From Octopus vulgaris (lineage: Eukaryota): DNA of 64,000 nt. The notes under the pieces were generated by a model. It ran no database searches. It worked only from the letters and a program-made list of their open reading frames with translations, and had not been told where the DNA came from. This document shows positions 1 to 64,000 of this stretch, piece by piece. Each line of letters opens with the position of its first letter. Within the stretch, counting starts at the first letter, position 1. Location of the stretch: assembly GCA_951406725.2 (NCBI GenBank), contig OX597825.1, forward strand, positions 32,178,001 to 32,242,000, in the 5' to 3' direction. The position numbers and the translations under genes were made by a program.

Positions 1-20
1 TCTGTCTGTCTATCTATCTT

Positions 21-64
<44 letters not shown>

Positions 65-100
65 CCGTCTGTCTGTCTCTGTCTGTCTGTCTATCTCTCT
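1..100. repeat. (TCTA)n/(TCTG)n microsatellite
   Basis: Direct tetranucleotide repeats. Confidence 0.9.
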
Positions 101-537
101 TTTTGCCACACTAATATGTTAATCCCTCAAATTTCTGAATGTGTAACTATGTTTATATATTCTGTATCTGTTTGTCATCCTGTCTGTCTGCTTCTCACTT
201 CATCTGCTTGTCTGCCTGTTTGTGTTTCATTCCGTTGGTTTCTGACATTGTTTCTTTCTCTCAATGTTGTTTCTGTAAACCAGCAATGTAATTTAGACTA
301 AATCCATAATTGTGTGTTTTTATCAGTGTATGGTCGGTTGGCTTGTATTTCTTGGGAGAAACGAAAGAATGAGGAAAATGGTAAAGAAAATAGGAGGATG
401 TCTATACATAAGAAAATGGAGGTAAATATCAAAAAATATATTAGTTTCCTAAAAGCCTTGTAAAGTCAATATACTCTGTTTCATTTTCTTGGCATTGAAT
501 ATGGTAGTTACTCATGTATAATATGTACTCATGTATA

Positions 538-771
538 TATTTCTTTACTGCCCTCAAGGGGCTAAACATAGAGGGGACAAACAAGGACAGACAAAGGGAT
601 TAAGTCAATTACATCGACCCCAGTGTGAAACTGGTAGTTAATTTATCGACCCTGAAAGGATGAAAGGCAAAATTGACCTTGGCGGAATTTGAACTCAGAA
701 CGTAACGACAGATGAAATACCGCTAAGCATTTCGCCCGGCGCACTAACGTTTCTGCCAGCTCGCCGCCTTC
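538..771 (-). mobile_element. tRNA-derived SINE family A, full length
   Basis: Minus strand has an A-box-like head (AGCTGGCAGAAACGTTAG), a B-box GAGTTCAAATTCC and the central GCCTTTCATCCTTTC..GTCGATAAATT motif. 18-bp TSD AATATGTACTCATGTATA at 520-537 and 772-789. Many other copies in the window. Confidence 0.9.
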
Positions 772-879
772 AATATGTACTCATGTATAATGTGCAACCC
801 TCTCTTATAGGCTATGATGTCTCAGATAAAATATCTCATGTATAATATAAACTGTATTTTCTTTAGTATTACATCAATC

Positions 880-1345
880 CATCTTCCTTACCCATTATTC
901 CTGGGGAGGTCATAGGGGTAGAGTCTTCAGGTATCTCTTCCATGAGGTCATATCAGAAACAGTTGTCATAACACTTTCTGGCTGGATTCTTTAGTGTGAC
1001 CAACTGAAAATCTAGATGGCCATGGCTGGAATGACCTTAGATTTCCTGCTCGACGGCTTAGCTTGACAGATTCATCTTGCGATCCTTTCTTGTAACATTC
1101 TAATTACATCTCCATAGTACTGGAACTGTGACTCCTCAATGCCAAGAGGTAGCATCTCAACCTCAACGGCCTTCTTGATCTCCAAGCTATGCACACTGTC
1201 AAGTAACATTATCCCAGAGATCTTTTGGAGGAATCCCATTTCTGCCATTTGTATTCTTGATTGAACTCTTTTGGTCATTACCCATTATTCATGAGCATAG
1301 GTGAGGATAGGCATGAAAACTGAACTGAAGATAGCAAGTTTTAAT
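880..1345 (-). mobile_element. RTE-clade LINE 3' fragment (Expander/REX3-like), degenerate
   Basis: Translation ..PILTYAHE*WVMTKRVQSRIQMAEMGFLQKISG..QYYGDVIRM resembles the RTE ORF C-terminal region. Confidence 0.75.
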
Positions 1346-1458
1346 ATTACAGTGTATGGAGAAAAAAAAAAGTGGGGATCTAGCCTGGATGTTGTAACAG
1401 AGGGAACTCTGCTAAAGGCACCCAAACACCAAGTGGTTGTGTTAATCCAAATGATGGA

Positions 1459-1675
1459 CTAACCTTTTAGCATTTAATCCAGCCATATCCAGCCTGAATA
1501 TTCTATCTGTTTTATGTTCAAGCTGGCCAGAGCTGGCATCTCATACCTACCCTGCAATGTCATTCAGAAATAAATTATCATATCACTGGAATCTTGAAGC
1601 TACAAGATAATGCATGATTTATTCAAAACAGTGAATAAATAAGCATCACATTTGATAGAATAATTTGAATGTTAA
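1459..1675 (+). mobile_element. TTAA/CCC-ended MITE family 1, degenerate
   Basis: Homologous to 37034-37261 and, inverted, to 46993-47216. Confidence 0.6.
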
Positions 1676-1901
1676 TCAAAGTTCACTGCAAATATTTGAA
1701 ATCAAAACCTAAAGGGCTGGAACAAATATGACACAGTATCTTGGCAGATGCTCGAATGATTCCACCAGTTTATTTCTCTTGACTGGTATTTTACTTATTG
1801 AACCTGAAAAGATGATAGACAAGGTTGAACCTTGGTAGGATTTGAACTCAGAACAGATAAGGAGCCAGAAGAATAAACCCGCAATGCATATCTTCTGATA
1901 T

Positions 1902-2286
1902 TCTTTTCTGCTCTTGGCACAAGGCCCAACATTTTTGGGGAAGGGGCCAGTCGATAAACTCCAGTACACAACTGGTACTTAATTTATCGACCCCGAAAGG
2001 CAAAGTTGATCTCAGTGGAATTTGAACTCAGAATGTAAAAACAGACAAAATACCTATTTCTTTACTACCCACAAGGGGCTAAACACAGAGGAGACAAACA
2101 AGGACAGACAGACGGATTAAGTTGATTATATCGATCCCAGTGTGTAACTGGTACTTAATTTATCGACCCTGAAAGGATGAAAGGCAAAGTCGACCTCGGC
2201 AGAATTTGAACTCAGAACGTAATGGCAGACGAAATACTGCAAAGCATTTCGCCCGGTGTGCTAACGTTTCTACTAGCTTGCCGCTT
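1902..2286 (-). mobile_element. Dimeric/compound SINE family A
   Basis: Full monomer at 2055-2286 joined directly to a 5'-truncated monomer with a different tail at 1902-2054. Confidence 0.8.
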
Positions 2287-3099
2287 TGCATTTCTTCTGA
2301 TATTCTAACACAGACATGGTCAACTTTTTTTCTGAGAAATGGGCTACATGAGACATGGCTGATTGTCAGACAGGTTGCATTACTAAAAAAGGCTCAAGAT
2401 AATTTTATGTTGGGCCATTCTAAAAGCACTGCTGGCCACATGTGGCTTGCAGGTTGCATTGTCTTCATGACTGCTCTAATGATTGCTAAGTTGCCTCATA
2501 CACATCTGCATATGTGTGAGAGCATGCAGGTTCTGTGTACAAACAGATCCATGTGATCAGTGGTCAACAGAAGTTGTATTTTCCATCCACTATTTGACAA
2601 CAACAACAACAACAGCAACGGCAGCAGCTTATCGTCCATGTAAACTTTTACACCATGAACCTCTCCGTCTCTCTCTCTCTCTCACTCTGTTTCTCTCTCT
2701 GTCTCTCTCTTTCAGTCTGTTTCTCTCTCTATCTCCCTCTCTCTCTCTCGTATCCACAGAGTTTTTTTCACTCTTTTCGCAAGCTCTGTAATTTAAAACA
2801 ATTAACTATTGGCTGTCATTTTATTAAGTTAATTAAGTCCCTTAGCACTGTGAGTATAATTACATATGATGTGTCTGATATATCGATGTGTCCGATATGT
2901 TCTCTACTAGAATACATTGTGGGGTGGTGGTGGTAGTGGGGAGTCAGGCCAGTTGTGTTGATGGATGATGGATGGAGGAGTGGATTACTCTTTTAACACA
3001 TAGAGACCAAAGAGGAATGCTTCATGATGATGATGATGATGATAGTTATGGTGGTGGTGGTGGTGGTGGTGGTTGGTGATGGTGGATGTTGTTTGTGTT

Positions 3100-3305
3100 G
3101 TTGTTGTTTAGCCACAAATCAGTCCTGGTCAAGCAGGCATTAATCAAAGACATTCCAGTCATGACCATTTCACCTTTGCCTATGGGCAAGGAATCCAGCT
3201 CCACATCATCCATTGTGTTCTTTTCTAAGACTACTTGGTGTGGAGAGTTTTGAGGGAGATTTAGCTGTTGTTTCTTGCAGGTTGAGTGACCGCATGGTGA
3301 CTCTT
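3100..3305 (-). mobile_element. Dispersed ~200-bp repeat family E with (CAA)n tail
   Basis: Shares the CTGCTAGAAATAGCAGCCAAATCTCC and ATGGTCATGGCTGGAATG..TTTGAT motifs with about 10 other copies. Confidence 0.65.
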
Positions 3306-3444
3306 TTAATTCTTTCTATTGATTTTAGTAGTTAGTTTGATATTGTTGTTGTATAGCCCAAAGTTCCTGTTAGAGCAGGCTTTTATCAAAAGCATTCCAG
3401 CCATGGCCATCTAGATTTTCTCTAGGTTTAATTGTTTGGAGGAC

Positions 3445-3772
3445 AAATGTCAAGGTAGAAAATGCTAAAATAATTTTTTTATAAAAAACATTTTAGTACC
3501 GGTTTCAGTCATTGAGACTTTTTTTCAACTCTAAGTATGGAAAACAATTAAATTTTGGAAAAATTAAATGTAAAGTGTTTCAAAAGAATATTTTCATAGT
3601 ATTCAAATACTAGGAAAATGCCCTTGTATTTGAATAATATGCAGATATCTTTTTTAAAAAACTTTGCATTTAATTTTTCCAAAATTTGTCTTCCATATTT
3701 GAAGAGTTGAAAAAGTCTCAATGACTGAAACCGGTACTAAAATATTTTTTATGATAAAATTATTTCAGCGTT
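3445..3772. mobile_element. End-truncated copy of the fold-back element at 9683-10042
   Basis: Near-identical to 9693-10019; interrupts a family E repeat. Confidence 0.9.
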
Positions 3773-4264
3773 GTGGGAGATTTGACTGCTATTTCTTAAT
3801 CATTACTGTTGAGTGGTCACAGCCCCTGTTCTACAGGTTTGTTATTAGAATGTCACAAGAAAGAATCACAAGATGACTTCTTCAAGCTGAGCCAGTTGAC
3901 AGGAAACCTAGGGGTAGACTGAGAATGAAGGGCTTGGATAATATTCATAGTGCCAGTGGTGTGCTCAGCCATTTGTACATTAATTTCCCAAGCAGGCTGT
4001 CTATTAATTGGATCCACTGGAACCTGACATGTTCCATTTGCTGTAAATATGTTAAAAGAGGGTGGGTTCACACTGGCTAATGTATTCTTAAAAATGAATG
4101 TGGTGGTCACAGCTTGAATGCCTTTAATCATAGGTCTTTTCAGTAAGGGCTGTACCAGAAGAAAGGAGCTGATAGTGAGGGGAATAAACAACAAACACAA
4201 GTAGGAATTGTTAAACATTTTCAAGCTTGTTTGTTCATTTTACATTCATTTTTTCCCCCATGTA

Positions 4265-4680
4265 TAGGCGTAGGAGTGGCTGTGTGGTAAGTAGCTTGCT
4301 TATGAACCCCATGGTTCCGGATTCAGTCCCACTGCGTGACATCTTGGGCAAATGTCTTCTACTATAGCCTCGGGCTGACCAAAACCTTGTGAGTAGATTT
4401 GGTAGATGGAAACTGAAAGAAGCCCGTCGTATATATGTATATATATATGTATATATATGTATGTTTATGTGTTTGTGTGTCTGTGTTTATCCCCCCAACA
4501 TCGCTTGACAACCGATGCTGGTGTGTTTATGCCCCCGTAACTTAGTGGTTCAGCAAAAGAGACCAATAGATAAGTACTAGGCTTACAAAGAATAAGTCTT
4601 GGGGTCAATTTGCTCGACTAAAGGCAGTGCTCCAGCACGGCCACAGTCAAATGACTGAAACAAGTAAAAGAGTAAAGAGT
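4265..4680 (+). mobile_element. tRNA-derived SINE family B (CORE-like block, internal TA/TG microsatellite)
   Basis: Head GGAGTGGCTGTGTGGTAAG, B-box-like GGATTCAGTCCC, TTGGGCAA block, tail GTAAAAGAGT; more than 15 copies in the window. Confidence 0.9.
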
Positions 4681-5102
4681 ATTTTTGCATGGCTTGGCTG
4701 AGTACAAATTCTTGTGGGATTTTAATTTTGCAGCCAGATGCACTTCCTGTTGCTTACTTTTATCACTTTTGCAAGTAATGGATTTATTTCTAGTTTCATA
4801 TGCCTTTGAAAGCACAACACTTAAAGAATAATTTGTTGACAAGGAATGTCAGCAGACGTTGCTATTTTTTAGCTCAATACTTTCTAGTAAAGATGCCGAC
4901 ATCTAAAATTTCTTATACTTCATACTATAGAGAACATGAACACGAAGAACATGAATATTTTTCTAAATGTTATCCATTTGATTAATGAGAGACAGGTTTA
5001 ACAGACGTTAGAGGTGGGACCGGGGGAGGGGGGTTTAAACAAATAAATAATATTATGACCAGGTATTCATGGGAAATAACATGGATGATGGACAAAAGAA
5101 AA

Positions 5103-5114
5103 TGTGTGTGTGTG

Positions 5115-5157
<43 letters not shown>

Positions 5158-5185
5158 ATGTGTGTGTGTGTGCGTGTGTGTGTGT
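5103..5185. repeat. (TG)n microsatellite
   Basis: Direct repeats. Confidence 0.9.
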
Positions 5186-6436
5186 CTGTATGTGAATATG
5201 GCGAACTTCAAAAGTGAAAGTGACTCAACATTAAACTTCGGTAAAGATCAAGTGGACATCTCCAGTCTTTCAATTTGTGAATGAAGAAGAGATAAAAATG
5301 GAGAAAACTTGCTTTGCAAGGCTTAGCATCTGTTGAAAGTTCTCTTTCACAAAAAGAAAAGAAAGAAAAAAAGAAGATTCTCATAGATTCCTTATTGCTG
5401 ACATTTGAGACGCTGACTCTCCCTAAAGAATTCTGAATTGGATATTACAATTTAAAGGTTGAGCCAGATATTTATAATCCTTTAAAATGTTTCAAGTGTC
5501 ATCCATTTGTCCATTCAAAGACTTCGTTGCAGAGAGAAATTTAGTTCTGTTGGCAATGCTGGATCAGAAGGTGATGCCACTAATAAATGCATATCTGAAG
5601 GAATCTATTATATACCAACTGTAAGAGAAGTCTTTTCTTTCTTTTCAAATTGTGTCTGATTTACATCATTGAGAAATAAATCCAACAAGTTCAAACGAAC
5701 ATATTTGTTCACTTTCCTGCATAAGTACAAAACAGAATTCGTTCAGCATAAATTTTAATCCAAAACTGTGTTGAAATCAAAATTATTATATTCTGAAAGA
5801 ATCATTATTACCATAAATTTGCACAAGCAAACTGCACTTAATGCATGCATTTATTACTTGTACTACATTCCTAGAATATAACTAGATAAAACAGAAAATA
5901 TCTGCAAAATAACTCATCCAAGTCAATCTGTTTGTCTGTCTGTCTGTCTCTCCCTCTCTCTCTCACTCCATATATGTATTTGTATGTGCGTGTGTGAACT
6001 TTAGGTTGGTTAAAATCTGTTTGTGACATATTTATCAATGGGAAATACCCAAGAGAGGCAACTCTGGATAGGCTTTATCAAAGTCATTGACTGATTTGCA
6101 CCTGTTGACCGCATACGTCTTGGAAGTTACTGTAGGTCTTTCAGGAACATATTTTTCATGCTTTGATTTGCTGAAGAATGGAATAAGCTACCTGCATCAG
6201 TTGTTAGCTGTTGAGACACACTATCCTTCAAAATTTCCATGCTTCCTGAAATTTGCCAACAATACATCTGATGCCCCCCAGCCATCAACCCTGATTCTTC
6301 TTTTTTTAAGACTTGTTCACTGTTCGTTTCCTGTATATATTTTATGTACTTTTCATGCAGTTTTGCCTACTTTTCCTAAGCATTGTATAAAGTAAGTTCA
6401 TTATTATGTTATCATATACATGTCTACAAATATATT

Positions 6437-6782
<346 letters not shown>

Positions 6783-8108
6783 GTATGGGGCCCTGGGATA
6801 TGTAGCATACTGCCTAAATACCAATCTTGAGAAATTAGGCTTCTCAAAACCAGAAAGGAGAAAGCTAATTTGAAGACTACAGATCCAATCCATCACCGGA
6901 ACTGTAAAAATCTGTAAAACTTTCCAGAAGTTCATCATTTAAATATATATGAGCATGTCTAGAGATGCAACTATATGCATGACAATACATACATAAAACA
7001 AATCATACAAATCTGCACACACACATGCATACATGCATACATACATACATACATACATACATACATACATACATACATACATACATACATACAAACAAAC
7101 AAACAAACAAACAAAAATACCCTGTTGATGTTGAAATTCCTATGAAGGAGCCTTGAATCTAGGTTAGAAACCGGCTCTTTCTCTATTGGCAAGAAATCTT
7201 GAAATAAAACTGGACAATGACATACAGACATGCATGTGTGTGAAGGACTGGTTGTGAGGTTAAGATGTTTCCTTCTCAACCATAAGATTTTGGGTTCTGT
7301 CCCACAGCACAGCTCCTCAGGGAAATCATCATCATTGTTTAACGTCCGTTCTCCATGCTAGCATGGGTTGGACGGTTCGACTGGGGATCTAGGAAGCCAG
7401 AAGGCTGCACCAGGCTCCAGTCTGATCTGGCAGTGTTTCTACAGCTGGATGCCCTTCCTAATGCCAGGATGCCCTTCCATCTCATGGCTAACCAAAGCCT
7501 TGTGAGTGAATCTGGAAGGCAGAAACCAAAATAAAAACTGCTGTGTGTGTATGTGTGTGCATGTGTGTTAGCGTATGTGTGAGCGCGTGTGTGTGTGCCT
7601 GTGTGTGTGTGTGTGTGTGTGTCTGCAAGCACCTGTAATTCTAACATGTAATTCAGCCCTCTGCCTTCCATCACTCATGAATACAGACCTGAGATATTTA
7701 AATTTCTTAGGAGAGAAAAACTAGGATTTTAACTGTGGCAGAGTGAATCTTGTTTCACTAACATCAAATCCAGAATGGTAATGATAAATAATCTATTAGA
7801 ACTGCTGAAGTTTATTGATCAGCTTAACAAAACTAAATCTCCTACTTAAAAATATTATTTCTAATGTATTATTAACATATAAGAAATTTTTAAAAAATAA
7901 TTTCAATAACTTCAATAATTTCAATAATGGACACAGTAACACCTGTATCCCTGGTGACAGAATTAATGGTGCTTCTCTTATATTTCTCTACAGAACAAAA
8001 AAAGAAAAAATCAATTCTACATAGGTGCAGATGTGGCTATGTAGTAAGAAATTTGCTTCTTAACCATGTAGCTTGGGGTTCAGTTCCACTGCATGACATC
8101 TTGGGCAC

Positions 8109-8146
<38 letters not shown>

Positions 8147-8147
<1 letters not shown>

Positions 8148-8565
8148 TCTTTTACTCTTTTACTCTTTTACTTGTTTCAGTCATTTGACTGTGGCCATGC
8201 TGGAGCACCGCCTTTAGTCGAGCAAATCGACCCCGGGACTTATTCTTTGTAAGCCCAGTACTTATTCTATCGGTCTCTTTTGCCGAACCGCTAAGTGATG
8301 GGGACGTAAACACACAAGCATTGGTTGTCAAGCAATGCTAGAGGGACAAACACAGACACACAAACATATACACACACATACATATATATATACATATATA
8401 CGACATGCTTCTTTCAGTTTCTGTCTACCAAATCCACTCACAAGGCTTTGGTCAGCCCGAGGCTATATCAGAAGACACTTGCCCAAGATGCCACGCAGTG
8501 GGACTGAACCCGGAACCATGTGGTTCATAAGCAAGCTACTTACCACACAGCCACTCCTGTGCCTA
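8147..8565 (-). mobile_element. SINE family B, full length
   Basis: Reverse complement of the 4265-4680 type. Confidence 0.9.
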
Positions 8566-8618
8566 AACCTTCAAAGGTAATAATTATTATTAAAATTATA
8601 ATTTAGGGTATCTAAGGG

Positions 8619-8826
8619 ATACCTCCACGCTGGAAATAGCAGCCAAAACCTGACTCTAAACCCACATTAAATGTTCATACAGCACTAGGAGAAATATGCA
8701 ATTATATGCATGCCAGTAATTTTTTGCTAGTTCATCTTGTCCTTTTGTCTTCTCTCCTAGTGCTGTATGAACATTTAATGTGGTTTTAGAGTCAAGTTTT
8801 GGCTACTATTTCTAGCGTGGAGGTAT
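8619..8826. repeat. Inverted repeat with ~74-bp arms and a 60-bp spacer, next to (TA)n
   Basis: 8619-8692 pairs with 8753-8826. Confidence 0.85.
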
Positions 8827-8828
8827 AA

Positions 8829-8862
<34 letters not shown>

Positions 8863-8864
<2 letters not shown>

Positions 8865-9277
8865 CACCCATGCCAGTGGAGCGCTAACAGCTCCATCCAA
8901 ACAGGATCACTGCCAGAGCAGCTGTCTGGCATGTAAAGAGCACCACTTGAGCGTGATCGTTGTCAGCGTTCCCTCACTGGCATGTGAACAAAACATTTGA
9001 GTGAGGTCATTGCCAGTGCTGCTGGACTGGCTCCTGTACAGGTGAAATGTAAAAAAAACCATTTTCGAGCGTGGCCATTGCCAGTACCACCAGACTGGCC
9101 CTAATGCCGGTAGCACTTTAAAAGCACCCACTACACTCTCAGAGTGGCTGGCGTTAGGAAGGGCATCAAGCTGTAGAAACTCTGCCAGATCAGATTGGAG
9201 CCTGGCGCAGCCATCTGGTTCGCCAGTCCTCAGTCAAATCGTCCAACCCATGCTAGCATGGAAAGTGGACGTTAAAC

Positions 9278-9318
<41 letters not shown>
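8863..9318 (+). mobile_element. RTE LINE 3' UTR fragment with (GAT)n tail
   Basis: Same 3' end as 46298-46885 (CCCATGCTAGCATGGAAA..GTTAAACGATGATG). Confidence 0.75.
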
Positions 9319-9319
<1 letters not shown>

Positions 9320-9334
9320 ATGTATGTATACTGT

Positions 9335-9613
9335 AAGTTCAATTGCTGGACCTGGCTTTGTGTTTTGTTCTTGAGCAAGAAACTTTATTTCATGTTGCTC
9401 CAGTTCACTCAATTGTAGAAATGAGTTGCAATGTCACTGGTGCCAAGCTGTATTGGTCTTTGGCTTTACCTTGGATAACATTGGTGGCATGGAGAAGTGA
9501 GGCTGGTATGCATGGACGATTGCTGGTCTTCCATAAACAACCTTGCCCAGACTTGTTCCTCAGAGGGGAACTTTTTAGGTGCAACCCTGTGGTTATTCAT
9601 GACCTAAGAGGGC

Positions 9614-9617
<4 letters not shown>
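9335..9617 (+). mobile_element. SINE-like repeat (family D), 5'-degenerate
   Basis: B-box-like AGTTCAATTG; CTTGAGCAAG..TTGCTCCAGTTCACTCA block shared with 27017, 32799 and 43990 copies. Confidence 0.55.
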
Positions 9618-9650
<33 letters not shown>

Positions 9651-9682
9651 GAAGGTCGAAAAGGAACACACAAGTTGATATG

Positions 9683-10042
9683 TATAAGGTAAAAATGTCA
9701 AGGTAGAAAATGCTAAAATAATTTTTTTATAAAAAACATTTTAGTACCGGTTTCAGTCATTGAGACTTTTTCAACTCTAAGTATGGAAAACAATTAAATT
9801 TTGGAAAAATTAAATGTAAAGTGTTTCAAAAGAATATTTTCATAGTATTCAAATACTAGGAAAATGCCCCTTGTATTTGAATAATATGCAGATATCTTTT
9901 TTAAAAAACTTTGCATTTAATTTTTCCAAAATTTGTCTTCCATATTTGAAGAGTTGAAAAAGTCTCAATGACTGAAACCGGTACTAAAATATTTTTTATG
10001 ATAAAATTATTTCAGCGTTTTCTACCTTAACTTTTTCTTATA
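9683..10042. mobile_element. 360-bp fold-back element between TA/CA microsatellites, with a hammerhead-like motif in each arm
   Basis: Whole element is an imperfect palindrome; TTGAAAA-AGTC-TCAAT-GACT-GAAA-CCGG-TA at 9954-9983. Confidence 0.8.
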
Positions 10043-10119
<77 letters not shown>

Positions 10120-12608
10120 TGAAGTGAAGATAATGTGATATTTAATGAGATATTACATTATTAGATTCTATGATAACAGAATCTGTGAAAAGCAAACTAT
10201 TTTTGTTTTATGCTGGATAATATCACTTTTTAAATAAAGTATAAAACATGATATGAAATGAAAATTAAAAACTAGTTTAAACACAAGGACAGTAAATCTT
10301 GTTGAAAAAAAATATCACAAAAATGGACCCATGATATTAATCATAGCCCATAGCCTATGAAATAAACTAGATAAAATGGTTAGTTAAAACTATTCATCAA
10401 GCAATTATTTTCATCTTTTTCAACTGAGAAAAAAAATGCAAGAATAAAATACATGGCAAAATTTTAATTCAAATAATAGAGAACAATACAACCTTTCATT
10501 TTCCTTTGAACAATATCACTCAAAAATCTATCTGTGAGATGGTAGCATTATGTTCTTCTTCATCATCATCCTAATCACCATCATGATCAGCATCATCATC
10601 ATTATCATTATCATCCCCATGCTAGCATGGAGAACGGACCTTAAACGATGATGATGATGATGATGATGATCATTTAACATTTGTCCACCATGCTGGCACG
10701 GGTTGTATGGTTTGACAGGAAGTGATATGCTGGAGGACTGTGCTGAATTCCACTGTCTACTTTTGCATGGTTTTTATGGTTGGATGCCATTCCCAGAACC
10801 AACCTAAGTGGCACCAGCACAGGCAAAGTCTGTTTTGGTAGAGTTTTTTACGACTAGATGTCCTTTCTGAAATCAATCACTTTACAGATCGGACTGGGTG
10901 CTTTTTACATGGTACCCAACATTTTCCAACAACCTGGTAGGGTATCATAGGACAGTTGTGGACTTTGTTTTGCAATCTAGATGCTTTGGGTTCAGTTTCA
11001 TTGTTTAACTCCTTCAGTAAGTTTCTTTTACTTTTTATCTTTGATTAACCAACATCTTGTGTGTGAAATTTGATAGAATGCCCTTTGTATGCATATTTTG
11101 TTCATTCATTCATTTAACATCCATTTTTCTAAATAACCATGAAAGTTATTAAGGAAGGATTTTACAACTGGAGGCTTTTTCTGTCACCAATCCTAAACTC
11201 AGAAATATTAAATTTTTAAATGTTTCAAAGTGACATGAGCGGTGGTGGAGTGATAGAGTGGTTGTATACTGTCAACTTAACGTGACAGTCCCGTATGGGA
11301 ATTACACCACTGCTGTTTAGCCCTAGGAAGCATCGAACGCTTCCTGTCGGCTTTGACACATTTTCTGTGTCCTTATATTTGTGAAGGGGAGGCAAGCACC
11401 CCTACCAGCCAAGATTCACACCTGAGGACATGCATGTTTCTGGGTTAAGGCCCAGAAACATGCAAATCCTAAACTGTTTTTCAAGAAAAGGATTTCTTTC
11501 TTTAACTGGTCTTTGAAAGCACGAAGCAACCAGCCATAACGTCAACATCATCTCCATTTTACTTAATTGGGGAAAAGTATTTAATATCATTCATGGGTGC
11601 GTAATTAAGAAGTTTGCTTCCCAACCATGTGGTCTTGGGTTCAGCCCCACTGTGCAGCACCTTGGGCAAGTGTCTTTTGCTATTGTTCCAGATATGGATT
11701 TGGTAGATGGAAACTAAAAGATGACTGTTGTGTCTATGTGTGTATGTGTGTGTTTCTCCTGTCTCTGTTCCTCCCTCTCTCTCTCTCTTCTGTCGCTGTA
11801 TATTGATAAAGGCGGTAAATATCAATGAAAGATGTAAACATTGGCAAAAATGCAGATGCTGTTTGTATGAAGGCCTCTGAGTTATAGATGCTTCCTTATC
11901 ATTCTTGCCACCAGAAATGTAATGAATCAGGAATTGGCTTGTTGGAAGCCTGTATTGTCTCCAAATTGCAATATGAAATGAGTAAACTTCTTTTATTTTT
12001 CTTTAACCCATCCGATCTGAAAGATATTATTATCCTCTTCCTTAGAAGGAATCTATCATTATTTCCACCAGACCAAAACCAAGAAACCATCATACTGATT
12101 CCCTTTAAGTTACAGGCCAATCTCTTATCAGTCAAACTACTTATGTAAAATACTTTTGAATAAATGATTAATGATGGACTGGTCTGGTTTATTGAATAAA
12201 ATATTATTCTCACTGATATTTAAGAGTCAGTGAAGAACCATCAATCATCTGATATACATAAGAGATGTGTTTATTGCCAAAGATGCTGCAGCTGTATTCT
12301 TCAGTTTTGAAGAAAAAAGTACGATACAACCTAAAAATATGAAATCCTAAAAGTTCAGAGACAATATGTCCCTTATATTAAAATTTCCAAGAGATTTTAT
12401 TGTACAGTTAGGTCCAAACTGATATACTGTAGTTCCCAGCATACAAGTCAAATTTTTCAGACCCAAATTTACAGGCAAAAATGGTAAGTTGATTTACACA
12501 CAAAGATGACTTTGGAGGATTTAAAATTCCATGTGAAATGCAGCAGGATTTGGGAAGCTAATGACAATGTTTGAATGTTTACATTACATACCATGTCATC
12601 TTGTATGC

Positions 12609-13115
12609 TTACTACTTGTACTTGTGGCAACATTCACCCTAGGTGGGTTGAGTCAGCTTCTTCTACCACCCTCGAGGCATCTAGAACCATGGCAGCCCAC
12701 GCATGATGGTCCTGCGCCAGTTCACTGGAGATAGCGAGCCAGTCACGGTTCCATCGGCGCAGGCCGATGTTGCCATTGTATTCGCTATTGAGAATTCATG
12801 GGAGAAGTTTCGTGGGAATATGTGGATTTCACAAGTGGTCCTCAACAATCCCGCATGTAGAGACATCCTATTTGCCGCAGATTGTCCGCAGACGCAGGGA
12901 CAGAATGGCTGAGGAGCCGCCAGTTGCTGAAACAGACACTCTGAGGATTTTCACCAGAGCCCCGTCTGCCGGGTTGTGGCCCTAATACCACTCGGTGTCA
13001 GACCAATCCACCTTGGGTGGCCCTACCAGGAACCAAAGTTCCCGACGGCATAGCTCTGACACTACCCGTTGCCAGTGTCCACACCACGGTGAGGAGGGGA
13101 TGGACTTTGGGGATG
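12609..13115 (-). mobile_element. Bipartite non-autonomous RTE derivative (5' UTR fused to ORF end and tail)
   Basis: 12-bp TSD CATCTTGTATGC at 12597-12608 and 13116-13127; minus strand ends RRWNRDWLAISSELAQDHHAWAAMVLDASRVVEEADSTHLG* followed by a CAAGTACAAGTA tail. Confidence 0.8.
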
Positions 13116-14089
13116 CATCTTGTATGCCAGAAAATATGGTAATTATTTCCAGCAGGAGAAAAGAGTTCTTCATTGTTGGATATTACCTGCTACCAGATTC
13201 AACAGAACAGTATTTCTGTCACTGTGGCACCTGAATTTTGTTACTAATCTTTTTCCACTTGTCTTGGTTTCAGGTTTTCTTTATGAATCTAAATGTTCTT
13301 ATTCCTGTCCATATCTGCACATCTTTCAAACAATCTCTCTCGCTTTACTCATCTCTTTCTCTTGTTTTTCCTGGCAGGATTATATTTGTGTCACTCAGTC
13401 ATTCTAATAACGTGACCAAAACACTGTATTTTTATTCATCTTATTGCTTTATTTCAAACACAGTGCCTATAATTTTGGGAGAGGGGTCGAGTCAATTCCG
13501 TTGATCCTAATGCTTAACTGCTACTTAATCCATCAACACTAAAAGAATGAAAGGAAAAGTTGACCTTGGTAGAATTTGAAGGGATAGAAATAATAAAGTG
13601 ACATTATCAAAGCTGATATTTGATTTGAAATGTGGAAGGAAAAAATATGGTTTGAAAGGGAGCTCCAGTAGGATCCATACAGTAGAAGAAAGATTGGAAA
13701 GGGCCTGTGAAAATATAACACATTGGGAGTAACAGGAGGAATAATAAGGAATGAGTTATGAGTAAGTGGGGGCTGGTTTGGTTAAGAGGTTTGTTTTGCA
13801 ATTATGTGGCTCTGAATTCAATTCCACTGTAGACCACCTTGAACAGAATCTGGTTGATGGTACATCTGGCCATCTTCTGCCTTATGGAAGCACTGAGCTC
13901 TTCATAATGTAGAGTTATATAATAAGAGTTTTATATTCAAGCTGATTTCTATATTACAGGGAAGTGAATTTATATGGAAGTCAGAAAGAAAATACATTCT
14001 GTTCAATGGAAAGATGGAACTCCACATTTCAGTAGGGTTTTCATGAATGCAATTCTTTTATAGCATGAGGAATGTGCATTGATACACAC

Positions 14090-14121
<32 letters not shown>

Positions 14122-14189
14122 GTTTGTGTGTGTGTTTGATGGTGTGTGTGTGTGAGTTCACTTCCTGATCCCAGAAATGCAGAAATGTT

Positions 14190-14556
14190 TGCACGCTGGG
14201 CGAAATACTTAGCGGTATTTCATGTATCTTTATGTTCTGAGTTCAAATTCCACCGAGATTGACTTTGACTTTCATCGTTTTGGGGTTGATAAATTAAGTA
14301 CCAGTTGCATACTGGGGTTGATCAAATCGACTGGCTCCACTCCCTTAAAATTCCAGGCCTTGTGCCTAGATTAGAAAAGGATATAGATATAGGCATAGGC
14401 ATGGCTTTGTTGTAAAAATATTTGCTTTCCAACTACATGGATCCGGGTTCAGTCTTACAGTGTGGCACCTTGAGCGAGTGTCTTCTACTATACTCTAAAT
14501 CTGATCAAAAACTTTGTGAGTGGATTTGGTTGATGGAAACTGAAAGAAGTTTGTGC

Positions 14557-14612
<56 letters not shown>

Positions 14613-14655
14613 GCGCACCTGCACATACAGATATAAATATATATGTATCTATATA

Positions 14656-14697
<42 letters not shown>

Positions 14698-14835
14698 GAT
14701 ATATATATATATATGTATGTATGTGTTTGTGTTTGTTGCATCCCCCTGCCATTGCTTGAAAACTGGTGTTGGTTTGTTTGACTAAAACCTTCAAGGTAGT
14801 GCCCCAGCATAGCCTGAACTGAAACTAGTAAAAGA
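14190..14835 (+). mobile_element. Truncated SINE A followed by SINE B
   Basis: Homology to both families. Confidence 0.75.
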
Positions 14836-16050
14836 TGCATGTATATATGTGAAACTTCAGCTAACTGAGTAGAGTCACTGTGCTCAAGTAGGTTGTGATA
14901 TGGTATGTGATAAAAAAAAAAAAAAAAAGAATTGGCATATAAAAAAAAAATTCTTAATGGTTTGAAATTTACCACTTAGAGACAGAAATAAAAAACAAAA
15001 ACCTGACAATTTCAGGTAATTCTGAAAGAAGAACGAAGATAATTTCCAAAAAATTAAGAATTAAATTTACAGAAAATTAAATTTTCATGCTTAGAGGTGC
15101 AAAAATATCATTTTCGCTTGTATGATAAGCCTCGAATTTCAAATTTCTTTCTGTTCTGCTATAGTTCTTATCTGTTCTCTTCATGCTAATTATTTTAGCC
15201 TTCTCTGAGTTCAGTTTTCCCGCAAATATATTGTGGCTTACAGATCTATTATTGGTTAGTAAATATGTTAATTTTTTAAAAAATTGCTTTTTCATGTCAT
15301 TCGTTTATTTTAAGCTTTTATTTATTTTTTTGTTTTTCTCTGAATTGAAGTTCTTTGATCGCGTAAAAGTAAATAGTATCAATTCAACTTTAGCTTTCAT
15401 TATACAATCAGATGAAAACTGTTACACTGAAGGCAGTTATAAAAATCTAATTACTGTTTATATCCTTGTGATTTATAACACATGCTTCTCTTTGATAGCT
15501 TTGCCCATATTAAACGGACAGGAATTCTATTGTTGTTGGTGTTTCTTTGTGGTTTTTAGAGACATAGCATGTTAAGTTGTAATGAATGAAAAGATTGAGA
15601 GCGGCAGTTAGATAATGGACTGGCATCTGAGAAGAATTAATGGAGCAGTAGTTCTTCCTCTCACAGTTCTAGTTATGGTAATGCCAGTCAAATAAGGAAC
15701 AAATCAAAGATCACAGAGATATGTCTGTAAATGTTTGTAACCATTTACTTTCATAATCTGATATTGTACCTGCAATTTACTGCTAATATTTTCCACTGAA
15801 GTCAACTCAACAACAATTGATATGGCGTATTCTCCCTGAATTGTCATTTTTACTACGTAGCACACTTGCTAGTCAAAATCAATGGATTCCTTAGTTGCTA
15901 GGAAGCAATCAGCGCTTTCTGTCTCTTGGTAATATTTCAATGAGACAATTTCCACCAGAAACTGTACGGTGATGTTGTAGTTGTGGCTTAGGCTCAACAA
16001 CAACATCAATTCTACTCATGTGAGCAGGGTGAAATAGGTATTCTCTTTCT

Positions 16051-16247
16051 CTCTTTTACTTGTTTCAGTCATTTGACTGTGGCCATGCTGGAGCACCGCC
16101 TTTAATCGAGCAACTCGACCCCGGGACTTATTCTTTTGTAAGCCCAGTACTTATTCTATCGGTCTCTTTTGCTGAACCACTAAGTAACGGGGACATAAAC
16201 ACACCAGCATCGGTTGTCAAGCAATGCTAGGGGGACAAACACACACA

Positions 16248-16279
<32 letters not shown>

Positions 16280-16444
16280 CGACGGGCTTCTTTCAGTTTC
16301 CGTCTACCAAATCCACTCACAAGGCTTTGGTCGGCCCGAGGCTAAAGTAGAAGACTCTTGCCCAAGGTGCCACGCAGTGGGACTGAACCCGGAACCATGT
16401 GGCTGGTAAACAAGCTACTTACCACACAGCCACTCCTGCGCCTA
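16051..16444 (-). mobile_element. SINE family B, full length
   Basis: Homology; CpGs retained, suggesting a young copy. Confidence 0.9.
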
Positions 16445-16506
16445 TTAAGCTGGTGCAGTTATTGAATGTAGAGCTCCACATTGAGTGTTTCGTTGCACTC
16501 AATGTA

Positions 16507-16543
<37 letters not shown>

Positions 16544-17120
16544 TATTGCCTTTGCACAGCTTCTAATGCCCGAGATGTACTACAGTGTCAGCTGTTCATT
16601 ACCAGTGAACCAAGGTAACACCTCTTATTTTTCGAGCACCTTCCGGAGTATTCGATCGGTTCCAAGCAATGCTGTTTTCTGCAAGTGCTCCACCCTTACT
16701 GCTGCTCCTATTTGTTCCATGTACTTCTCGAGATTTTTGCTTACTATTCCCAGAGCTCCAACAATTATTGGTACTACTGCTACCGTTTTCATCAACCACA
16801 ACTGCTTAACTCCCCAAGCTAACCTGTCATATCTCTCGACTTTTCTTTCTTCCTTATCGCATACCTTGTTGTCAGCTGGGCATACTATATCTGTGATCCA
16901 GCATAGTTTGTTTTCCTTTTCAATTAAGATTATGTCCAGCTTCCTATTCTCAATCTCATGGTCACATTGAATCATAAAATCCCATAGGATCTTTGCATTT
17001 CTATTTTTGACAATGCCTTCAGGTTTGTGGTCATACCAATTTTTGGCTCTTTCAAGTCCATACTTGTTGCAAAGTGTCCAATGGACAACCCTAGCTCTAT
17101 TGTCATGGCGTCTCTTACTT
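16507..17120 (-). mobile_element. 5'-truncated R4/Dong-like non-LTR retrotransposon (restriction-like endonuclease domain) with (TAA)n tail
   Basis: Open frame 16625-17128 reads RRHDN..ILWDFMIQCDHEIENRKLDIILIEK..IIVGALG..LQKTALLGT..ILRKVL; both ends lie in TAA repeats. Confidence 0.85.
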
Positions 17121-17138
17121 ATTATCATTATGGGGAAT

Positions 17139-17357
17139 AAGATGGTGAGCTAGCAGAATTGTTAGCATGCTGGACAAAATGGTTAGTGGTATTCTGCCCC
17201 GTCATTACATTCTGAGTTCAAATTCTGCTGAGGTTGACTTTACCTCTTGTCCTTTTGGGGTCGATAAATTAAGTACAAATGAAACACTGGGGTTGATGTA
17301 ATCGACTATCACCCTCCCAACTAAATTTCAGGCCTTGTGTCTAGAATAGAAAGGATA
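17139..17357 (+). mobile_element. SINE family A variant
   Basis: Homology. Confidence 0.8.
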
Positions 17358-17740
17358 ATTATACTGGGGAATTACATGAAGAGTACACATGACTGAGGGA
17401 TACTCAGCCACTTACTAATTCAGTGAGTAGGGAGTTCAGTTGATTAAACATCTGGACATTTTCATATTGGTGGGAACATTTTACACACACACATGCATGC
17501 ACGTGTACACACACACGCACGCCATTTATCAAAGCTGAAAAAAATCTTCGCAAACTGCTACTCTGCTGTTGAAAATTTTAAACTCCATTCATGTCTGTTA
17601 TTCTATACTTACACCACTGGTTGTATTTCTGTGGACAGCTTCCTGCTGATTGAAGTTCTGGATTTGGATCCCTAGTGTGGAATTCAGGAAATGCAAACTG
17701 TTACAAATGTGCATGTACCATAACCAAATATAGCTTTAAA

Positions 17741-19363
17741 TATTGGATTGGGGAATAATTCATGAACATTTTTTTCCAAATTTATTTTAAACAAAAAAAA
17801 AAAAAACTACAACAAATTAATAATATACTCTCTGTTGTTGATTACAACTGCCTCCATCTTATTCCCCATAATAATAATAAGTAAGAGACGCCATGACAAT
17901 AGAGCTAGGGTTGTCCATTCAATATCATTCAATATCATTCAATAAGTTTTTCAATTCCTTGGTAATAGAAATCTTCCTGTTTTGACTCAAGGAATTTGTC
18001 AAGCCAAGCCCTCAATTCCATGTCATTATTGAATGATACACCACACAAAACGTTTGAAAGTAGTCGAAAGAGATGAAAATCTGATGGTGTCAAGTCTGGA
18101 GAGTATGGAGGATGAGGCAGTGCTTCTCATTTGATTTCTTGAATCATGGCTTTGGTCACATTGGCGAAGTGAGGATGGGTATTGTCGTGTTACAGAAGAA
18201 TGTCATTTTGCCTATTCTGTCTTTTTTGCTGAATTGCTTCATTAAGCTGGTGCAGTTATTGAATGTAGAGCTCCACATTGAGTGTTTGGTTGCACTCAAG
18301 CAGTTTGTGATGAATCATTCCTTCCTAGCCCCACTATACACGCAACAAGGACTTTTGAGGATGAAGGTCTTGTTTTGATCACAGAATCGCTTGTTTGTCA
18401 GGGCTGAGCCATTCATTTTGCTGCTTCACATTGATGTGAAGGCACCATTTTTCATCGCCAGTAACAATGCAGTAAAGGAAACGCTGTTTGTAACCATATA
18501 TTTAGTGATGTCGAGCAAGTAATCTGGTGGTGATTGTGGGGTGTAGATTTTTCTTGTTTTCACTCCAAGTGTGTGGTACCCAAGTGCCAAGTTTCTTAAC
18601 CTTGCCCATTGAGTGAAGGTGGTTCACCATAGTTTTTTTTATCACAATTCATCTGCTGAAGGTGGCGAGCTGGCAGAAACATTAGCATGCCAGGCGAAAT
18701 GCTTAGCGGTATTTCGTCTGCTGTTGCGTTCTGAGTTTAAATTCCACCGAGGTTGACTTTGCTTTTCATCTTTTTGGGGTCGATAAATTAAGTACCAGTT
18801 ACACACTGGGGTCGATCTAATCGACTTAATCCCTTTGTCTGTCCTTGTTTGTCCCCTCTATGTTTAGCTTCTTGTGGGCAATAAAGAAATAACAATTCAT
18901 CTGCTCTGCCAATTCTCTGGTTGTTTGACTTGAATTTTCGTGAAGAAGTTGATTCAATTGCTTTTCATTGAACTCAATTGGTCAACCAGTATCCATCCTT
19001 GAGGTAAAAATTCCCATTTTTGAAATGTGAAAACCAATGGCAGGTGGTACTTTGAGGCATTGCTCCTTCTCCATATGCAGCACAAATCTCATGAGCAGCT
19101 TTGGTGGGCTTAACACCTCAATTAAATGCAAAAAGCAAATGGTGGCAAAAATGCTCAGTTTTGTCCACTTGACATTCCATTCTAATGATCTGAAAATACA
19201 CAAAAGTCAATAAAATTATAAAATCAAAACACACTATCTTGTAGAGCAAAAAATTCTCTTTTAAATAACATAGAATATTTTGCCAGTGCATTTTATTTCT
19301 GCATGCATTTTTTGCATTTTTAAATTTGAAATAAACACTCACGAATTATTCCTCAACGTAATA
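17741..19363 (-). mobile_element. Mariner-like DNA transposon with a decayed transposase
   Basis: TA-bounded imperfect TIRs (TATTGGATTGGGGAATAATTCATGA / TCACGAATTATTCCTCAACGTAATA); motifs WVPHTL (~18570) and HPPYSPDLTPSDFHL (~18070-18113); N-terminus MECQVDKTEHFCHHLLFAFN. Confidence 0.9.
18658..18891 (+). mobile_element. SINE family A inserted in the mariner
   Basis: 14-bp TSD ACAATTCATCTGCT at 18644-18657 and 18892-18905. Confidence 0.92.
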
Positions 19364-21003
19364 GATAACTGGTTAGGGATTGACAAAGGTTTTACTGAGT
19401 GATGCTAAGACTCTGGATGCATAGAATTAAGCAACAAGTTCTACATACTCTTTGGGATCTTCAGTAATCTGACCTGTGTCAGGATTGCAAAAAGGGTAGA
19501 CTGGAGAGTGAGGCCCCTTTTCAATGCACATATTTTCCACAACGCTTTACTATTCATGTTGGTTAGAAAGCATTGTAGACATAGAAGCTCTGCCTTTTTA
19601 GTTACCTGCTTGAAATGATTGGATGGTTTGATTTATTTTCTATTATCATCTGTTCTTCATAATTTGAATTATTGTTCAGTGTGTGTGTGTATGTGTGTGT
19701 GCTCAGGTTAGCCCTATCTAACTGAGAAATGCATCCATGGAAACTTGGTCCAGTGAGAGACAGTGATGCTTTCACATCAAACAAGAATAAATAAGAAGAA
19801 TATATTATCTACACTTGGTTTTGGTATTCATATATCCAAATTGCACATGGTAGCTTATTATGTAGAAACACACATACACACACAAATACAGCAGTTATAC
19901 ACAAATATAATCCTATTTTCTCCTAAACCAGACTGGTTCTCTTGTGCTAATGGCTACCATATATAATATCTACCATATTATCTGTATTTAAAAGGTTAAA
20001 AATAAGAATAAAAAGAAGCAAAACAACAAATCTGGGTCAGTGTATCTCTAAGTGATGTAATTTTTGATGTTATTACCTGCTGTGGTTGGGAAAAGGTTAA
20101 TTGAATGGAAATTTTTGCATCACTGGAACAGCTGAAACATTTTTCATCATTTGAAACAGGCAAACTGTTATTCATTTTATTTGTTACGTAAACTTAGTTA
20201 TGGATTTATATTCAGGCCAAGCAAGGTGTGCAGTCTTTGATTAAAAGCTTGATTGAGCAGATCTATATTCAAAAGTGTTCCAGCTGTGACTATTCCATCT
20301 TTTTACTATGTTCTGTGAAACCAGCACTACCTTATATCTCCCAATTTGTTTTCTTTTTTAAGGTGGCAGGATGTAATTTGAAGATTTGGCTTGTATTTCT
20401 AGCAGATCTGGTGACCATATAGAAGTTCTCTTTTAATATAGCACAAGCTTGATAAAAAAAAAGGGAACAATACATTTGAGTATGTAATACTAGGAGGGGA
20501 GTTGATTAGGGGTGGGGCCGGTGGGGTCACCTGACCTGCTAGAAATAGCAGCCGAATCATCTGCAACACACTGTCTTCAAAAACAAAACAAAACAAAAAA
20601 AATCATCGAGAACAATACACAAGATAATGTAATCCTAAGTACTTTTAAATATCAATGATGTATAAGTTATTATATGTGGCAGACATTAGCTTAAGTGTTT
20701 AGAAGAAAATAGAATTATATTTGTGTATAGCCTCTGTACTTGCATAAATATATACATAAATCACCACCAGAAGCTAACCCCTCCACCACCACCACGTTTG
20801 TATATTTGTGTGAGTAGACAATATGCTGCAATATGCTATATACAATGTGCTGTCTATTTGGATATATAAATAGCAAAATAAAGCTAAGATGATTTGTTAT
20901 TTCTTGTAGTTTGAAGGAAAAGCTTTACTGCCTGTCATTGCTTCAAGATTTCCTGGTTGACATTTTTGAATTAGATAGTGCTAATCAGATTAAGTATAAT
21001 ATA

Positions 21004-21500
21004 TACAGGGTGGGTCAGTTTTTTTGGGTTGTTTGTATGAATTTTGAAAAAGATGCATAGCTCATCCAAGAAAATCTGTATTTGAAAACAAATTGGTAGA
21101 AATAATCTTGAGAATCCTTTTATCCAACCTATTCAATGACTCTATGGTTAGCATCAAATGCTGCTTCATTCAGTATAAGGTTGGAAGTGTTTACATGCTC
21201 AAATCAGATGATCTTCATCAATGTTGGACATAGTGCTGGTTATGTTGGCCTCAAGAAGTTGTATGGTGTTATGAGGGCATTGATGCACCTCTCTCTCAAC
21301 TATGCCCCATATGTAATTGTCCAGTGGATTGAGGTCTGGTGAGCTAGGAGGCCTTGTATCTGGGAAAGCATGATTATGGAGATTGGCATGTATCCATACT
21401 TGGGTTGTCTTAGCTTTATGAGACAGTGCAAAGTCTCATTGGAAGATGTATGGTCTTCCATTGTATTCTCTGACTATACAGGTCCTCACTACTTTCTCCA
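21004..21500 (-). mobile_element. Tc1/maT-like transposon 3' fragment
   Basis: Terminus TA-CAGGGTG; minus strand encodes PPSSPDLNPLDNYIWG (~21305-21352). Confidence 0.7.
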
Positions 21501-22096
21501 GCATCTCTGTGTTGACAACAGTAGTGACTCTCAAGCCATGTGAAAAAACTGAACAGGTATGACATCTCCTTCATTGCTGATGACTTTAAAAAGGTCCTCA
21601 GGTTGAGTGAGTTTAAAAAGGTCCCCAGGTTGAGTGACATTATTGCCTACTCAGCCCTCTAAAAAACTTGCTTGACCCAGAAACTTTTTTAAACTTCAGG
21701 AAAGAGGTATTCAGTCAATGCCCCCATCTAAAATATTTCCTACTTCAGACTTGGAATTCTCCATTTGTTGAATATTCCCACCATAGCTCCGAATATTGCC
21801 ATAGCTGGAGCCAATGCAAAGGGGGATAATCCCATCTCGCTAACTCCATCCCATACCATGGACAATTATTTTTTGTTTACAAAACCAACTGACTGTTACA
21901 TATTTCTTCCTCTAGTTCTAGGGATGTTATGTTCCTTCAGTCATTTGTGTCTGCGAAGTCATCTATATAGATAAGCACTTTATACTTGTGAAACCAATGG
22001 TTACTCTGTGAGTGGCTATAACTTTTAACTTTGTAAAAGATACATTACTGTTCTAATGTTTTAGAGTGTGCTTCTTTTTCAGATATATGAACTACT

Positions 22097-22145
<49 letters not shown>

Positions 22146-22979
22146 TATACACACCTATGCAATGGGTTTCTGAATCATTTCTGTTTACCAAGTTCTTTCA
22201 CAAGGCATTGGTTGGCCCACGGATATAGCAGAAGATACTTTCCCAAGGTGCTGCAGTGGGATTGAATCTGAAACCATGTCACTGGGAAGCAAATTTCTTA
22301 ACCACACAACAACTGGTGCATCTGACAAAAATGCTTTACATTTGATTGAGTTATCTCCCTTTGCTTCAGAGTTTGCACAATGGGTTCTTGGATTGTTTTG
22401 TACCACATTCTTACAATCCAAAAGTTCACTTCTCAAATACATAGTACAGTGTTCCATCTCATAGCATGGCCCCCTTCAGCAAGTGTTGGGAGCAAAACTG
22501 AGTAGATGGAAAGTGTGGGGACACAAAGTCCTGCAGGGACATGACATTGTATCTCTATCTTGGAAAGGTTATCTTGGATTCTTTCCATTCTCTCTTTGCT
22601 GTATATTTGTGCTTCACATAAATGATATAAAACCTGTTGTTGTTGCTGTTGTTTAGCTCCCCCACTCCACCACACCTACCCAAGTTTGTTCCTAATTTAA
22701 AAGATCTATGATCATTGCATTTCAAGTGTAACCATTCCATCAATTTTCTTCTTTTTATATTTTTCAGGAATAGTTAAATCCTGGCTACATTATCCAAAAG
22801 TGTAAATCAAGAAAAATTCGGCTGTTATTTTTAGCAGATTCGACAATCACTTGAAAACTCTTTTCATTGGTTTGTGAAACTCTTTCTGATAATTAGGTAT
22901 GATCATCTTTTTATAGATTTCTTCCTTATTTATGAACACAATGTCAATTACAGAGAGATTATTATTTTTATGAAACAGT

Positions 22980-23386
22980 ACTCGAAATCGATCAACATCA
23001 ATGGAAATTGTAGCTGTGATACCAGTGCCGGTGGCACGTAAGTGAACCATCTGAACGTGGCCGTTGGCAGCGCCGCCCCGACGAGCCTCCGTGCCAGTGG
23101 AACGTAAAAAGTACCATCCGATCGTGGCCATTGCCAGCCTCGCCTGGCCCCCGTGCCGGTGGCACGTAAAAAACACCATCCGACCGTGGCTGTTTGCCAG
23201 CCTCGTCTGGCACCTGTGCCGGTGGCATGTAAAAAGCATCTACTATATTCACGGAGTGGTTGGTGTTAGGAAGGGCATCCAGCTGTAAAAACATTACCAG
23301 ATCAGACTGGGCCTGGTGCAGCCTTCTGGCTTCCCAGACCCCAGTCGAAACATCCAACCCATGCTAGCATGGAAAGAGGACGCTAA

Positions 23387-23416
<30 letters not shown>
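22980..23416 (+). mobile_element. RTE LINE 3' UTR with internal ~60-bp tandem repeats and (GAT)n tail
   Basis: Repeated GTGCCGGTGGCACGTAAAAA..ACCATC units; same 3' end as 46298-46885. Confidence 0.8.
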
Positions 23417-23418
<2 letters not shown>

Positions 23419-23435
23419 TACTCAAATTTCATTTA

Positions 23436-23930
23436 TCTCTTATTATAAAAGGCAGATTTTATCTGCCTCCCTTTGGGAGTTATACAAATCTACAATATAG
23501 GATTTCTTCAATTACAATTTACCTAGCAGTTTTAAGAGTACAATGCATCGCGTCATGCCAGGTCCAGTTTTTAAAATTTAAACTCCAATTAAGCAAAATT
23601 TACAGAAAACTCACATTCTGGTGTGTGTGTCAAATGCTTTTCTTAGTCTGGTTTACACCACACGCAAACGCACACACACAGTGGGCAACGAATAAAATGA
23701 AAGTAATTGACTTACTGTAGTGAGTGATTCTTTCACTCTGCTTCCCACTTCCTCTTTCCACACATACACACGCAAATATATAAATAAAATTGTAAGCTAA
23801 CGTGCGTGTGTGTGAGTGGGTGTGTGTGGGTGTGCGCGCGTGTGTGTGTGTGTGTGAGGGTGCGTGTGTGTGTGTGTGTGCGTGTGCGTGAGTGTGTGAT
23901 AGGAAAGTTTTTTACAACGAATATAACACC
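23436..23930 (+). mobile_element. Possible Helitron-like element (5' part only)
   Basis: Starts A|TCTCTTATTATAAAAG, similar to the 24994 Helitron; no 3' hairpin-CTAG found. Confidence 0.4.
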
Positions 23931-23948
23931 TATATCCAAGTAGCAGAA

Positions 23949-24215
23949 AGATAAGACAGTAAGGTGTGATTTGAGGGAGATTTGGCTGCTATTTCTACCA
24001 TGTCTAGCTGCCATGTAGGGGTCTCCCTCATAGGCTCATACATACATATATACATAGATAAGACAGTAAGGTGTGATTTGGGGGAAATTTGGCTGCTATT
24101 TCTACCAGGTCTAGCTGCCATGTAGAGGTCCCCCTCATTGGCTCATATATATATACATACATAAGACAGTAAGGTGTGATTTGAGGGAGATTTGGCTGCT
24201 GTTTCTACCAGGTCT
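23949..24215. repeat. Tandem ~105-bp repeat, 2.5 copies, derived from family E
   Basis: ATAAGACAGTAAGGTGTGATTTG..TTTGGCTGCT occurs three times. Confidence 0.85.
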
Positions 24216-24570
24216 GTTAGGCCTTCTCATGTAAACTCAAGCTTTCTCATGCCTTGACCAAAGCAGAGAATGTATTCTTTTATTCTTCTGCTTTTTCCAG
24301 CCATTGGTCTGTGGCCATGCTGGGGCAATGCCTTGAAGAATTGTAGTTTAATGAATCAACTCCACTTTTATTTTTGTAAGCATTGTACTTATTCTATCTG
24401 TTTCCTTTGTCAAACCACTAGGTGACAGGGATGTAAACAAACCAACATTCGTTGTCAAGCAGTGGTGGAGGACAATCACAAGCACAGACACGCACACACA
24501 CACACATACATGCATACACATATACACACATACATACATACATATATATATATGTGTGTATATATATATA

Positions 24571-24893
24571 TTGCAGCGTGGAAGGTGTTTGTAAGCCATT
24601 TAAGAAACACACAAAAACCGTTACATTCACTTCAACATTTAAATTTAATTTGCCAAAATATTTTCGTCGCTTTGAGACCGCGACCTGTTCACTGACAAAA
24701 ATATCGTGCTAACAGGTCGCGGTCTCAAAGCGATGAAAATATTTTGACAAATTAAATTTAAATGTTGAAGTGAATCTAACGGTTTTTGTGTGTTTCTTAA
24801 ATGGCTTATAAACACCTTCAACGCTGCAACTGTTTTCGTTCCAGCACACGATCTCAGATCAAGTCACTTGCTATGCAAGTACATCTCTGTAAC
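24571..24893. mobile_element. Fold-back element in (TA)n with 119-bp arms and a hammerhead-like motif
   Basis: 24571-24689 pairs with 24711-24829; 21-bp loop; 64-bp one-sided extension. Confidence 0.85.
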
Positions 24894-24993
24894 TATATAT
24901 ATATTTATATATATATATATATATGTATATTGGTAAAAACAGTAAGATAACAAAAGAAAGAAAGAGACCTCAATATTATGTAAATAGAGGAAA

Positions 24994-25387
24994 TCTTTAT
25001 ATATAAAAGTGAGGTTGTGTGTCTGTCTCCTACGATTTACATTCCTAACTACTCCCACATTTTGCGGTGCAGTTTAACCAAAACCGGGTATCTTATAGTC
25101 GTGATTCATATCGAGACCGTCTGGGTATTAGCGCGCGTCTACGATGAGTCTACGATTTTAAAAAAATTTACCATCAATTTTTCCCATTTTTAATCCATTT
25201 TTGACATATATAAGGGAAGTAACTCTCTAAAATTTATTATTAAATCTCAGAACGTAAAAAGCTACAGTAACACCCCTCCCCCTTTGTGGTTAGCCATATT
25301 GAGATGGCTATTATACTTTACATCTCTAAAAATGCTTATATAATTATTTCCCTTACAAACCCGAGCAACGCCGGGCGATACTGCTAG
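24994..25387 (+). mobile_element. Non-autonomous Helitron
   Basis: 5' TC, 3' hairpin CCCGAGCAACGCCGGG followed by CTAG, inserted between A and T, no TSD. Confidence 0.85.
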
Positions 25388-25469
25388 TAATTGATATAAT
25401 TCTTAATGGAATCTAGGAATGACAGGGAATTTGTCTGGTTGCATATCCGTGGACTGCTCCCAGCAGATT

Positions 25470-25640
25470 GATATTCTGTGCAATGTTATAATCACATTCA
25501 TCATTTGTTCAAGTACCCCAAACTTTGCCCGGACCTTCCATAATGCATCACAATATACCATGACAAAAGCCTTTGTGGGATCAACAAATACTACATGGAG
25601 ATCCTTTTCCTGCTTGTGAGGCTTTTTCTGCAGCTGAGAT
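25470..25640 (-). mobile_element. RTE LINE reverse-transcriptase fragment
   Basis: QLQKK..DLHVVFVDPTKAF..ALWKVRAKFGV resembles the RT motif FVDLxKAFD. Confidence 0.7.
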
Positions 25641-27210
25641 TTGACATAGTTTCTGTTTATAACATTCACTCACAAGGTATTATTAGTAAGTTTGGGGTCA
25701 CAAGAAGACACTTGTCTAAGATGTGTTCAGTGGAACTGAATCCCGAAACCCTATGTTTTCAAAGCAAGTTTCTTAACTACCCAGCTATACCTGTGCCTAT
25801 ATTTTATAAAACAATATTCAAATTTAACTTATCAAAATGTTTAACATAGTCTGATTCAGTATCAATACTGCATTATCAATACAATTAGTAGGTATCTTTA
25901 TATATTTTACACACACACGCACACACACACACAAACACACACACACGTAATTAAACCATACAAACAATTAATGATCCAAACCAAATGTTTTTCAGAGAAT
26001 CACTTTGGCATTTTCATTTTGTGTCTGTTGGTATTTCCTTATCTTTCTATGAATAAAATTCTGATCTCATTCAGAGACAATTCCAATTAATTCTAGATAA
26101 TGCTTATTGAAACACAGCCAGAATTTTGTGTCTCCAGGTCAGTTTTGTCATTAGAATAACTCTTTGTTTTGACCCTCACCCACACACCCACCTTTATTTA
26201 AGGCACCACCCCCACCCTCATTCAACTCCTTAAAGAATATTCCTCCTCCCTGTTCTGTTATTGAAAGTATTTCCTGCTGTTTCAGCAATCTCAAAACATT
26301 TTCTTGATTTATGCCATTCATTTTCTTTAAGAGTTTTTACTGCAAACAGGCAAGACATAAGCTTTCACACAAACGTTTCTGTCAGGTATTTGTTATTAGT
26401 GTTTATCCCTAGGACAAACCTATCATTAACTCTTCTACAGCAGAAATCAAATACATCCACTCCAGAAATTTCATTACCCTTAATTGTAAAAAGTAGTTTT
26501 CTATACCAGTCTATCATTCGTTGAGGAATGCTATTTTCAAAACTATTTTTTGTTGAGATATGTCAAGTTTATTGAGGCAATGTGACTTTCAGAAATTACC
26601 AATTCTATATTTCATTAGATATTTAACATCATTACTGGAATAACCATGATTTTTAATCATGCAGTAAAACAGGTTAAAAGTGTTCCAGCCATAATGCATC
26701 TATTTTCTTTTCAGGTACATTGTATTGAAGACTAACATTTTCCCATTTTCCAAAGGATACTTCTGTTTTTAAAGTTAATAGATTATGATTTGAAATCTAA
26801 GTCAGTGAAGGGCAAACTGTAGCCCTGGGGTGGTCTTTCTGAATGGCAGGATTAAATGAAAAATTACCTTGAATTTTTTCAGTAATGTGGCCAGCCCAAT
26901 GCTGAGTCATGTCTTGCCTCTGGTCAAGCAAAGCCTTGTGAATGAATTTGATAGATTGAAACTGAAAATAAACTTTGTGTGTGTGTGTGTGTGTGTGCAT
27001 TTGTGTGTGTGTGTATGTGGAGGTGCATGGCTTAGTGGTTAGAGTGTTACACTTATGATCATAAAATTGTGGTTTCAATTCCTGGACCAGGCAGTGCGCT
27101 GTGTTCTTGAGCAAAACACTTCGTTTCATGTTGTTTCAGTCCTTGCAGCTGGCAAAAGTGAGCAATCCTGCGATGGACTGGCTTCCCATCCAGGGAGTAA
27201 AGAACATATG

Positions 27211-27252
<42 letters not shown>

Positions 27253-27721
27253 GGTTACTGTCTCCTTGCCGCCACTATTTGTGATTGTTGTAAATGAATG
27301 TCACTACCATGCAGGTGATGTCCTTTGTTTCCAATCTTTAGTGAAAGCATGGAGAAAATATTACCTTATTTGGAAACAGATGAGAATTGGCATCTAGCTG
27401 TAGAAAATTCATCTGAACAAATTCTATCCAACTCATGCAAGCATGGAAAAGTGGATGTTAATTGATGATGATAATGACGACAATGATGATGACGATGGCG
27501 AGTAGGAGGAGGAGAACATTGCTGTTTCTTGAAATGATGAAGATGATGATGATGGGTTGAAGTGAAAGCATTGCATTGTATGAATGGCTCAGCTTCCTGG
27601 ATTTGCATATCTGCCCGAGAAGGCCTAAATGGATTTATTTAGGGAAGAGCTGGATTAAGGTACCCTTGTCTTTGATGAGGAGGCTGGAAGGAGGCATGGC
27701 TTTATCTTCATTTGATTCCTG

Positions 27722-27748
27722 CCATTAACTTTCAGGGATCCTATATAC

Positions 27749-27804
<56 letters not shown>

Positions 27805-28055
27805 TTATATATATATATATATATTACACACAGACACACACACATGCACACACTTACATGTTTTGTGTTTGTGTGCATACCATGTAGCATTTCATACTGA
27901 TATTTATTTGCGATCCTCATACATACACACATACATGCATGCACAGGCATAAGTATACATATACATACATAAAAGATGCATACTTACATAGATATAAATA
28001 TACATCCATCCATACATACACTCATGTATACTTATTAAGACAAAAGTATATACAC

Positions 28056-28116
<61 letters not shown>

Positions 28117-28244
28117 CACATTTAGATATATATATATATATATTGATATATGTATATATGTGTATATATATATATATATGTATATACATATGCACACTTA
28201 TATATATATATATATATACACATATATGTATTTAAATATATACA

Positions 28245-28282
<38 letters not shown>

Positions 28283-28440
28283 CATACACATAAGCACAAG
28301 GTATATACATGCATACATACATACATACATACATATATACATAAATACATACATTCATATTTACATGTATACATATGTACCAGACAAAAGTATATACTTA
28401 TACATGCACGCACACACACACACACACACATATACATTGA
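27722..28440. repeat. Large TA/CA-rich low-complexity array
   Basis: Dinucleotide repeats. Confidence 0.9.
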
Positions 28441-28914
28441 CAAAAGTACACACGCATACTTACAATGATGTATGCATGTATCATATACTGTTTTATGTCT
28501 CATGTTTGTGAAATATAGTAGTCATGTAAGCTATATTTTAGTATTAATGCTCATTTCATTGTTACCTATGCTACAAAATATAAAGAAATCTTCACCCCCA
28601 ACCCCAACCCCACCCTCACAGCTACCCCCCCCTGCCACCTCCACCCCAAACCCAACCTTCTGTCTCCGCTACCACCACTCCTATCTCCGCTACCGGCGGC
28701 GGCATCAGAATGGTATGTAGTTTTTATTAAGACTATAATATTGAAGATGTAACAAGTGTGAAGTGATTGAAATAGTGTGAAAGGTATAAGGAAGGAGTGA
28801 CTCGTATGTCTGGAATATAGAATTGAAACAACTGTAATAATGTCTTTTAAAAGCACCAAAAATAATTCCATTAGATGTAAAGCTTTCAGCAGCATCATTG
28901 CTGTCACGACCACT

Positions 28915-30500
28915 GCAACTACTACTGCTGCTGCTGCTGTTGCTGTTGCTGCTGCTGTTTCTAATTTCCACTGTCACTGCTGCAGTTGCTACTGCTGCTG
29001 CTGCTGCTGCCACGACCACCACTACTTTTGCTGTTTCAATCACCACTGCTGTTTACCATGGCTATCACTGCCGCTGCCACCACCACCACCACCACCGCCA
29101 CCACCACCACTGCCGCCGCCACCACCACCATCACCACCACCACTCCCCCATCTCATTCTTTCAACACCACCACTGTACCACCTCTGTCATCACCATCACC
29201 ACCACTGTACCACTTCTGTCATCACCACCACCACTGTACCACCTCTGTCATCACCACCACCACCCTGTGGCACCACGACCACCGGCACCACAACCACCCT
29301 GTGGCACCACAACCACCCTGTGGCACCACGACCACCCTGTGGCACCATGATCACCGGCACCACAACCACCCTGTGGCACCACAACCACCCTGTGGCACCA
29401 CGACCACCCTGTGGCACCACGACCACCCTGTGGCACCACGACCACCCTGTGGCACCACCACCACCCTGTGGCACCACCACCACCACTTTTACAGTTTCAG
29501 CCATCACCACCACCATCACCATCACATCCACCACCTTCACCATCCTCATTACCCCTTATACCTGCAACTTTCAGACTATCACCACCAGAGATCACTCTCT
29601 CCATCCATGCCTATCAACTGGAACCTCTAAATAGCTCCCCACCCAACCTTATCAACATTGTATACTATTTCTACTACTACTGCCAAAACGCCAGTACCAG
29701 GCTTTCTACCACCAAGTAGCCTAACCATGCCATCTATACCACTCTACAACAACCAACGCTAAGATAATGAGGTAGCCTCTACATGGTCTGTCGGTCTGTT
29801 AGAATTAGCAACCAAATCTCCCTCCAATCACACCTTCAAGTCTTAATAGAGGACTCATTGGATAATGTTGTCCTACACTTAGGAGGAACAGATGGGAAGG
29901 TCATGGCTGGGATATCTTTGTTCATTGGTGTGTTTGATCAGGATTGACTGCAGTGGGGGTGGGGTGGTAAACGATACCAACAACAACTTCAACAAGCACT
30001 TTCACCCATTGACCTCTTTCACCGCCATCACCATCTCTGCCGTTGCCACCTCCACCACCACCATCCTCATCGCTACCAAACCATTACTGCTACCACCACT
30101 GTCTCACCCCCCCCCAGACACCACCAACACCACCACCGCCATCATGGAATATTACAACTGATAAATACTACTATATCACCACTGCCACCACCACCACCAC
30201 CACACCACCACCACCACCACCAACAACTTTTACCCCTACCTGAAACCACCAGCTCTACATTTACTATCCCACCACCATCAACATCATCATCTCCAGCAAC
30301 AACAACAGCAGTAGCAGCAGCACCACCACCACCATCACCTCCACCTCCACCATTGCTTTAACACACAGCTCCACTATCTCCACCACCACCATCACTGTCA
30401 CTAACACTGCTATCACCATTTTCACTATCCCAGTAGCAGCAACACTACCTCCACCACCACAGCCTCCACCTCCACCATTACCACCACCACCACCGCCATG
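28915..30500. repeat. CTG/CAC trinucleotide-rich region containing a 19-bp minisatellite (29262-29485)
   Basis: Unit ACCCTGTGGCACCACGACC. Confidence 0.9.
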
Positions 30501-31177
30501 GTTGTGCTTTGTTTTTACTGAGATTCTTAAATCTGGATTAAATCTTCATCTTCTATCACATGTCAAATCTTCTCAACATTTCTGCACAGAAACTTCTCTT
30601 TTCCAATTATCTTTAAATATTGCAAAGCTGTTATTCTTGTTCTTGTTGTTGTTATTTTAGTTGTTATTACTTGGTGGTGGAGGTGGTGGTGGCACTGTTG
30701 CTGTTGTTGATTAGACTTAGCATGACCCTGATCGAGTAAAACTATGACCAAAACCGATCCAACCTCCATTATTTTTGGATGTACGGAACACATTATCTAA
30801 TGTGTTCTTAGCTGTTATTTCTAAAACCTTTATTGACCACATACTGGCTTTCTCATCGGTTCATTGTTGACGTTCATTATTCTTGTTGTTATTGTTTTAA
30901 CCCTAGGTCATCCTTGATAAATCTGGCCTATTATTAAAAACTTTCCAGCTATGACCACCCATCCTGTCTTTTCATATGATCAAGACTGCATTGGCCAATG
31001 AATTTCTCCATTTTTGTTTTGCAACTTTGGAATATGATTTGAGGGAGGCTTGGCTTCTGTTTCTTGTAGATCAAGTAGCTACATAGCTACGCTGGTTGGC
31101 ATTTGTATTGCACTCTTGTTGATGGTATTTTTTAGAAGTTGATTTTAATATTATTTTCTTTATTTTCTTGTATTGCG

Positions 31178-31650
31178 TAGTGTAGGAGTGGCTGTGTGGT
31201 AAGTAACTTGCTTACCAACCACATGGTTCTGGGTTCAGTCCCACTGTGTGGCACCTTGGGCAAGTGGCACCTTGGGAAAGTGGCACCTTGGGCAAGTGGC
31301 ACCTTGGGCAAGTGTCTTCTACTATAGCCTCGGGCTGACCAAAGCCTCGCGAGTGGATTTGGTAGATGGAAACTGAAAGAAGCCCGTTGTATATATGTGT
31401 GTGTGTGTGTATATATATATATATGTATATGTGTCTGTGTGTGTATGTTTGTGCCCCCCAACATCGCTTGACAACCAATGCTGGTGTGTTTACATCCCCA
31501 TAACTTAGCGGTTTGGCAAAAAGAGACCAATAGAATAAGTACTAGGCTTACAAAGAATAAGTCCTGGGGTCGATTTGCTCAACTAAAAGGCGGTGTTCCA
31601 GCATGGCCTCAGTCAAATGACTAAAGCAAGTAAAAGAGTAAAAGAGTAGA
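31178..31650 (+). mobile_element. SINE family B with an internal 4x16-bp duplication
   Basis: GTGGCACCTTGGGCAA x4 at 31248-31311. Confidence 0.9.
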
Positions 31651-32170
31651 TTGCTGCTGCTGCTTTTTCTGTTCTTGTTGTTGTTGTAATTGTTGCCGTT
31701 GTTTTAGCAGTTGCTGCTGCACCTGTCATTATTTATTTTTTTTGCCACTTAAACTGTTGTTGTTGTTGTTGTTGATGTTGATGTGCATTTTTCTGTTGCT
31801 GTTTATTGATTGTTGTTGATTTTGCTGCTGTAGAAAACAACAACAACAACAACAACAGCAGCAGGAACAACAACAACAACAACAGCAGCAGCAGCTGCAA
31901 TACCATGTGCAGCTGTTCAAATGTGAATCAGTGAAATTCTTGATGGTTCATGTTTGAAAGGTGCTGGCAGTGAGCTAAATCTCTGCTAGAGAGTAGGTTA
32001 CTGTTTCAGCTTGTAATCCTGTTTTGAAGGAAAAGATTACGTTGTTTTTATTGTGATTTTTCCATTTATATTGACAGATAAGACAGATTCATTACATTTT
32101 TCCCTCACCTCTCACCACCGACCACATCACAACCACCTTACACACATGCATACACTTCCTCACGTCTTCC

Positions 32171-32202
<32 letters not shown>

Positions 32203-33096
32203 TTTATGTATGCATATTGGATTTAGTGCCCTTGTTAAATATTGAACTCTATTTTTCTGTTGTTAAATTTAGGTTAAGTAAAAGCATTAACTTCAGATTT
32301 GTGTTTCGTAGTTATTGCTCTGTGTTATTGCTGTGTGTTATTGCTCTGTGTTATTGCTGTGTGTTATTGCTGGTCGAGTCAAAGAAATGGCACTTCATTA
32401 GTCACCACTGGCACCATGTCTTGCCTGTTTTCCAAGACAATAAACTGCTACTGGCTTTGGCCTTAGTCTACCCAACCATGAATAGTAGGAACTACAGTGA
32501 ATTGTGAAGTGCAAGCAAGCACAAGATACTGTACAAATGACAAAGCATTGAATCCAATTCTGCCTATAGACCTAAAGATGGCATTTAGGTAAACCGTTCC
32601 AGCACTTACCAAAATGTCTGAAGATGCTCAATCATTCCTACCTGCTCTTACACTGGCAATGAGACCAGGTTCTAATTTAGACCCATGGTTGCAGAGCTGG
32701 TCTAGATTTTCAAGGCGTTTTTGGCAACTGAGGGTATAAGACTCATTCCTGAACAGGATGCCAGTGAACTGGCATCCTGGCTTAACCGCCCCCTCCCCCC
32801 ACCTGTTGCTTCTACTCGTTTTTTCCAGCTGAGTGAACTGAAGCAACGTGGAATGAAGTATCATGCCAAAGGACACAGTATGCTGCCTGGTCAAGACTCA
32901 AACCCATGACCTAGTGTTCTTCAGCCTACACCTTGACCAGTTGGCCACTTGCCATCCCGATTTGGACTAGAGGTAGCTGATGCAATATTTTGTCTGGTAA
33001 TCATTGTGTAGAGTGATGCAACAGAATAATGTGTTTGATGCACATATTGATGGCTGTTGATGTAAGGTTTTGGCTAGTAATCAACATGTAGAATGA

Positions 33097-33398
33097 GTTC
33101 TCATTCTTAAGGTATTTTTCGATATCATTATTATTAATATTATTACTATTCAGGTCACTGCCTGGAATTGAACTCAGAATTTTGGTGTTAGTAGCCCACG
33201 CTCTTAACCACTATGCCATATGCACATGGGCAACAAACAAGATGAGGACATATATCTGTCAAATGTAAATAATGTAAATAATGTACATAATTCCTCATCT
33301 CTTAAATATAGAACTGGAGGTTTCTTTTAGTTTCTGTCTACCAGATCCACTCACAAGCCATTGATCAGCCCGGGGTTACAATATAAGACGCTCATACA
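33097..33398 (-). repeat. Inverted local duplicate of 34109-34411
   Basis: Reverse complement that includes the host-SINE/insert junction. Confidence 0.9.
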
Positions 33399-34189
33399 GG
33401 GGCATTCATAACTACAGGCACAGCTGTTGATGTAAGGTTTCTGCTTTGTGATCAGTGTGTAGAATGATATGACAGAATATGTTTGGCGCAATGATGCACC
33501 ACAACTGCCTGTAGATACAGGCTGTTGTTACAAAGTTTCACTTTATAATCTGCATGTTAATCGTAGCGTTGTTTTGGATAAAATATTTATGGGAAGACGA
33601 TATAAGAAATTTAATGGTGTGTGGAAGTGAAATATGGTCAGAGAAAATTAAGTATCTTAATGTGCAATATTACTTACCATATTACAAGAAAAGTTGTATG
33701 TCAGTGAACTTGAGAGCATAATTAAGCAATAGAGATATTGAAATCAACAAAATTAATGAATCATTAATTTTTTTAAAAAGTATATATATATTGTTTTATT
33801 GTTGTTTTTTTTCCACAATTTATTAAGTAATTGTTTTTTTTCTTTTTTGGTAATTAATTTTTCTGTTACCCCCTTGTCACCCTTCCACCATCATCTTTCC
33901 TTTTGATTAACTTTGAGGAAAGAGGGGTGGAGAGAGGAGAGAAACTTTATAGTTTATTGTAAGGAAATGATTTAACCAAACTATTTTCTTGTACAAGTAT
34001 TGTCTGGATGGCATGGCTCTTGGCACAGAGAAGCAGACATGGCTGCGTGGTTAAGAAGTTTTGTTCCCAGCCCTGTGCTTTTAGGTTCAGTCTTACTCAG
34101 TAGCACCTTGTATGAGTGTCTTATATTGTAACCCCGGGCTGATCAATGGCTTGTGAGTGGATCTTGTAGACAGAAACTAAAAGAAACCT

Positions 34190-34524
34190 ACAGTTCTATA
34201 TTTAAGAGATGAGGAATTATGTACATTATTTACATTATTTACATTTGATGGCTATTTGTCCTCATCTTGTTTGTTGCCCATGTGCATATGGCATAGTGGT
34301 TAAGAGCGTGGGCTAACAAACCCCAAGATTCCGAGTTCGATTCCAGGCAGTGACCTGAATAATAATAATATTAATAATAATAACATCGAAAAATACCTTA
34401 AGAATGAGAACCCAGGTTCGAGATTTCCCCAAGACACCTGATGAAGGCTGGAGGGTATATCAGCCGAAGCATTGTGTTAGCAACAAACAAGATGAGGACA
34501 AATATCCGCCAAATGTAAATAATG
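34190..34524 (+). mobile_element. tRNA-headed, hammerhead-bearing retroelement with an inverted terminal segment (Penelope-like, non-autonomous)
   Basis: A box 34289-34299, B box 34333-34344, CTGATGA-A-GGCTG..CAGCC-GAAG at 34438-34469, inverted repeat 34231-34277/34480-34526, 12-bp TSD TAAAAGAAACCT; sits inside a SINE B. Confidence 0.75.
34434..34478 (+). ncRNA. Minimal type I hammerhead ribozyme motif (degenerate copy)
   Basis: Stem I ACAC/GTGT, core CTGATGA, stem II GGCTG/CAGCC; GAAG in place of GAAA. Confidence 0.55.
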
Positions 34525-34546
34525 TAAAAGAAACCTGTCATGTATA

Positions 34547-34617
<71 letters not shown>

Positions 34618-35929
34618 TGTGTTTGTGTGTATGAGGAGATGCTGTAAAGCTGTTGGGAGTTAGGCACTCCTTAGCTTTTCTTAAAACAAGTTTCTTGAAG
34701 AGGGTACTGTTGCACCCACAGCTACCTGTACATTTTGTCCTGTATACCCCATAAAAGATGGTTTGGGCACAGTTGCAATTCTTTTAATTATAAATCTGAT
34801 TAGTCAAGATTGCTTTGGGAGTGAAACAACAACAACAACAAAAACAACTACTATAATCAATATGAGGCAATGAGGGAACCCCTTTGTGATTACTTAAACT
34901 ATTAGAAATAGCAACCAAATCTCCAATTTACAAGTGGCTAACTGGTCAAAGTGTAGGCTGAAGATCCCTAGGTGATGGGTTTGATTCTTGAACCAGGCAG
35001 CATGATGCATCCTTCAGCAAGGTTCTTAATTCCACATTGCTCTTGTTCACTCAGCTGAAAAAGAATGAGTAGAAGCAACAGGTGGAAGTTGGGGTGGGGT
35101 AAATTACACACTTCCTATCATAAAAATGCTTAAGAAAAAGATAGGATGGTCACAGCTGGAATGCCTTTGATCATTGGTCTGCTCAGTCAGAGTTGACCTG
35201 GTGCTAAATAATAACTACAACAACAACTATAACAATAATGTAAACAACAAGGGAGCCTGTATGTGGTCGCTCGATTTACTAGAAATAGCTGCAAAATCTC
35301 TCTCCAGTCACATCTTTAAAGGCAAAGAGATAGTTTGAATGAAATAGTGTGAAGCACAAAATACCTGGTGAAAAAGGACAGAACAGTCATGGGTAGAGTG
35401 CCTTTGATCATAACTTTATCTTTTCAATCAGGGCCAACCTGGGGTTATACAGCCAGAACAATAACCTCACTGCCAGCACTGGGCAAGCCTGGTACAGCTG
35501 CACCAAACTCACCATCAAATTATACATTTCCTCTCGACGACTCAATCAGTAATTACAGGAGATAACTGAGATTAGCGTCCTTGTTAATTAATTCCTGCTT
35601 TTGCTTAGTGGAGCTGTCAACAGGAGAAGGCGAGCATGGAAAGGCAGCAGCTTATAATACGATAGACATTTCGTTAACTTTTTAATTGGGTGTCTCTTTC
35701 TTGAATCATTTCAACTGTACCTTCCTGGCATATCATGTATGTGCATCTCTCTCTCTCTCTCTCTTTGTCTCCACTTACACATGTATACATTTGGTTGTGT
35801 GTGTGTGTTGTGTGTGTGTGTGTGTGTGTGTGCACATGCATGTGTGTGTATGCATATATATATTATATATATGTATATACTTGTATACATATCCATGTTT
35901 GTACATATAAACTTCAGTTTACCCATGCA

Positions 35930-35938
35930 TATATATAC

Positions 35939-35976
<38 letters not shown>

Positions 35977-35997
35977 GTATATATATAAACACACACA

Positions 35998-36060
<63 letters not shown>

Positions 36061-36065
36061 GTATA

Positions 36066-36108
<43 letters not shown>

Positions 36109-36302
36109 GTATATATATATATAACACATATATATATATATATGTATATATACGTATGTATATATATATATATATGTATGTGTATATATATATATATGTA
36201 TATATGTGTATATACATGTATATATATATATCATCATCATCATCATCGTTTAATGTCCGTTTTCCGCGTATATATATGTATATATATATATGTATATATA
36301 TG

Positions 36303-36347
<45 letters not shown>

Positions 36348-36380
36348 ATGTATGTATGTATATATCTATATGTATGTATA
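35930..36380. repeat. (TA)n expansion
   Basis: Dinucleotide repeats. Confidence 0.95.
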
Positions 36381-37033
36381 TTTGCCAACAAAAACAAATA
36401 CACACAGATATATAAATGTATACACAAAGAAATAAAAATAAAACAAAAAACCCACAAAACATTTTAAATAATGGCTGAAAGATAAAAAGAAAAACATGAA
36501 ACCAAACAAATTGTTTGTTGTAAGAATGTAGTAATTAGCAGTAGTTTTAAACATTCATTTATTTATTCTTAAATATATCTGCACGGTTTGACTTCTTCTT
36601 TGATTGTGTCAAAGTTTAGTTATTTGGAAACAGCTGTCCCTCCAAGAGTTGTTAGAAACCAGGTTTTATATATTTTGATTTTGCATGGAACATTCTTCCT
36701 TCTTCAAGTGCTCCCCATTGTAAATTTTTCTTATTTCTGGAATCTCTAAAAACTTTGGAAGGTACCTGGAGTTAGTTAATCATATTATTAAGGGTGAGTA
36801 AATTTTTAATATTTATTGAGCTCACTGGAGCGAGGATTTAAAGACCACCCTGAACAAAAAAAAAAAAAAAAAAACATCTGAGAAACCAAATTCATGTTTA
36901 TTAAACTAAATGTGAATCAGGTGTTGCTGGACTTGGTTACCTGTAGCAGATTACACACCTTTTTAGGACTGCAATCTACTATTTTCTTGATCTGTGTTAC
37001 TTGCTTGCTTTAAAGTTTGAAGCTTCAGCCCTG

Positions 37034-37261
37034 CCCTTTATTATTCAAACTGGTCATATCAGGCCCAAATATTCTGCCTGTTTTATATTCCAACCGACCA
37101 GGTCAGGCCTCTTGCACCTACATTCTAAAATGACATTCTAAAACTAAAACAATCACATCATTAAAATCTTGAAGCTATGAGATAAGACATGATTAATTCA
37201 AAAACAATGTGAATAAATAAGCATTACATTTGACAGAGTAATCTGAATGCTGCAGGGTTAA
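37034..37261 (+). mobile_element. TTAA/CCC-ended MITE family 1
   Basis: Ends CCCTTTA...AGGGTTAA. Confidence 0.7.
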
Positions 37262-37429
37262 AAGTACCAGGGATTCCTGCATACAAATTGACATAGGATA
37301 TTATGTAAACATGTTGAGTTAAACATCATCATTATTTTACCATTTGATTTGGAATTTTTGTTCCTCTAAAGTCATTTTGGTGTATAAGTCATCATCATCA
37401 TAATCACCACCACCACCACCATCACCAAA

Positions 37430-38430
37430 TCATTTAACGTCAGTTTTACATGCTAGCAGGAGGCGCAATGGCCCAGTGGTTAGGGCAGCAGACTCGCGGT
37501 CGGAGGATCGCGGTTTCGATTCCCAGACCGGGCATTGTGTGTGTGTTTATTGAGTGAAAACGCCTAAAAGCTCCACGAGGCTCCAGCACGGGGTGGTGGT
37601 GACCCTTGTTGTACTCTTTCACCACAACTTTCTCTCACTCTCTCTTCCTGTTTCTTGAGTAACACTGCGATGCACTGGCGTCCCGTCCAGCTGGGGGGAA
37701 CACATACGCTACAGAAACCAGGAAACCAGGCCCATGAGCCTGGCTAGGCTTGAAAAGGGCGACATTTCTGTTTTTTTCATGCTAGCATGGGTTGGATGGT
37801 TTGGCAGGAGCTGGCAAGCCAGAGTGCTACATCAGGCTCCAATTGTCTGTTTTGACAAGGTTTCAATGACTGGATGTCCTTCCTAATGCTAACCACTTTA
37901 CAGAGTATAGTGGGTGCTTTTTTACTTGTTACTACTAGTGGTGGATTTACACAGCACCAGCATGAATGCATTTTATGTGGTACTGGCCCCTGTAAAGGAT
38001 AAGCCTGTATGGATGGATGACTGTGATTTTACTTAGCTTGAGGCGTCTTCTCAAGTACAGCAAATCACCACATCTCCCGGTCCCTTGTCATTTCCTCAGT
38101 GAGACTTAGCATCTAAAGATTCCCTCGCACCACTTCATCCCAAGTCTTCCTGGGCCTATCCGTTCCACAGGTTCCCTCCAAAATTAGAGCTCGGCACTTC
38201 TTTATGCAGCTGTCCTCATTCATACATATCACATGACCGACCAGTGCAGTCTTCTCTCTTGCACACATCTAATGCCTGTTACACCCAGTGTTTCTCTTAA
38301 ATTATTTACACTCTATCGTGTGTGCACACTGACATTACCCATCCAGCAGAGCTTGCTAGCTTCATTTCTTTCAAGCCTTTGCAAGTCTTTTGTAGTCAAA
38401 GCCCATGTTTCACTGCCATGTAGCATAGCT
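37430..38430 (-). mobile_element. RTE LINE 3' kilobase, interrupted by SINE C
   Basis: AMLHGSETWALTTKDLQRLERNEAS..RPRKTWDEVV; (GAT)n-type tail at the left end. Confidence 0.8.
37459..37777 (+). mobile_element. tRNA-derived SINE family C (V-domain-like block)
   Basis: A box TGGCCCAGTGG, B box GTTTCGATTCC, CTGCGATGCACTGGCGTCCCGTCCAG block; TSD CATGCTAGCA. Confidence 0.85.
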
Positions 38431-38851
38431 ATATATATATATATATATACTTGCACACACATGCAATGGGCTTCTTTCAGTTTCTGTCTACCAAATCCAT
38501 TCACAAAACCTTGGTTGACTCAGGGCTATAGTAGAAGATATTTATCCAAAGTGCCATGCAGTGGAACTGAACTCAAAACCATGTGATTGGAAAACAAACC
38601 TCTTCCCAGGATTGTTCGTCTAACATCCATTTTTTCTTTCCATGCTCAAATGGGTTTTGATCGTGAGTTATTCAAGGCAGGATTTTACATCCTGGTGCTC
38701 CACTTGTAACCAACCCTTATTTCTAACAAGCTGAATGACCACACAGTCAAGCTAAGTCCCCAATTCATTTGAAGTTATCTTCCTCCCTTCCTTTTACCAT
38801 GGTGGTTCCGAAACGATAAGGGATCTCAAGCAATGCCCTTCTCTTCTTTGA

Positions 38852-39083
38852 TTAACGTTTTTGGTACCCACATGCCTGAAACTGTCTCTGGATCTATGAT
38901 ACAAACCCTGTCTTTTTTAAAATAATTTAAGGTAAAACCTTCCATTAGAATTTCTTACTAATTTTTGTTCTAAAGTCCAAATTAAAAAAGACAAAGTTAT
39001 TTTAATAAATTCTTTATTATTTTCAGAACCAATTGAAACAGAGACAGTGTGTTTCAAAAGAAATATGGTAAGAAAAAGGTTAA
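38852..39083 (+). mobile_element. TTAA-flanked MITE family 2
   Basis: TTAACGTTTTTG...AAAAAGGTTAA; homologous to 59933-60127. Confidence 0.6.
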
Positions 39084-39282
39084 ATGTCTTCTTTTGTTTT
39101 TATTTTACTTATCGTTTGACATGAATCGAAGTATGCATCTTCTATTGAGTTGATATGTGTGCTAAACATGTCAATGTGAGAACATTCTATTCACAACAAC
39201 AGCAACAACAACAATAATAATAATGGTAATGACATTTATAAAAAAATAATGTAAGAAGCAAAAATAAACGAAACTATCTCTT

Positions 39283-39313
<31 letters not shown>

Positions 39314-39544
39314 TTAGCACTTGAATCTTAAATTGATTAATCTTGTAAATAAGAATGATAAGACGATGATTTTAAAGCAATTAACTAACACAGCAACAAC
39401 AACGACAACAACAACGACAACAGCAACAACAATAATAATAATAATAATTGCAATAATAATGATAATACAGACAAAAACATTTATTGTATTTTTTTCTAAT
39501 GAAAAGAAATTTTTCTCTTTATAAATTTGTATTTTTGTCTATTT

Positions 39545-39557
39545 TTTTAGCTATTAC

Positions 39558-39623
<66 letters not shown>

Positions 39624-39635
39624 CATTATTATTAC
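39545..39635. repeat. (ATT)n microsatellite
   Basis: Direct repeats. Confidence 0.9.
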
Positions 39636-39964
39636 AAAAAAACATTGTTCTCCTTTAATGTTCAAATTCTAAAAGTAAGCAGAAATTTAAGCATTGCATT
39701 ATGTTCTATTGAGCATATTTTCCCATTTATGGTGAATTCTTAAGATTAGAACTAACAACAGGCTTGTTTCATTGTGTATCAACATCTTTCTCTCTTTGTC
39801 TCTCTTCATTTTATCTGTCTTTCTTTCTTCTCGCTTTCTTTCTCTCACTGTCTTACTCTCATTTTCCTTGTATTACTTCTCAAAAACTAACTCTGTCTTT
39901 GTGCACAGATGTATATGTGAAATATGTATTTGTAAATATGTGATGTGTATATGTCTATGCACAT

Positions 39965-39980
39965 GAATATATATATGTAT

Positions 39981-40046
<66 letters not shown>

Positions 40047-40097
40047 ATACATATATATATACATATATATATACATATATATATACATACATATATA

Positions 40098-40147
<50 letters not shown>

Positions 40148-40217
40148 ATATATACATATACATATTTACATATATATACATATACATATTTACATATATA
40201 TACATATATATCTGTAC

Positions 40218-40280
<63 letters not shown>

Positions 40281-40411
40281 TATACATATATACACATATA
40301 TATATATATATGTATGCATATACATATATATATACACACATATATATATACACACACACACACATATATATAATATATATATGTGTATTTATATATATAT
40401 ATATATATATA
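39965..40411. repeat. (TA)n/(CA)n expansion
   Basis: Dinucleotide repeats. Confidence 0.95.
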
Positions 40412-40633
40412 GCTAATAGTGAGGGATTATCAATCCAGGCAAAATACTCCATAAGCTCTCTGTTGGCACACCAGGCTAACAATATTGTTTAGATTAGTGA
40501 AGAACTAATATTCTTATGGCAGGGTCCAAGGTTATGGATCATCACAATTCTATATTGTAAATCCGTGAGTGGGCTCCAGACAAACTAGTTTTTACACAGA
40601 ATGGTATGTAAGAAACAAGTTAAGAATAATGGT

Positions 40634-40871
40634 CATTACATATTTATCCTTTATTGGTGCAAATTTGTCTCACAGCTGTTTCCCCTAGTTATTGAATGAC
40701 CTAAAAACATTAATGCTACTTATATAAAGTAGCATTAAGTTTTTTAGGTCACTCAACTTTTCTCAACCGATCAATTGACCAGTTGAGTAAACCTGTTGGT
40801 AACATACCTATAATGACTACTGGAAACAGGTGTAAACCAAATTTGCTCTAATAAAGGAAAAATATGCAATG
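40634..40871. repeat. Nested inverted-repeat element
   Basis: Outer ~50-bp arms plus an inner hairpin at 40692-40756. Confidence 0.75.
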
Positions 40872-40892
40872 ATTGTTATTTATACCTTGTCT

Positions 40893-40941
<49 letters not shown>

Positions 40942-40944
<3 letters not shown>

Positions 40945-41359
40945 AAAAATACAAACTGGGACAAGAACGCAAAACATTTAGAAGACGATACAAAAAAAAC
41001 GGACGGGACATTCGAAGCCTTCAATCGTCAGTCAAGAACAGGATCATTCTCGCAATTTCGGCTGATTAATCATGAGATTGCTCCGATCTGGCCAGCCCCA
41101 AAGGAAAATCTAAGCCAAGCATATTAGATTCCTTGGGAGAAAGCCTCGAATGTATACAAAACAAGGAGGAAAAAATGGACGATGTTACACGAATAAGAAT
41201 ACAAAAATACGTAAAAACAATAATGATAATAATAATAACAAAAACAGGATGTCACAGACAGGCGTCTTTCGACAGGACGAGTAAACTTTGAGCTGGCATG
41301 TTAGAAAAATGCCTTAGGGCAGAGAGAAAAAAATGTCTTGCTGCGACGACTGCTAAGCA

Positions 41360-41362
<3 letters not shown>
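40942..41362. mobile_element. Unclassified CpG-rich insertion within (TA)n
   Basis: 421 bp of complex sequence bounded on both sides by pure (TA)n. Confidence 0.55.
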
Positions 41363-41401
<39 letters not shown>

Positions 41402-41403
<2 letters not shown>

Positions 41404-41814
41404 TCTTTTTACTCTTTTACTTGTTTCAGTCATTTGACTGAGGCCATGCTGGAGCACCACCTTTATAGTCGAGAAACTTGACCCCAGAACTTATTCTTTG
41501 TAAGCCTAGTACTTATTCTATCGGTCTCTTTTGCCGAACTGCTAAGTTATGGGGACATAAACACACCAGCATTGGTTGTCAAGCGATGTTGGGGGAACAA
41601 ACATACATACAAACATATATACACACACACATACATATATATACATATACAACGGGCTTCTTTCAGTTTCCGTCTCCCAAATTCACTCACAAGGTTTTGG
41701 TCGGCCCGAGGCTATAGTAGAAGACACTTACCCAAGGTGCCATGTAGTGGGACTGAACCTGGAAGCATGTGGTTGGTAAGCAAGCTACTTACCACACAGC
41801 CACTCCTGCGCCTA
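41402..41814 (-). mobile_element. SINE family B, full length
   Basis: Homology. Confidence 0.9.
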
Positions 41815-43724
41815 TATTTGCATCTATATATATATATATAAACAGATGAAAACAGATAGATAGTGGTTCACTCACAACAGTTGTTTCGGGCATTTCAACC
41901 TGTTGTTATTTGTTTATTATTGACTTTATTCAGAACCCGTAATTAGTGTGGATCTGGAGTCATTTGAATGCAGTACAATTGCTGCAATGTTTGTACCTAG
42001 GTGCAGCCTTGAGACTCATGGTATATTCAGCCAGATGATTATGGTCATACATGCAACTGGAATATAAACTGTCTTTACCTCAATATGTATGTATGTGTTC
42101 TTCTAATTCTGTTTTGTACACGATAGTGATTCCACTGACTTGGCCTTGGTGCTTTACAGAGAGAGAGAGGACCTGATTCACTTGAATCTTGAACTTTTAT
42201 ATTTATATATATATTTATAACAATAAGGGTTTTGCAACAAGTTGCTTGACCACATACCGAAAATTTTAGAAATAGCAGCCAGAGGACTACTATTTTCTTT
42301 TTCTACAAAAATATGTCTCCACAGACAACAATATTTGGAACTCACATATGGCAAAAAAAGAAGAAAAATAATGAAATCAAAACAGTCTTTGGTTAATTAT
42401 GGACGTACATTTCTGGATTAGAATCCTAAGATTCATTTCCTTCATCAACATAATATTCCGATAAATCTAGAAATGCTAGGAAAACTAACCTCCTATATTT
42501 CCAATTAAGCGTCATCTGAACATATAAAAGCTAATCAGCATATCCATATTTATATAGACAAGTGAATTCATATTTCCCTCTAAAATTTTTTTACCATGTG
42601 TGAGTATAGTATATCTGTATATATCTGTATTAAATATATATATATATATATGTCTGTATGTGTGTATATGGATATACATGTACTTGTATATTGTTATATG
42701 AGCCTGTATAAGTCTGCATGTGTGTGTGTGTGTTGTGTTTGTCCTCTACCACTGCTTGGCAACTGGTGGTAGTTTGTTTGTCTGCAAAACTTAGCAGTTC
42801 AGCAAAAAGAGATCGATAGAATAAGTACTAGGTGTAGAAAAAATAAAGCAAGTATTAGTGCTGATTGTTTGAGTTAACCCTTCAACACTGCCCCCAGCAT
42901 GGTCACAGTCCAATAACTGAAACAAAATGAAAGGTAAAAGATAAAAGAAACAACACATAGTGTGTTGTCTTGGATGGTCATGGCTGGAATCTCTTTGATC
43001 ATAGTCTGCTACATCAGGGCTGAGTTGGAGTTTAAACAACAACAACTACAACACTTTGCTGTGATTTTTATTTTGATTGTTCCCTTGGATTTCTCTTTGT
43101 AATCCAAATGGTTAATAATTCGATTTTGAACAACAATGCATGAACTAAACAAAGAAATGGTGTAAACCAAGAACAGCTTCATCTCATGCACATGCTTCCA
43201 TTTGCCTCCAATTGTCGCAATGAAAATAAGCTTAGGTTTCACTCTTAAGGTTTCTCTTACTACAGTTCTATTGTTAATGATGGAAAGTGAATTTACTGTT
43301 AAATCTGTTACTTTAATAAAAGCAAAAACAAAAGTAAAAATGATCAGTGTTAGTATCAAAACACACAAAAAAAAATTCATGCACACACAGAAATTGGGAG
43401 CAATTTGGCATAGCTGTTGGAGTGTCAGATACAAGGCCATGTGATATATGTTCCTGAGTTCAACTCCTGCCCTGGTCAATTTTGTTTTTTATCTTTGTAG
43501 GGTTAATGATTAAAAAACTAATCAAACACTGGAGTCAAGTCTTCTCTCTTTATTTCTATCTCTGGAGGAATCTGTTGTGTTCAGACCCGGAGATTTTTAA
43601 ACCCAGAGATCTTTAAAATATGCAGTATATGTTGTATGTTACAATAGCGCTCCTATGAATTGATCACAAGTGAAGGACCCGTGGCTGGATGGATACATAC
43701 ATTCATTTGAGTGGTATAGTTTAC

Positions 43725-44222
43725 ATGAAGTGAGCTGGCAAAATCATTAGCACACTGGACAGAATGCTTCACAGCTTTTCTTCTGGTTTCATGTTTAGAG
43801 TTCAAATTCCAATGAGGTCGATTTTGCCTTTCATCCATTCATGGGATTAATAAAATAAGTACCAGTTGAGCACTGGGGTTAATGGAATCAATTCACTTAC
43901 TCCCCCAGAACTTCAGGCCTCATACCTACAGTTAAAAGGATTATATTTTTTGTTAAAAAAAAAAAAAATGAATGTGCCCTTTTTTTTTTAAAGCCTAGCC
44001 AGGCTCATGGGCCCAGTTTCCTGGTTTCTATGGCGTATATGTTCCCCAGCTTGATGGGACGTCAGTCCATTGCAGCGTTACTCATTTTTGCTGGCTGAGT
44101 GAACTGGAGCAACATGAAATGAAGTGTTTTGCTCAAGAACACATGTCGCCCGGTCCAGGAATCGAAACCACAATCTTATGAGAATGGTGCTGACACCCTA
44201 ACCACTAAGCCATGCACCTCCA
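43725..44222. mobile_element. SINE A (+, 43725-43942) and a SINE C/D hybrid-type copy (-, 43975-44222)
   Basis: The minus copy has a family D middle block and a family C 3' end. Confidence 0.7.
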
Positions 44223-44340
44223 CATTTTTTGTTACAAAGTCTAAACAATGCAAATTAGAAGAAAGACTACAGGTCAATCATTTGTACTATTATTTTGTAT
44301 TTCAGTATTTCAGTTACACACAAGTATATGTGTATATATA

Positions 44341-44658
44341 CTCTTTTACTCTTTTACTTGTTTCAGTCATTTGACTGTGGCCATGCCGGAGCACCGCCTT
44401 TCGTCAAGCAAATCGACCCCAGGACTTATTCTTTGTAAGCCTACAGCAACCTTTTATTCTTTTACTCGTTTCAGTCATTTGACTGTGGCCATGCTGGAGC
44501 ACTGCTTTTAGTCGAGCAAATCGACCCCAGGACTTATTCTGTGTAAGCCTAGTACTTATTCTATCGGTCACTTTTGCCGAACTGCTAAGTTATGGGGACG
44601 TAAACACAACACCATCGGTTGTCAAGTGATGTTGGGGGGGACAAACACAGACGCACAA

Positions 44659-44700
<42 letters not shown>

Positions 44701-44882
44701 ACACATATATATATACATATATACGACGGGCTTCTTTCAGTTTTCGTCTACTAAATCCATTCACAAGGCTTTGGTCAGCCCGAAGCTATAGAAGAAGACA
44801 CTTGCCCAAGGTGCCATGCAGTGGGAATGAACCTGGAACCATGTGGTTGGCAAGCAGACTACTTACCACACAGCCACACCTA
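44341..44882 (-). mobile_element. SINE family B with a duplicated 3' end
   Basis: 3' ~105 bp present twice (44341-44443 and from ~44450). Confidence 0.85.
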
Positions 44883-45368
44883 CGTCTGTGTGTGTGCATG
44901 CATGTTTGCACTCGCACATACACACATTTATTCTAGAGTTGAGATAATCTCTTATATTTCACGAGTATCACTGTTGATGTAACAAATTTCTGAAGTGCAA
45001 TACATAATGTTCTGTTGTGTATTAGGTTCTGCATACACAATAACCAGATATAGGACAGTACAGTCATGGGTGGAATGTCTTTCGTAGCTACATAACTATT
45101 TGCATATGTGTGCGTGTGTGTTGTGTGTGTGTGTGGGCAGATGCTGACATAACTGTCAAGCTTCATTCAAAGAGAGAGAGAAAAAAAACAGTTTCTTGCA
45201 TTTTAATAATATCAAACTTCATTCAAGCAAAAAAATTAATAATGACAACCAAAGTCAGAATCCTTAGATCAATTTCATAAAAAGAAACCCAAAATGAAAA
45301 TCTTGTTAGCAAATGAGTGTACATACATTCATACATACATACATACATACATACATACATACATGTAC

Positions 45369-45416
<48 letters not shown>

Positions 45417-45755
45417 TACATACACACACATATATACGCATATACATACATATGTGTAAGTATATATCTATATATATATACACATATATATGTAAAAGTG
45501 TGTATATGTATATATTTATTTATATATATATAAAATATATATACACACATGTATATCATTAAATGTTGATGGTATGTGTGTGGGTGTGTGTATGTGTGTA
45601 TACATATATATATAAGTGTATGTATATATATATATATATATATTTATAAAATGTATACACATACTTATATATCATTAAATGATGATGATGATGGTATAAA
45701 TGTGTATGTGTGTGTGCGTGCATATACACACACACACATATATACCATCATCATC

Positions 45756-45787
<32 letters not shown>

Positions 45788-46048
45788 AAGTGCAGGTACA
45801 GCTGTGTGGCACAAAATTTGCTTCTCAAATTTGCACATGATTGCAGGTTCGGTCCTGCTGCATGGCACCTTGGGCAAATGTCTTCTTCTAGAACCTCAGG
45901 CTGACCAAAGACTTGAGATTGATTTAGAAGATGGAAACTGAAAGAAGCTCTTATCCTTTACCTTTTGCTTGTTTCAATCAATTGACTCTAGTCATACTAG
46001 GATACTGTCTTGAAGTATTGTTTAGTTGAATGAAGGGATACTAATGCT

Positions 46049-46223
46049 AATCATAAAGAAAAAATAAAATATATTATAAAACATATAGCTAGATCACAAA
46101 AGCACAAAAAAATCAATAAACAATATATAATTAGTACTTATTATATATTGTTTATTCAATTTTTTGTACTTTTTGTGATCTAGTTATATGTTTTAAAATA
46201 TATTTTATTTTTTCTTTATGATT
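46049..46223. repeat. 175-bp AT-rich near-perfect palindrome
   Basis: Arms meet around AGTACT at ~46133-46138. Confidence 0.85.
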
Positions 46224-46297
46224 TGGTTTATGTCTATCATTGTTTGAATTACATAATTGTGGTTTTTCTCTAATTATATATATATATATATATATAT

Positions 46298-46885
46298 CAG
46301 AGCTGTGTGAAGAAGTGTCATGCTGTAACAGTAGAGGGAACCTGTAGAAGAGGTAGACCCAGGAAGACCTGGGATGAAGTGGTGAAGCATGACCTTCGAA
46401 CGTTGGGCTTCACAGAGGCAATGACAAGTGACCAAGACCTTTGGAGATATGCTGTACTTGAAAAGACCCGGCAGGCCAAGTGAGACTGTAGCCATGGCCT
46501 ATGCCAGTGTCACATAACCAGCCCTTTTAAGAGTACACTTCAATAGTCGGGCAATATGCTGTGCTTGAGAAGACCTGTTGAGTCAAGTGAAATCATTATC
46601 ATGGCCAATGCCAGTACCGCCTTACTGGCACCCATGATGGTGTCATGTAAAAAGCACAATTCAAGCATGGTCAATGCCAGTGCCACCGGACTAGCTCTCA
46701 TGCTGGTGGCATGTAAAAAGCACCCACTACACTCTTGGAGTGGTTGGCGTTAGGAAGGGCATCCAGCTGTAGAAACCTTGCCAGATCAGATTTGAGCTGG
46801 TTGCAGCCTCCCGGCTTGCCAGTACTCAGTCAAACCGTCCAACCCATGCCAGCATGGAAAACAGACATTAAACGATGATGATGAT
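46298..46885 (+). mobile_element. RTE LINE 3' end (ORF C-terminus, 3' UTR, (GAT)n tail)
   Basis: SCVKKCHAVTVEGTCRRGRPRKTWDEVVKHDLRTLGFTEAMTSDQDLWRYAVLEKTRQAK*. Confidence 0.85.
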
Positions 46886-46992
46886 GTATAGTACATGATG
46901 ATCCAAGCATGGAAGATGTGAATGTTTGACTTATTCTAATGTTAGGGATTTGGAAGAGAACTGGGTCGGTTAAGGTATCAAAATAAAGTCTT

Positions 46993-47216
46993 TTAACCCT
47001 TTAGCACTCAGATTATTCTGTCAAATGTAATGCTTCTTTATTCACATTGTTTTGAATTAATCATGCATCATCGCGTAGCCTTCAGATTTCATTGATGAAT
47101 TTGTTTCATTTTAGAATAACATTGTAGGGTAGGTGTGAGAGGATGGATGTGGCTGGTTTGAACATAGAGGTGGGATATTTGGTCCAGATATGACCAATAT
47201 AAATGCTAAGGGTTAC
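46993..47216 (-). mobile_element. TTAA/CCC-ended MITE family 1 (piggyBac-like termini)
   Basis: TTAACCCTTTAGCA...TGCTAAGGGTTA. Confidence 0.75.
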
Positions 47217-47621
47217 ATATTCTCCTTGGTTATCTTTGTTTTTACATGACAGTTCACGCATATACACATACAAAATGCTCATATATGCACATATTCACAC
47301 ACTTATGCAAACAAAACCACATACACATGCATATGTGCACACATAATCATACATACATACATACATACATATATACATACAAACATGCATACATACACAA
47401 ATACATACATACATACATACATACACAGACATCCTTAAATGCTCATACACATGTAAACTCATGTGCACACACATGCACACCCATACACACATACACCCAT
47501 ATGCACACAGCCACGCCTACACATAGACATTCCTCCACATATACACGTGCATACACTTACATACATACACACCCACGCAAATTTTCCCCTCACCATATGT
47601 ATGTATAAATATATATAAATG

Positions 47622-47686
<65 letters not shown>

Positions 47687-47698
47687 ATGTACCCTCTG

Positions 47699-47753
<55 letters not shown>

Positions 47754-47894
47754 GCAGATGGTGAAACAACTGTCAAACCTCATTCAGACAGCTCTCCTAT
47801 TAATATCACAGTCAGTGAACATCTACTCTGTATTGTAACTTCATCAACTCTCCATTCAATTTCACACTGCCCACCACCCAGCATCTCTACCACT

Positions 47895-48100
47895 ACTCCA
47901 CTTCTGCCTCCTCCACTTCTGCCTCCTCCACTTCTGTCTCCTCCTCCTCCTCCTCCTCCCCCATCCACTTCCTCCCCTTCCCCTCCTCCTCCTCCTCCTA
48001 TTTTCCCCCATCCACTTCCTCCCCTTCCCCTCCTCCTCCTCATCGTCCTCTTCCTTCTCTTCATCCTCCTCCTTCTCTTCATCTTCCTTCTCCTTCCCTA
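47895..48100. repeat. Polypyrimidine (CCT)n tract with 3x15-bp CTTCTGCCTCCTCCA
   Basis: Direct repeats. Confidence 0.85.
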
Positions 48101-48205
48101 TCAGTCAGTCTCTTTCTCTTTCGCTCTCTCACACTCTACTTTAGTGTAGGCAGTATGTACTTGCATATATGTATGTATATATGTAGTATGTATTTATTAT
48201 ATAGA

Positions 48206-48279
<74 letters not shown>

Positions 48280-48656
48280 GATTATATGAATATATGCATT
48301 GTACAATTATGCATACTCACACATACATACACACAATAGACGTAAAATATAAAAAAATATTTTTATAATATGAATATAAAATATATATAGTATTTGTGAG
48401 TGTCTATATCTATATACATACATACACACACACACACATCTATGTACACCACACACATAGGCATATTGCATATATACATGCATATATGTATATGAATATA
48501 TATATATTTGTGTGTATATATTTATATTTATATATACATACACACTCTTTTAAGTACGTCTGAGTATACTGTTTACATGCATATTGCAACACATGCATGG
48601 GTGCATTTGTAGTCGTGCACACTATCACACATATGCACATACACACACACACACGT

Positions 48657-48699
<43 letters not shown>

Positions 48700-49286
48700 C
48701 AGACTTGCTGATATTTTTGCTTTCGTTTTGTTTTGTAATTTATAAGTTCACATGCTCCGGTAAAACAACAACAACAACAATAACTATTTCTAACAACCAC
48801 AACAAGAAAGAAAATATGAATGAACCCACCCCACCTCCACCTGGGAGAATGACAAAAATAAAAAAAAATATATAAATGCCAATATAAACAAAAGAATTTC
48901 TGTAAATTATTAGCTTTCCCTCCTGAATTGCTTCCTCCACCTCCTCCTCTCCCTCCATCACTGCCACCACTGCTACCACCACCATCCTCTCCACCACCAT
49001 TATAGCACTGCCAACTTTGATGACACTACGACATGTCTGCTGTTCTGACTTGCTTTTATAGTGTGATTACAGAATTGTATATTGATCTCTGCGTGTGTGT
49101 GTGTGCATGTATATATCTATGTATATATGCTTGCGTTTGTAGGTTTATGTGCATATGTATGCATGCATGTATATGTCTGAATGTATAGATATTGACATAT
49201 GTATGTTTGTGTATGGAGGCGTTTATGTATGCAGGTGTGTGTGCACATGTACAAAGGTATGCACATGTACAAAGGTATATATATAT

Positions 49287-49317
<31 letters not shown>

Positions 49318-49507
49318 TGTATGTATGCATTTATACACCTATGTATATACATATATATGTAAATATATCTATCTATCTATATATATATATCATCATCATT
49401 TAACATCATTCATATATACATATATACATATATAAATATATATGTATATATACATATGTACATATGTGTATATATGCATACATACATACATACATGCATA
49501 CATATAC

Positions 49508-49544
<37 letters not shown>

Positions 49545-50546
49545 GTATGTACTTGTGTGTGTATATATATATACATATATGCAGTTTATAGATATGTATG
49601 TATGTGTGTATCTATGTATGTTTCTTGTTAATTATGTGAATTCTTCCTACGGGGAAAGAGCTGCTTTCTAACAAAGAAACACAGCACCTTTTCTGTAATT
49701 TAGATAACAACAATGATAAGTATTACAGGTTGAACTTTAGAATATAACTGAATCAAACATATTCAATACCTGATGTATAATGTATAACAATTGCATATTT
49801 TTGCATATTTCTACTGTTCTGCTTAGAAATTGTATTAGTAGATATAATGCACATTAGCTGTTTTGCCTGAAAAACCTAACTTTTTTCAGATTACCAAGCA
49901 TTTAGTAAGATAACCATGTGTACCAATAATTATTGTTATAAATGTGAATTTGTAATCAAGGTAGAAAAGCTGCAGGCTTCAAAGCAGGTGTCTGTCCTTT
50001 TTATGTCAGGTGAGGTTAGAGTATGATGGAGGGGACAAGCAAAAACAGGTGTCTTGCAGTAGAGATGACACAAGGTGTTTAACTTATGCTGCAAGACACC
50101 TGTCTTTGTTCCTCTCTATTGATATTCTAACCTCTCGTTACCAGGTAAAAAGCCACTTCCCGCAATATTATTCTACCCTGCTCAGTGGAGGGATCTTGTC
50201 TTGCAAGTTACTTGGCAGCCACACTAGTGCTGGTGCTCCATAAAAAGCACCCAGGACATGCTGATAAGTGGTTGGCATTAGGAAGGGTATCTAGCCGTTG
50301 AAATCGTACCAAAGTAGGTAGGGGGTCTGGTACTGTCCCCTTGCTTGCCAGATCCTGTCAAACCAACCAACCAACCCATGCCAGTATGGCGAGCAGATAT
50401 TAAATAACGATGATGATGTTCACGTCTACTGGGCAACTCATCTTTATGACTACTTTATCATTTCTATCCCAAATAACAATATCAAGCCTGTTATTCTTGC
50501 TCTTGGCATAAGTTTTGATTGGAATGTTCTGCCACTATTTCTCATT

Positions 50547-50668
50547 TTTGTTTGTTTGTTTGTTTGTTTGTATGTATGTATGCATGTATGTATGTATGTA
50601 TGTATGTATGTATGTATGTATGTATGTATGTATGTATGTATGTATGTATGTATGTATGTATGTATGAA
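50547..50668. repeat. (TTTG)n-(TATG)n microsatellite
   Basis: Direct repeats. Confidence 0.9.
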
Positions 50669-52156
50669 TGTATATATGTATACATATTATTCAAAGTCAT
50701 CATCACCATCATCATTTAATGTCCACTTTTCCAAGCTTGCATGCATCAGATGGAGTTTATTTGAGGTAGATTTAGTATGGGCGGATACCCTTCCTGTCAC
50801 CGACATTCACCTGTTTCCAAGTAAGGTAATAATTCCCCTTGGCCAGAGATGTTCCCACAGAATAGTGGAAATGAATGGCACTGCTTCTATGACAGGGACA
50901 ATCATTTTACAAATTTCACATGATGTCAAGACAAGGAGACAAATACACACACACATACAGGCTTCTTTCAGTGTCCATCTGCCAAAGCCACTCACTAGCC
51001 TTTGGTTGGCTCAGGGTTATAGTAGTAGACACTTGTCCAAAGCCTCAAGCAGTAGGATTGAACCTAGAACCATATAGTTGGAAAGCAAACTTGTTGTCTT
51101 CATAGCCATTCTCATGCCAAAATCTGGTGTAATATTTTTTTGGGTCGCAAAATCTTTGTGCACAATACCATTGTCTGATAGATTTTCTTCAATATCTTAG
51201 GTATTTCTAAAACTCATGTTCAACAACAGGGAAAACAGAGAGACCATTGATTCAAAGGTTTTGAATATGGGATACAGCTTTTTCATGTTTGCTTAGATAG
51301 AAAAATTTCATTCAGATAGGATTATTTCTTTTGGCCAAATTTCATCTTTGTATCCGCAGAAAATTCTGTCATTTACTCCTGCTGTTTTCTCAGCATTGTA
51401 AATATTTTGAGTAAAGTTTTGTTGATAGTCCACCAAGAAATTATGTTTGACATTTTTGACTCTTGCCTGTTGTAGATCCTAGAAATGGATTTCCATACAA
51501 GAAATAATAGCAGATTTAGTGCCAAAATAAACAGAGGCACTGACAGTGTACTTGGAATATTCTCTTTGAAATATTTATTACATTAGAAACAATCTCTCCA
51601 CTTTCAGTTACAAGTAAGAAGATTGTTGGTCAGATCTTTATGAGCTTTTCAATGGCAGCAACCAAAGCAGCAGGTACTTTTGCCAATTGCAATTATTTCA
51701 GTGGTCATGAGTGAGGAAAAGAACCAAATGCTTTTCTTTAATCAAGTTATACTGCCACAAGGTTTCTTCAGTTTCTTCAGACAGCACAGCATTTTATCAA
51801 AAGTTCTTTGATACACCCTCACACACCATTTTTTTCCACCCACTTACCCATCAATCACTGCTTTGTTAGACTCACAATGGTCTTGGAGAAATTGGTTGAG
51901 GCAGTTTACATAAAGTTTGTACGTGATATATATACGAGCAAGCAGTGCATATACACTTTTCTATCGAGTCAGTGTTTCTGTGCTTATTTGTAAGATTTTT
52001 ATCTGCAGAATGGCAATCCAAGTTGCTATGTCAGACATGGCAACCATATGGTGTCAGGGGTTCAGTTCCACTATGTGGGCAAGTGTCTGCTGCTATAGCC
52101 TTGTGAGTGAATTTGATAGGCAGAAACTGTGTGGAAGACCATTGTATATATGTCTA

Positions 52157-52196
<40 letters not shown>

Positions 52197-53056
52197 AATA
52201 AATAAATATTTATATATATATATATATATATACAGATAAATTGTTCCGAGTTCATATATATATATGTATATATATAAATACAAATAAGAAAATGGAGGAA
52301 CAAATTCATTTCAATCATCAACTTACAGATATTATAATTTCATATTATTTATTAATTATATAAATAGGATATTGGACAACTGATATCCCATAGTGGGTTA
52401 CCCTCATAACCCCTATCTTACTTTGTACTTTATATACAGTTAAATTGTTCTGGGTTCATTCCCACTGCATGGCACCTTGGGCAAGTGTGATCAATAATAG
52501 CCTCGGGCCGACCAAAGCCTGGTGAGTGGATTTGGTAGACAGAAACTGAAAGAAGCTCGTCGTATATATGTGTGTGCTTGTGTGTGTTTGTGTTTGTCCC
52601 CCACCACTGCTTAATAGCTAGTGTTGCTTGTTTACATCCCTGTGACCTAGCAGTTTGGCAAATGAGATATATATATATATATATACATATATATATTGTT
52701 TTATTCATTTGTAAAGGCTTTGGCCATCATCATCATCATGCATGACAGTGATACTCCTTTACAACTATCATGCAATGTCAAGGCCAGAAGAGACAAACAA
52801 ACACACATACACACATGCAATGGGCTTCTTTCAGTTTCTGCCTACTGAATCCCATGACAAGGCTTTGATCAGCCTCGGGTTGTAGTAGAAGACACTTGTC
52901 CAAGGTACCACATAGCGGGACTGAACCCAAAATCATGTGGTTGGAAAGCAAACTTCTCAGTCATATCATCATCATCATAATCATGGAAACTATTAAATCC
53001 ATTCTATTCTTTCTTTTTCAGTTTACTTTTTTCTTCTGCCCCTTTTCATAACTTAG

Positions 53057-53582
53057 GAACAGACGGGGTTTTGGGTTCCATCCCACTGTGTGGTGCCTTG
53101 GGCAAATGTCTTTTACTTTAGCCCTGAGCCTATTGATGGCTTGTGAATAAATTTATTAGATGGAAACTATGTGGAAGCCCATTGTATATGTGCATGTATG
53201 TGTGTGTGGATGTGAACAGACGGGCTTTTGGGTTCAATCCCACTGTGTGGTGCCTTGGGCAAATGTCTTTTACTTTAGCCTTGAGCCTATTGGTGGCTTG
53301 TGAGTAAATTTATTAGATGGAAACTATGTGGAAGCCCATTGTTTGTGTGCATGTATATGTGTGTGTGTGTCTGGATGTGTTTTGTTGGACACTGATTGAA
53401 AACTAGAGTTGGTTTGTTTCTGTCCACATAATTTTGATGTTCAGCAAAAACGAGATCAATTCACTGAGTGCCAGACTACAACTAAGGTTCTCAGCTCAAT
53501 TCTATTGACCAAAACCCATTCAAGGCTATGCCCCAGTATGGCCACAGCCCAATATATGAATAAAGTAAAGAGATAAAAGAAT
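53057..53582 (+). mobile_element. Old SINE B with a 157-bp tandem duplication of its 5' half
   Basis: Units start at 53057 and 53214 and share private substitutions. Confidence 0.85.
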
Positions 53583-53969
53583 ATTGTTGCCTTAATTTCT
53601 GATTTATTTTTTATTGTTTTTTAGAATGTTGCCACAGCTGTTGTTGCTTTTGAAGCTCTTGTTGTTGTTACTGTTCCATCACTTTTAATCCACTCCTATG
53701 CAAACAAACATCACATGGTCTCTCTCTCACACACATTCATATATATATATATATATATGAATGTATAATGAAAGGGTTCACACACTGGAAAAAAGCTTCT
53801 CAAAAAAGTGTTTGTAACATCCTCTTTTCCATAACATTTTTTAAAAAAAGATTATTTTTTTTTAGAAAAATCACCTTTACACTTCAAAAACTGTATTAAG
53901 TAATCCTCATAGAGTTTCAAACATATATATGCTTATATATATGTGCTTATATATATATATGCACATATG

Positions 53970-54048
<79 letters not shown>

Positions 54049-54251
54049 GCATACATACATATAAATGCATATATATATATATGTATATATATATACATAT
54101 ATATACATATATATATATCTATGTATATATATATATATACATATATATATGTGTGTGTATATATGTATATATATATGTTTTATACTCACACACCCACCAT
54201 GCACTTTTCCAAGCCATGCTTGCACATATACACATAAGTTGCACAAAACAT

Positions 54252-54291
<40 letters not shown>

Positions 54292-55233
54292 ACACTCACA
54301 GAGGTTCATTGAACACACCCACGCACACATGTGCATACAAATATATTTTGCCTTTCTCTTTCTCTAATCTTTTAATAAATATAATCCGTCAGAGAGATAT
54401 CTTCCGATATCTTTGCAGCTTCCTAAAGCTCAGGCTTTCTTCATAAGAAGAATAACTATGGCACACTCAACTCTTTTATCTTCTTCTTATTTTTCCTCCT
54501 CTTCCTCCACCAACCCTCACCAACCTTACTTAGCCTTCTTACTCCCCCCCCCCATTCCATTTGCCTATTTCCATGTCATACCTTTCCCCACTACCCTTAC
54601 ATTCTGTTTAATATTGATTGCTCTTCTTTCTCTTTTGCATGTGCTTATGGCAACAGCCTCTAACTAGTCTCGCTTTCTTTCTCTCTTTATATATACATAT
54701 ATCTATATCTATCTTCCACTTCCATTCTTCCCATCCATTTAACTATATATATATCCATCCAACCATCTGTGTGAACATGTGCCATATACATACATATATA
54801 TATATATACATACACACACACATATATATATATATACACACACATACATACACACACAAACATAAATACATACATACATACATACATACATACATACATG
54901 CATATATGTATATATTATATATACACACACCCAACATGCATTAACAGAAAAGGACTGGATTGAACTGAATGCATGCCTACCTACCTACCTACCTACCTAC
55001 ACATATACATAAGGCAGTGAGTTGGCAGAGTTGTTACAGTGTTGGTTAAACTGTCTGCATGATTTTTGTTTTGGCTTTCTGTGCTTTGAGTTCAAAACCT
55101 ATCCAAATCACTTTTGTTTTATATCTACGTCATGTCTTCTACTATAGACCAGTGCTAACCAATGCTTTGTGTGAGAATTTGGAAGATAGATACTGTGTGG
55201 AAGCCCACTGTATATATATATATCTATCAATTT

Positions 55234-55467
55234 GAAGGCGGCAAGCTGGCAGAATCATTAGCAAATCAGGCAAAATGCGTAGCCATATTTTGTCTGTTGT
55301 TACGTTCTGAGTTCAAATTCTGCCGAGGTCAACTTTGCCTTTCATCCTTTCGGGGTCGATAAATTAAGTACCAGTTACGCACTGGGGTCGATGTAATCTA
55401 CTTAATCCATTTGTCTGTCCTTGTTTGTCTTCTCTGTATTTAGCCCCTTGTGGGTAGTAAAAAAATA
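55234..55467 (+). mobile_element. SINE family A
   Basis: Homology. Confidence 0.88.
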
Positions 55468-55589
55468 TGTAAATATATATATATATCAATCGATCAATCA
55501 ATCAATCAATCCATCCATCTAAATACATCATCATCATTTAAAGTCTGTTTTCCATACATATATAATAATTATATATACACACACATATT

Positions 55590-55986
55590 ATTTTACTTGT
55601 TACAATCTTTTGACTGCAGCCATGCTGGCGCACCACCTTTAGTCAAACATATTGACCCCAGAACTTATTCTTTGTAACCCTAGTACTTATTTTATCAGTC
55701 TCTTTTGCTGGACTACTAAGTTACAGTGATGTAAATACACCAACATCGGTTGTCTGGCAATGGTGAAGGGACAAACAGAAACACAGAAACACACACACAC
55801 ACACAGACACACACACACACACATACATAATGGGCTACTTTCAGTTTCAGTCTACCAAATCCACTCACAGGACTTTGGTTGGCCCAAGGCTATAGTAGAA
55901 GACACTTGCCCAAGGTGCCATGCTGTGGGACTGAACCTGGAACCATGTGGTTGATAAGCAAGCTTCTTATTACACAGCCACTCCTT
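55590..55986 (-). mobile_element. SINE family B
   Basis: Homology. Confidence 0.88.
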
Positions 55987-56154
55987 CTTTTTTCCATTGA
56001 GGGTTTATATGCCCTAAAATTAGACTATTTACCTTTGCCAATGCACAGTGGTCGTCTACAAGCTTTAAGCTTATAAAATATTATTATTATTTTTTACATA
56101 TACATACATACATATATATATACATACACACACACTATGTATGTATACATATAT

Positions 56155-56316
56155 GGTATAGGAGTGGCTGTGTGGTAAGTTGCTTGCTTACCAACCACAT
56201 GGTTCTGGGTTCAGTCCCACTTCGTGGCACCTTGGGCAAGTGTCTTCTACTATAGCCTCAGGCCGGCCAAAGCTTTGTGAGTGGATTTGGTAGATGGAAA
56301 CTGAAAGAAGCCCATC

Positions 56317-56402
<86 letters not shown>

Positions 56403-56591
56403 TTGTCCCCCCAATATCGCTTGATAACCGATGCTGGTGTATTTACATCCCCGTAACTTAGCGGTTTGGCATAAGAGACCGATAGAATAAGTACTAGGCT
56501 TACAAAGAATAAATCTTGGGGTCAATTTGCTCGATTAAAAGGTGATGCTCCAGCATGGCCGCAGTCAAATGACTGAAACCAGTAAAAGAGT
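56155..56591 (+). mobile_element. SINE family B
   Basis: Homology. Confidence 0.9.
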
Positions 56592-56888
56592 ATATAATAT
56601 ACACATGCCCACATATGTATGTGTCTTTGTGTTTGTCTCCCACCACTTAGCAATCAGTAAATGCCAAACTTAAAAAATAAGTTCCAGAGTTGATTTGATT
56701 GACTGACCCCTTCAAGATGATGCCCCAACATGGCAGCAGTCCTATGTCTGAAACAAATAAAGGATTAAAATCAATAAAAGCATTTACACGTACTATCTGA
56801 TTATCTTACCTTATACTCGCAGACAGACATTTGCATGCATGCACATGTTTACACTCAAATGCATACACTCAGACAGACACTGTTGCAT

Positions 56889-56919
<31 letters not shown>

Positions 56920-57422
56920 AAGAGACAAATGATATTGATTGAATATATCTGTAAAATTAAGCATTAATGTAAATGGTTGGGGCAGCAAATATATATATTT
57001 TATATCTGGTGTCTTTCCGCTTTATGTCAATCACTTCTCAACACAGTAACACCTGGCCTAGTCAATCAGATGTCTACAGTTCATCTGGTTTTCTGGATTT
57101 CCACCTTGTTAACCTTCATGAAGAAACTCCAATTACCTTAGCTTTCAAACATAGCCACTTTCTATATACTGTTCATCACAAGAAATAAAATAATGTATAT
57201 CTATCTATCTGTCACCCTGTCTCTGTAATATGTTAGCAATTTTTTTCCTTCTTCATCTTGGACTTTCTTGCTTTTCCTGTTTCTGAAGAAGAGCTATGCT
57301 CATAATGTAAAACTACTATTCTTTTCTTTCTCTGAGCATCAATACATTGCTTGTGCCATGGCCAAACGTTTGTTTGTTTTTTTCCTTTTCTGTTCTCTGT
57401 GTTTTTTGAATTGACTATACTG

Positions 57423-57491
<69 letters not shown>

Positions 57492-58487
57492 TGTATCATA
57501 GTTAGTTTGTTGTTAAGGTATAAATACAAATAAATTTTTAAAAAACATAATAGAAGACTCAAAAAAAAACCTACATATGTTTCGAATCTGGCCCCTTGGT
57601 AATGCATAATTCAAAGCATTTGGGTTAAATCCAGTGTTAAGAATTTAAGCTGTAAGAGTTTTTGTTTTAATAATAATGAAGGTTACATTTTTCTTGAAGG
57701 GATGCACATCTACAACTAGATATAAATAAATTAACCATACATCCTCAACACCTTATTTTTTTTACATTATTAATTTTACCTATCATTATAATCCATAAAG
57801 CATTGTGGAAATATTCTTCTAATGTGATGGAGATTAAACCAGTGAAATTTTGGATTTATTAATACCTAATGAGAATAAGATATCCTCAAATAGGCTATAT
57901 ATATATAAAGGAAAAGAAAATAGGATTTGGATAAAAAGGATTTATTTAGTGCCTTTGTCCCTTTAGGGGTTCATCATGAATGATGATTCCCTAAAAGGGA
58001 CAGAAGCAAAAATCCTGACTGTTTCCCATTTCTTAATAAATAAAATTTGTACACCACTTCAAACTATATATATATGCACACACAAATATAAAATATTTAT
58101 GTATTCATTCATTCTATGTTCATTTTTCCATGCTAGTATGGGTTAAACAAATATGTTATTGAGGCATTATTTTACAGCCAGATGTCCATCCTGACAAGAA
58201 TCCTAGCCTGTTTCTTTTAGTTAGGGATCCTTTTTCCTGCTGGGTTTTAAAGGTATGCTGCAGTTTTATGGCTTATTGACAGGAGAAATGCTAACAAAAC
58301 ACTGCACAAACTATTGTGATATTTTGTATAAGTGGCAGTTGTAAACACATACACATGCTCTCTCTCTCACAAACACACACACACACACACACATACAATG
58401 GTTTTCTAAAATCCAAACCATATGGTTGGGAAAGGAACTTAACTAAACAGCCATGCCTATATACGCATACATACATACATACATACA

Positions 58488-59381
58488 TATATGGTCTGAT
58501 CAATAAGTATTCAGACTGTTGCCATAGTAACGAAGCTAAAGCACAGAGAGGGAAGCCATTTGATACAGATTGACCTCAAACTCTGCTGTGCATGCACACT
58601 AAGTTTTAGCCCTTTATCTCACTTTTGCTGTTTATAGCATTGTTTGGAAGGAATGTGTATAGTATGTGATTGTCGTATTGACCATGACAGAGAAAGTTGA
58701 GCAGGGAATCTGCATCAAATTTTGTCAAAAGCTTGACAATACCTGCTCAGTGGCCTACACTAAGTTTTTAAAAAGTTTTCATCATTCTCATCACAATCAA
58801 GATCTTGAGCAACTGAAGCCGGAATGTCTTTTTGGTCAGCTGAAAGCAGTTTTGGCACAAACCTGGCAGAACAGGTCTCATACCAAAATCTTCAGTGATA
58901 ATGGACTGAACTGAACCATAACTAATCTGCACATCCTCTGATAACTCACAGATGGTGATTCGATGATTTCACCTCACAGCTGCATGCACATCTGCAATGT
59001 TTTTCTCAGTTCTGCTGGTTGTAGGTCTCCCAGAATGTTCATCAGTATTGACATTTTTTGGCCATCTCAGAAATGTTTGAACCATTCGTACACCTGATTG
59101 TGGCTCATACACTCCTCTCCATACACTTTCTGCAACTTTGCATAGGTCTCTGAGGAGGTATTGCCATGACAACTTCCTCTATCAGGGTCAATGTGATAAT
59201 CACCTGCTACACACATTCCTTCCAAGCACTGCTGTAAACAGTGGAAGTGAGCTAGAACATTAAAACTTAGTGCATATGCACAGCAGAGTTCAAGGTCAAT
59301 CTGTGCCAAGCAGCTTTACTCTGCATGCTTTAGCTTTGTTACTATGGCAACTATTCAGATACTTATTAATCAGGCCTTATA
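58488..59381. mobile_element. Mariner derivative made of two inverted 5' ends
   Basis: TA-bounded inverted arms of ~250 bp; + arm encodes MTEKVEQGICIKFCQKL, - arm encodes SETYAKLQKVYGEECMSHNQVYEWFKHF..DEHSGRPTTS. Confidence 0.85.
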
Positions 59382-59647
59382 CATACATACATTAGTTTGT
59401 CCATCGTTGTTGATGATGACAAAGGATATCCCATGGATGAAGATGAAGGAACATGGTGTATCTGGCTGTTGCCAATCTGTCCAATTTGCTTGGAAGTCTC
59501 TGCCACAAGTCATCAGGCATTTGTGGCATGTTAGGAAATTCCTAGCCCTTTAAGATAAGCATTTTCCCCTAAATCAAAGTTTTCAACAAATGTTCTATGA
59601 AAATCAGTTACAGATCTTCTTGTAACCTGAAAGAAATACCACCAGCA

Positions 59648-59877
59648 TTTTGGCAAGCTGGCAGAAACGTTAGCATGCCGAGCAAAATGCTTAGCAGTAT
59701 TTCGTCTGCTGTTACGTTCTGAGTTCAAATTCCACTGAGGTCGACTTTGCCTTTCATCCTTTTGGGGTCGATAAATTAAGTACCTGTTACACACTGGGTC
59801 GATCTAATGGATTTAATCCTTTTTAATGTCCTTGCTTGTCCCCTCTATGTTTAGCCCCTTGTGGGCAATAAAGAAAT
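59648..59877 (+). mobile_element. SINE family A
   Basis: 17-bp TSD AAGAAATACCACCAGCA at 59631-59647 and 59878-59894. Confidence 0.92.
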
Positions 59878-59932
59878 AAGAAATACCACCAGCAGTCAAA
59901 CGTGGTATTACAGATTGTTCTTCTTAATAATC

Positions 59933-60127
59933 TAACCCTTTTTGATAGCAATCTACCTGAGACCGCCCTTGGTTCTATGGTTTTTGGTTCCTGTTTAAAG
60001 TGACTGAAATTAAAATTTCCTATTAAAATTTCATGTTAGTTTATATTCCAGACATTAAGTTATTTTATGAAATTAATTGAAACGAGCAAAGTATATATCA
60101 AGAGAAATACTGTAACAAAAAGGTTAA
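59933..60127 (+). mobile_element. TTAA-flanked MITE family 2
   Basis: TAACCCTTTT...AAAAAGGTTAA. Confidence 0.6.
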
Positions 60128-61049
60128 GGAAAAAGGCTATGTATACCAGATGACTTTTTTGGGTCCCTTCCTAGATTGCGAGTGTCTGTTCATACAAACC
60201 TATGTTGGAACTAGAGAACTTTCTTTTAATAGGTCTAATTGGAGCCTAGTTTTGTTCCTAATGCTATTATTTCTATTTCTTAAGATCTTTTTATTTATGA
60301 AATCTATTTCTGTTTCTGGTGAATTTACAGCTACAGTTATTAGCAAAGTCTACCTTGTGGACTTTTAAACTAATGAATGCTTTCCACTTAGCTAGACAGT
60401 CTATTCTCAGATCCATTTTGATGTTATTAGCAATTGATTAGCTACTTTGTTAATTTTGTAATAAGTTTTAGCATTGGTTTCTTACATTTCATATGAAATG
60501 AAAAACTGCCTATATTTACTGTTATTTACTTTATATTGGTTCGTATCATAAGAGAAGATAAAATATTATTAGAGGACCTAATTTTTTTAATATTCCCGGC
60601 CGTCATCATCATCATTTAACATTAATTTTCCATGCTGGCATGGGTTGGATGGGTTGACAGGTGTCTAATGCCAGAGGACTGCACCATGCACCACTGTCTG
60701 TTTTGGCATGGCTTTTATGGCTGGATGCCAACCACTTTACAGATGAGTTTAAGAAGGAAGAGAGTTGAAATACTTATGGAAATTTAAATTTGTCACTATT
60801 TGTAGGAATTTGGGCTCACAGGGAATTCTCTTTTTGTAAATATATTGGCTCCATGAAACTTATTTAGCATGTTGTACATTTGTATATCCTAAGTACTGTA
60901 TAAAGATTATAAATATGTATGCATGTATACATATATGCATGCATGTATGTAATGTGTGTATGTGTGTGTGTGAGAGAGAGATAGAGAGAGGGAGAAGTTC
61001 TTCACAGTTGTAATGGCTGATACTTATTTACCAATTGTTGTCTTCTGTA

Positions 61050-61215
61050 AGCATCTTGTTTGTGTCTTTGGAGTCCCCTCTCTTGATATTACATCTAATC
61101 CTTCAAACAACCAATTTTTTTACGCTCAGCTCATATTTGCTTTTCTATTCATGCACACTAATATTACACATCCAGTGAAGCATTCTCATCTCATTTCTTT
61201 TCAGCTTTCCTACTT
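61050..61215 (-). mobile_element. RTE LINE ORF fragment, degenerate
   Basis: KLKRNEMRMLHWMCNISVHE, homologous to 38313-38420. Confidence 0.6.
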
Positions 61216-61458
61216 TTCTTTTGTTGTTGTTTTTTTTTTGTTTTTGCATCCGGTGCCAATCTACCAATGGTACACTCTGCATAAAGTGTCGTGCAGTTTG
61301 TCTTTCATTCACAGAAAAAATGCTTCTGTTGCCAACAGAGGTAAATAACTCCCTGGACTGATCCCTCTCCCTTATTACACTGGTTGCTACGTTTTCAAAA
61401 TCCCCTTCTCTACTACTAGTTAGGTCAATCTTAATTTGGGTGGAGAAGGGCATCCAAA

Positions 61459-62000
61459 TCATCATCATCATCATCATCGTTTAATGTCCGCTTTCCATGC
61501 TAGCATGGGTTGGACGATTTGACTGAGGGCTGGTGAACCCGATGGCTGCACCAGGCTTCAATCTTGATATGGCAGAGTTTTTACAGCTGGATGCCCTTCC
61601 TAACGCCAACTACTCTGAGAGTGTAGTGGTTGCTTTTACATGCCACCGGTACAGGGCCAGTCAGGTGGTACTGGCAACAACCTTGCTTGAATTTTTTACA
61701 CATGCCACTGGCACAGGTACCAGTAAGGTGATGCTGGTAATGATCACGCTCGAATGGTGTCTTTTATGTGCCACTGGCATGGAGGCCAGATAGCCACTTT
61801 GGCAATGATCACACTTGGATGGTGCTCTTAACACCCTACTAGCATGGGGCTCAAGTGCCAGTAAGGCGATGCTGGTAACAATCATACTCAAATGGTGCCT
61901 TTTATGTGCCACTGGCACAGAGGCTGTTTAGCTGCTCTGTCAACGCTCACACTTGTATGGTGCTCTTTGCACCCCGCTAGCATGGACACCAGTCATTGAA
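61459..62000 (-). mobile_element. RTE LINE 3' UTR with internal tandem repeats
   Basis: (CAT)n followed by GTTTAATGTCCGCTTTCCATGCTAGCATGGG; repeated TGCCACTGGCA units. Confidence 0.8.
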
Positions 62001-62363
62001 TTTTAAATTTTGATTGTGAAGGAATATATTTTATGGTTGTGCTTCTTTCTAACAAATTTTTTTCCACCTTCTACATTCAAAGCCTTTCCAGTTTGTGGTC
62101 CTTTTGTATCTCTTATTCATACATCATTTACTTTAGTTATGTCATACAGCTCTCACTTTAAATGACTGGTCATCTTTTTTGTTGGGTCAAGTTGGTGTTG
62201 ACCTTCTTTCTCTTACACATCCCTCTCATTCACCAACCTTGCAGGGCAGCATTTCCGCACTTCTATTTTTCTGTCCATGTCAGTGAAGGATATTCATTAC
62301 ATTTACACTCCTCACCACCAATAACTGACTCATTCATTTTTATATGTCTTCTATTATAACCCT

Positions 62364-62681
62364 GTGGTGGCGCAATGGCCCAGTGGTTTGGGCAGTGGAC
62401 ACGCGGTTGGAGGATCACGGTTTTGATACGCAGACCAGGCATTGTGTGTGTTTATTGAGCGAAAACACCTAAAAGCTCCACGAGGCTCTGGCAGGGGATG
62501 GTGGCGACCCCTGTTGTATTCTTTCGCCCCAACTTTCTCTCTCACTCTTTTCCTGTTTCTTGAGTAACGCTGCGATGGACTGGCATCCCATCCAGCTGAT
62601 GGGAACACATACGCCTCAGAAACCGGGAAACTGGAACCATGAGCCTGGCTAGGCTTGAAAAAGGGGCATAAATAAATAATA
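62364..62681 (+). mobile_element. SINE family C inserted in a SINE B
   Basis: 11-bp TSD ATTATAACCCT at 62353-62363 and 62682-62692. Confidence 0.88.
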
Positions 62682-63768
62682 ATTATAACCCTAGGCTGAC
62701 CAAAGCCTTGTGAGTGGATTTGGTTGACAAAAACTAAAAACAAGCCTGTTACACACACACACATACACACACGTGTGTGTGTGTATGTGTGCCTCCTTTC
62801 TTCAGCATCACATGATAATTGCAAACAAATGTCAATATCTAATAAGTAGTGTCATTTGTTTCCAATCTTATGTGAAAGAAATTTTTGACCATGGGGAAAT
62901 GTTACCTTTCTTGGAAAGAATTGACTAGCTACAGGAAGGACATCCAGCTGTAGAAAATTTGCCTCACGGAAATTTGTCTGACCCATGTAAGCATTGAAAA
63001 GCAGACATTAAAATGATGATGATGATACGACCAGCTGCTCCAGCCTGGCCACCCAACTACTATGTATAGAATTAACATGGTAAGTGTTAACCATGCATTC
63101 ACAATTATTGATTTTACTGTTATGTTTTAAGCATCACTTTGTTTTTATACAGTTGTTATGTCCTTCCTTTCACAAACCACTTTATAGCATAGTACAAGTG
63201 CATTTGATCATCCCACCTTCATTAAAAATATTGTCTGGTAGGGGCTGATGTATCTCCTCAACACTGAATCAATTTTTTTTCTGTGTGCTTCCCTCTTTGC
63301 CAGGTTTTCTTCACTGTAGCTTTCTGAGGCAACATTTCTCCTGTGAAGAATTTTATTCAGAGTTCCTGCTGTCTTAGGCAGGTTGCCTTCTTCCCTGTTT
63401 CTCAGTGACTTGCAAACATCCCATCAGCCCTCTATGACGACACGGTAATATATTTAATTACTTGTAACTGTTGCAGTTTACTCCATATTTTTTTGTGAGG
63501 TAATTGGGGCGAGGCTATCTCTATGGTAGAAGTGGGGAAAGGATTGACTGGTAGATTCCATGGCACAGGGTAGGGCGGTTAGCTTGGAAGCTGAGCAAAG
63601 ACGTTTCATCATTGCTGTAATAGTCTGAGTAATGATGAGTAAGTGTTGTCAGGACTATGGATGGAGGCAAGAGAATGTGAATGGTTGGGGGTGATGAGTT
63701 GTATTTGCATTTCATCTCCACATAGGGAGAATATCAATATATATATATGTATACATATAATATATATA

Positions 63769-63822
<54 letters not shown>

Positions 63823-64000
63823 TACAATCTATGGCAGTCAGGAGAAGCCCTTAATAATGATGAAGTGGCAGAGATAATGATTATTCACTTCCTTGAAGTT
63901 TCCTTGTGGTTCCCATGTGGGTTTTCTTTGAGGAGAGAATGATAATAACTCACCATGTGTGGGCATCACCATTGTTGATATGACGGATCACCTGCCTAAA

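Follow-up and report, generated by a model that had tools for sequence, protein, structure and literature searches.

Inverted arms and hammerhead-like motifs at the locus

The window, a stretch of 64,000 nucleotides of Octopus vulgaris DNA, contains three elements with inverted arms, here called E1, E2, and E3, each associated with a hammerhead-like motif:

3445..3772: second copy of E2 at 99% identity, sharing its arm differences, both ends cut short, tail-less; the right arm (3707, plus strand) has an intact motif, the left arm a longer core run
9648..9680, minus strand: one-sided tail of E2, 33 nt, adjoining (TA)n
9681..10044: palindrome of E2, between microsatellites
9743..9776, minus strand: left-arm motif of E2 (U3 at 9774), with no difference from that of the right arm
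9952..9985, plus strand: right-arm motif of E2; stem I of 2 bp, U3:A8 core at 9954-9960, stem II of 4 bp opening with A:U, GAAA, 6-nt palindrome, A17 at 9983
24572..24710, minus strand: tail-less arm of E3, sense strand outward, containing a complete hammerhead-like motif
24649..24699, minus strand: motif of E3; stem I of 7 bp (24699-24693 with 24655-24649), core from G3 at 24692 to A9 at 24686 with C8 at 24687, an extra G, stem II of 5 bp with G10.1:C11.1, GAAA, 6-nt palindrome, U17 (24656) and, directly after it, the predicted cut (24656/24655)
24711..24829, plus strand: tailed arm of E3, 5'-truncated mid-core, without G3-U4-G5, with G10.1.U11.1
24830..24892, plus strand: one-sided tail of E3, 63 nt, (TA)n directly after
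33094..33401, minus strand: nearby duplicate in inverted orientation (94%), covering host flank and the 5' part of E1 and stopping short of the motif
34180..34189, plus strand: left copy of the 10-bp target duplication of E1 (up to 12 bp; right copy at 34527-34536), in a host SINE-like repeat
34190..34228, minus strand: one-sided tail of E1, ~39 nt
34229..34277, minus strand: tailed arm of E1, 49 nt, 94% alike to 34480-34528, beginning immediately 3' of the motif
34285..34356, plus strand: segment in the E1 loop, presumably a tRNA-like head (A box 34289, B box 34335)
34433..34478, plus strand: motif of E1; stem I of 5 bp, C3:G8 core at 34438-34444, extra A, stem II of 5 bp

The heptamers and stems of the original prediction could be located at 34438 (+), 9954 (+), 9774 (-), 3707 (+), and 24692 (-), with nucleotides 3 and 8 complementary in each motif, namely C:G in E1, U:A in E2, and G:C in E3. 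The elements are mutually unrelated, as had been stated: the best pairwise blastn comparisons of E1 with the other two gave E values of 0.59 and 1.9, and the best match between E2 and E3 (E 0.001) extends over 31 AT-rich nucleotides. The invariant U4, G5, A6, and A9 are indeed shared, but this invariance is imposed by how the motifs were selected. Stem I, the one-sided tails, and the start of the right arm of E3 within the core were absent from the original prediction.

The GAA(A) layout proposed for all three elements holds for E2 and E3, in which GAAA is followed by a 6-nt palindromic stem III with the A15.1:U16.1 pair. The window copy of E1 has none of the three: it reads GAAG-CA-UU, with A15.1 replaced by G and the palindrome broken. 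It has an extra nucleotide that conforms to H and a G10.1:C11.1 pair closing stem II. Its core has decayed, so that the description of this copy as ribozyme-bearing is not supported, and the copy is likely dead. E1 occurs as a single independent copy within the window and consists of the 49-nt arms flanking ~200 nt of unique sequence. The tRNA-like head may be a component of E1 or a nested insertion; ARAGORN found no tRNA in it. As for E2, the motif had been described as mirrored on the other arm and as present in the 3445 copy; three of the four arms pass the descriptor, the exception being the left arm of the 3445 copy, with two additional bases within the core run. Stem II of E2 opens with A10.1:U11.1, or alternatively an extra U is needed ahead of G12, and the lowest-energy fold of E2 is not a hammerhead.

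Motif significance and the E3 family

The shared loose layout described earlier occurs eight times in the window versus 4.0 ± 2.0 times in 60 shuffles and is by itself non-significant. With a palindrome of at least 6 nt, the strict test gave four matches from two families in the window, compared with 113 across 3993 shuffled windows; with a palindrome of at least 4 nt and a stem I of at least 5 bp, E3 was the single match, compared with six across the 3993. Stem I comprises 7 bp in E3, 5 bp in E1, and 2 bp in E2, the last being no better than chance; the published range is 2-6 bp, and the closure of the stem I junction is present in all three. Among the 120 loci listed by a degenerate G3:C8 scan in one of 64 parts of the viral contigs, which served solely as a control, one passed with stem II and a 2-nt palindrome and none with a stem I of at least 3 bp. 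Rfam gave no match at the gathering score and, at E 10, no hammerhead family, just hairpin-driven microRNA-type matches far under the cut-off. The folding z-scores were weak, with -1.6 for E3, -0.9 for E1, and 0.0 and +0.6 for E2. Exact strings of E3 and E1 had no match in metagenome contigs, nor had that of E2 in prokaryote genomes.

Aligned with each other, the arms of E2 agree at 159 positions and differ at 18 (about 90% identity), with 41 identical columns across the motif. The motif is unchanged while the arms differ by about 10%; for the 33 nt specified, P is 0.006, whereas the less favourable P for an identical run of 41 columns anywhere in the arms is 0.035.

The family-level data concern E3, E1 and E2 being known from their window copies. 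E3 is a high-copy family with 6,872-23,287 matching contigs per run in four public runs (run X20, with a share of 0.12, was left out); summed contig depth was used solely for ratios and does not represent copy number. In runs guessed to be RNA, which may be DNA, 68-84% of the E3 words are present. Throughout the core region (24682-24700) all alternative letters remain below 3% in all four runs and G3:C8 is fixed, a result of low power because the variation outside the motif predicts fewer than one such site in 13 core nucleotides. What had been called covariation of the 3:8 pair is one state in each family, with no variation within E3. The expectation that a search for CUGANGA would miss such cores is supported for E3, the G3:C8 core being family-wide. 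Outside the motif, seven non-CpG sites are more than 10% variant across ~140 nt by hand count; within it there are two, one in loop II (24726) and one in stem I that forms a U.G wobble (24747). Contig starts at 24746-24752, considered as starts at the cut site, were rejected and are accounted for by the mirrored reference.

The E3 family has discrete 3' ends in all four runs, one tail-less (24829) and two tailed (24887 and 24892). Its junctions are variable, 24684-24710 being joined to many sites within 24736-24864, and in each run 134-256 contigs diverge at 24700 from the sequence of the window copy and share a 15-letter extension there. The junction of the window copy is also found in high-depth contigs, at 0.6-17% of the arm-level depth. 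Many copies extend through the predicted cut site, and one subfamily is copied as an entire hairpin, the tailed strand of which lacks the core. Variable 5' truncation of the second copy was seen for the E3 family alone.

Origin of the elements and fate of the motifs

All three elements have inverted arms with the sense strands outward, and only one of the two arms ends in a tail (33, ~39, and 63 nt). They are inserted into microsatellites, with (TA)n or (CA)n flanks in E3 as in E2, or are bordered by a duplication of 10-12 bp (E1). This architecture matches the published layout of Penelope-like elements (PLEs) and thereby points to PLE insertions. EN-positive PLE insertions comprise a 5'-truncated copy in inverted orientation and, at one side, a tail of 30-40 nt, and show a bias toward microsatellites (PMC3846280, PMC8557442, PMC11167929), with target duplications of 8-10 bp (Arkhipova 2013, PMC3846280). 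E1-E3 resemble these insertions (PMC3846280; Craig 2021, PMC8557442; PMC11167929) in the head-to-head arms, the tail at one end, the microsatellite targets, the duplications, and the discrete 3' ends. The distance from the predicted cut to the arm end is 85 nt in E3, 61 nt in E2, and 53 nt in E1; in the anole PLE the cut site lies 85-92 nt from the start of reverse transcription (Frangieh 2024, PMC11167929). The retro-type, PLE-like origin suggested originally is thus supported by the arms and one-sided tails in three of three elements, the variable junctions and discrete 3' ends of E3, and the 10-bp duplication of E1. Unlike the EN-positive insertions described in those papers, E1-E3 are merely 200-400 nt long without a coding remnant, and the tail of E3 (58-63 nt) exceeds 30-40 nt. 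The shared arm differences of the E2 copies and the fixed-junction part of E3, both reminiscent of DNA elements, also speak against a PLE reading. A Pfam search of 150 of the 213 candidate frames (63 minus-strand frames were left out) found no match to reverse transcriptase (RT) or GIY-YIG; its two matches were both below the cut-off and neither was relevant. The lack of such a match among these frames is expected of stubs.

We consider it probable, at about 0.7, that E1-E3 are short insertions of unrelated PLE families, in which the tail end was copied twice head-to-head, each with a hammerhead-type motif the cutting of which would be slow and partner-dependent. As extrapolated from earlier studies of PLEs, an RT/GIY-YIG protein with its gene at another site would nick AT-rich DNA on both strands, and reverse transcription would begin at two RNA sites, the tail end and a site ~60 nt internal. 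Two such starts would leave one arm with a tail and the other without, the extent of 5' truncation being variable, and the one-sided tail would be the interval between them. The hammerhead-type motif was likely inherited from the pseudo-LTR; in the E3 founder the 3:8 pair would have been swapped, probably under earlier selection for pairing. Cutting would require a single-arm transcript, a palindrome-mediated dimer, and probably the protein of the element. It seems dispensable for insertion, given that many copies span the cut site and that the whole-hairpin subfamily of E3 lacks the core on the tailed strand; hammerhead cutting was likewise unnecessary for PLE insertion in vitro (PMC11167929).

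The same origin is shared by a possible, though less probable, alternative that differs in activity alone: the motifs of E2 and E3 may be catalytically dead, the altered core having been fixed in a non-autonomous founder that did not need cutting. The read-through copies and the core-less tailed strand suit such relics, as does the predicted folding of read-through RNA, in which stem II of whole E2 and whole E3 has a probability of 0.0 and the motif is buried in the hairpin. Moreover, core mutants insert normally in vitro, none of the RNA ends in the anole data falls at the cut site (PMC11167929), and published minimal hammerheads are poor cutters. However, two complementary transversions together with intact stems I and II and an intact palindrome are hard to obtain by drift, and the stem I variant preserves pairing. 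Single-arm RNA is predicted to form stem II with a probability of 0.83-0.84, and an engineered C3G/G8C double swap partly rescued cutting of a PLE hammerhead in vitro (Frangieh 2024, PMC11167929), so that G3:C8 can be partly active. Somewhat unlikely is the far-reaching reading in which E3 represents a naturally occurring, catalytically active G3:C8 hammerhead, fixed across thousands of 200-nt non-autonomous, PLE-driven copies in an animal lineage, with a self-regenerating hairpin form copied whole from core-less RNA.

Two further explanations concern the arms themselves. They could stem from an antisense template that primed itself by folding back, a mechanism put forward for rotifer PLEs (Arkhipova 2013, PMC3846280), instead of two primings on sense RNA, with the fixed hairpins perhaps being passengers of a larger mobile unit or local duplicates. 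The second E2 copy, ~6 kb away from the first with both ends cut and no tail, and the duplicate of E1 carrying host flank would agree with duplication, but internal RT starts matching the tail ends were demonstrated in vitro (PMC11167929) and the E2 arms differ by ~10% all the way to the centre, which makes this route improbable. Least probable is a transposase-driven origin of E2 and E3 as DNA elements of the foldback or MITE type, with the motifs being chance or leftover sequences in inverted arms: the long arms, the TA flanks, the 99% identical E2 copies with identical arm differences, and the high-depth window junction of E3 are outweighed by the one-sided tail with one tail-less and two tailed ends, the majority of contigs departing from that junction at variable sites, the 10-bp duplication of E1, the rarity of an E3-level motif in shuffles (6 in 3993), and the family-wide test, made for E3, in which symmetric termini and a uniform interior were not found.

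Relation to known hammerheads and retroelements

Under the preferred PLE origin, E1 and E2 by themselves are unremarkable representatives of a kind already known. Cervera and De la Pena 2014 (PMC4209133) describe minimal type I hammerheads of metazoan PLEs with the same order of stem I, core, extra nucleotide, stem II, GAAA, palindrome, UH, and stem I, with U-rich 5' and AU-rich 3' flanks, and with paired motifs, one on each strand, separated by 100-700 bp, all as observed here. U3:A8 is also published there: family 4 of S. mansoni has the UUGAAAAA core, identical to that of E2. Our families are unrelated to one another and of this widespread kind, hence the term radiation, used originally, is not supported. 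They depart from the published PLE hammerheads in the extra nucleotide of E3, which is G where the consensus has H, in the opening A:U of stem II in E2, in the loss of A15.1 in E1, and in the lack of a linked reading frame among the 150 of 213 frames. G3:C8, the state of E3, occurs in none of the 56 representatives of Fig. S3 in that paper. Engineered and natural core variants retain a Watson-Crick 3:8 pair, as does E3 (PMC11167929; Perreault 2011, PMC3088659), and in the available part of Perreault 2011 natural covariation is to U3:A8 only.

Among small repeats, non-LTR retrozymes (bioRxiv 10.64898/2026.07.22.740005) are likewise non-coding, PLE-linked type I hammerhead repeats. Retrozymes form head-to-tail tandem arrays, whereas E1-E3 are dispersed inverted pairs and do not belong to them. 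The SINE-like repeats of schistosomes with type I hammerheads (PMC6765202) are small, non-coding, and PLE-linked too, and are comparable to E1, the motif of which is preceded by a putative tRNA-like promoter head. The available portion of Kojima 2018 contains nothing on hairpin-plus-tail repeats, and copying as a pre-formed whole hairpin, as in the E3 subfamily and perhaps E2, is absent from the corresponding portions of the PLE descriptions compared (PMC3846280, PMC8557442, PMC11167929).

We found no published case of a natural G3:C8 hammerhead, although Lunse et al. 2017, the Terminon paper, or the supplements of Perreault 2011 may list one. Judged by its sequence, E3 would be a natural high-copy case in an animal, and an unusual variant if it cuts. 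Fixation of compensatory changes at both positions throughout a high-copy family would show natural selection on the 3:8 pair, and so probably on catalysis, and would mean that searches for CUGANGA and UUGANAA undercount hammerheads. Hammerheads are nearly universal in PLEs, yet insertion in vitro proceeds without their cutting; were E3 active, it would offer a natural side-by-side test of their role in transposition and a sign that many palindromes regarded as "MITEs" in such genomes are retroelements. The fixed-hairpin subfamily of E3 suggests a route by which PLE stubs could become palindromic MITE-like repeats.

Hairpin elements and their hammerhead-like motifs

Three hairpin-shaped repeats with a hammerhead-like motif lie in AT-rich, microsatellite-rich DNA containing many SINE-like repeats:

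34190–34526, E1
9648–10044, E2; second copy at 3445–3772
24572–24892, E3; motif on the minus strand at 24649–24699

The original prediction placed all three motifs correctly, and pairwise comparison agreed that the elements are unrelated in sequence. Its loose layout, allowing any Watson-Crick pair between core nucleotides 3 and 8, gave 8 matches in the window, where 60 block shuffles averaged 4.0 ± 2.0, and by itself therefore proves little. When GAAA and a palindromic stem III were demanded, 4 matches remained, namely three E2 arms and E3. Among 3993 shuffles, a palindrome of at least 6 nt occurred 113 times, and one of at least 4 nt with a stem I of at least 5 occurred 6 times. Among 120 viral control loci selected with a degenerate G3:C8 pattern, a single one combined stem II with a 2-nt palindrome, and a stem I of at least 3 was absent from all of them. 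Folding z-scores were weak in all four windows tested, and an Rfam search matched no hammerhead family.

The E3 family and its G3:C8 core

The main finding is E3, a family present in high copy number whose G3:C8 core is fixed and which has an offshoot multiplied as a whole hairpin. The motif combines a 6-nt palindrome, a 5-bp stem II, and a 7-bp stem I, the last overlooked in the original prediction. In assembled contigs of public runs, at least half of 25 sampled E3 words were present in 19 of the 24 listed runs, under four organism labels, among them runs 37 and 41 million letters in size. We aligned four runs to 24645–24898 (23,287, 10,833, 13,350, and 6,872 contigs; these family data cover E3 only). 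No alternative letter reached 3% at 24682–24700 in any of the four, and G3 and C8 are thus the family state in each. G12 changed in 3–4%, at a consensus CpG. Two non-CpG variants exceeded 10% within the motif, one in loop II and the other a U·G wobble in stem I. This pattern fits selection, with little power, because the roughly 7 non-CpG sites above 10% in 140 nt outside the motif (hand count) predict fewer than one among 13 core positions.

Loose contig ends mark discrete 3′ ends at 24829 (without the tail), 24887, and 24892, with AT-rich sequence beyond. At 24700, 134–256 contigs per run depart from the window copy with a common extension of about 15 letters and then diverge, and the joints among those listed lead from 24684–24710 to many sites within 24736–24864, which together indicate variable 5′ truncation. 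Core depth is about 25–70% of arm depth (mirrored bins summed by hand), so many copies extend across the predicted cut site and derive from uncut RNA templates.

High-depth contigs also span the window's own E3 junction, and in three runs other letters make up <3% there. The junction depth relative to 24681 was 0.15–0.17, 0.07–0.08, 0.03–0.04, and 0.006 in the four runs, which the window alleles rank roughly alike (24820: 0.19, 0.09, 0.04, 0.04; 24830: 0.36, 0.13, 0.04, 0.07). In run X1, locus-length contigs have a depth of ~30–55 vs. ~400,000 summed at the junction, which is therefore far from single-copy; a fixed junction in high copy implies that a pre-formed hairpin with its tail multiplied as a whole. 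The tailed strand of this subfamily lacks G3-U4-G5. If hairpin RNA were primed at both start sites, the two cDNAs could anneal via their arms and rebuild the hairpin; alternatively, the fixed hairpin may have spread as a passenger within a larger unit. The variable 5′ truncation seen in the contig joints and the departures at 24700 does not fit a fixed MITE.

The share of the fixed-junction subfamily varies ~25-fold among runs X1 to X12, which bear different organism labels, suggesting a recent, lineage-specific burst.

Predicted cutting and published hammerheads

The predicted probability of the 10.1:11.1 pair is 0.0 in whole E2 and E3, so a read-through transcript is predicted to bury the motif; it is 0.83–0.84 in a single arm and 0.92–0.99 in E1. 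Cutting would require single-arm RNA and dimer formation, and the predicted palindrome energy of E3 (AU) is very weak at −0.2 kcal/mol vs. −8.3 for E2. For an anole Penelope-like element (PLE), the C3G/G8C double mutant restores cutting in part, protein is required for cutting, and core mutants insert normally (Frangieh 2024, PMC11167929). We rate the chance that the putative E3 hammerhead cuts measurably in vitro as slightly better than even.

The accessible part of Cervera and De la Pena 2014 (PMC4209133) describes PLE hammerheads with the same layout, opposite-strand dual motifs, and a U3:A8 core; the exact E2 core occurs there in one schistosome family, whereas the G3:C8 of E3 occurs in none of its 56 representatives. 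U3:A8 is the sole natural 3:8 covariation in the sections available of Perreault 2011 (PMC3088659), and a literature search of incomplete coverage turned up no published natural G3:C8.

E1 and E2 are unremarkable examples of this already known element type, E1 being decayed. Stems I and II and a C3:G8 core are present in E1, followed by GAAG-CA-UU, which would be two transitions from the common published form; the window copy fails the hammerhead core. The E1 loop holds a tRNA-like head carrying an A box and a B box, in which ARAGORN found no tRNA. At 33094–33401, 700 nt off, the 5′ part of E1 and its host flank recur as an inverted duplicate, 94% alike, produced by a local rearrangement later than the insertion. 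E2 has a stem I of just 2 bp and a stem II opening with A:U. Its motif lies inside a 41-column block identical between the arms, which elsewhere differ at 18 of 177 aligned columns (P = 0.006 for the 33 nt specified, 0.035 for an identical run of that length anywhere in the arms). As in the fixed E3 subfamily, both E2 copies carry the same arm differences, although local duplication could also account for the second. That copy (3445–3772) is shortened at both ends and interrupts another repeat, with neither tail nor evident duplication; it may have arisen by templated capture from the other copy, which lies 6 kb away.

Insertion architecture and neighboring repeats

In all three elements the sense strand of the motif faces outward and one arm alone carries a tail (33 nt in E2, ~39 nt in E1, 63 nt in E3). 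This arm begins mid-core in E3 and just past the motif in E1. E2 and E3 are inserted in microsatellites, and E1, flanked by a 10-bp duplication, splits a copy of D19, a dominant SINE-like family (ten or more copies within the 64 kb, at 8406–8479 and nine other places). PLE insertions are described, in the portions available, as an inverted 5′-truncated copy with a 30–40 nt one-end tail and microsatellite bias (Craig 2021, PMC8557442) and with 8–10 bp duplications (Arkhipova 2013, PMC3846280); in vitro, the tail corresponds to the interval separating two reverse-transcription starts (Frangieh 2024, PMC11167929). Scanning 150 of 213 candidate frames turned up no RT or GIY-YIG remnant. In the available part of a repeat annotation of octopus from 2026, 31 PLE families are given as recently active; these could drive the elements provided that the host is octopus. 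The proposed PLE origin is likely right; the covarying 3:8 core and the radiation of ribozyme-bearing retroelements were overstated.

A fourth hairpin with a tail (46049–46275; 175-nt palindrome, arms 92% alike, ~50-nt right tail, then (TA)n) has no hammerhead-like match and probably represents a PLE stub whose truncation falls 3′ of any motif. Three other local palindromes (8619–8826, 40692–40756, and 50012–50134; arms 81%, 88%, and 72% alike) gave no descriptor matches. A frame of 174 aa at 16625–17149 (−), without a Pfam match, looks like the endonuclease region from the C terminus of an R4/Dong-type LINE; a 66-nt inverted repeat of 98% identity (17080–17145 and 17854–17919) overlaps it. 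Read on its opposite strand, 18085–18378 resembles what we take to be a decayed mariner/Tc1 transposase fragment.

What the first reader, a model, noticed from the sequence alone, without database searches (positions are those of the whole stretch)
34190..34524. tRNA promoter, hammerhead and inverted tail in one 335-bp element (possible Penelope-mobilised SINE or retrozyme)
Seen: Pol III A and B boxes (34289-34344), an (AAT)n spacer, a hammerhead motif (34434-34478) and a 3' segment that also occurs inverted at the 5' end. The inverted copy (34191-34277) extends ~40 bp beyond the right end. A 12-bp duplication TAAAAGAAACCT flanks the element inside a SINE B. Known: inverted partial terminal repeats and hammerheads typify Penelope-like elements, whereas classical SINEs use LINE 3' tails. 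Inference: a Pol III-driven element borrowing Penelope machinery. This copy has GAAG and is probably catalytically dead.
Basis: partly seen in the sequence, partly recalled or inferred. Interest (0 to 1): 0.75.

Follow-up and report, generated by a model that had tools for sequence, protein, structure and literature searches.

The report
Penelope-tailed tRNA SINE with hammerhead
This 335-base insert is one copy of an abundant family of short non-coding elements that join tRNA-like promoter boxes to a minimal hammerhead-ribozyme motif, and its insertion pattern suggests it is likely copied by Penelope-like retrotransposons rather than by the LINEs that normally move SINEs.

Summary
In detail: Pol III boxes, (AAT)n spacer, minimal hammerhead, inverted 3' arm and an exact 12-bp target duplication inside an older SINE. 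Public assemblies show a large family: 30,419-37,380 contigs laid in each of three DNA runs. The majority letters restore the core that this copy has lost (GAAA 97-98%, palindromic stem III 70-83%), matching the published Penelope-type minimal hammerhead. Head and hammerhead are bridged in other, divergent copies, and inverted tails of different lengths join the same head start (6 of 15 joints shown), so the head travelled with the tail. The inverted arm runs 32-34 nt past the direct arm, the 'tail' signature that two reverse-transcription starts leave in Penelope-like elements (PMC11167929). Best reading: a tRNA-headed SINE mobilised in trans by a Penelope-like element (about 0.68). Not shown: the autonomous partner, Pol III transcription, cleavage. 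tRNA-SINEs with hammerheads are known (schistosome Sm-alpha); a dispersed one with Penelope insertion geometry was not found in ten literature searches, but it may be an already named family that I could not read. New variant of a known kind.

The parts
34040..34189 (+). Host SINE of an older, abundant family; the insert sits near its 3' end, and its tail resumes at 34537
   Evidence: many 68-82% matches across the window; empty-site comparison
34178..34189 (+). Left target-site duplication, 12 bp
   Evidence: D17
34190..34277 (-). Inverted arm: the family's last 88 nt, from the outer 3' end to just downstream of the hammerhead
   Evidence: I1; family terminus at 34189-34192 from loose ends
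34190..34223 (-). 32-34-nt 'tail' extension present only on the inverted arm in this copy
   Evidence: loose ends behind 34526 begin with the tail letters in all three DNA runs
34207..34215 (-). 3' strand of a predicted 9-bp stem that closes an A/C-rich loop holding the inner 3' end
   Evidence: z -1.56, 14 of 200 shuffles as good
34278..34357 (+). tRNA-like head; position +1 of a tRNA would be 34282
   Evidence: box spacing; other copies start at 34280-34284 (table 5)
34289..34299 (+). Pol III A box
   Evidence: sequence
34335..34344 (+). Pol III B box
   Evidence: sequence
34358..34383 (+). Interrupted (AAT)n spacer, length varies between copies
   Evidence: X1 record 2 bridges it with 12 gaps
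34433..34478 (+). Minimal type I hammerhead motif: stem I 34433-37/34474-78, CUGAUGA 34438-44, extra A 34445, stem II 34446-51/34460-65, GAAA position 34466-69 (GAAG here), predicted cut after 34473
   Evidence: majority letters; published consensus
34479..34524 (+). 3' segment of the direct arm, ending at the inner 3' end (2-4 nt shared with the right duplication)
34490..34498 (+). 5' strand of the predicted 9-bp stem
34525..34536 (+). Right target-site duplication, 12 bp
   Evidence: D17
33094..33401 (-). Local inverted duplicate of 34106-34414 (host flank, left duplication, inverted arm, head, spacer; stops before the hammerhead); not an independent insertion
   Evidence: 94% over 309 bp; alignment

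Best explanation
The insert is one copy of a high-copy non-coding family with tRNA-like promoter boxes, a minimal hammerhead motif and a Penelope-style 3' end, and it is likely transcribed by RNA polymerase III and likely copied in trans by the reverse transcriptase-endonuclease of a Penelope-like element. Steps: (1) Pol III would start near 34278-34282 and read through spacer, hammerhead and tail, which hold no T4 stop (inferred). (2) A PLE protein would bind the 3' part, inherited from a PLE pseudo-LTR, nick both strands of an A-rich target 12 bp apart, and prime twice on the RNA: at the inner site (about 34524, in the A/C-rich loop of a 9-bp stem), giving the long direct arm that here reached the 5' end, and at the outer site 32-34 nt further 3', giving the short inverted arm (geometry shown; mechanism inferred from PMC11167929). 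(3) Repair joins the two cDNAs back to back and leaves the 12-bp duplication (shown). The hammerhead would be silent as a monomer; a cut after 34473 would part the promoter from the priming sites, so uncut RNA is the likely template, and the motif is likely kept as part of the protein-binding end or for cleavage only in dimers (inferred). This copy's motif has since decayed at 34469 and 34471 (shown).
For: Family: 37,380, 35,811 and 30,419 contigs laid in DNA runs X1, X3, X6 (three organisms by the run table) and 4,126 in the RNA-guessed run X15. Core: A at 34469 in 97-98% and G at 34471 in 70-83% of summed depth in 4 of 4 runs; the result fits the published consensus CUGANGAH G..C GAAAN-palindrome-NUH, and the same C-G-U-U end occurs in published rows, one of them PLE-associated. 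Of the variants at 8% or more inside the motif, the two outside CpG sites and outside this copy's own lesions fall on N7 (34442) and loop II (34454), the free positions (weak, two sites). Head travels with tail: 6 of the 15 joints shown link an inverted tail ending at 34221, 34231, 34236, 34245 or 34248 to the head start 34280/34284; X1 record 2 (34294-34434, 9 other letters, 12 gaps) and X15 record 9 (34330-34486, 14 other letters) bridge head and hammerhead in other copies; the masked spacer has cover in 4 of 4 runs. Two 3' ends: fixed outer terminus with unrelated flanks at 34189/34191/34192 (502, 172, 123 contigs in X1), and long contigs that leave the match at 34520-34528 (tables 7, 8). 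Published PLE insertions have an inverted 5'-truncated copy at the 5' end and a 30-40-bp tail on one end (PMC8557442), explained by two RT starts in an AC-rich stem-loop, with both strands cut in AT-rich DNA (PMC11167929). No poly(A) or simple-repeat tail at either 3' end.
Against: No autonomous PLE sharing the 3' end was found; no genome is held and no tool gave upstream sequence of headless copies. The head carries only about a fifth of the summed depth of the hammerhead part (0.16-0.21), so most copies may lack it; this fits 5' truncation and double counting of arms but also a headless source. Only 15 of 299 joints, a few of over 1,100 loose ends and 32 of about 109,000 pieces were shown, and the spacer was masked, so head-to-hammerhead linkage rests on a handful of contigs. 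The head is not recognised as tRNA by ARAGORN or Rfam. Lack of T4 is weak (565 of 2,550 background windows also lack it). The 3' stem has no covariation support. X15 is only guessed to be RNA and contigs show neither strand nor ends. The A-rich cut site also resembles LINE endonuclease sites (recalled).
Confidence: 0.68

Rival explanations
1. The family is mainly headless 3' ends of an autonomous or non-autonomous PLE; the tRNA head belongs to a minority of chimeric copies made when a SINE lying upstream of a pseudo-LTR was co-transcribed, not to a self-propagating SINE lineage.
For: Head depth is about a fifth of body depth; 3 of 15 joints shown link the inverted tail to headless bodies; an earlier scan report in another genome found such a chimera to be a one-off (e1-7811937, unchecked).
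Against: Head-bearing joints share one 5' start with five different inverted-arm breakpoints in several runs; the head has its own subfamily variants (34281, 34293, 34309) and a summed depth of 0.5-1.5 million against about 30-100 for single contigs; long body contigs run up to the masked spacer edge at 34392.
Confidence: 0.13
2. An ordinary LINE-mobilised SINE; the inverted arm came from twin priming or fold-back repair, and the hammerhead is cargo.
For: Pol III boxes, 12-bp duplication and an A-rich target are ordinary SINE traits; SINE tails normally derive from LINEs (PMC5786205).
Against: Twin priming inverts an upstream, non-overlapping part of the RNA (recalled); here the inverted arm is the 3'-most part, overlaps the direct arm by 49 nt and passes it by 32-34 nt, and the arrangement recurs. 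No A-rich or simple-repeat tail. The motif is of the PLE minimal type.
Confidence: 0.08
3. A retrozyme like Sm-alpha: tandem master arrays are transcribed, cut by dimeric hammerheads, circularised and reinserted.
For: tRNA plus hammerhead in about 300 bp is the Sm-alpha layout; back-joints 34506 to 34433 and 34506 to 34405 (depth about 1,500) and 34528 to 34191 show partial or whole tandems in DNA.
Against: This copy is a linear monomer starting at the head, not at the cut site; the motif is minimal, not the canonical type of retrozymes; no unit-length head-to-tail joint (tail end to head start in the same sense) among the 15 shown.
Confidence: 0.08
4. A one-off local chimera of a SINE head and a PLE fragment.
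For: The only other copy in the window is a local duplicate.
Against: Bridging contigs and joints from divergent copies in 4 of 4 runs.
Confidence: 0.03

Closest known systems
Schistosome Sm-alpha / Sj-alpha SINE-like elements
   Same: tRNA-derived Pol III element of SINE size carrying a hammerhead, at high copy number (PMC2770079, PMC6765202, PMC4918200; passages)
   Different: Sm-alpha has a canonical, active hammerhead and often lies in tandem arrays; here a minimal PLE-type motif in a monomer with an inverted 3' arm, a 32-34-nt tail offset and a target duplication
Endonuclease-bearing Penelope-like elements (Penelope/Poseidon, Neptune, Nematis) and their pseudo-LTR ends
   Same: Minimal type I hammerhead with extra base before stem II, G-C first pair, palindromic stem III (PMC4209133); inverted truncated copy at the 5' end and 30-40-bp tail (PMC8557442); two RT starts (PMC11167929)
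   Different: No ORF; 5' end is a tRNA-like Pol III head rather than an RT-GIY-YIG body with a promoter in the pseudo-LTR
Non-autonomous PLEs (e.g. MRC1 of Chlamydomonas)
   Same: Non-coding, share a 3' end with an autonomous PLE, PLE-type insertions (PMC8557442)
   Different: No tRNA head or hammerhead mentioned for them in the passages read
Animal non-LTR retrozymes
   Same: Short, non-coding, type I hammerhead, PLE mobilisation proposed (PMC7229834, PMC7761336)
   Different: Tandem repeats with canonical hammerheads expressed as circles; no tRNA part except in schistosomes
Octopus tRNA-derived SINE families of Ohshima and Okada 1994
   Same: If the host is an octopus (my impression from repeat style, recalled, not established by any search), this may be one of those three families or a Repbase entry
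   Different: Could not compare: paper not held; OR1 is listed as a CORE-SINE (PMC4824008)

Membership tests
tRNA-derived SINE (SINE2) | A and B boxes near the 5' end at tRNA spacing | tested here: met
   34289-34299 and 34335-34344; 0.1 chance pairs per 64 kb
tRNA-derived SINE (SINE2) | Short, non-coding, dispersed, many copies, target duplications | tested here: met
   duplication seen at this locus only
tRNA-derived SINE (SINE2) | Recognisable tRNA structure in the head | tested here: inconclusive
   no ARAGORN or Rfam hit, no cloverleaf; decay is usual in SINE heads (recalled)
tRNA-derived SINE (SINE2) | Transcribed by Pol III | not testable with these tools
   only contigs of an RNA-guessed run
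tRNA-derived SINE (SINE2) | 3' tail derived from a LINE and mobilisation by a LINE | tested here: inconclusive
   no A or simple-repeat tail and PLE-like geometry argue against it; no LINE library to compare
Penelope-like element (non-autonomous) | Minimal type I hammerhead near the 3' end | tested here: met
   against the consensus
Penelope-like element (non-autonomous) | Inverted 5'-truncated copy adjacent to the 5' end | tested here: met
   this locus and 9 of 15 joints shown
Penelope-like element (non-autonomous) | 30-40-bp tail on one end only | tested here: met
   32-34 nt; outer terminus fixed across copies
Penelope-like element (non-autonomous) | Partial tandems (pseudo-LTRs) | tested here: inconclusive
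   absent at this locus; back-joints 34506-34433 and 34506-34405 in one DNA run each
Penelope-like element (non-autonomous) | 3' end shared with an autonomous RT-GIY-YIG element | not testable with these tools
   no genome held; collection scans gave only chance hits or none
Non-LTR retrozyme | Unit-length tandem repeats bounded by hammerheads | tested here: not met
   monomer at this locus; no same-sense tail-to-head joint among 15 of 299 shown
Non-LTR retrozyme | Canonical type I hammerhead with loop-loop contacts | tested here: not met
   5-bp stem I, 6-bp stem II with extra A, minimal stem III
Non-LTR retrozyme | Abundant circular RNA | not testable with these tools
   contigs only

The most novel reading that the evidence does not exclude
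A self-propagating Pol III SINE lineage, thousands of copies strong, that parasitises a Penelope-like element instead of a LINE: a class of PLE-dependent SINEs. Its roughly 140-nt 3' end would define the minimal cis signal for PLE trans-mobilisation, with the hammerhead kept under selection as a protein-binding fold or dimer-gated switch, and its 3' cleavage product possibly seeding the very short arms that start just after the cut site.
Probability: 0.45. Interest if true: 0.76.

Novelty: new variant of a known kind. Interest (0 to 1): 0.58.

Why it matters
SINEs are defined as parasites of LINEs. PLE mobilisation of short hammerhead-bearing elements has been proposed for retrozymes (PMC7229834, PMC7761336) but in the passages I read rests on co-occurrence and shared motifs. 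Here the insertion geometry itself (two 3' ends 32-34 nt apart, inverted arm, target duplication) is tied to a tRNA head across many copies. A 290-nt natural template with thousands of genomic outcomes makes two open questions directly testable: what RNA signal a PLE protein needs in trans, and what the PLE hammerhead is for when cleavage is dispensable for insertion in vitro (PMC11167929).

Tried and rejected
Whole genome: none held. Rfam at gathering over the window: 0 hits; by E-value over 34150-34545: one chance lncRNA hit at E 1.3. ARAGORN: 0. Motif scans for real loci: metagenome contigs 6 hits and viral contigs 1 hit, 7 of 7 unrelated beyond the motif; genome contigs 0 and 0, viral 0. 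The duplicate at 33094-33401 was rejected as a second insertion because it includes host flank and the left duplication. Rival 'PLE fragment inserted into the (AAT)n tail of a SINE' rejected: the inverted arm and the duplication lie outside the head, and other copies join the inverted arm to the head start. The 3 'opposite strands' joints among the 15 shown were set aside as likely effects of the reference's own inverted repeat. No place where many molecules begin or end was reported (table 6), but contigs cannot show this. RNA-to-DNA depth ratios fall from about 0.04-0.05 over the body to 0.014-0.022 over the tail; the tool warns that these depths do not measure expression, so I draw nothing from it. 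Sequence motifs of the element were found in no paper and in none of the supplements searched. Pfam found nothing in the ORF at 16625-17149.

Full report
Observation. The described parts are in the sequence. An exact 12-bp direct repeat (34178-34189, 34525-34536) encloses 335 bp. The left side is the 3' part of an abundant older SINE; 17 of 37 motif rows are host copies of the same subtype, each with the 12-mer homologue once and mostly followed by a tail like the sequence right of the insert, so the repeat is a true target duplication. Inside lie, in order: an inverted arm (34190-34277), a head with A and B boxes (34289-34299, 34335-34344; 0.1 chance pairs per simulated 64 kb), an interrupted (AAT)n spacer, a hammerhead motif (34433-34478; the only hit of a relaxed descriptor in the window, none in 60 simulations) and a 3' segment ending at about 34524. 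The inverted arm overlaps the direct arm by 49 nt at 94% and passes it by 32-34 nt, or 39-43 nt if an extra 9-bp unit is counted. ARAGORN and Rfam recognise neither head nor hammerhead, and neither folds better than shuffles. The only other copy in the window is a local inverted duplicate at 33094-33401 that includes host flank.

Is it a family? No genome is held, so I used public runs. Of 24 runs listed, 14 hold half or more of the sampled words, in four coded organisms. I laid 4 of them at 80% likeness: 37,380, 35,811 and 30,419 contigs in DNA runs X1, X3, X6 and 4,126 in X15, which is only guessed to be RNA. Summed depth peaks at 6-8 million over the hammerhead part and 1.4-1.5 million over the head, against 27-102 for the single DNA contigs listed. 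The tool warns that this is no copy number; a crude bracket gives 5,000-154,000 for the body and 900-29,000 for the head.

The hammerhead. The majority letter is A at 34469 (97-98%) and G at 34471 (70-83%) in 4 of 4 runs. This restores GAAA and a palindromic minimal stem III. The family motif then has a 5-bp stem I, CUGAUGA, one extra A, a 6-bp stem II opening with G-C, and a C-G-U-U end, as in the published consensus for PLE minimal hammerheads; 3 of the 12 alignment rows visible have the same end, one of them marked as PLE-associated (PMC4209133). Other variants at 8% or more within the motif are three CpG-type changes (34465, 34466, 34470), N7 (34442) and one loop II site (34454), a weak hint of constraint.

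Does the head belong to the mobile unit? Of 15 joints shown (284 not shown), 6 link an inverted tail, broken at five different places, to the head start at 34280 or 34284; 3 link it to headless bodies (34423, 34481, 34482); 1 joins head to hammerhead across a deletion; 1 is a deletion in the body; 1 goes back from 34528 to 34191; 3 strand switches are set aside as effects of the reference's own inverted repeat. Two listed contigs from divergent copies bridge the spacer (X1 record 2, X15 record 9), and the masked spacer has some cover in all four runs. The outer 3' end is fixed at 34189-34192 with unrelated flanks; loose ends behind 34526 begin with the tail letters, so the extension is family sequence. 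Against a simple picture, the head carries about a fifth of the body's depth, and most of the tool's rows were not shown.

Mechanism. PLE insertions are described as 5'-truncated, often with an inverted 5'-truncated copy at the 5' end and a 30-40-bp tail at one end (PMC8557442). A purified Poseidon protein cuts both strands of AT-rich DNA and starts reverse transcription at two sites in an AC-rich stem-loop, the tail being the sequence between them; hammerhead cleavage is not needed for insertion and needs the protein (PMC11167929). This locus fits: the long arm ends at an inner site inside the A/C-rich loop of a predicted 9-bp stem (z -1.56), the short inverted arm begins at an outer site 32-34 nt further on. 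I infer Pol III transcription from the head, binding of a PLE protein to the inherited 3' end, double priming on a staggered nick, and repair. A cut after 34473 would separate promoter from priming sites, so uncut RNA is the likely template and the motif likely works only in dimers or as a binding fold. Geometry, family, core and linkage are shown; transcription, cleavage and the partner are inferred.

Rivals. Mainly headless PLE ends with a chimeric minority (0.13); ordinary LINE-driven SINE with twin priming (0.08; geometry does not fit, by recall of that mechanism); Sm-alpha-like retrozyme (0.08; monomer, minimal motif, only partial tandems seen); one-off chimera (0.03).

Known relatives. 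tRNA-derived SINE-like elements with hammerheads are known in schistosomes (PMC2770079, PMC6765202, PMC4918200). PLEs are proposed mobilisers of animal retrozymes (PMC7229834, PMC7761336, PMC8969392). Non-autonomous PLEs exist (PMC8557442; bioRxiv 10.1101/596502). Ten searches returned no paper that, by listing or by the passages I read, describes a dispersed tRNA-headed SINE with PLE insertion geometry; the library lacks most subscription journals and the repeat databases. The window's repeat style looks cephalopod-like to me (recalled; no call names the host). Three tRNA-derived octopus SINE families were named in 1994 (title seen in reference lists; text not held), so the family itself may already have a name. 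Earlier reports of this scan describe tRNA-bearing Penelope-type elements without hammerheads in other genomes (unchecked), which suggests a recurring class rather than a singular case.

What I saw of each paper: PMC4209133 parts 1-2 of 4 of the text, part 1 of 3 and one passage of supplement 2 (file 1 not searchable); PMC11167929 abstract and parts 1-2 of 4, three supplements searched without hits; PMC8557442 12 of 19 passages and two supplement rows; PMC5786205 one passage and one supplement without hits; passages only of PMC4918200, PMC7761336, PMC7229834 (supplement unreadable), PMC6765202, PMC2770079, PMC8969392, PMC10886601, PMC3531059 (no supplement), PMC6962438, PMC4824008 and 10.1101/596502; nothing of the 1994 octopus paper, PMC5785218 or PMC4795812. 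Unseen supplements of PMC7229834 and PMC3531059 may bear on prior description.

Verdict. Real, high-copy, most likely a PLE-mobilised tRNA SINE: new variant of a known kind, interest 0.58.

Noticed in passing
window 33094-33401 (-): 309-bp inverted duplicate of 34106-34414, 94% identical, set between two near-identical 18-bp repeats (about 33427-33444 and 33054-33071) with short filler; looks like a templated insertion from local DNA repair.
   Followed up: partly
window 16625-17149 (-): 174-aa open frame that looks like the C-terminal restriction-like endonuclease region of a non-LTR retrotransposon (recalled; Pfam gave no hit), followed by an (AAT)n run near 16506-16540.
   Followed up: partly
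window 27028 (+), 37469 (+), 44212 (-): Three copies of other SINE-like elements with clear Pol III boxes and bodies unlike the studied one.
   Followed up: no
window 34753-35189 and about 32780-32960: Further decayed SINE-like repeats beside the locus; 34930-35090 resembles 32790-32950 on the opposite strand by eye.
   Followed up: no
joints 34506-34433 (X1) and 34506-34405 (X3), depth about 1,500: Partial tandem duplications that would place two hammerheads 74-102 nt apart, a layout that could allow dimeric cleavage.
   Followed up: no
place 34442: A T-to-C variant at the free N7 position is at 12% in run X6 and 0.5% or less in the other three runs: a lineage-specific subfamily.
   Followed up: no
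joint 34236-34284: One inverted-arm-to-head junction has depth 1,429 in X1 and 612 in X3, so a whole insertion unit, or that junction, was itself multiplied.
   Followed up: no
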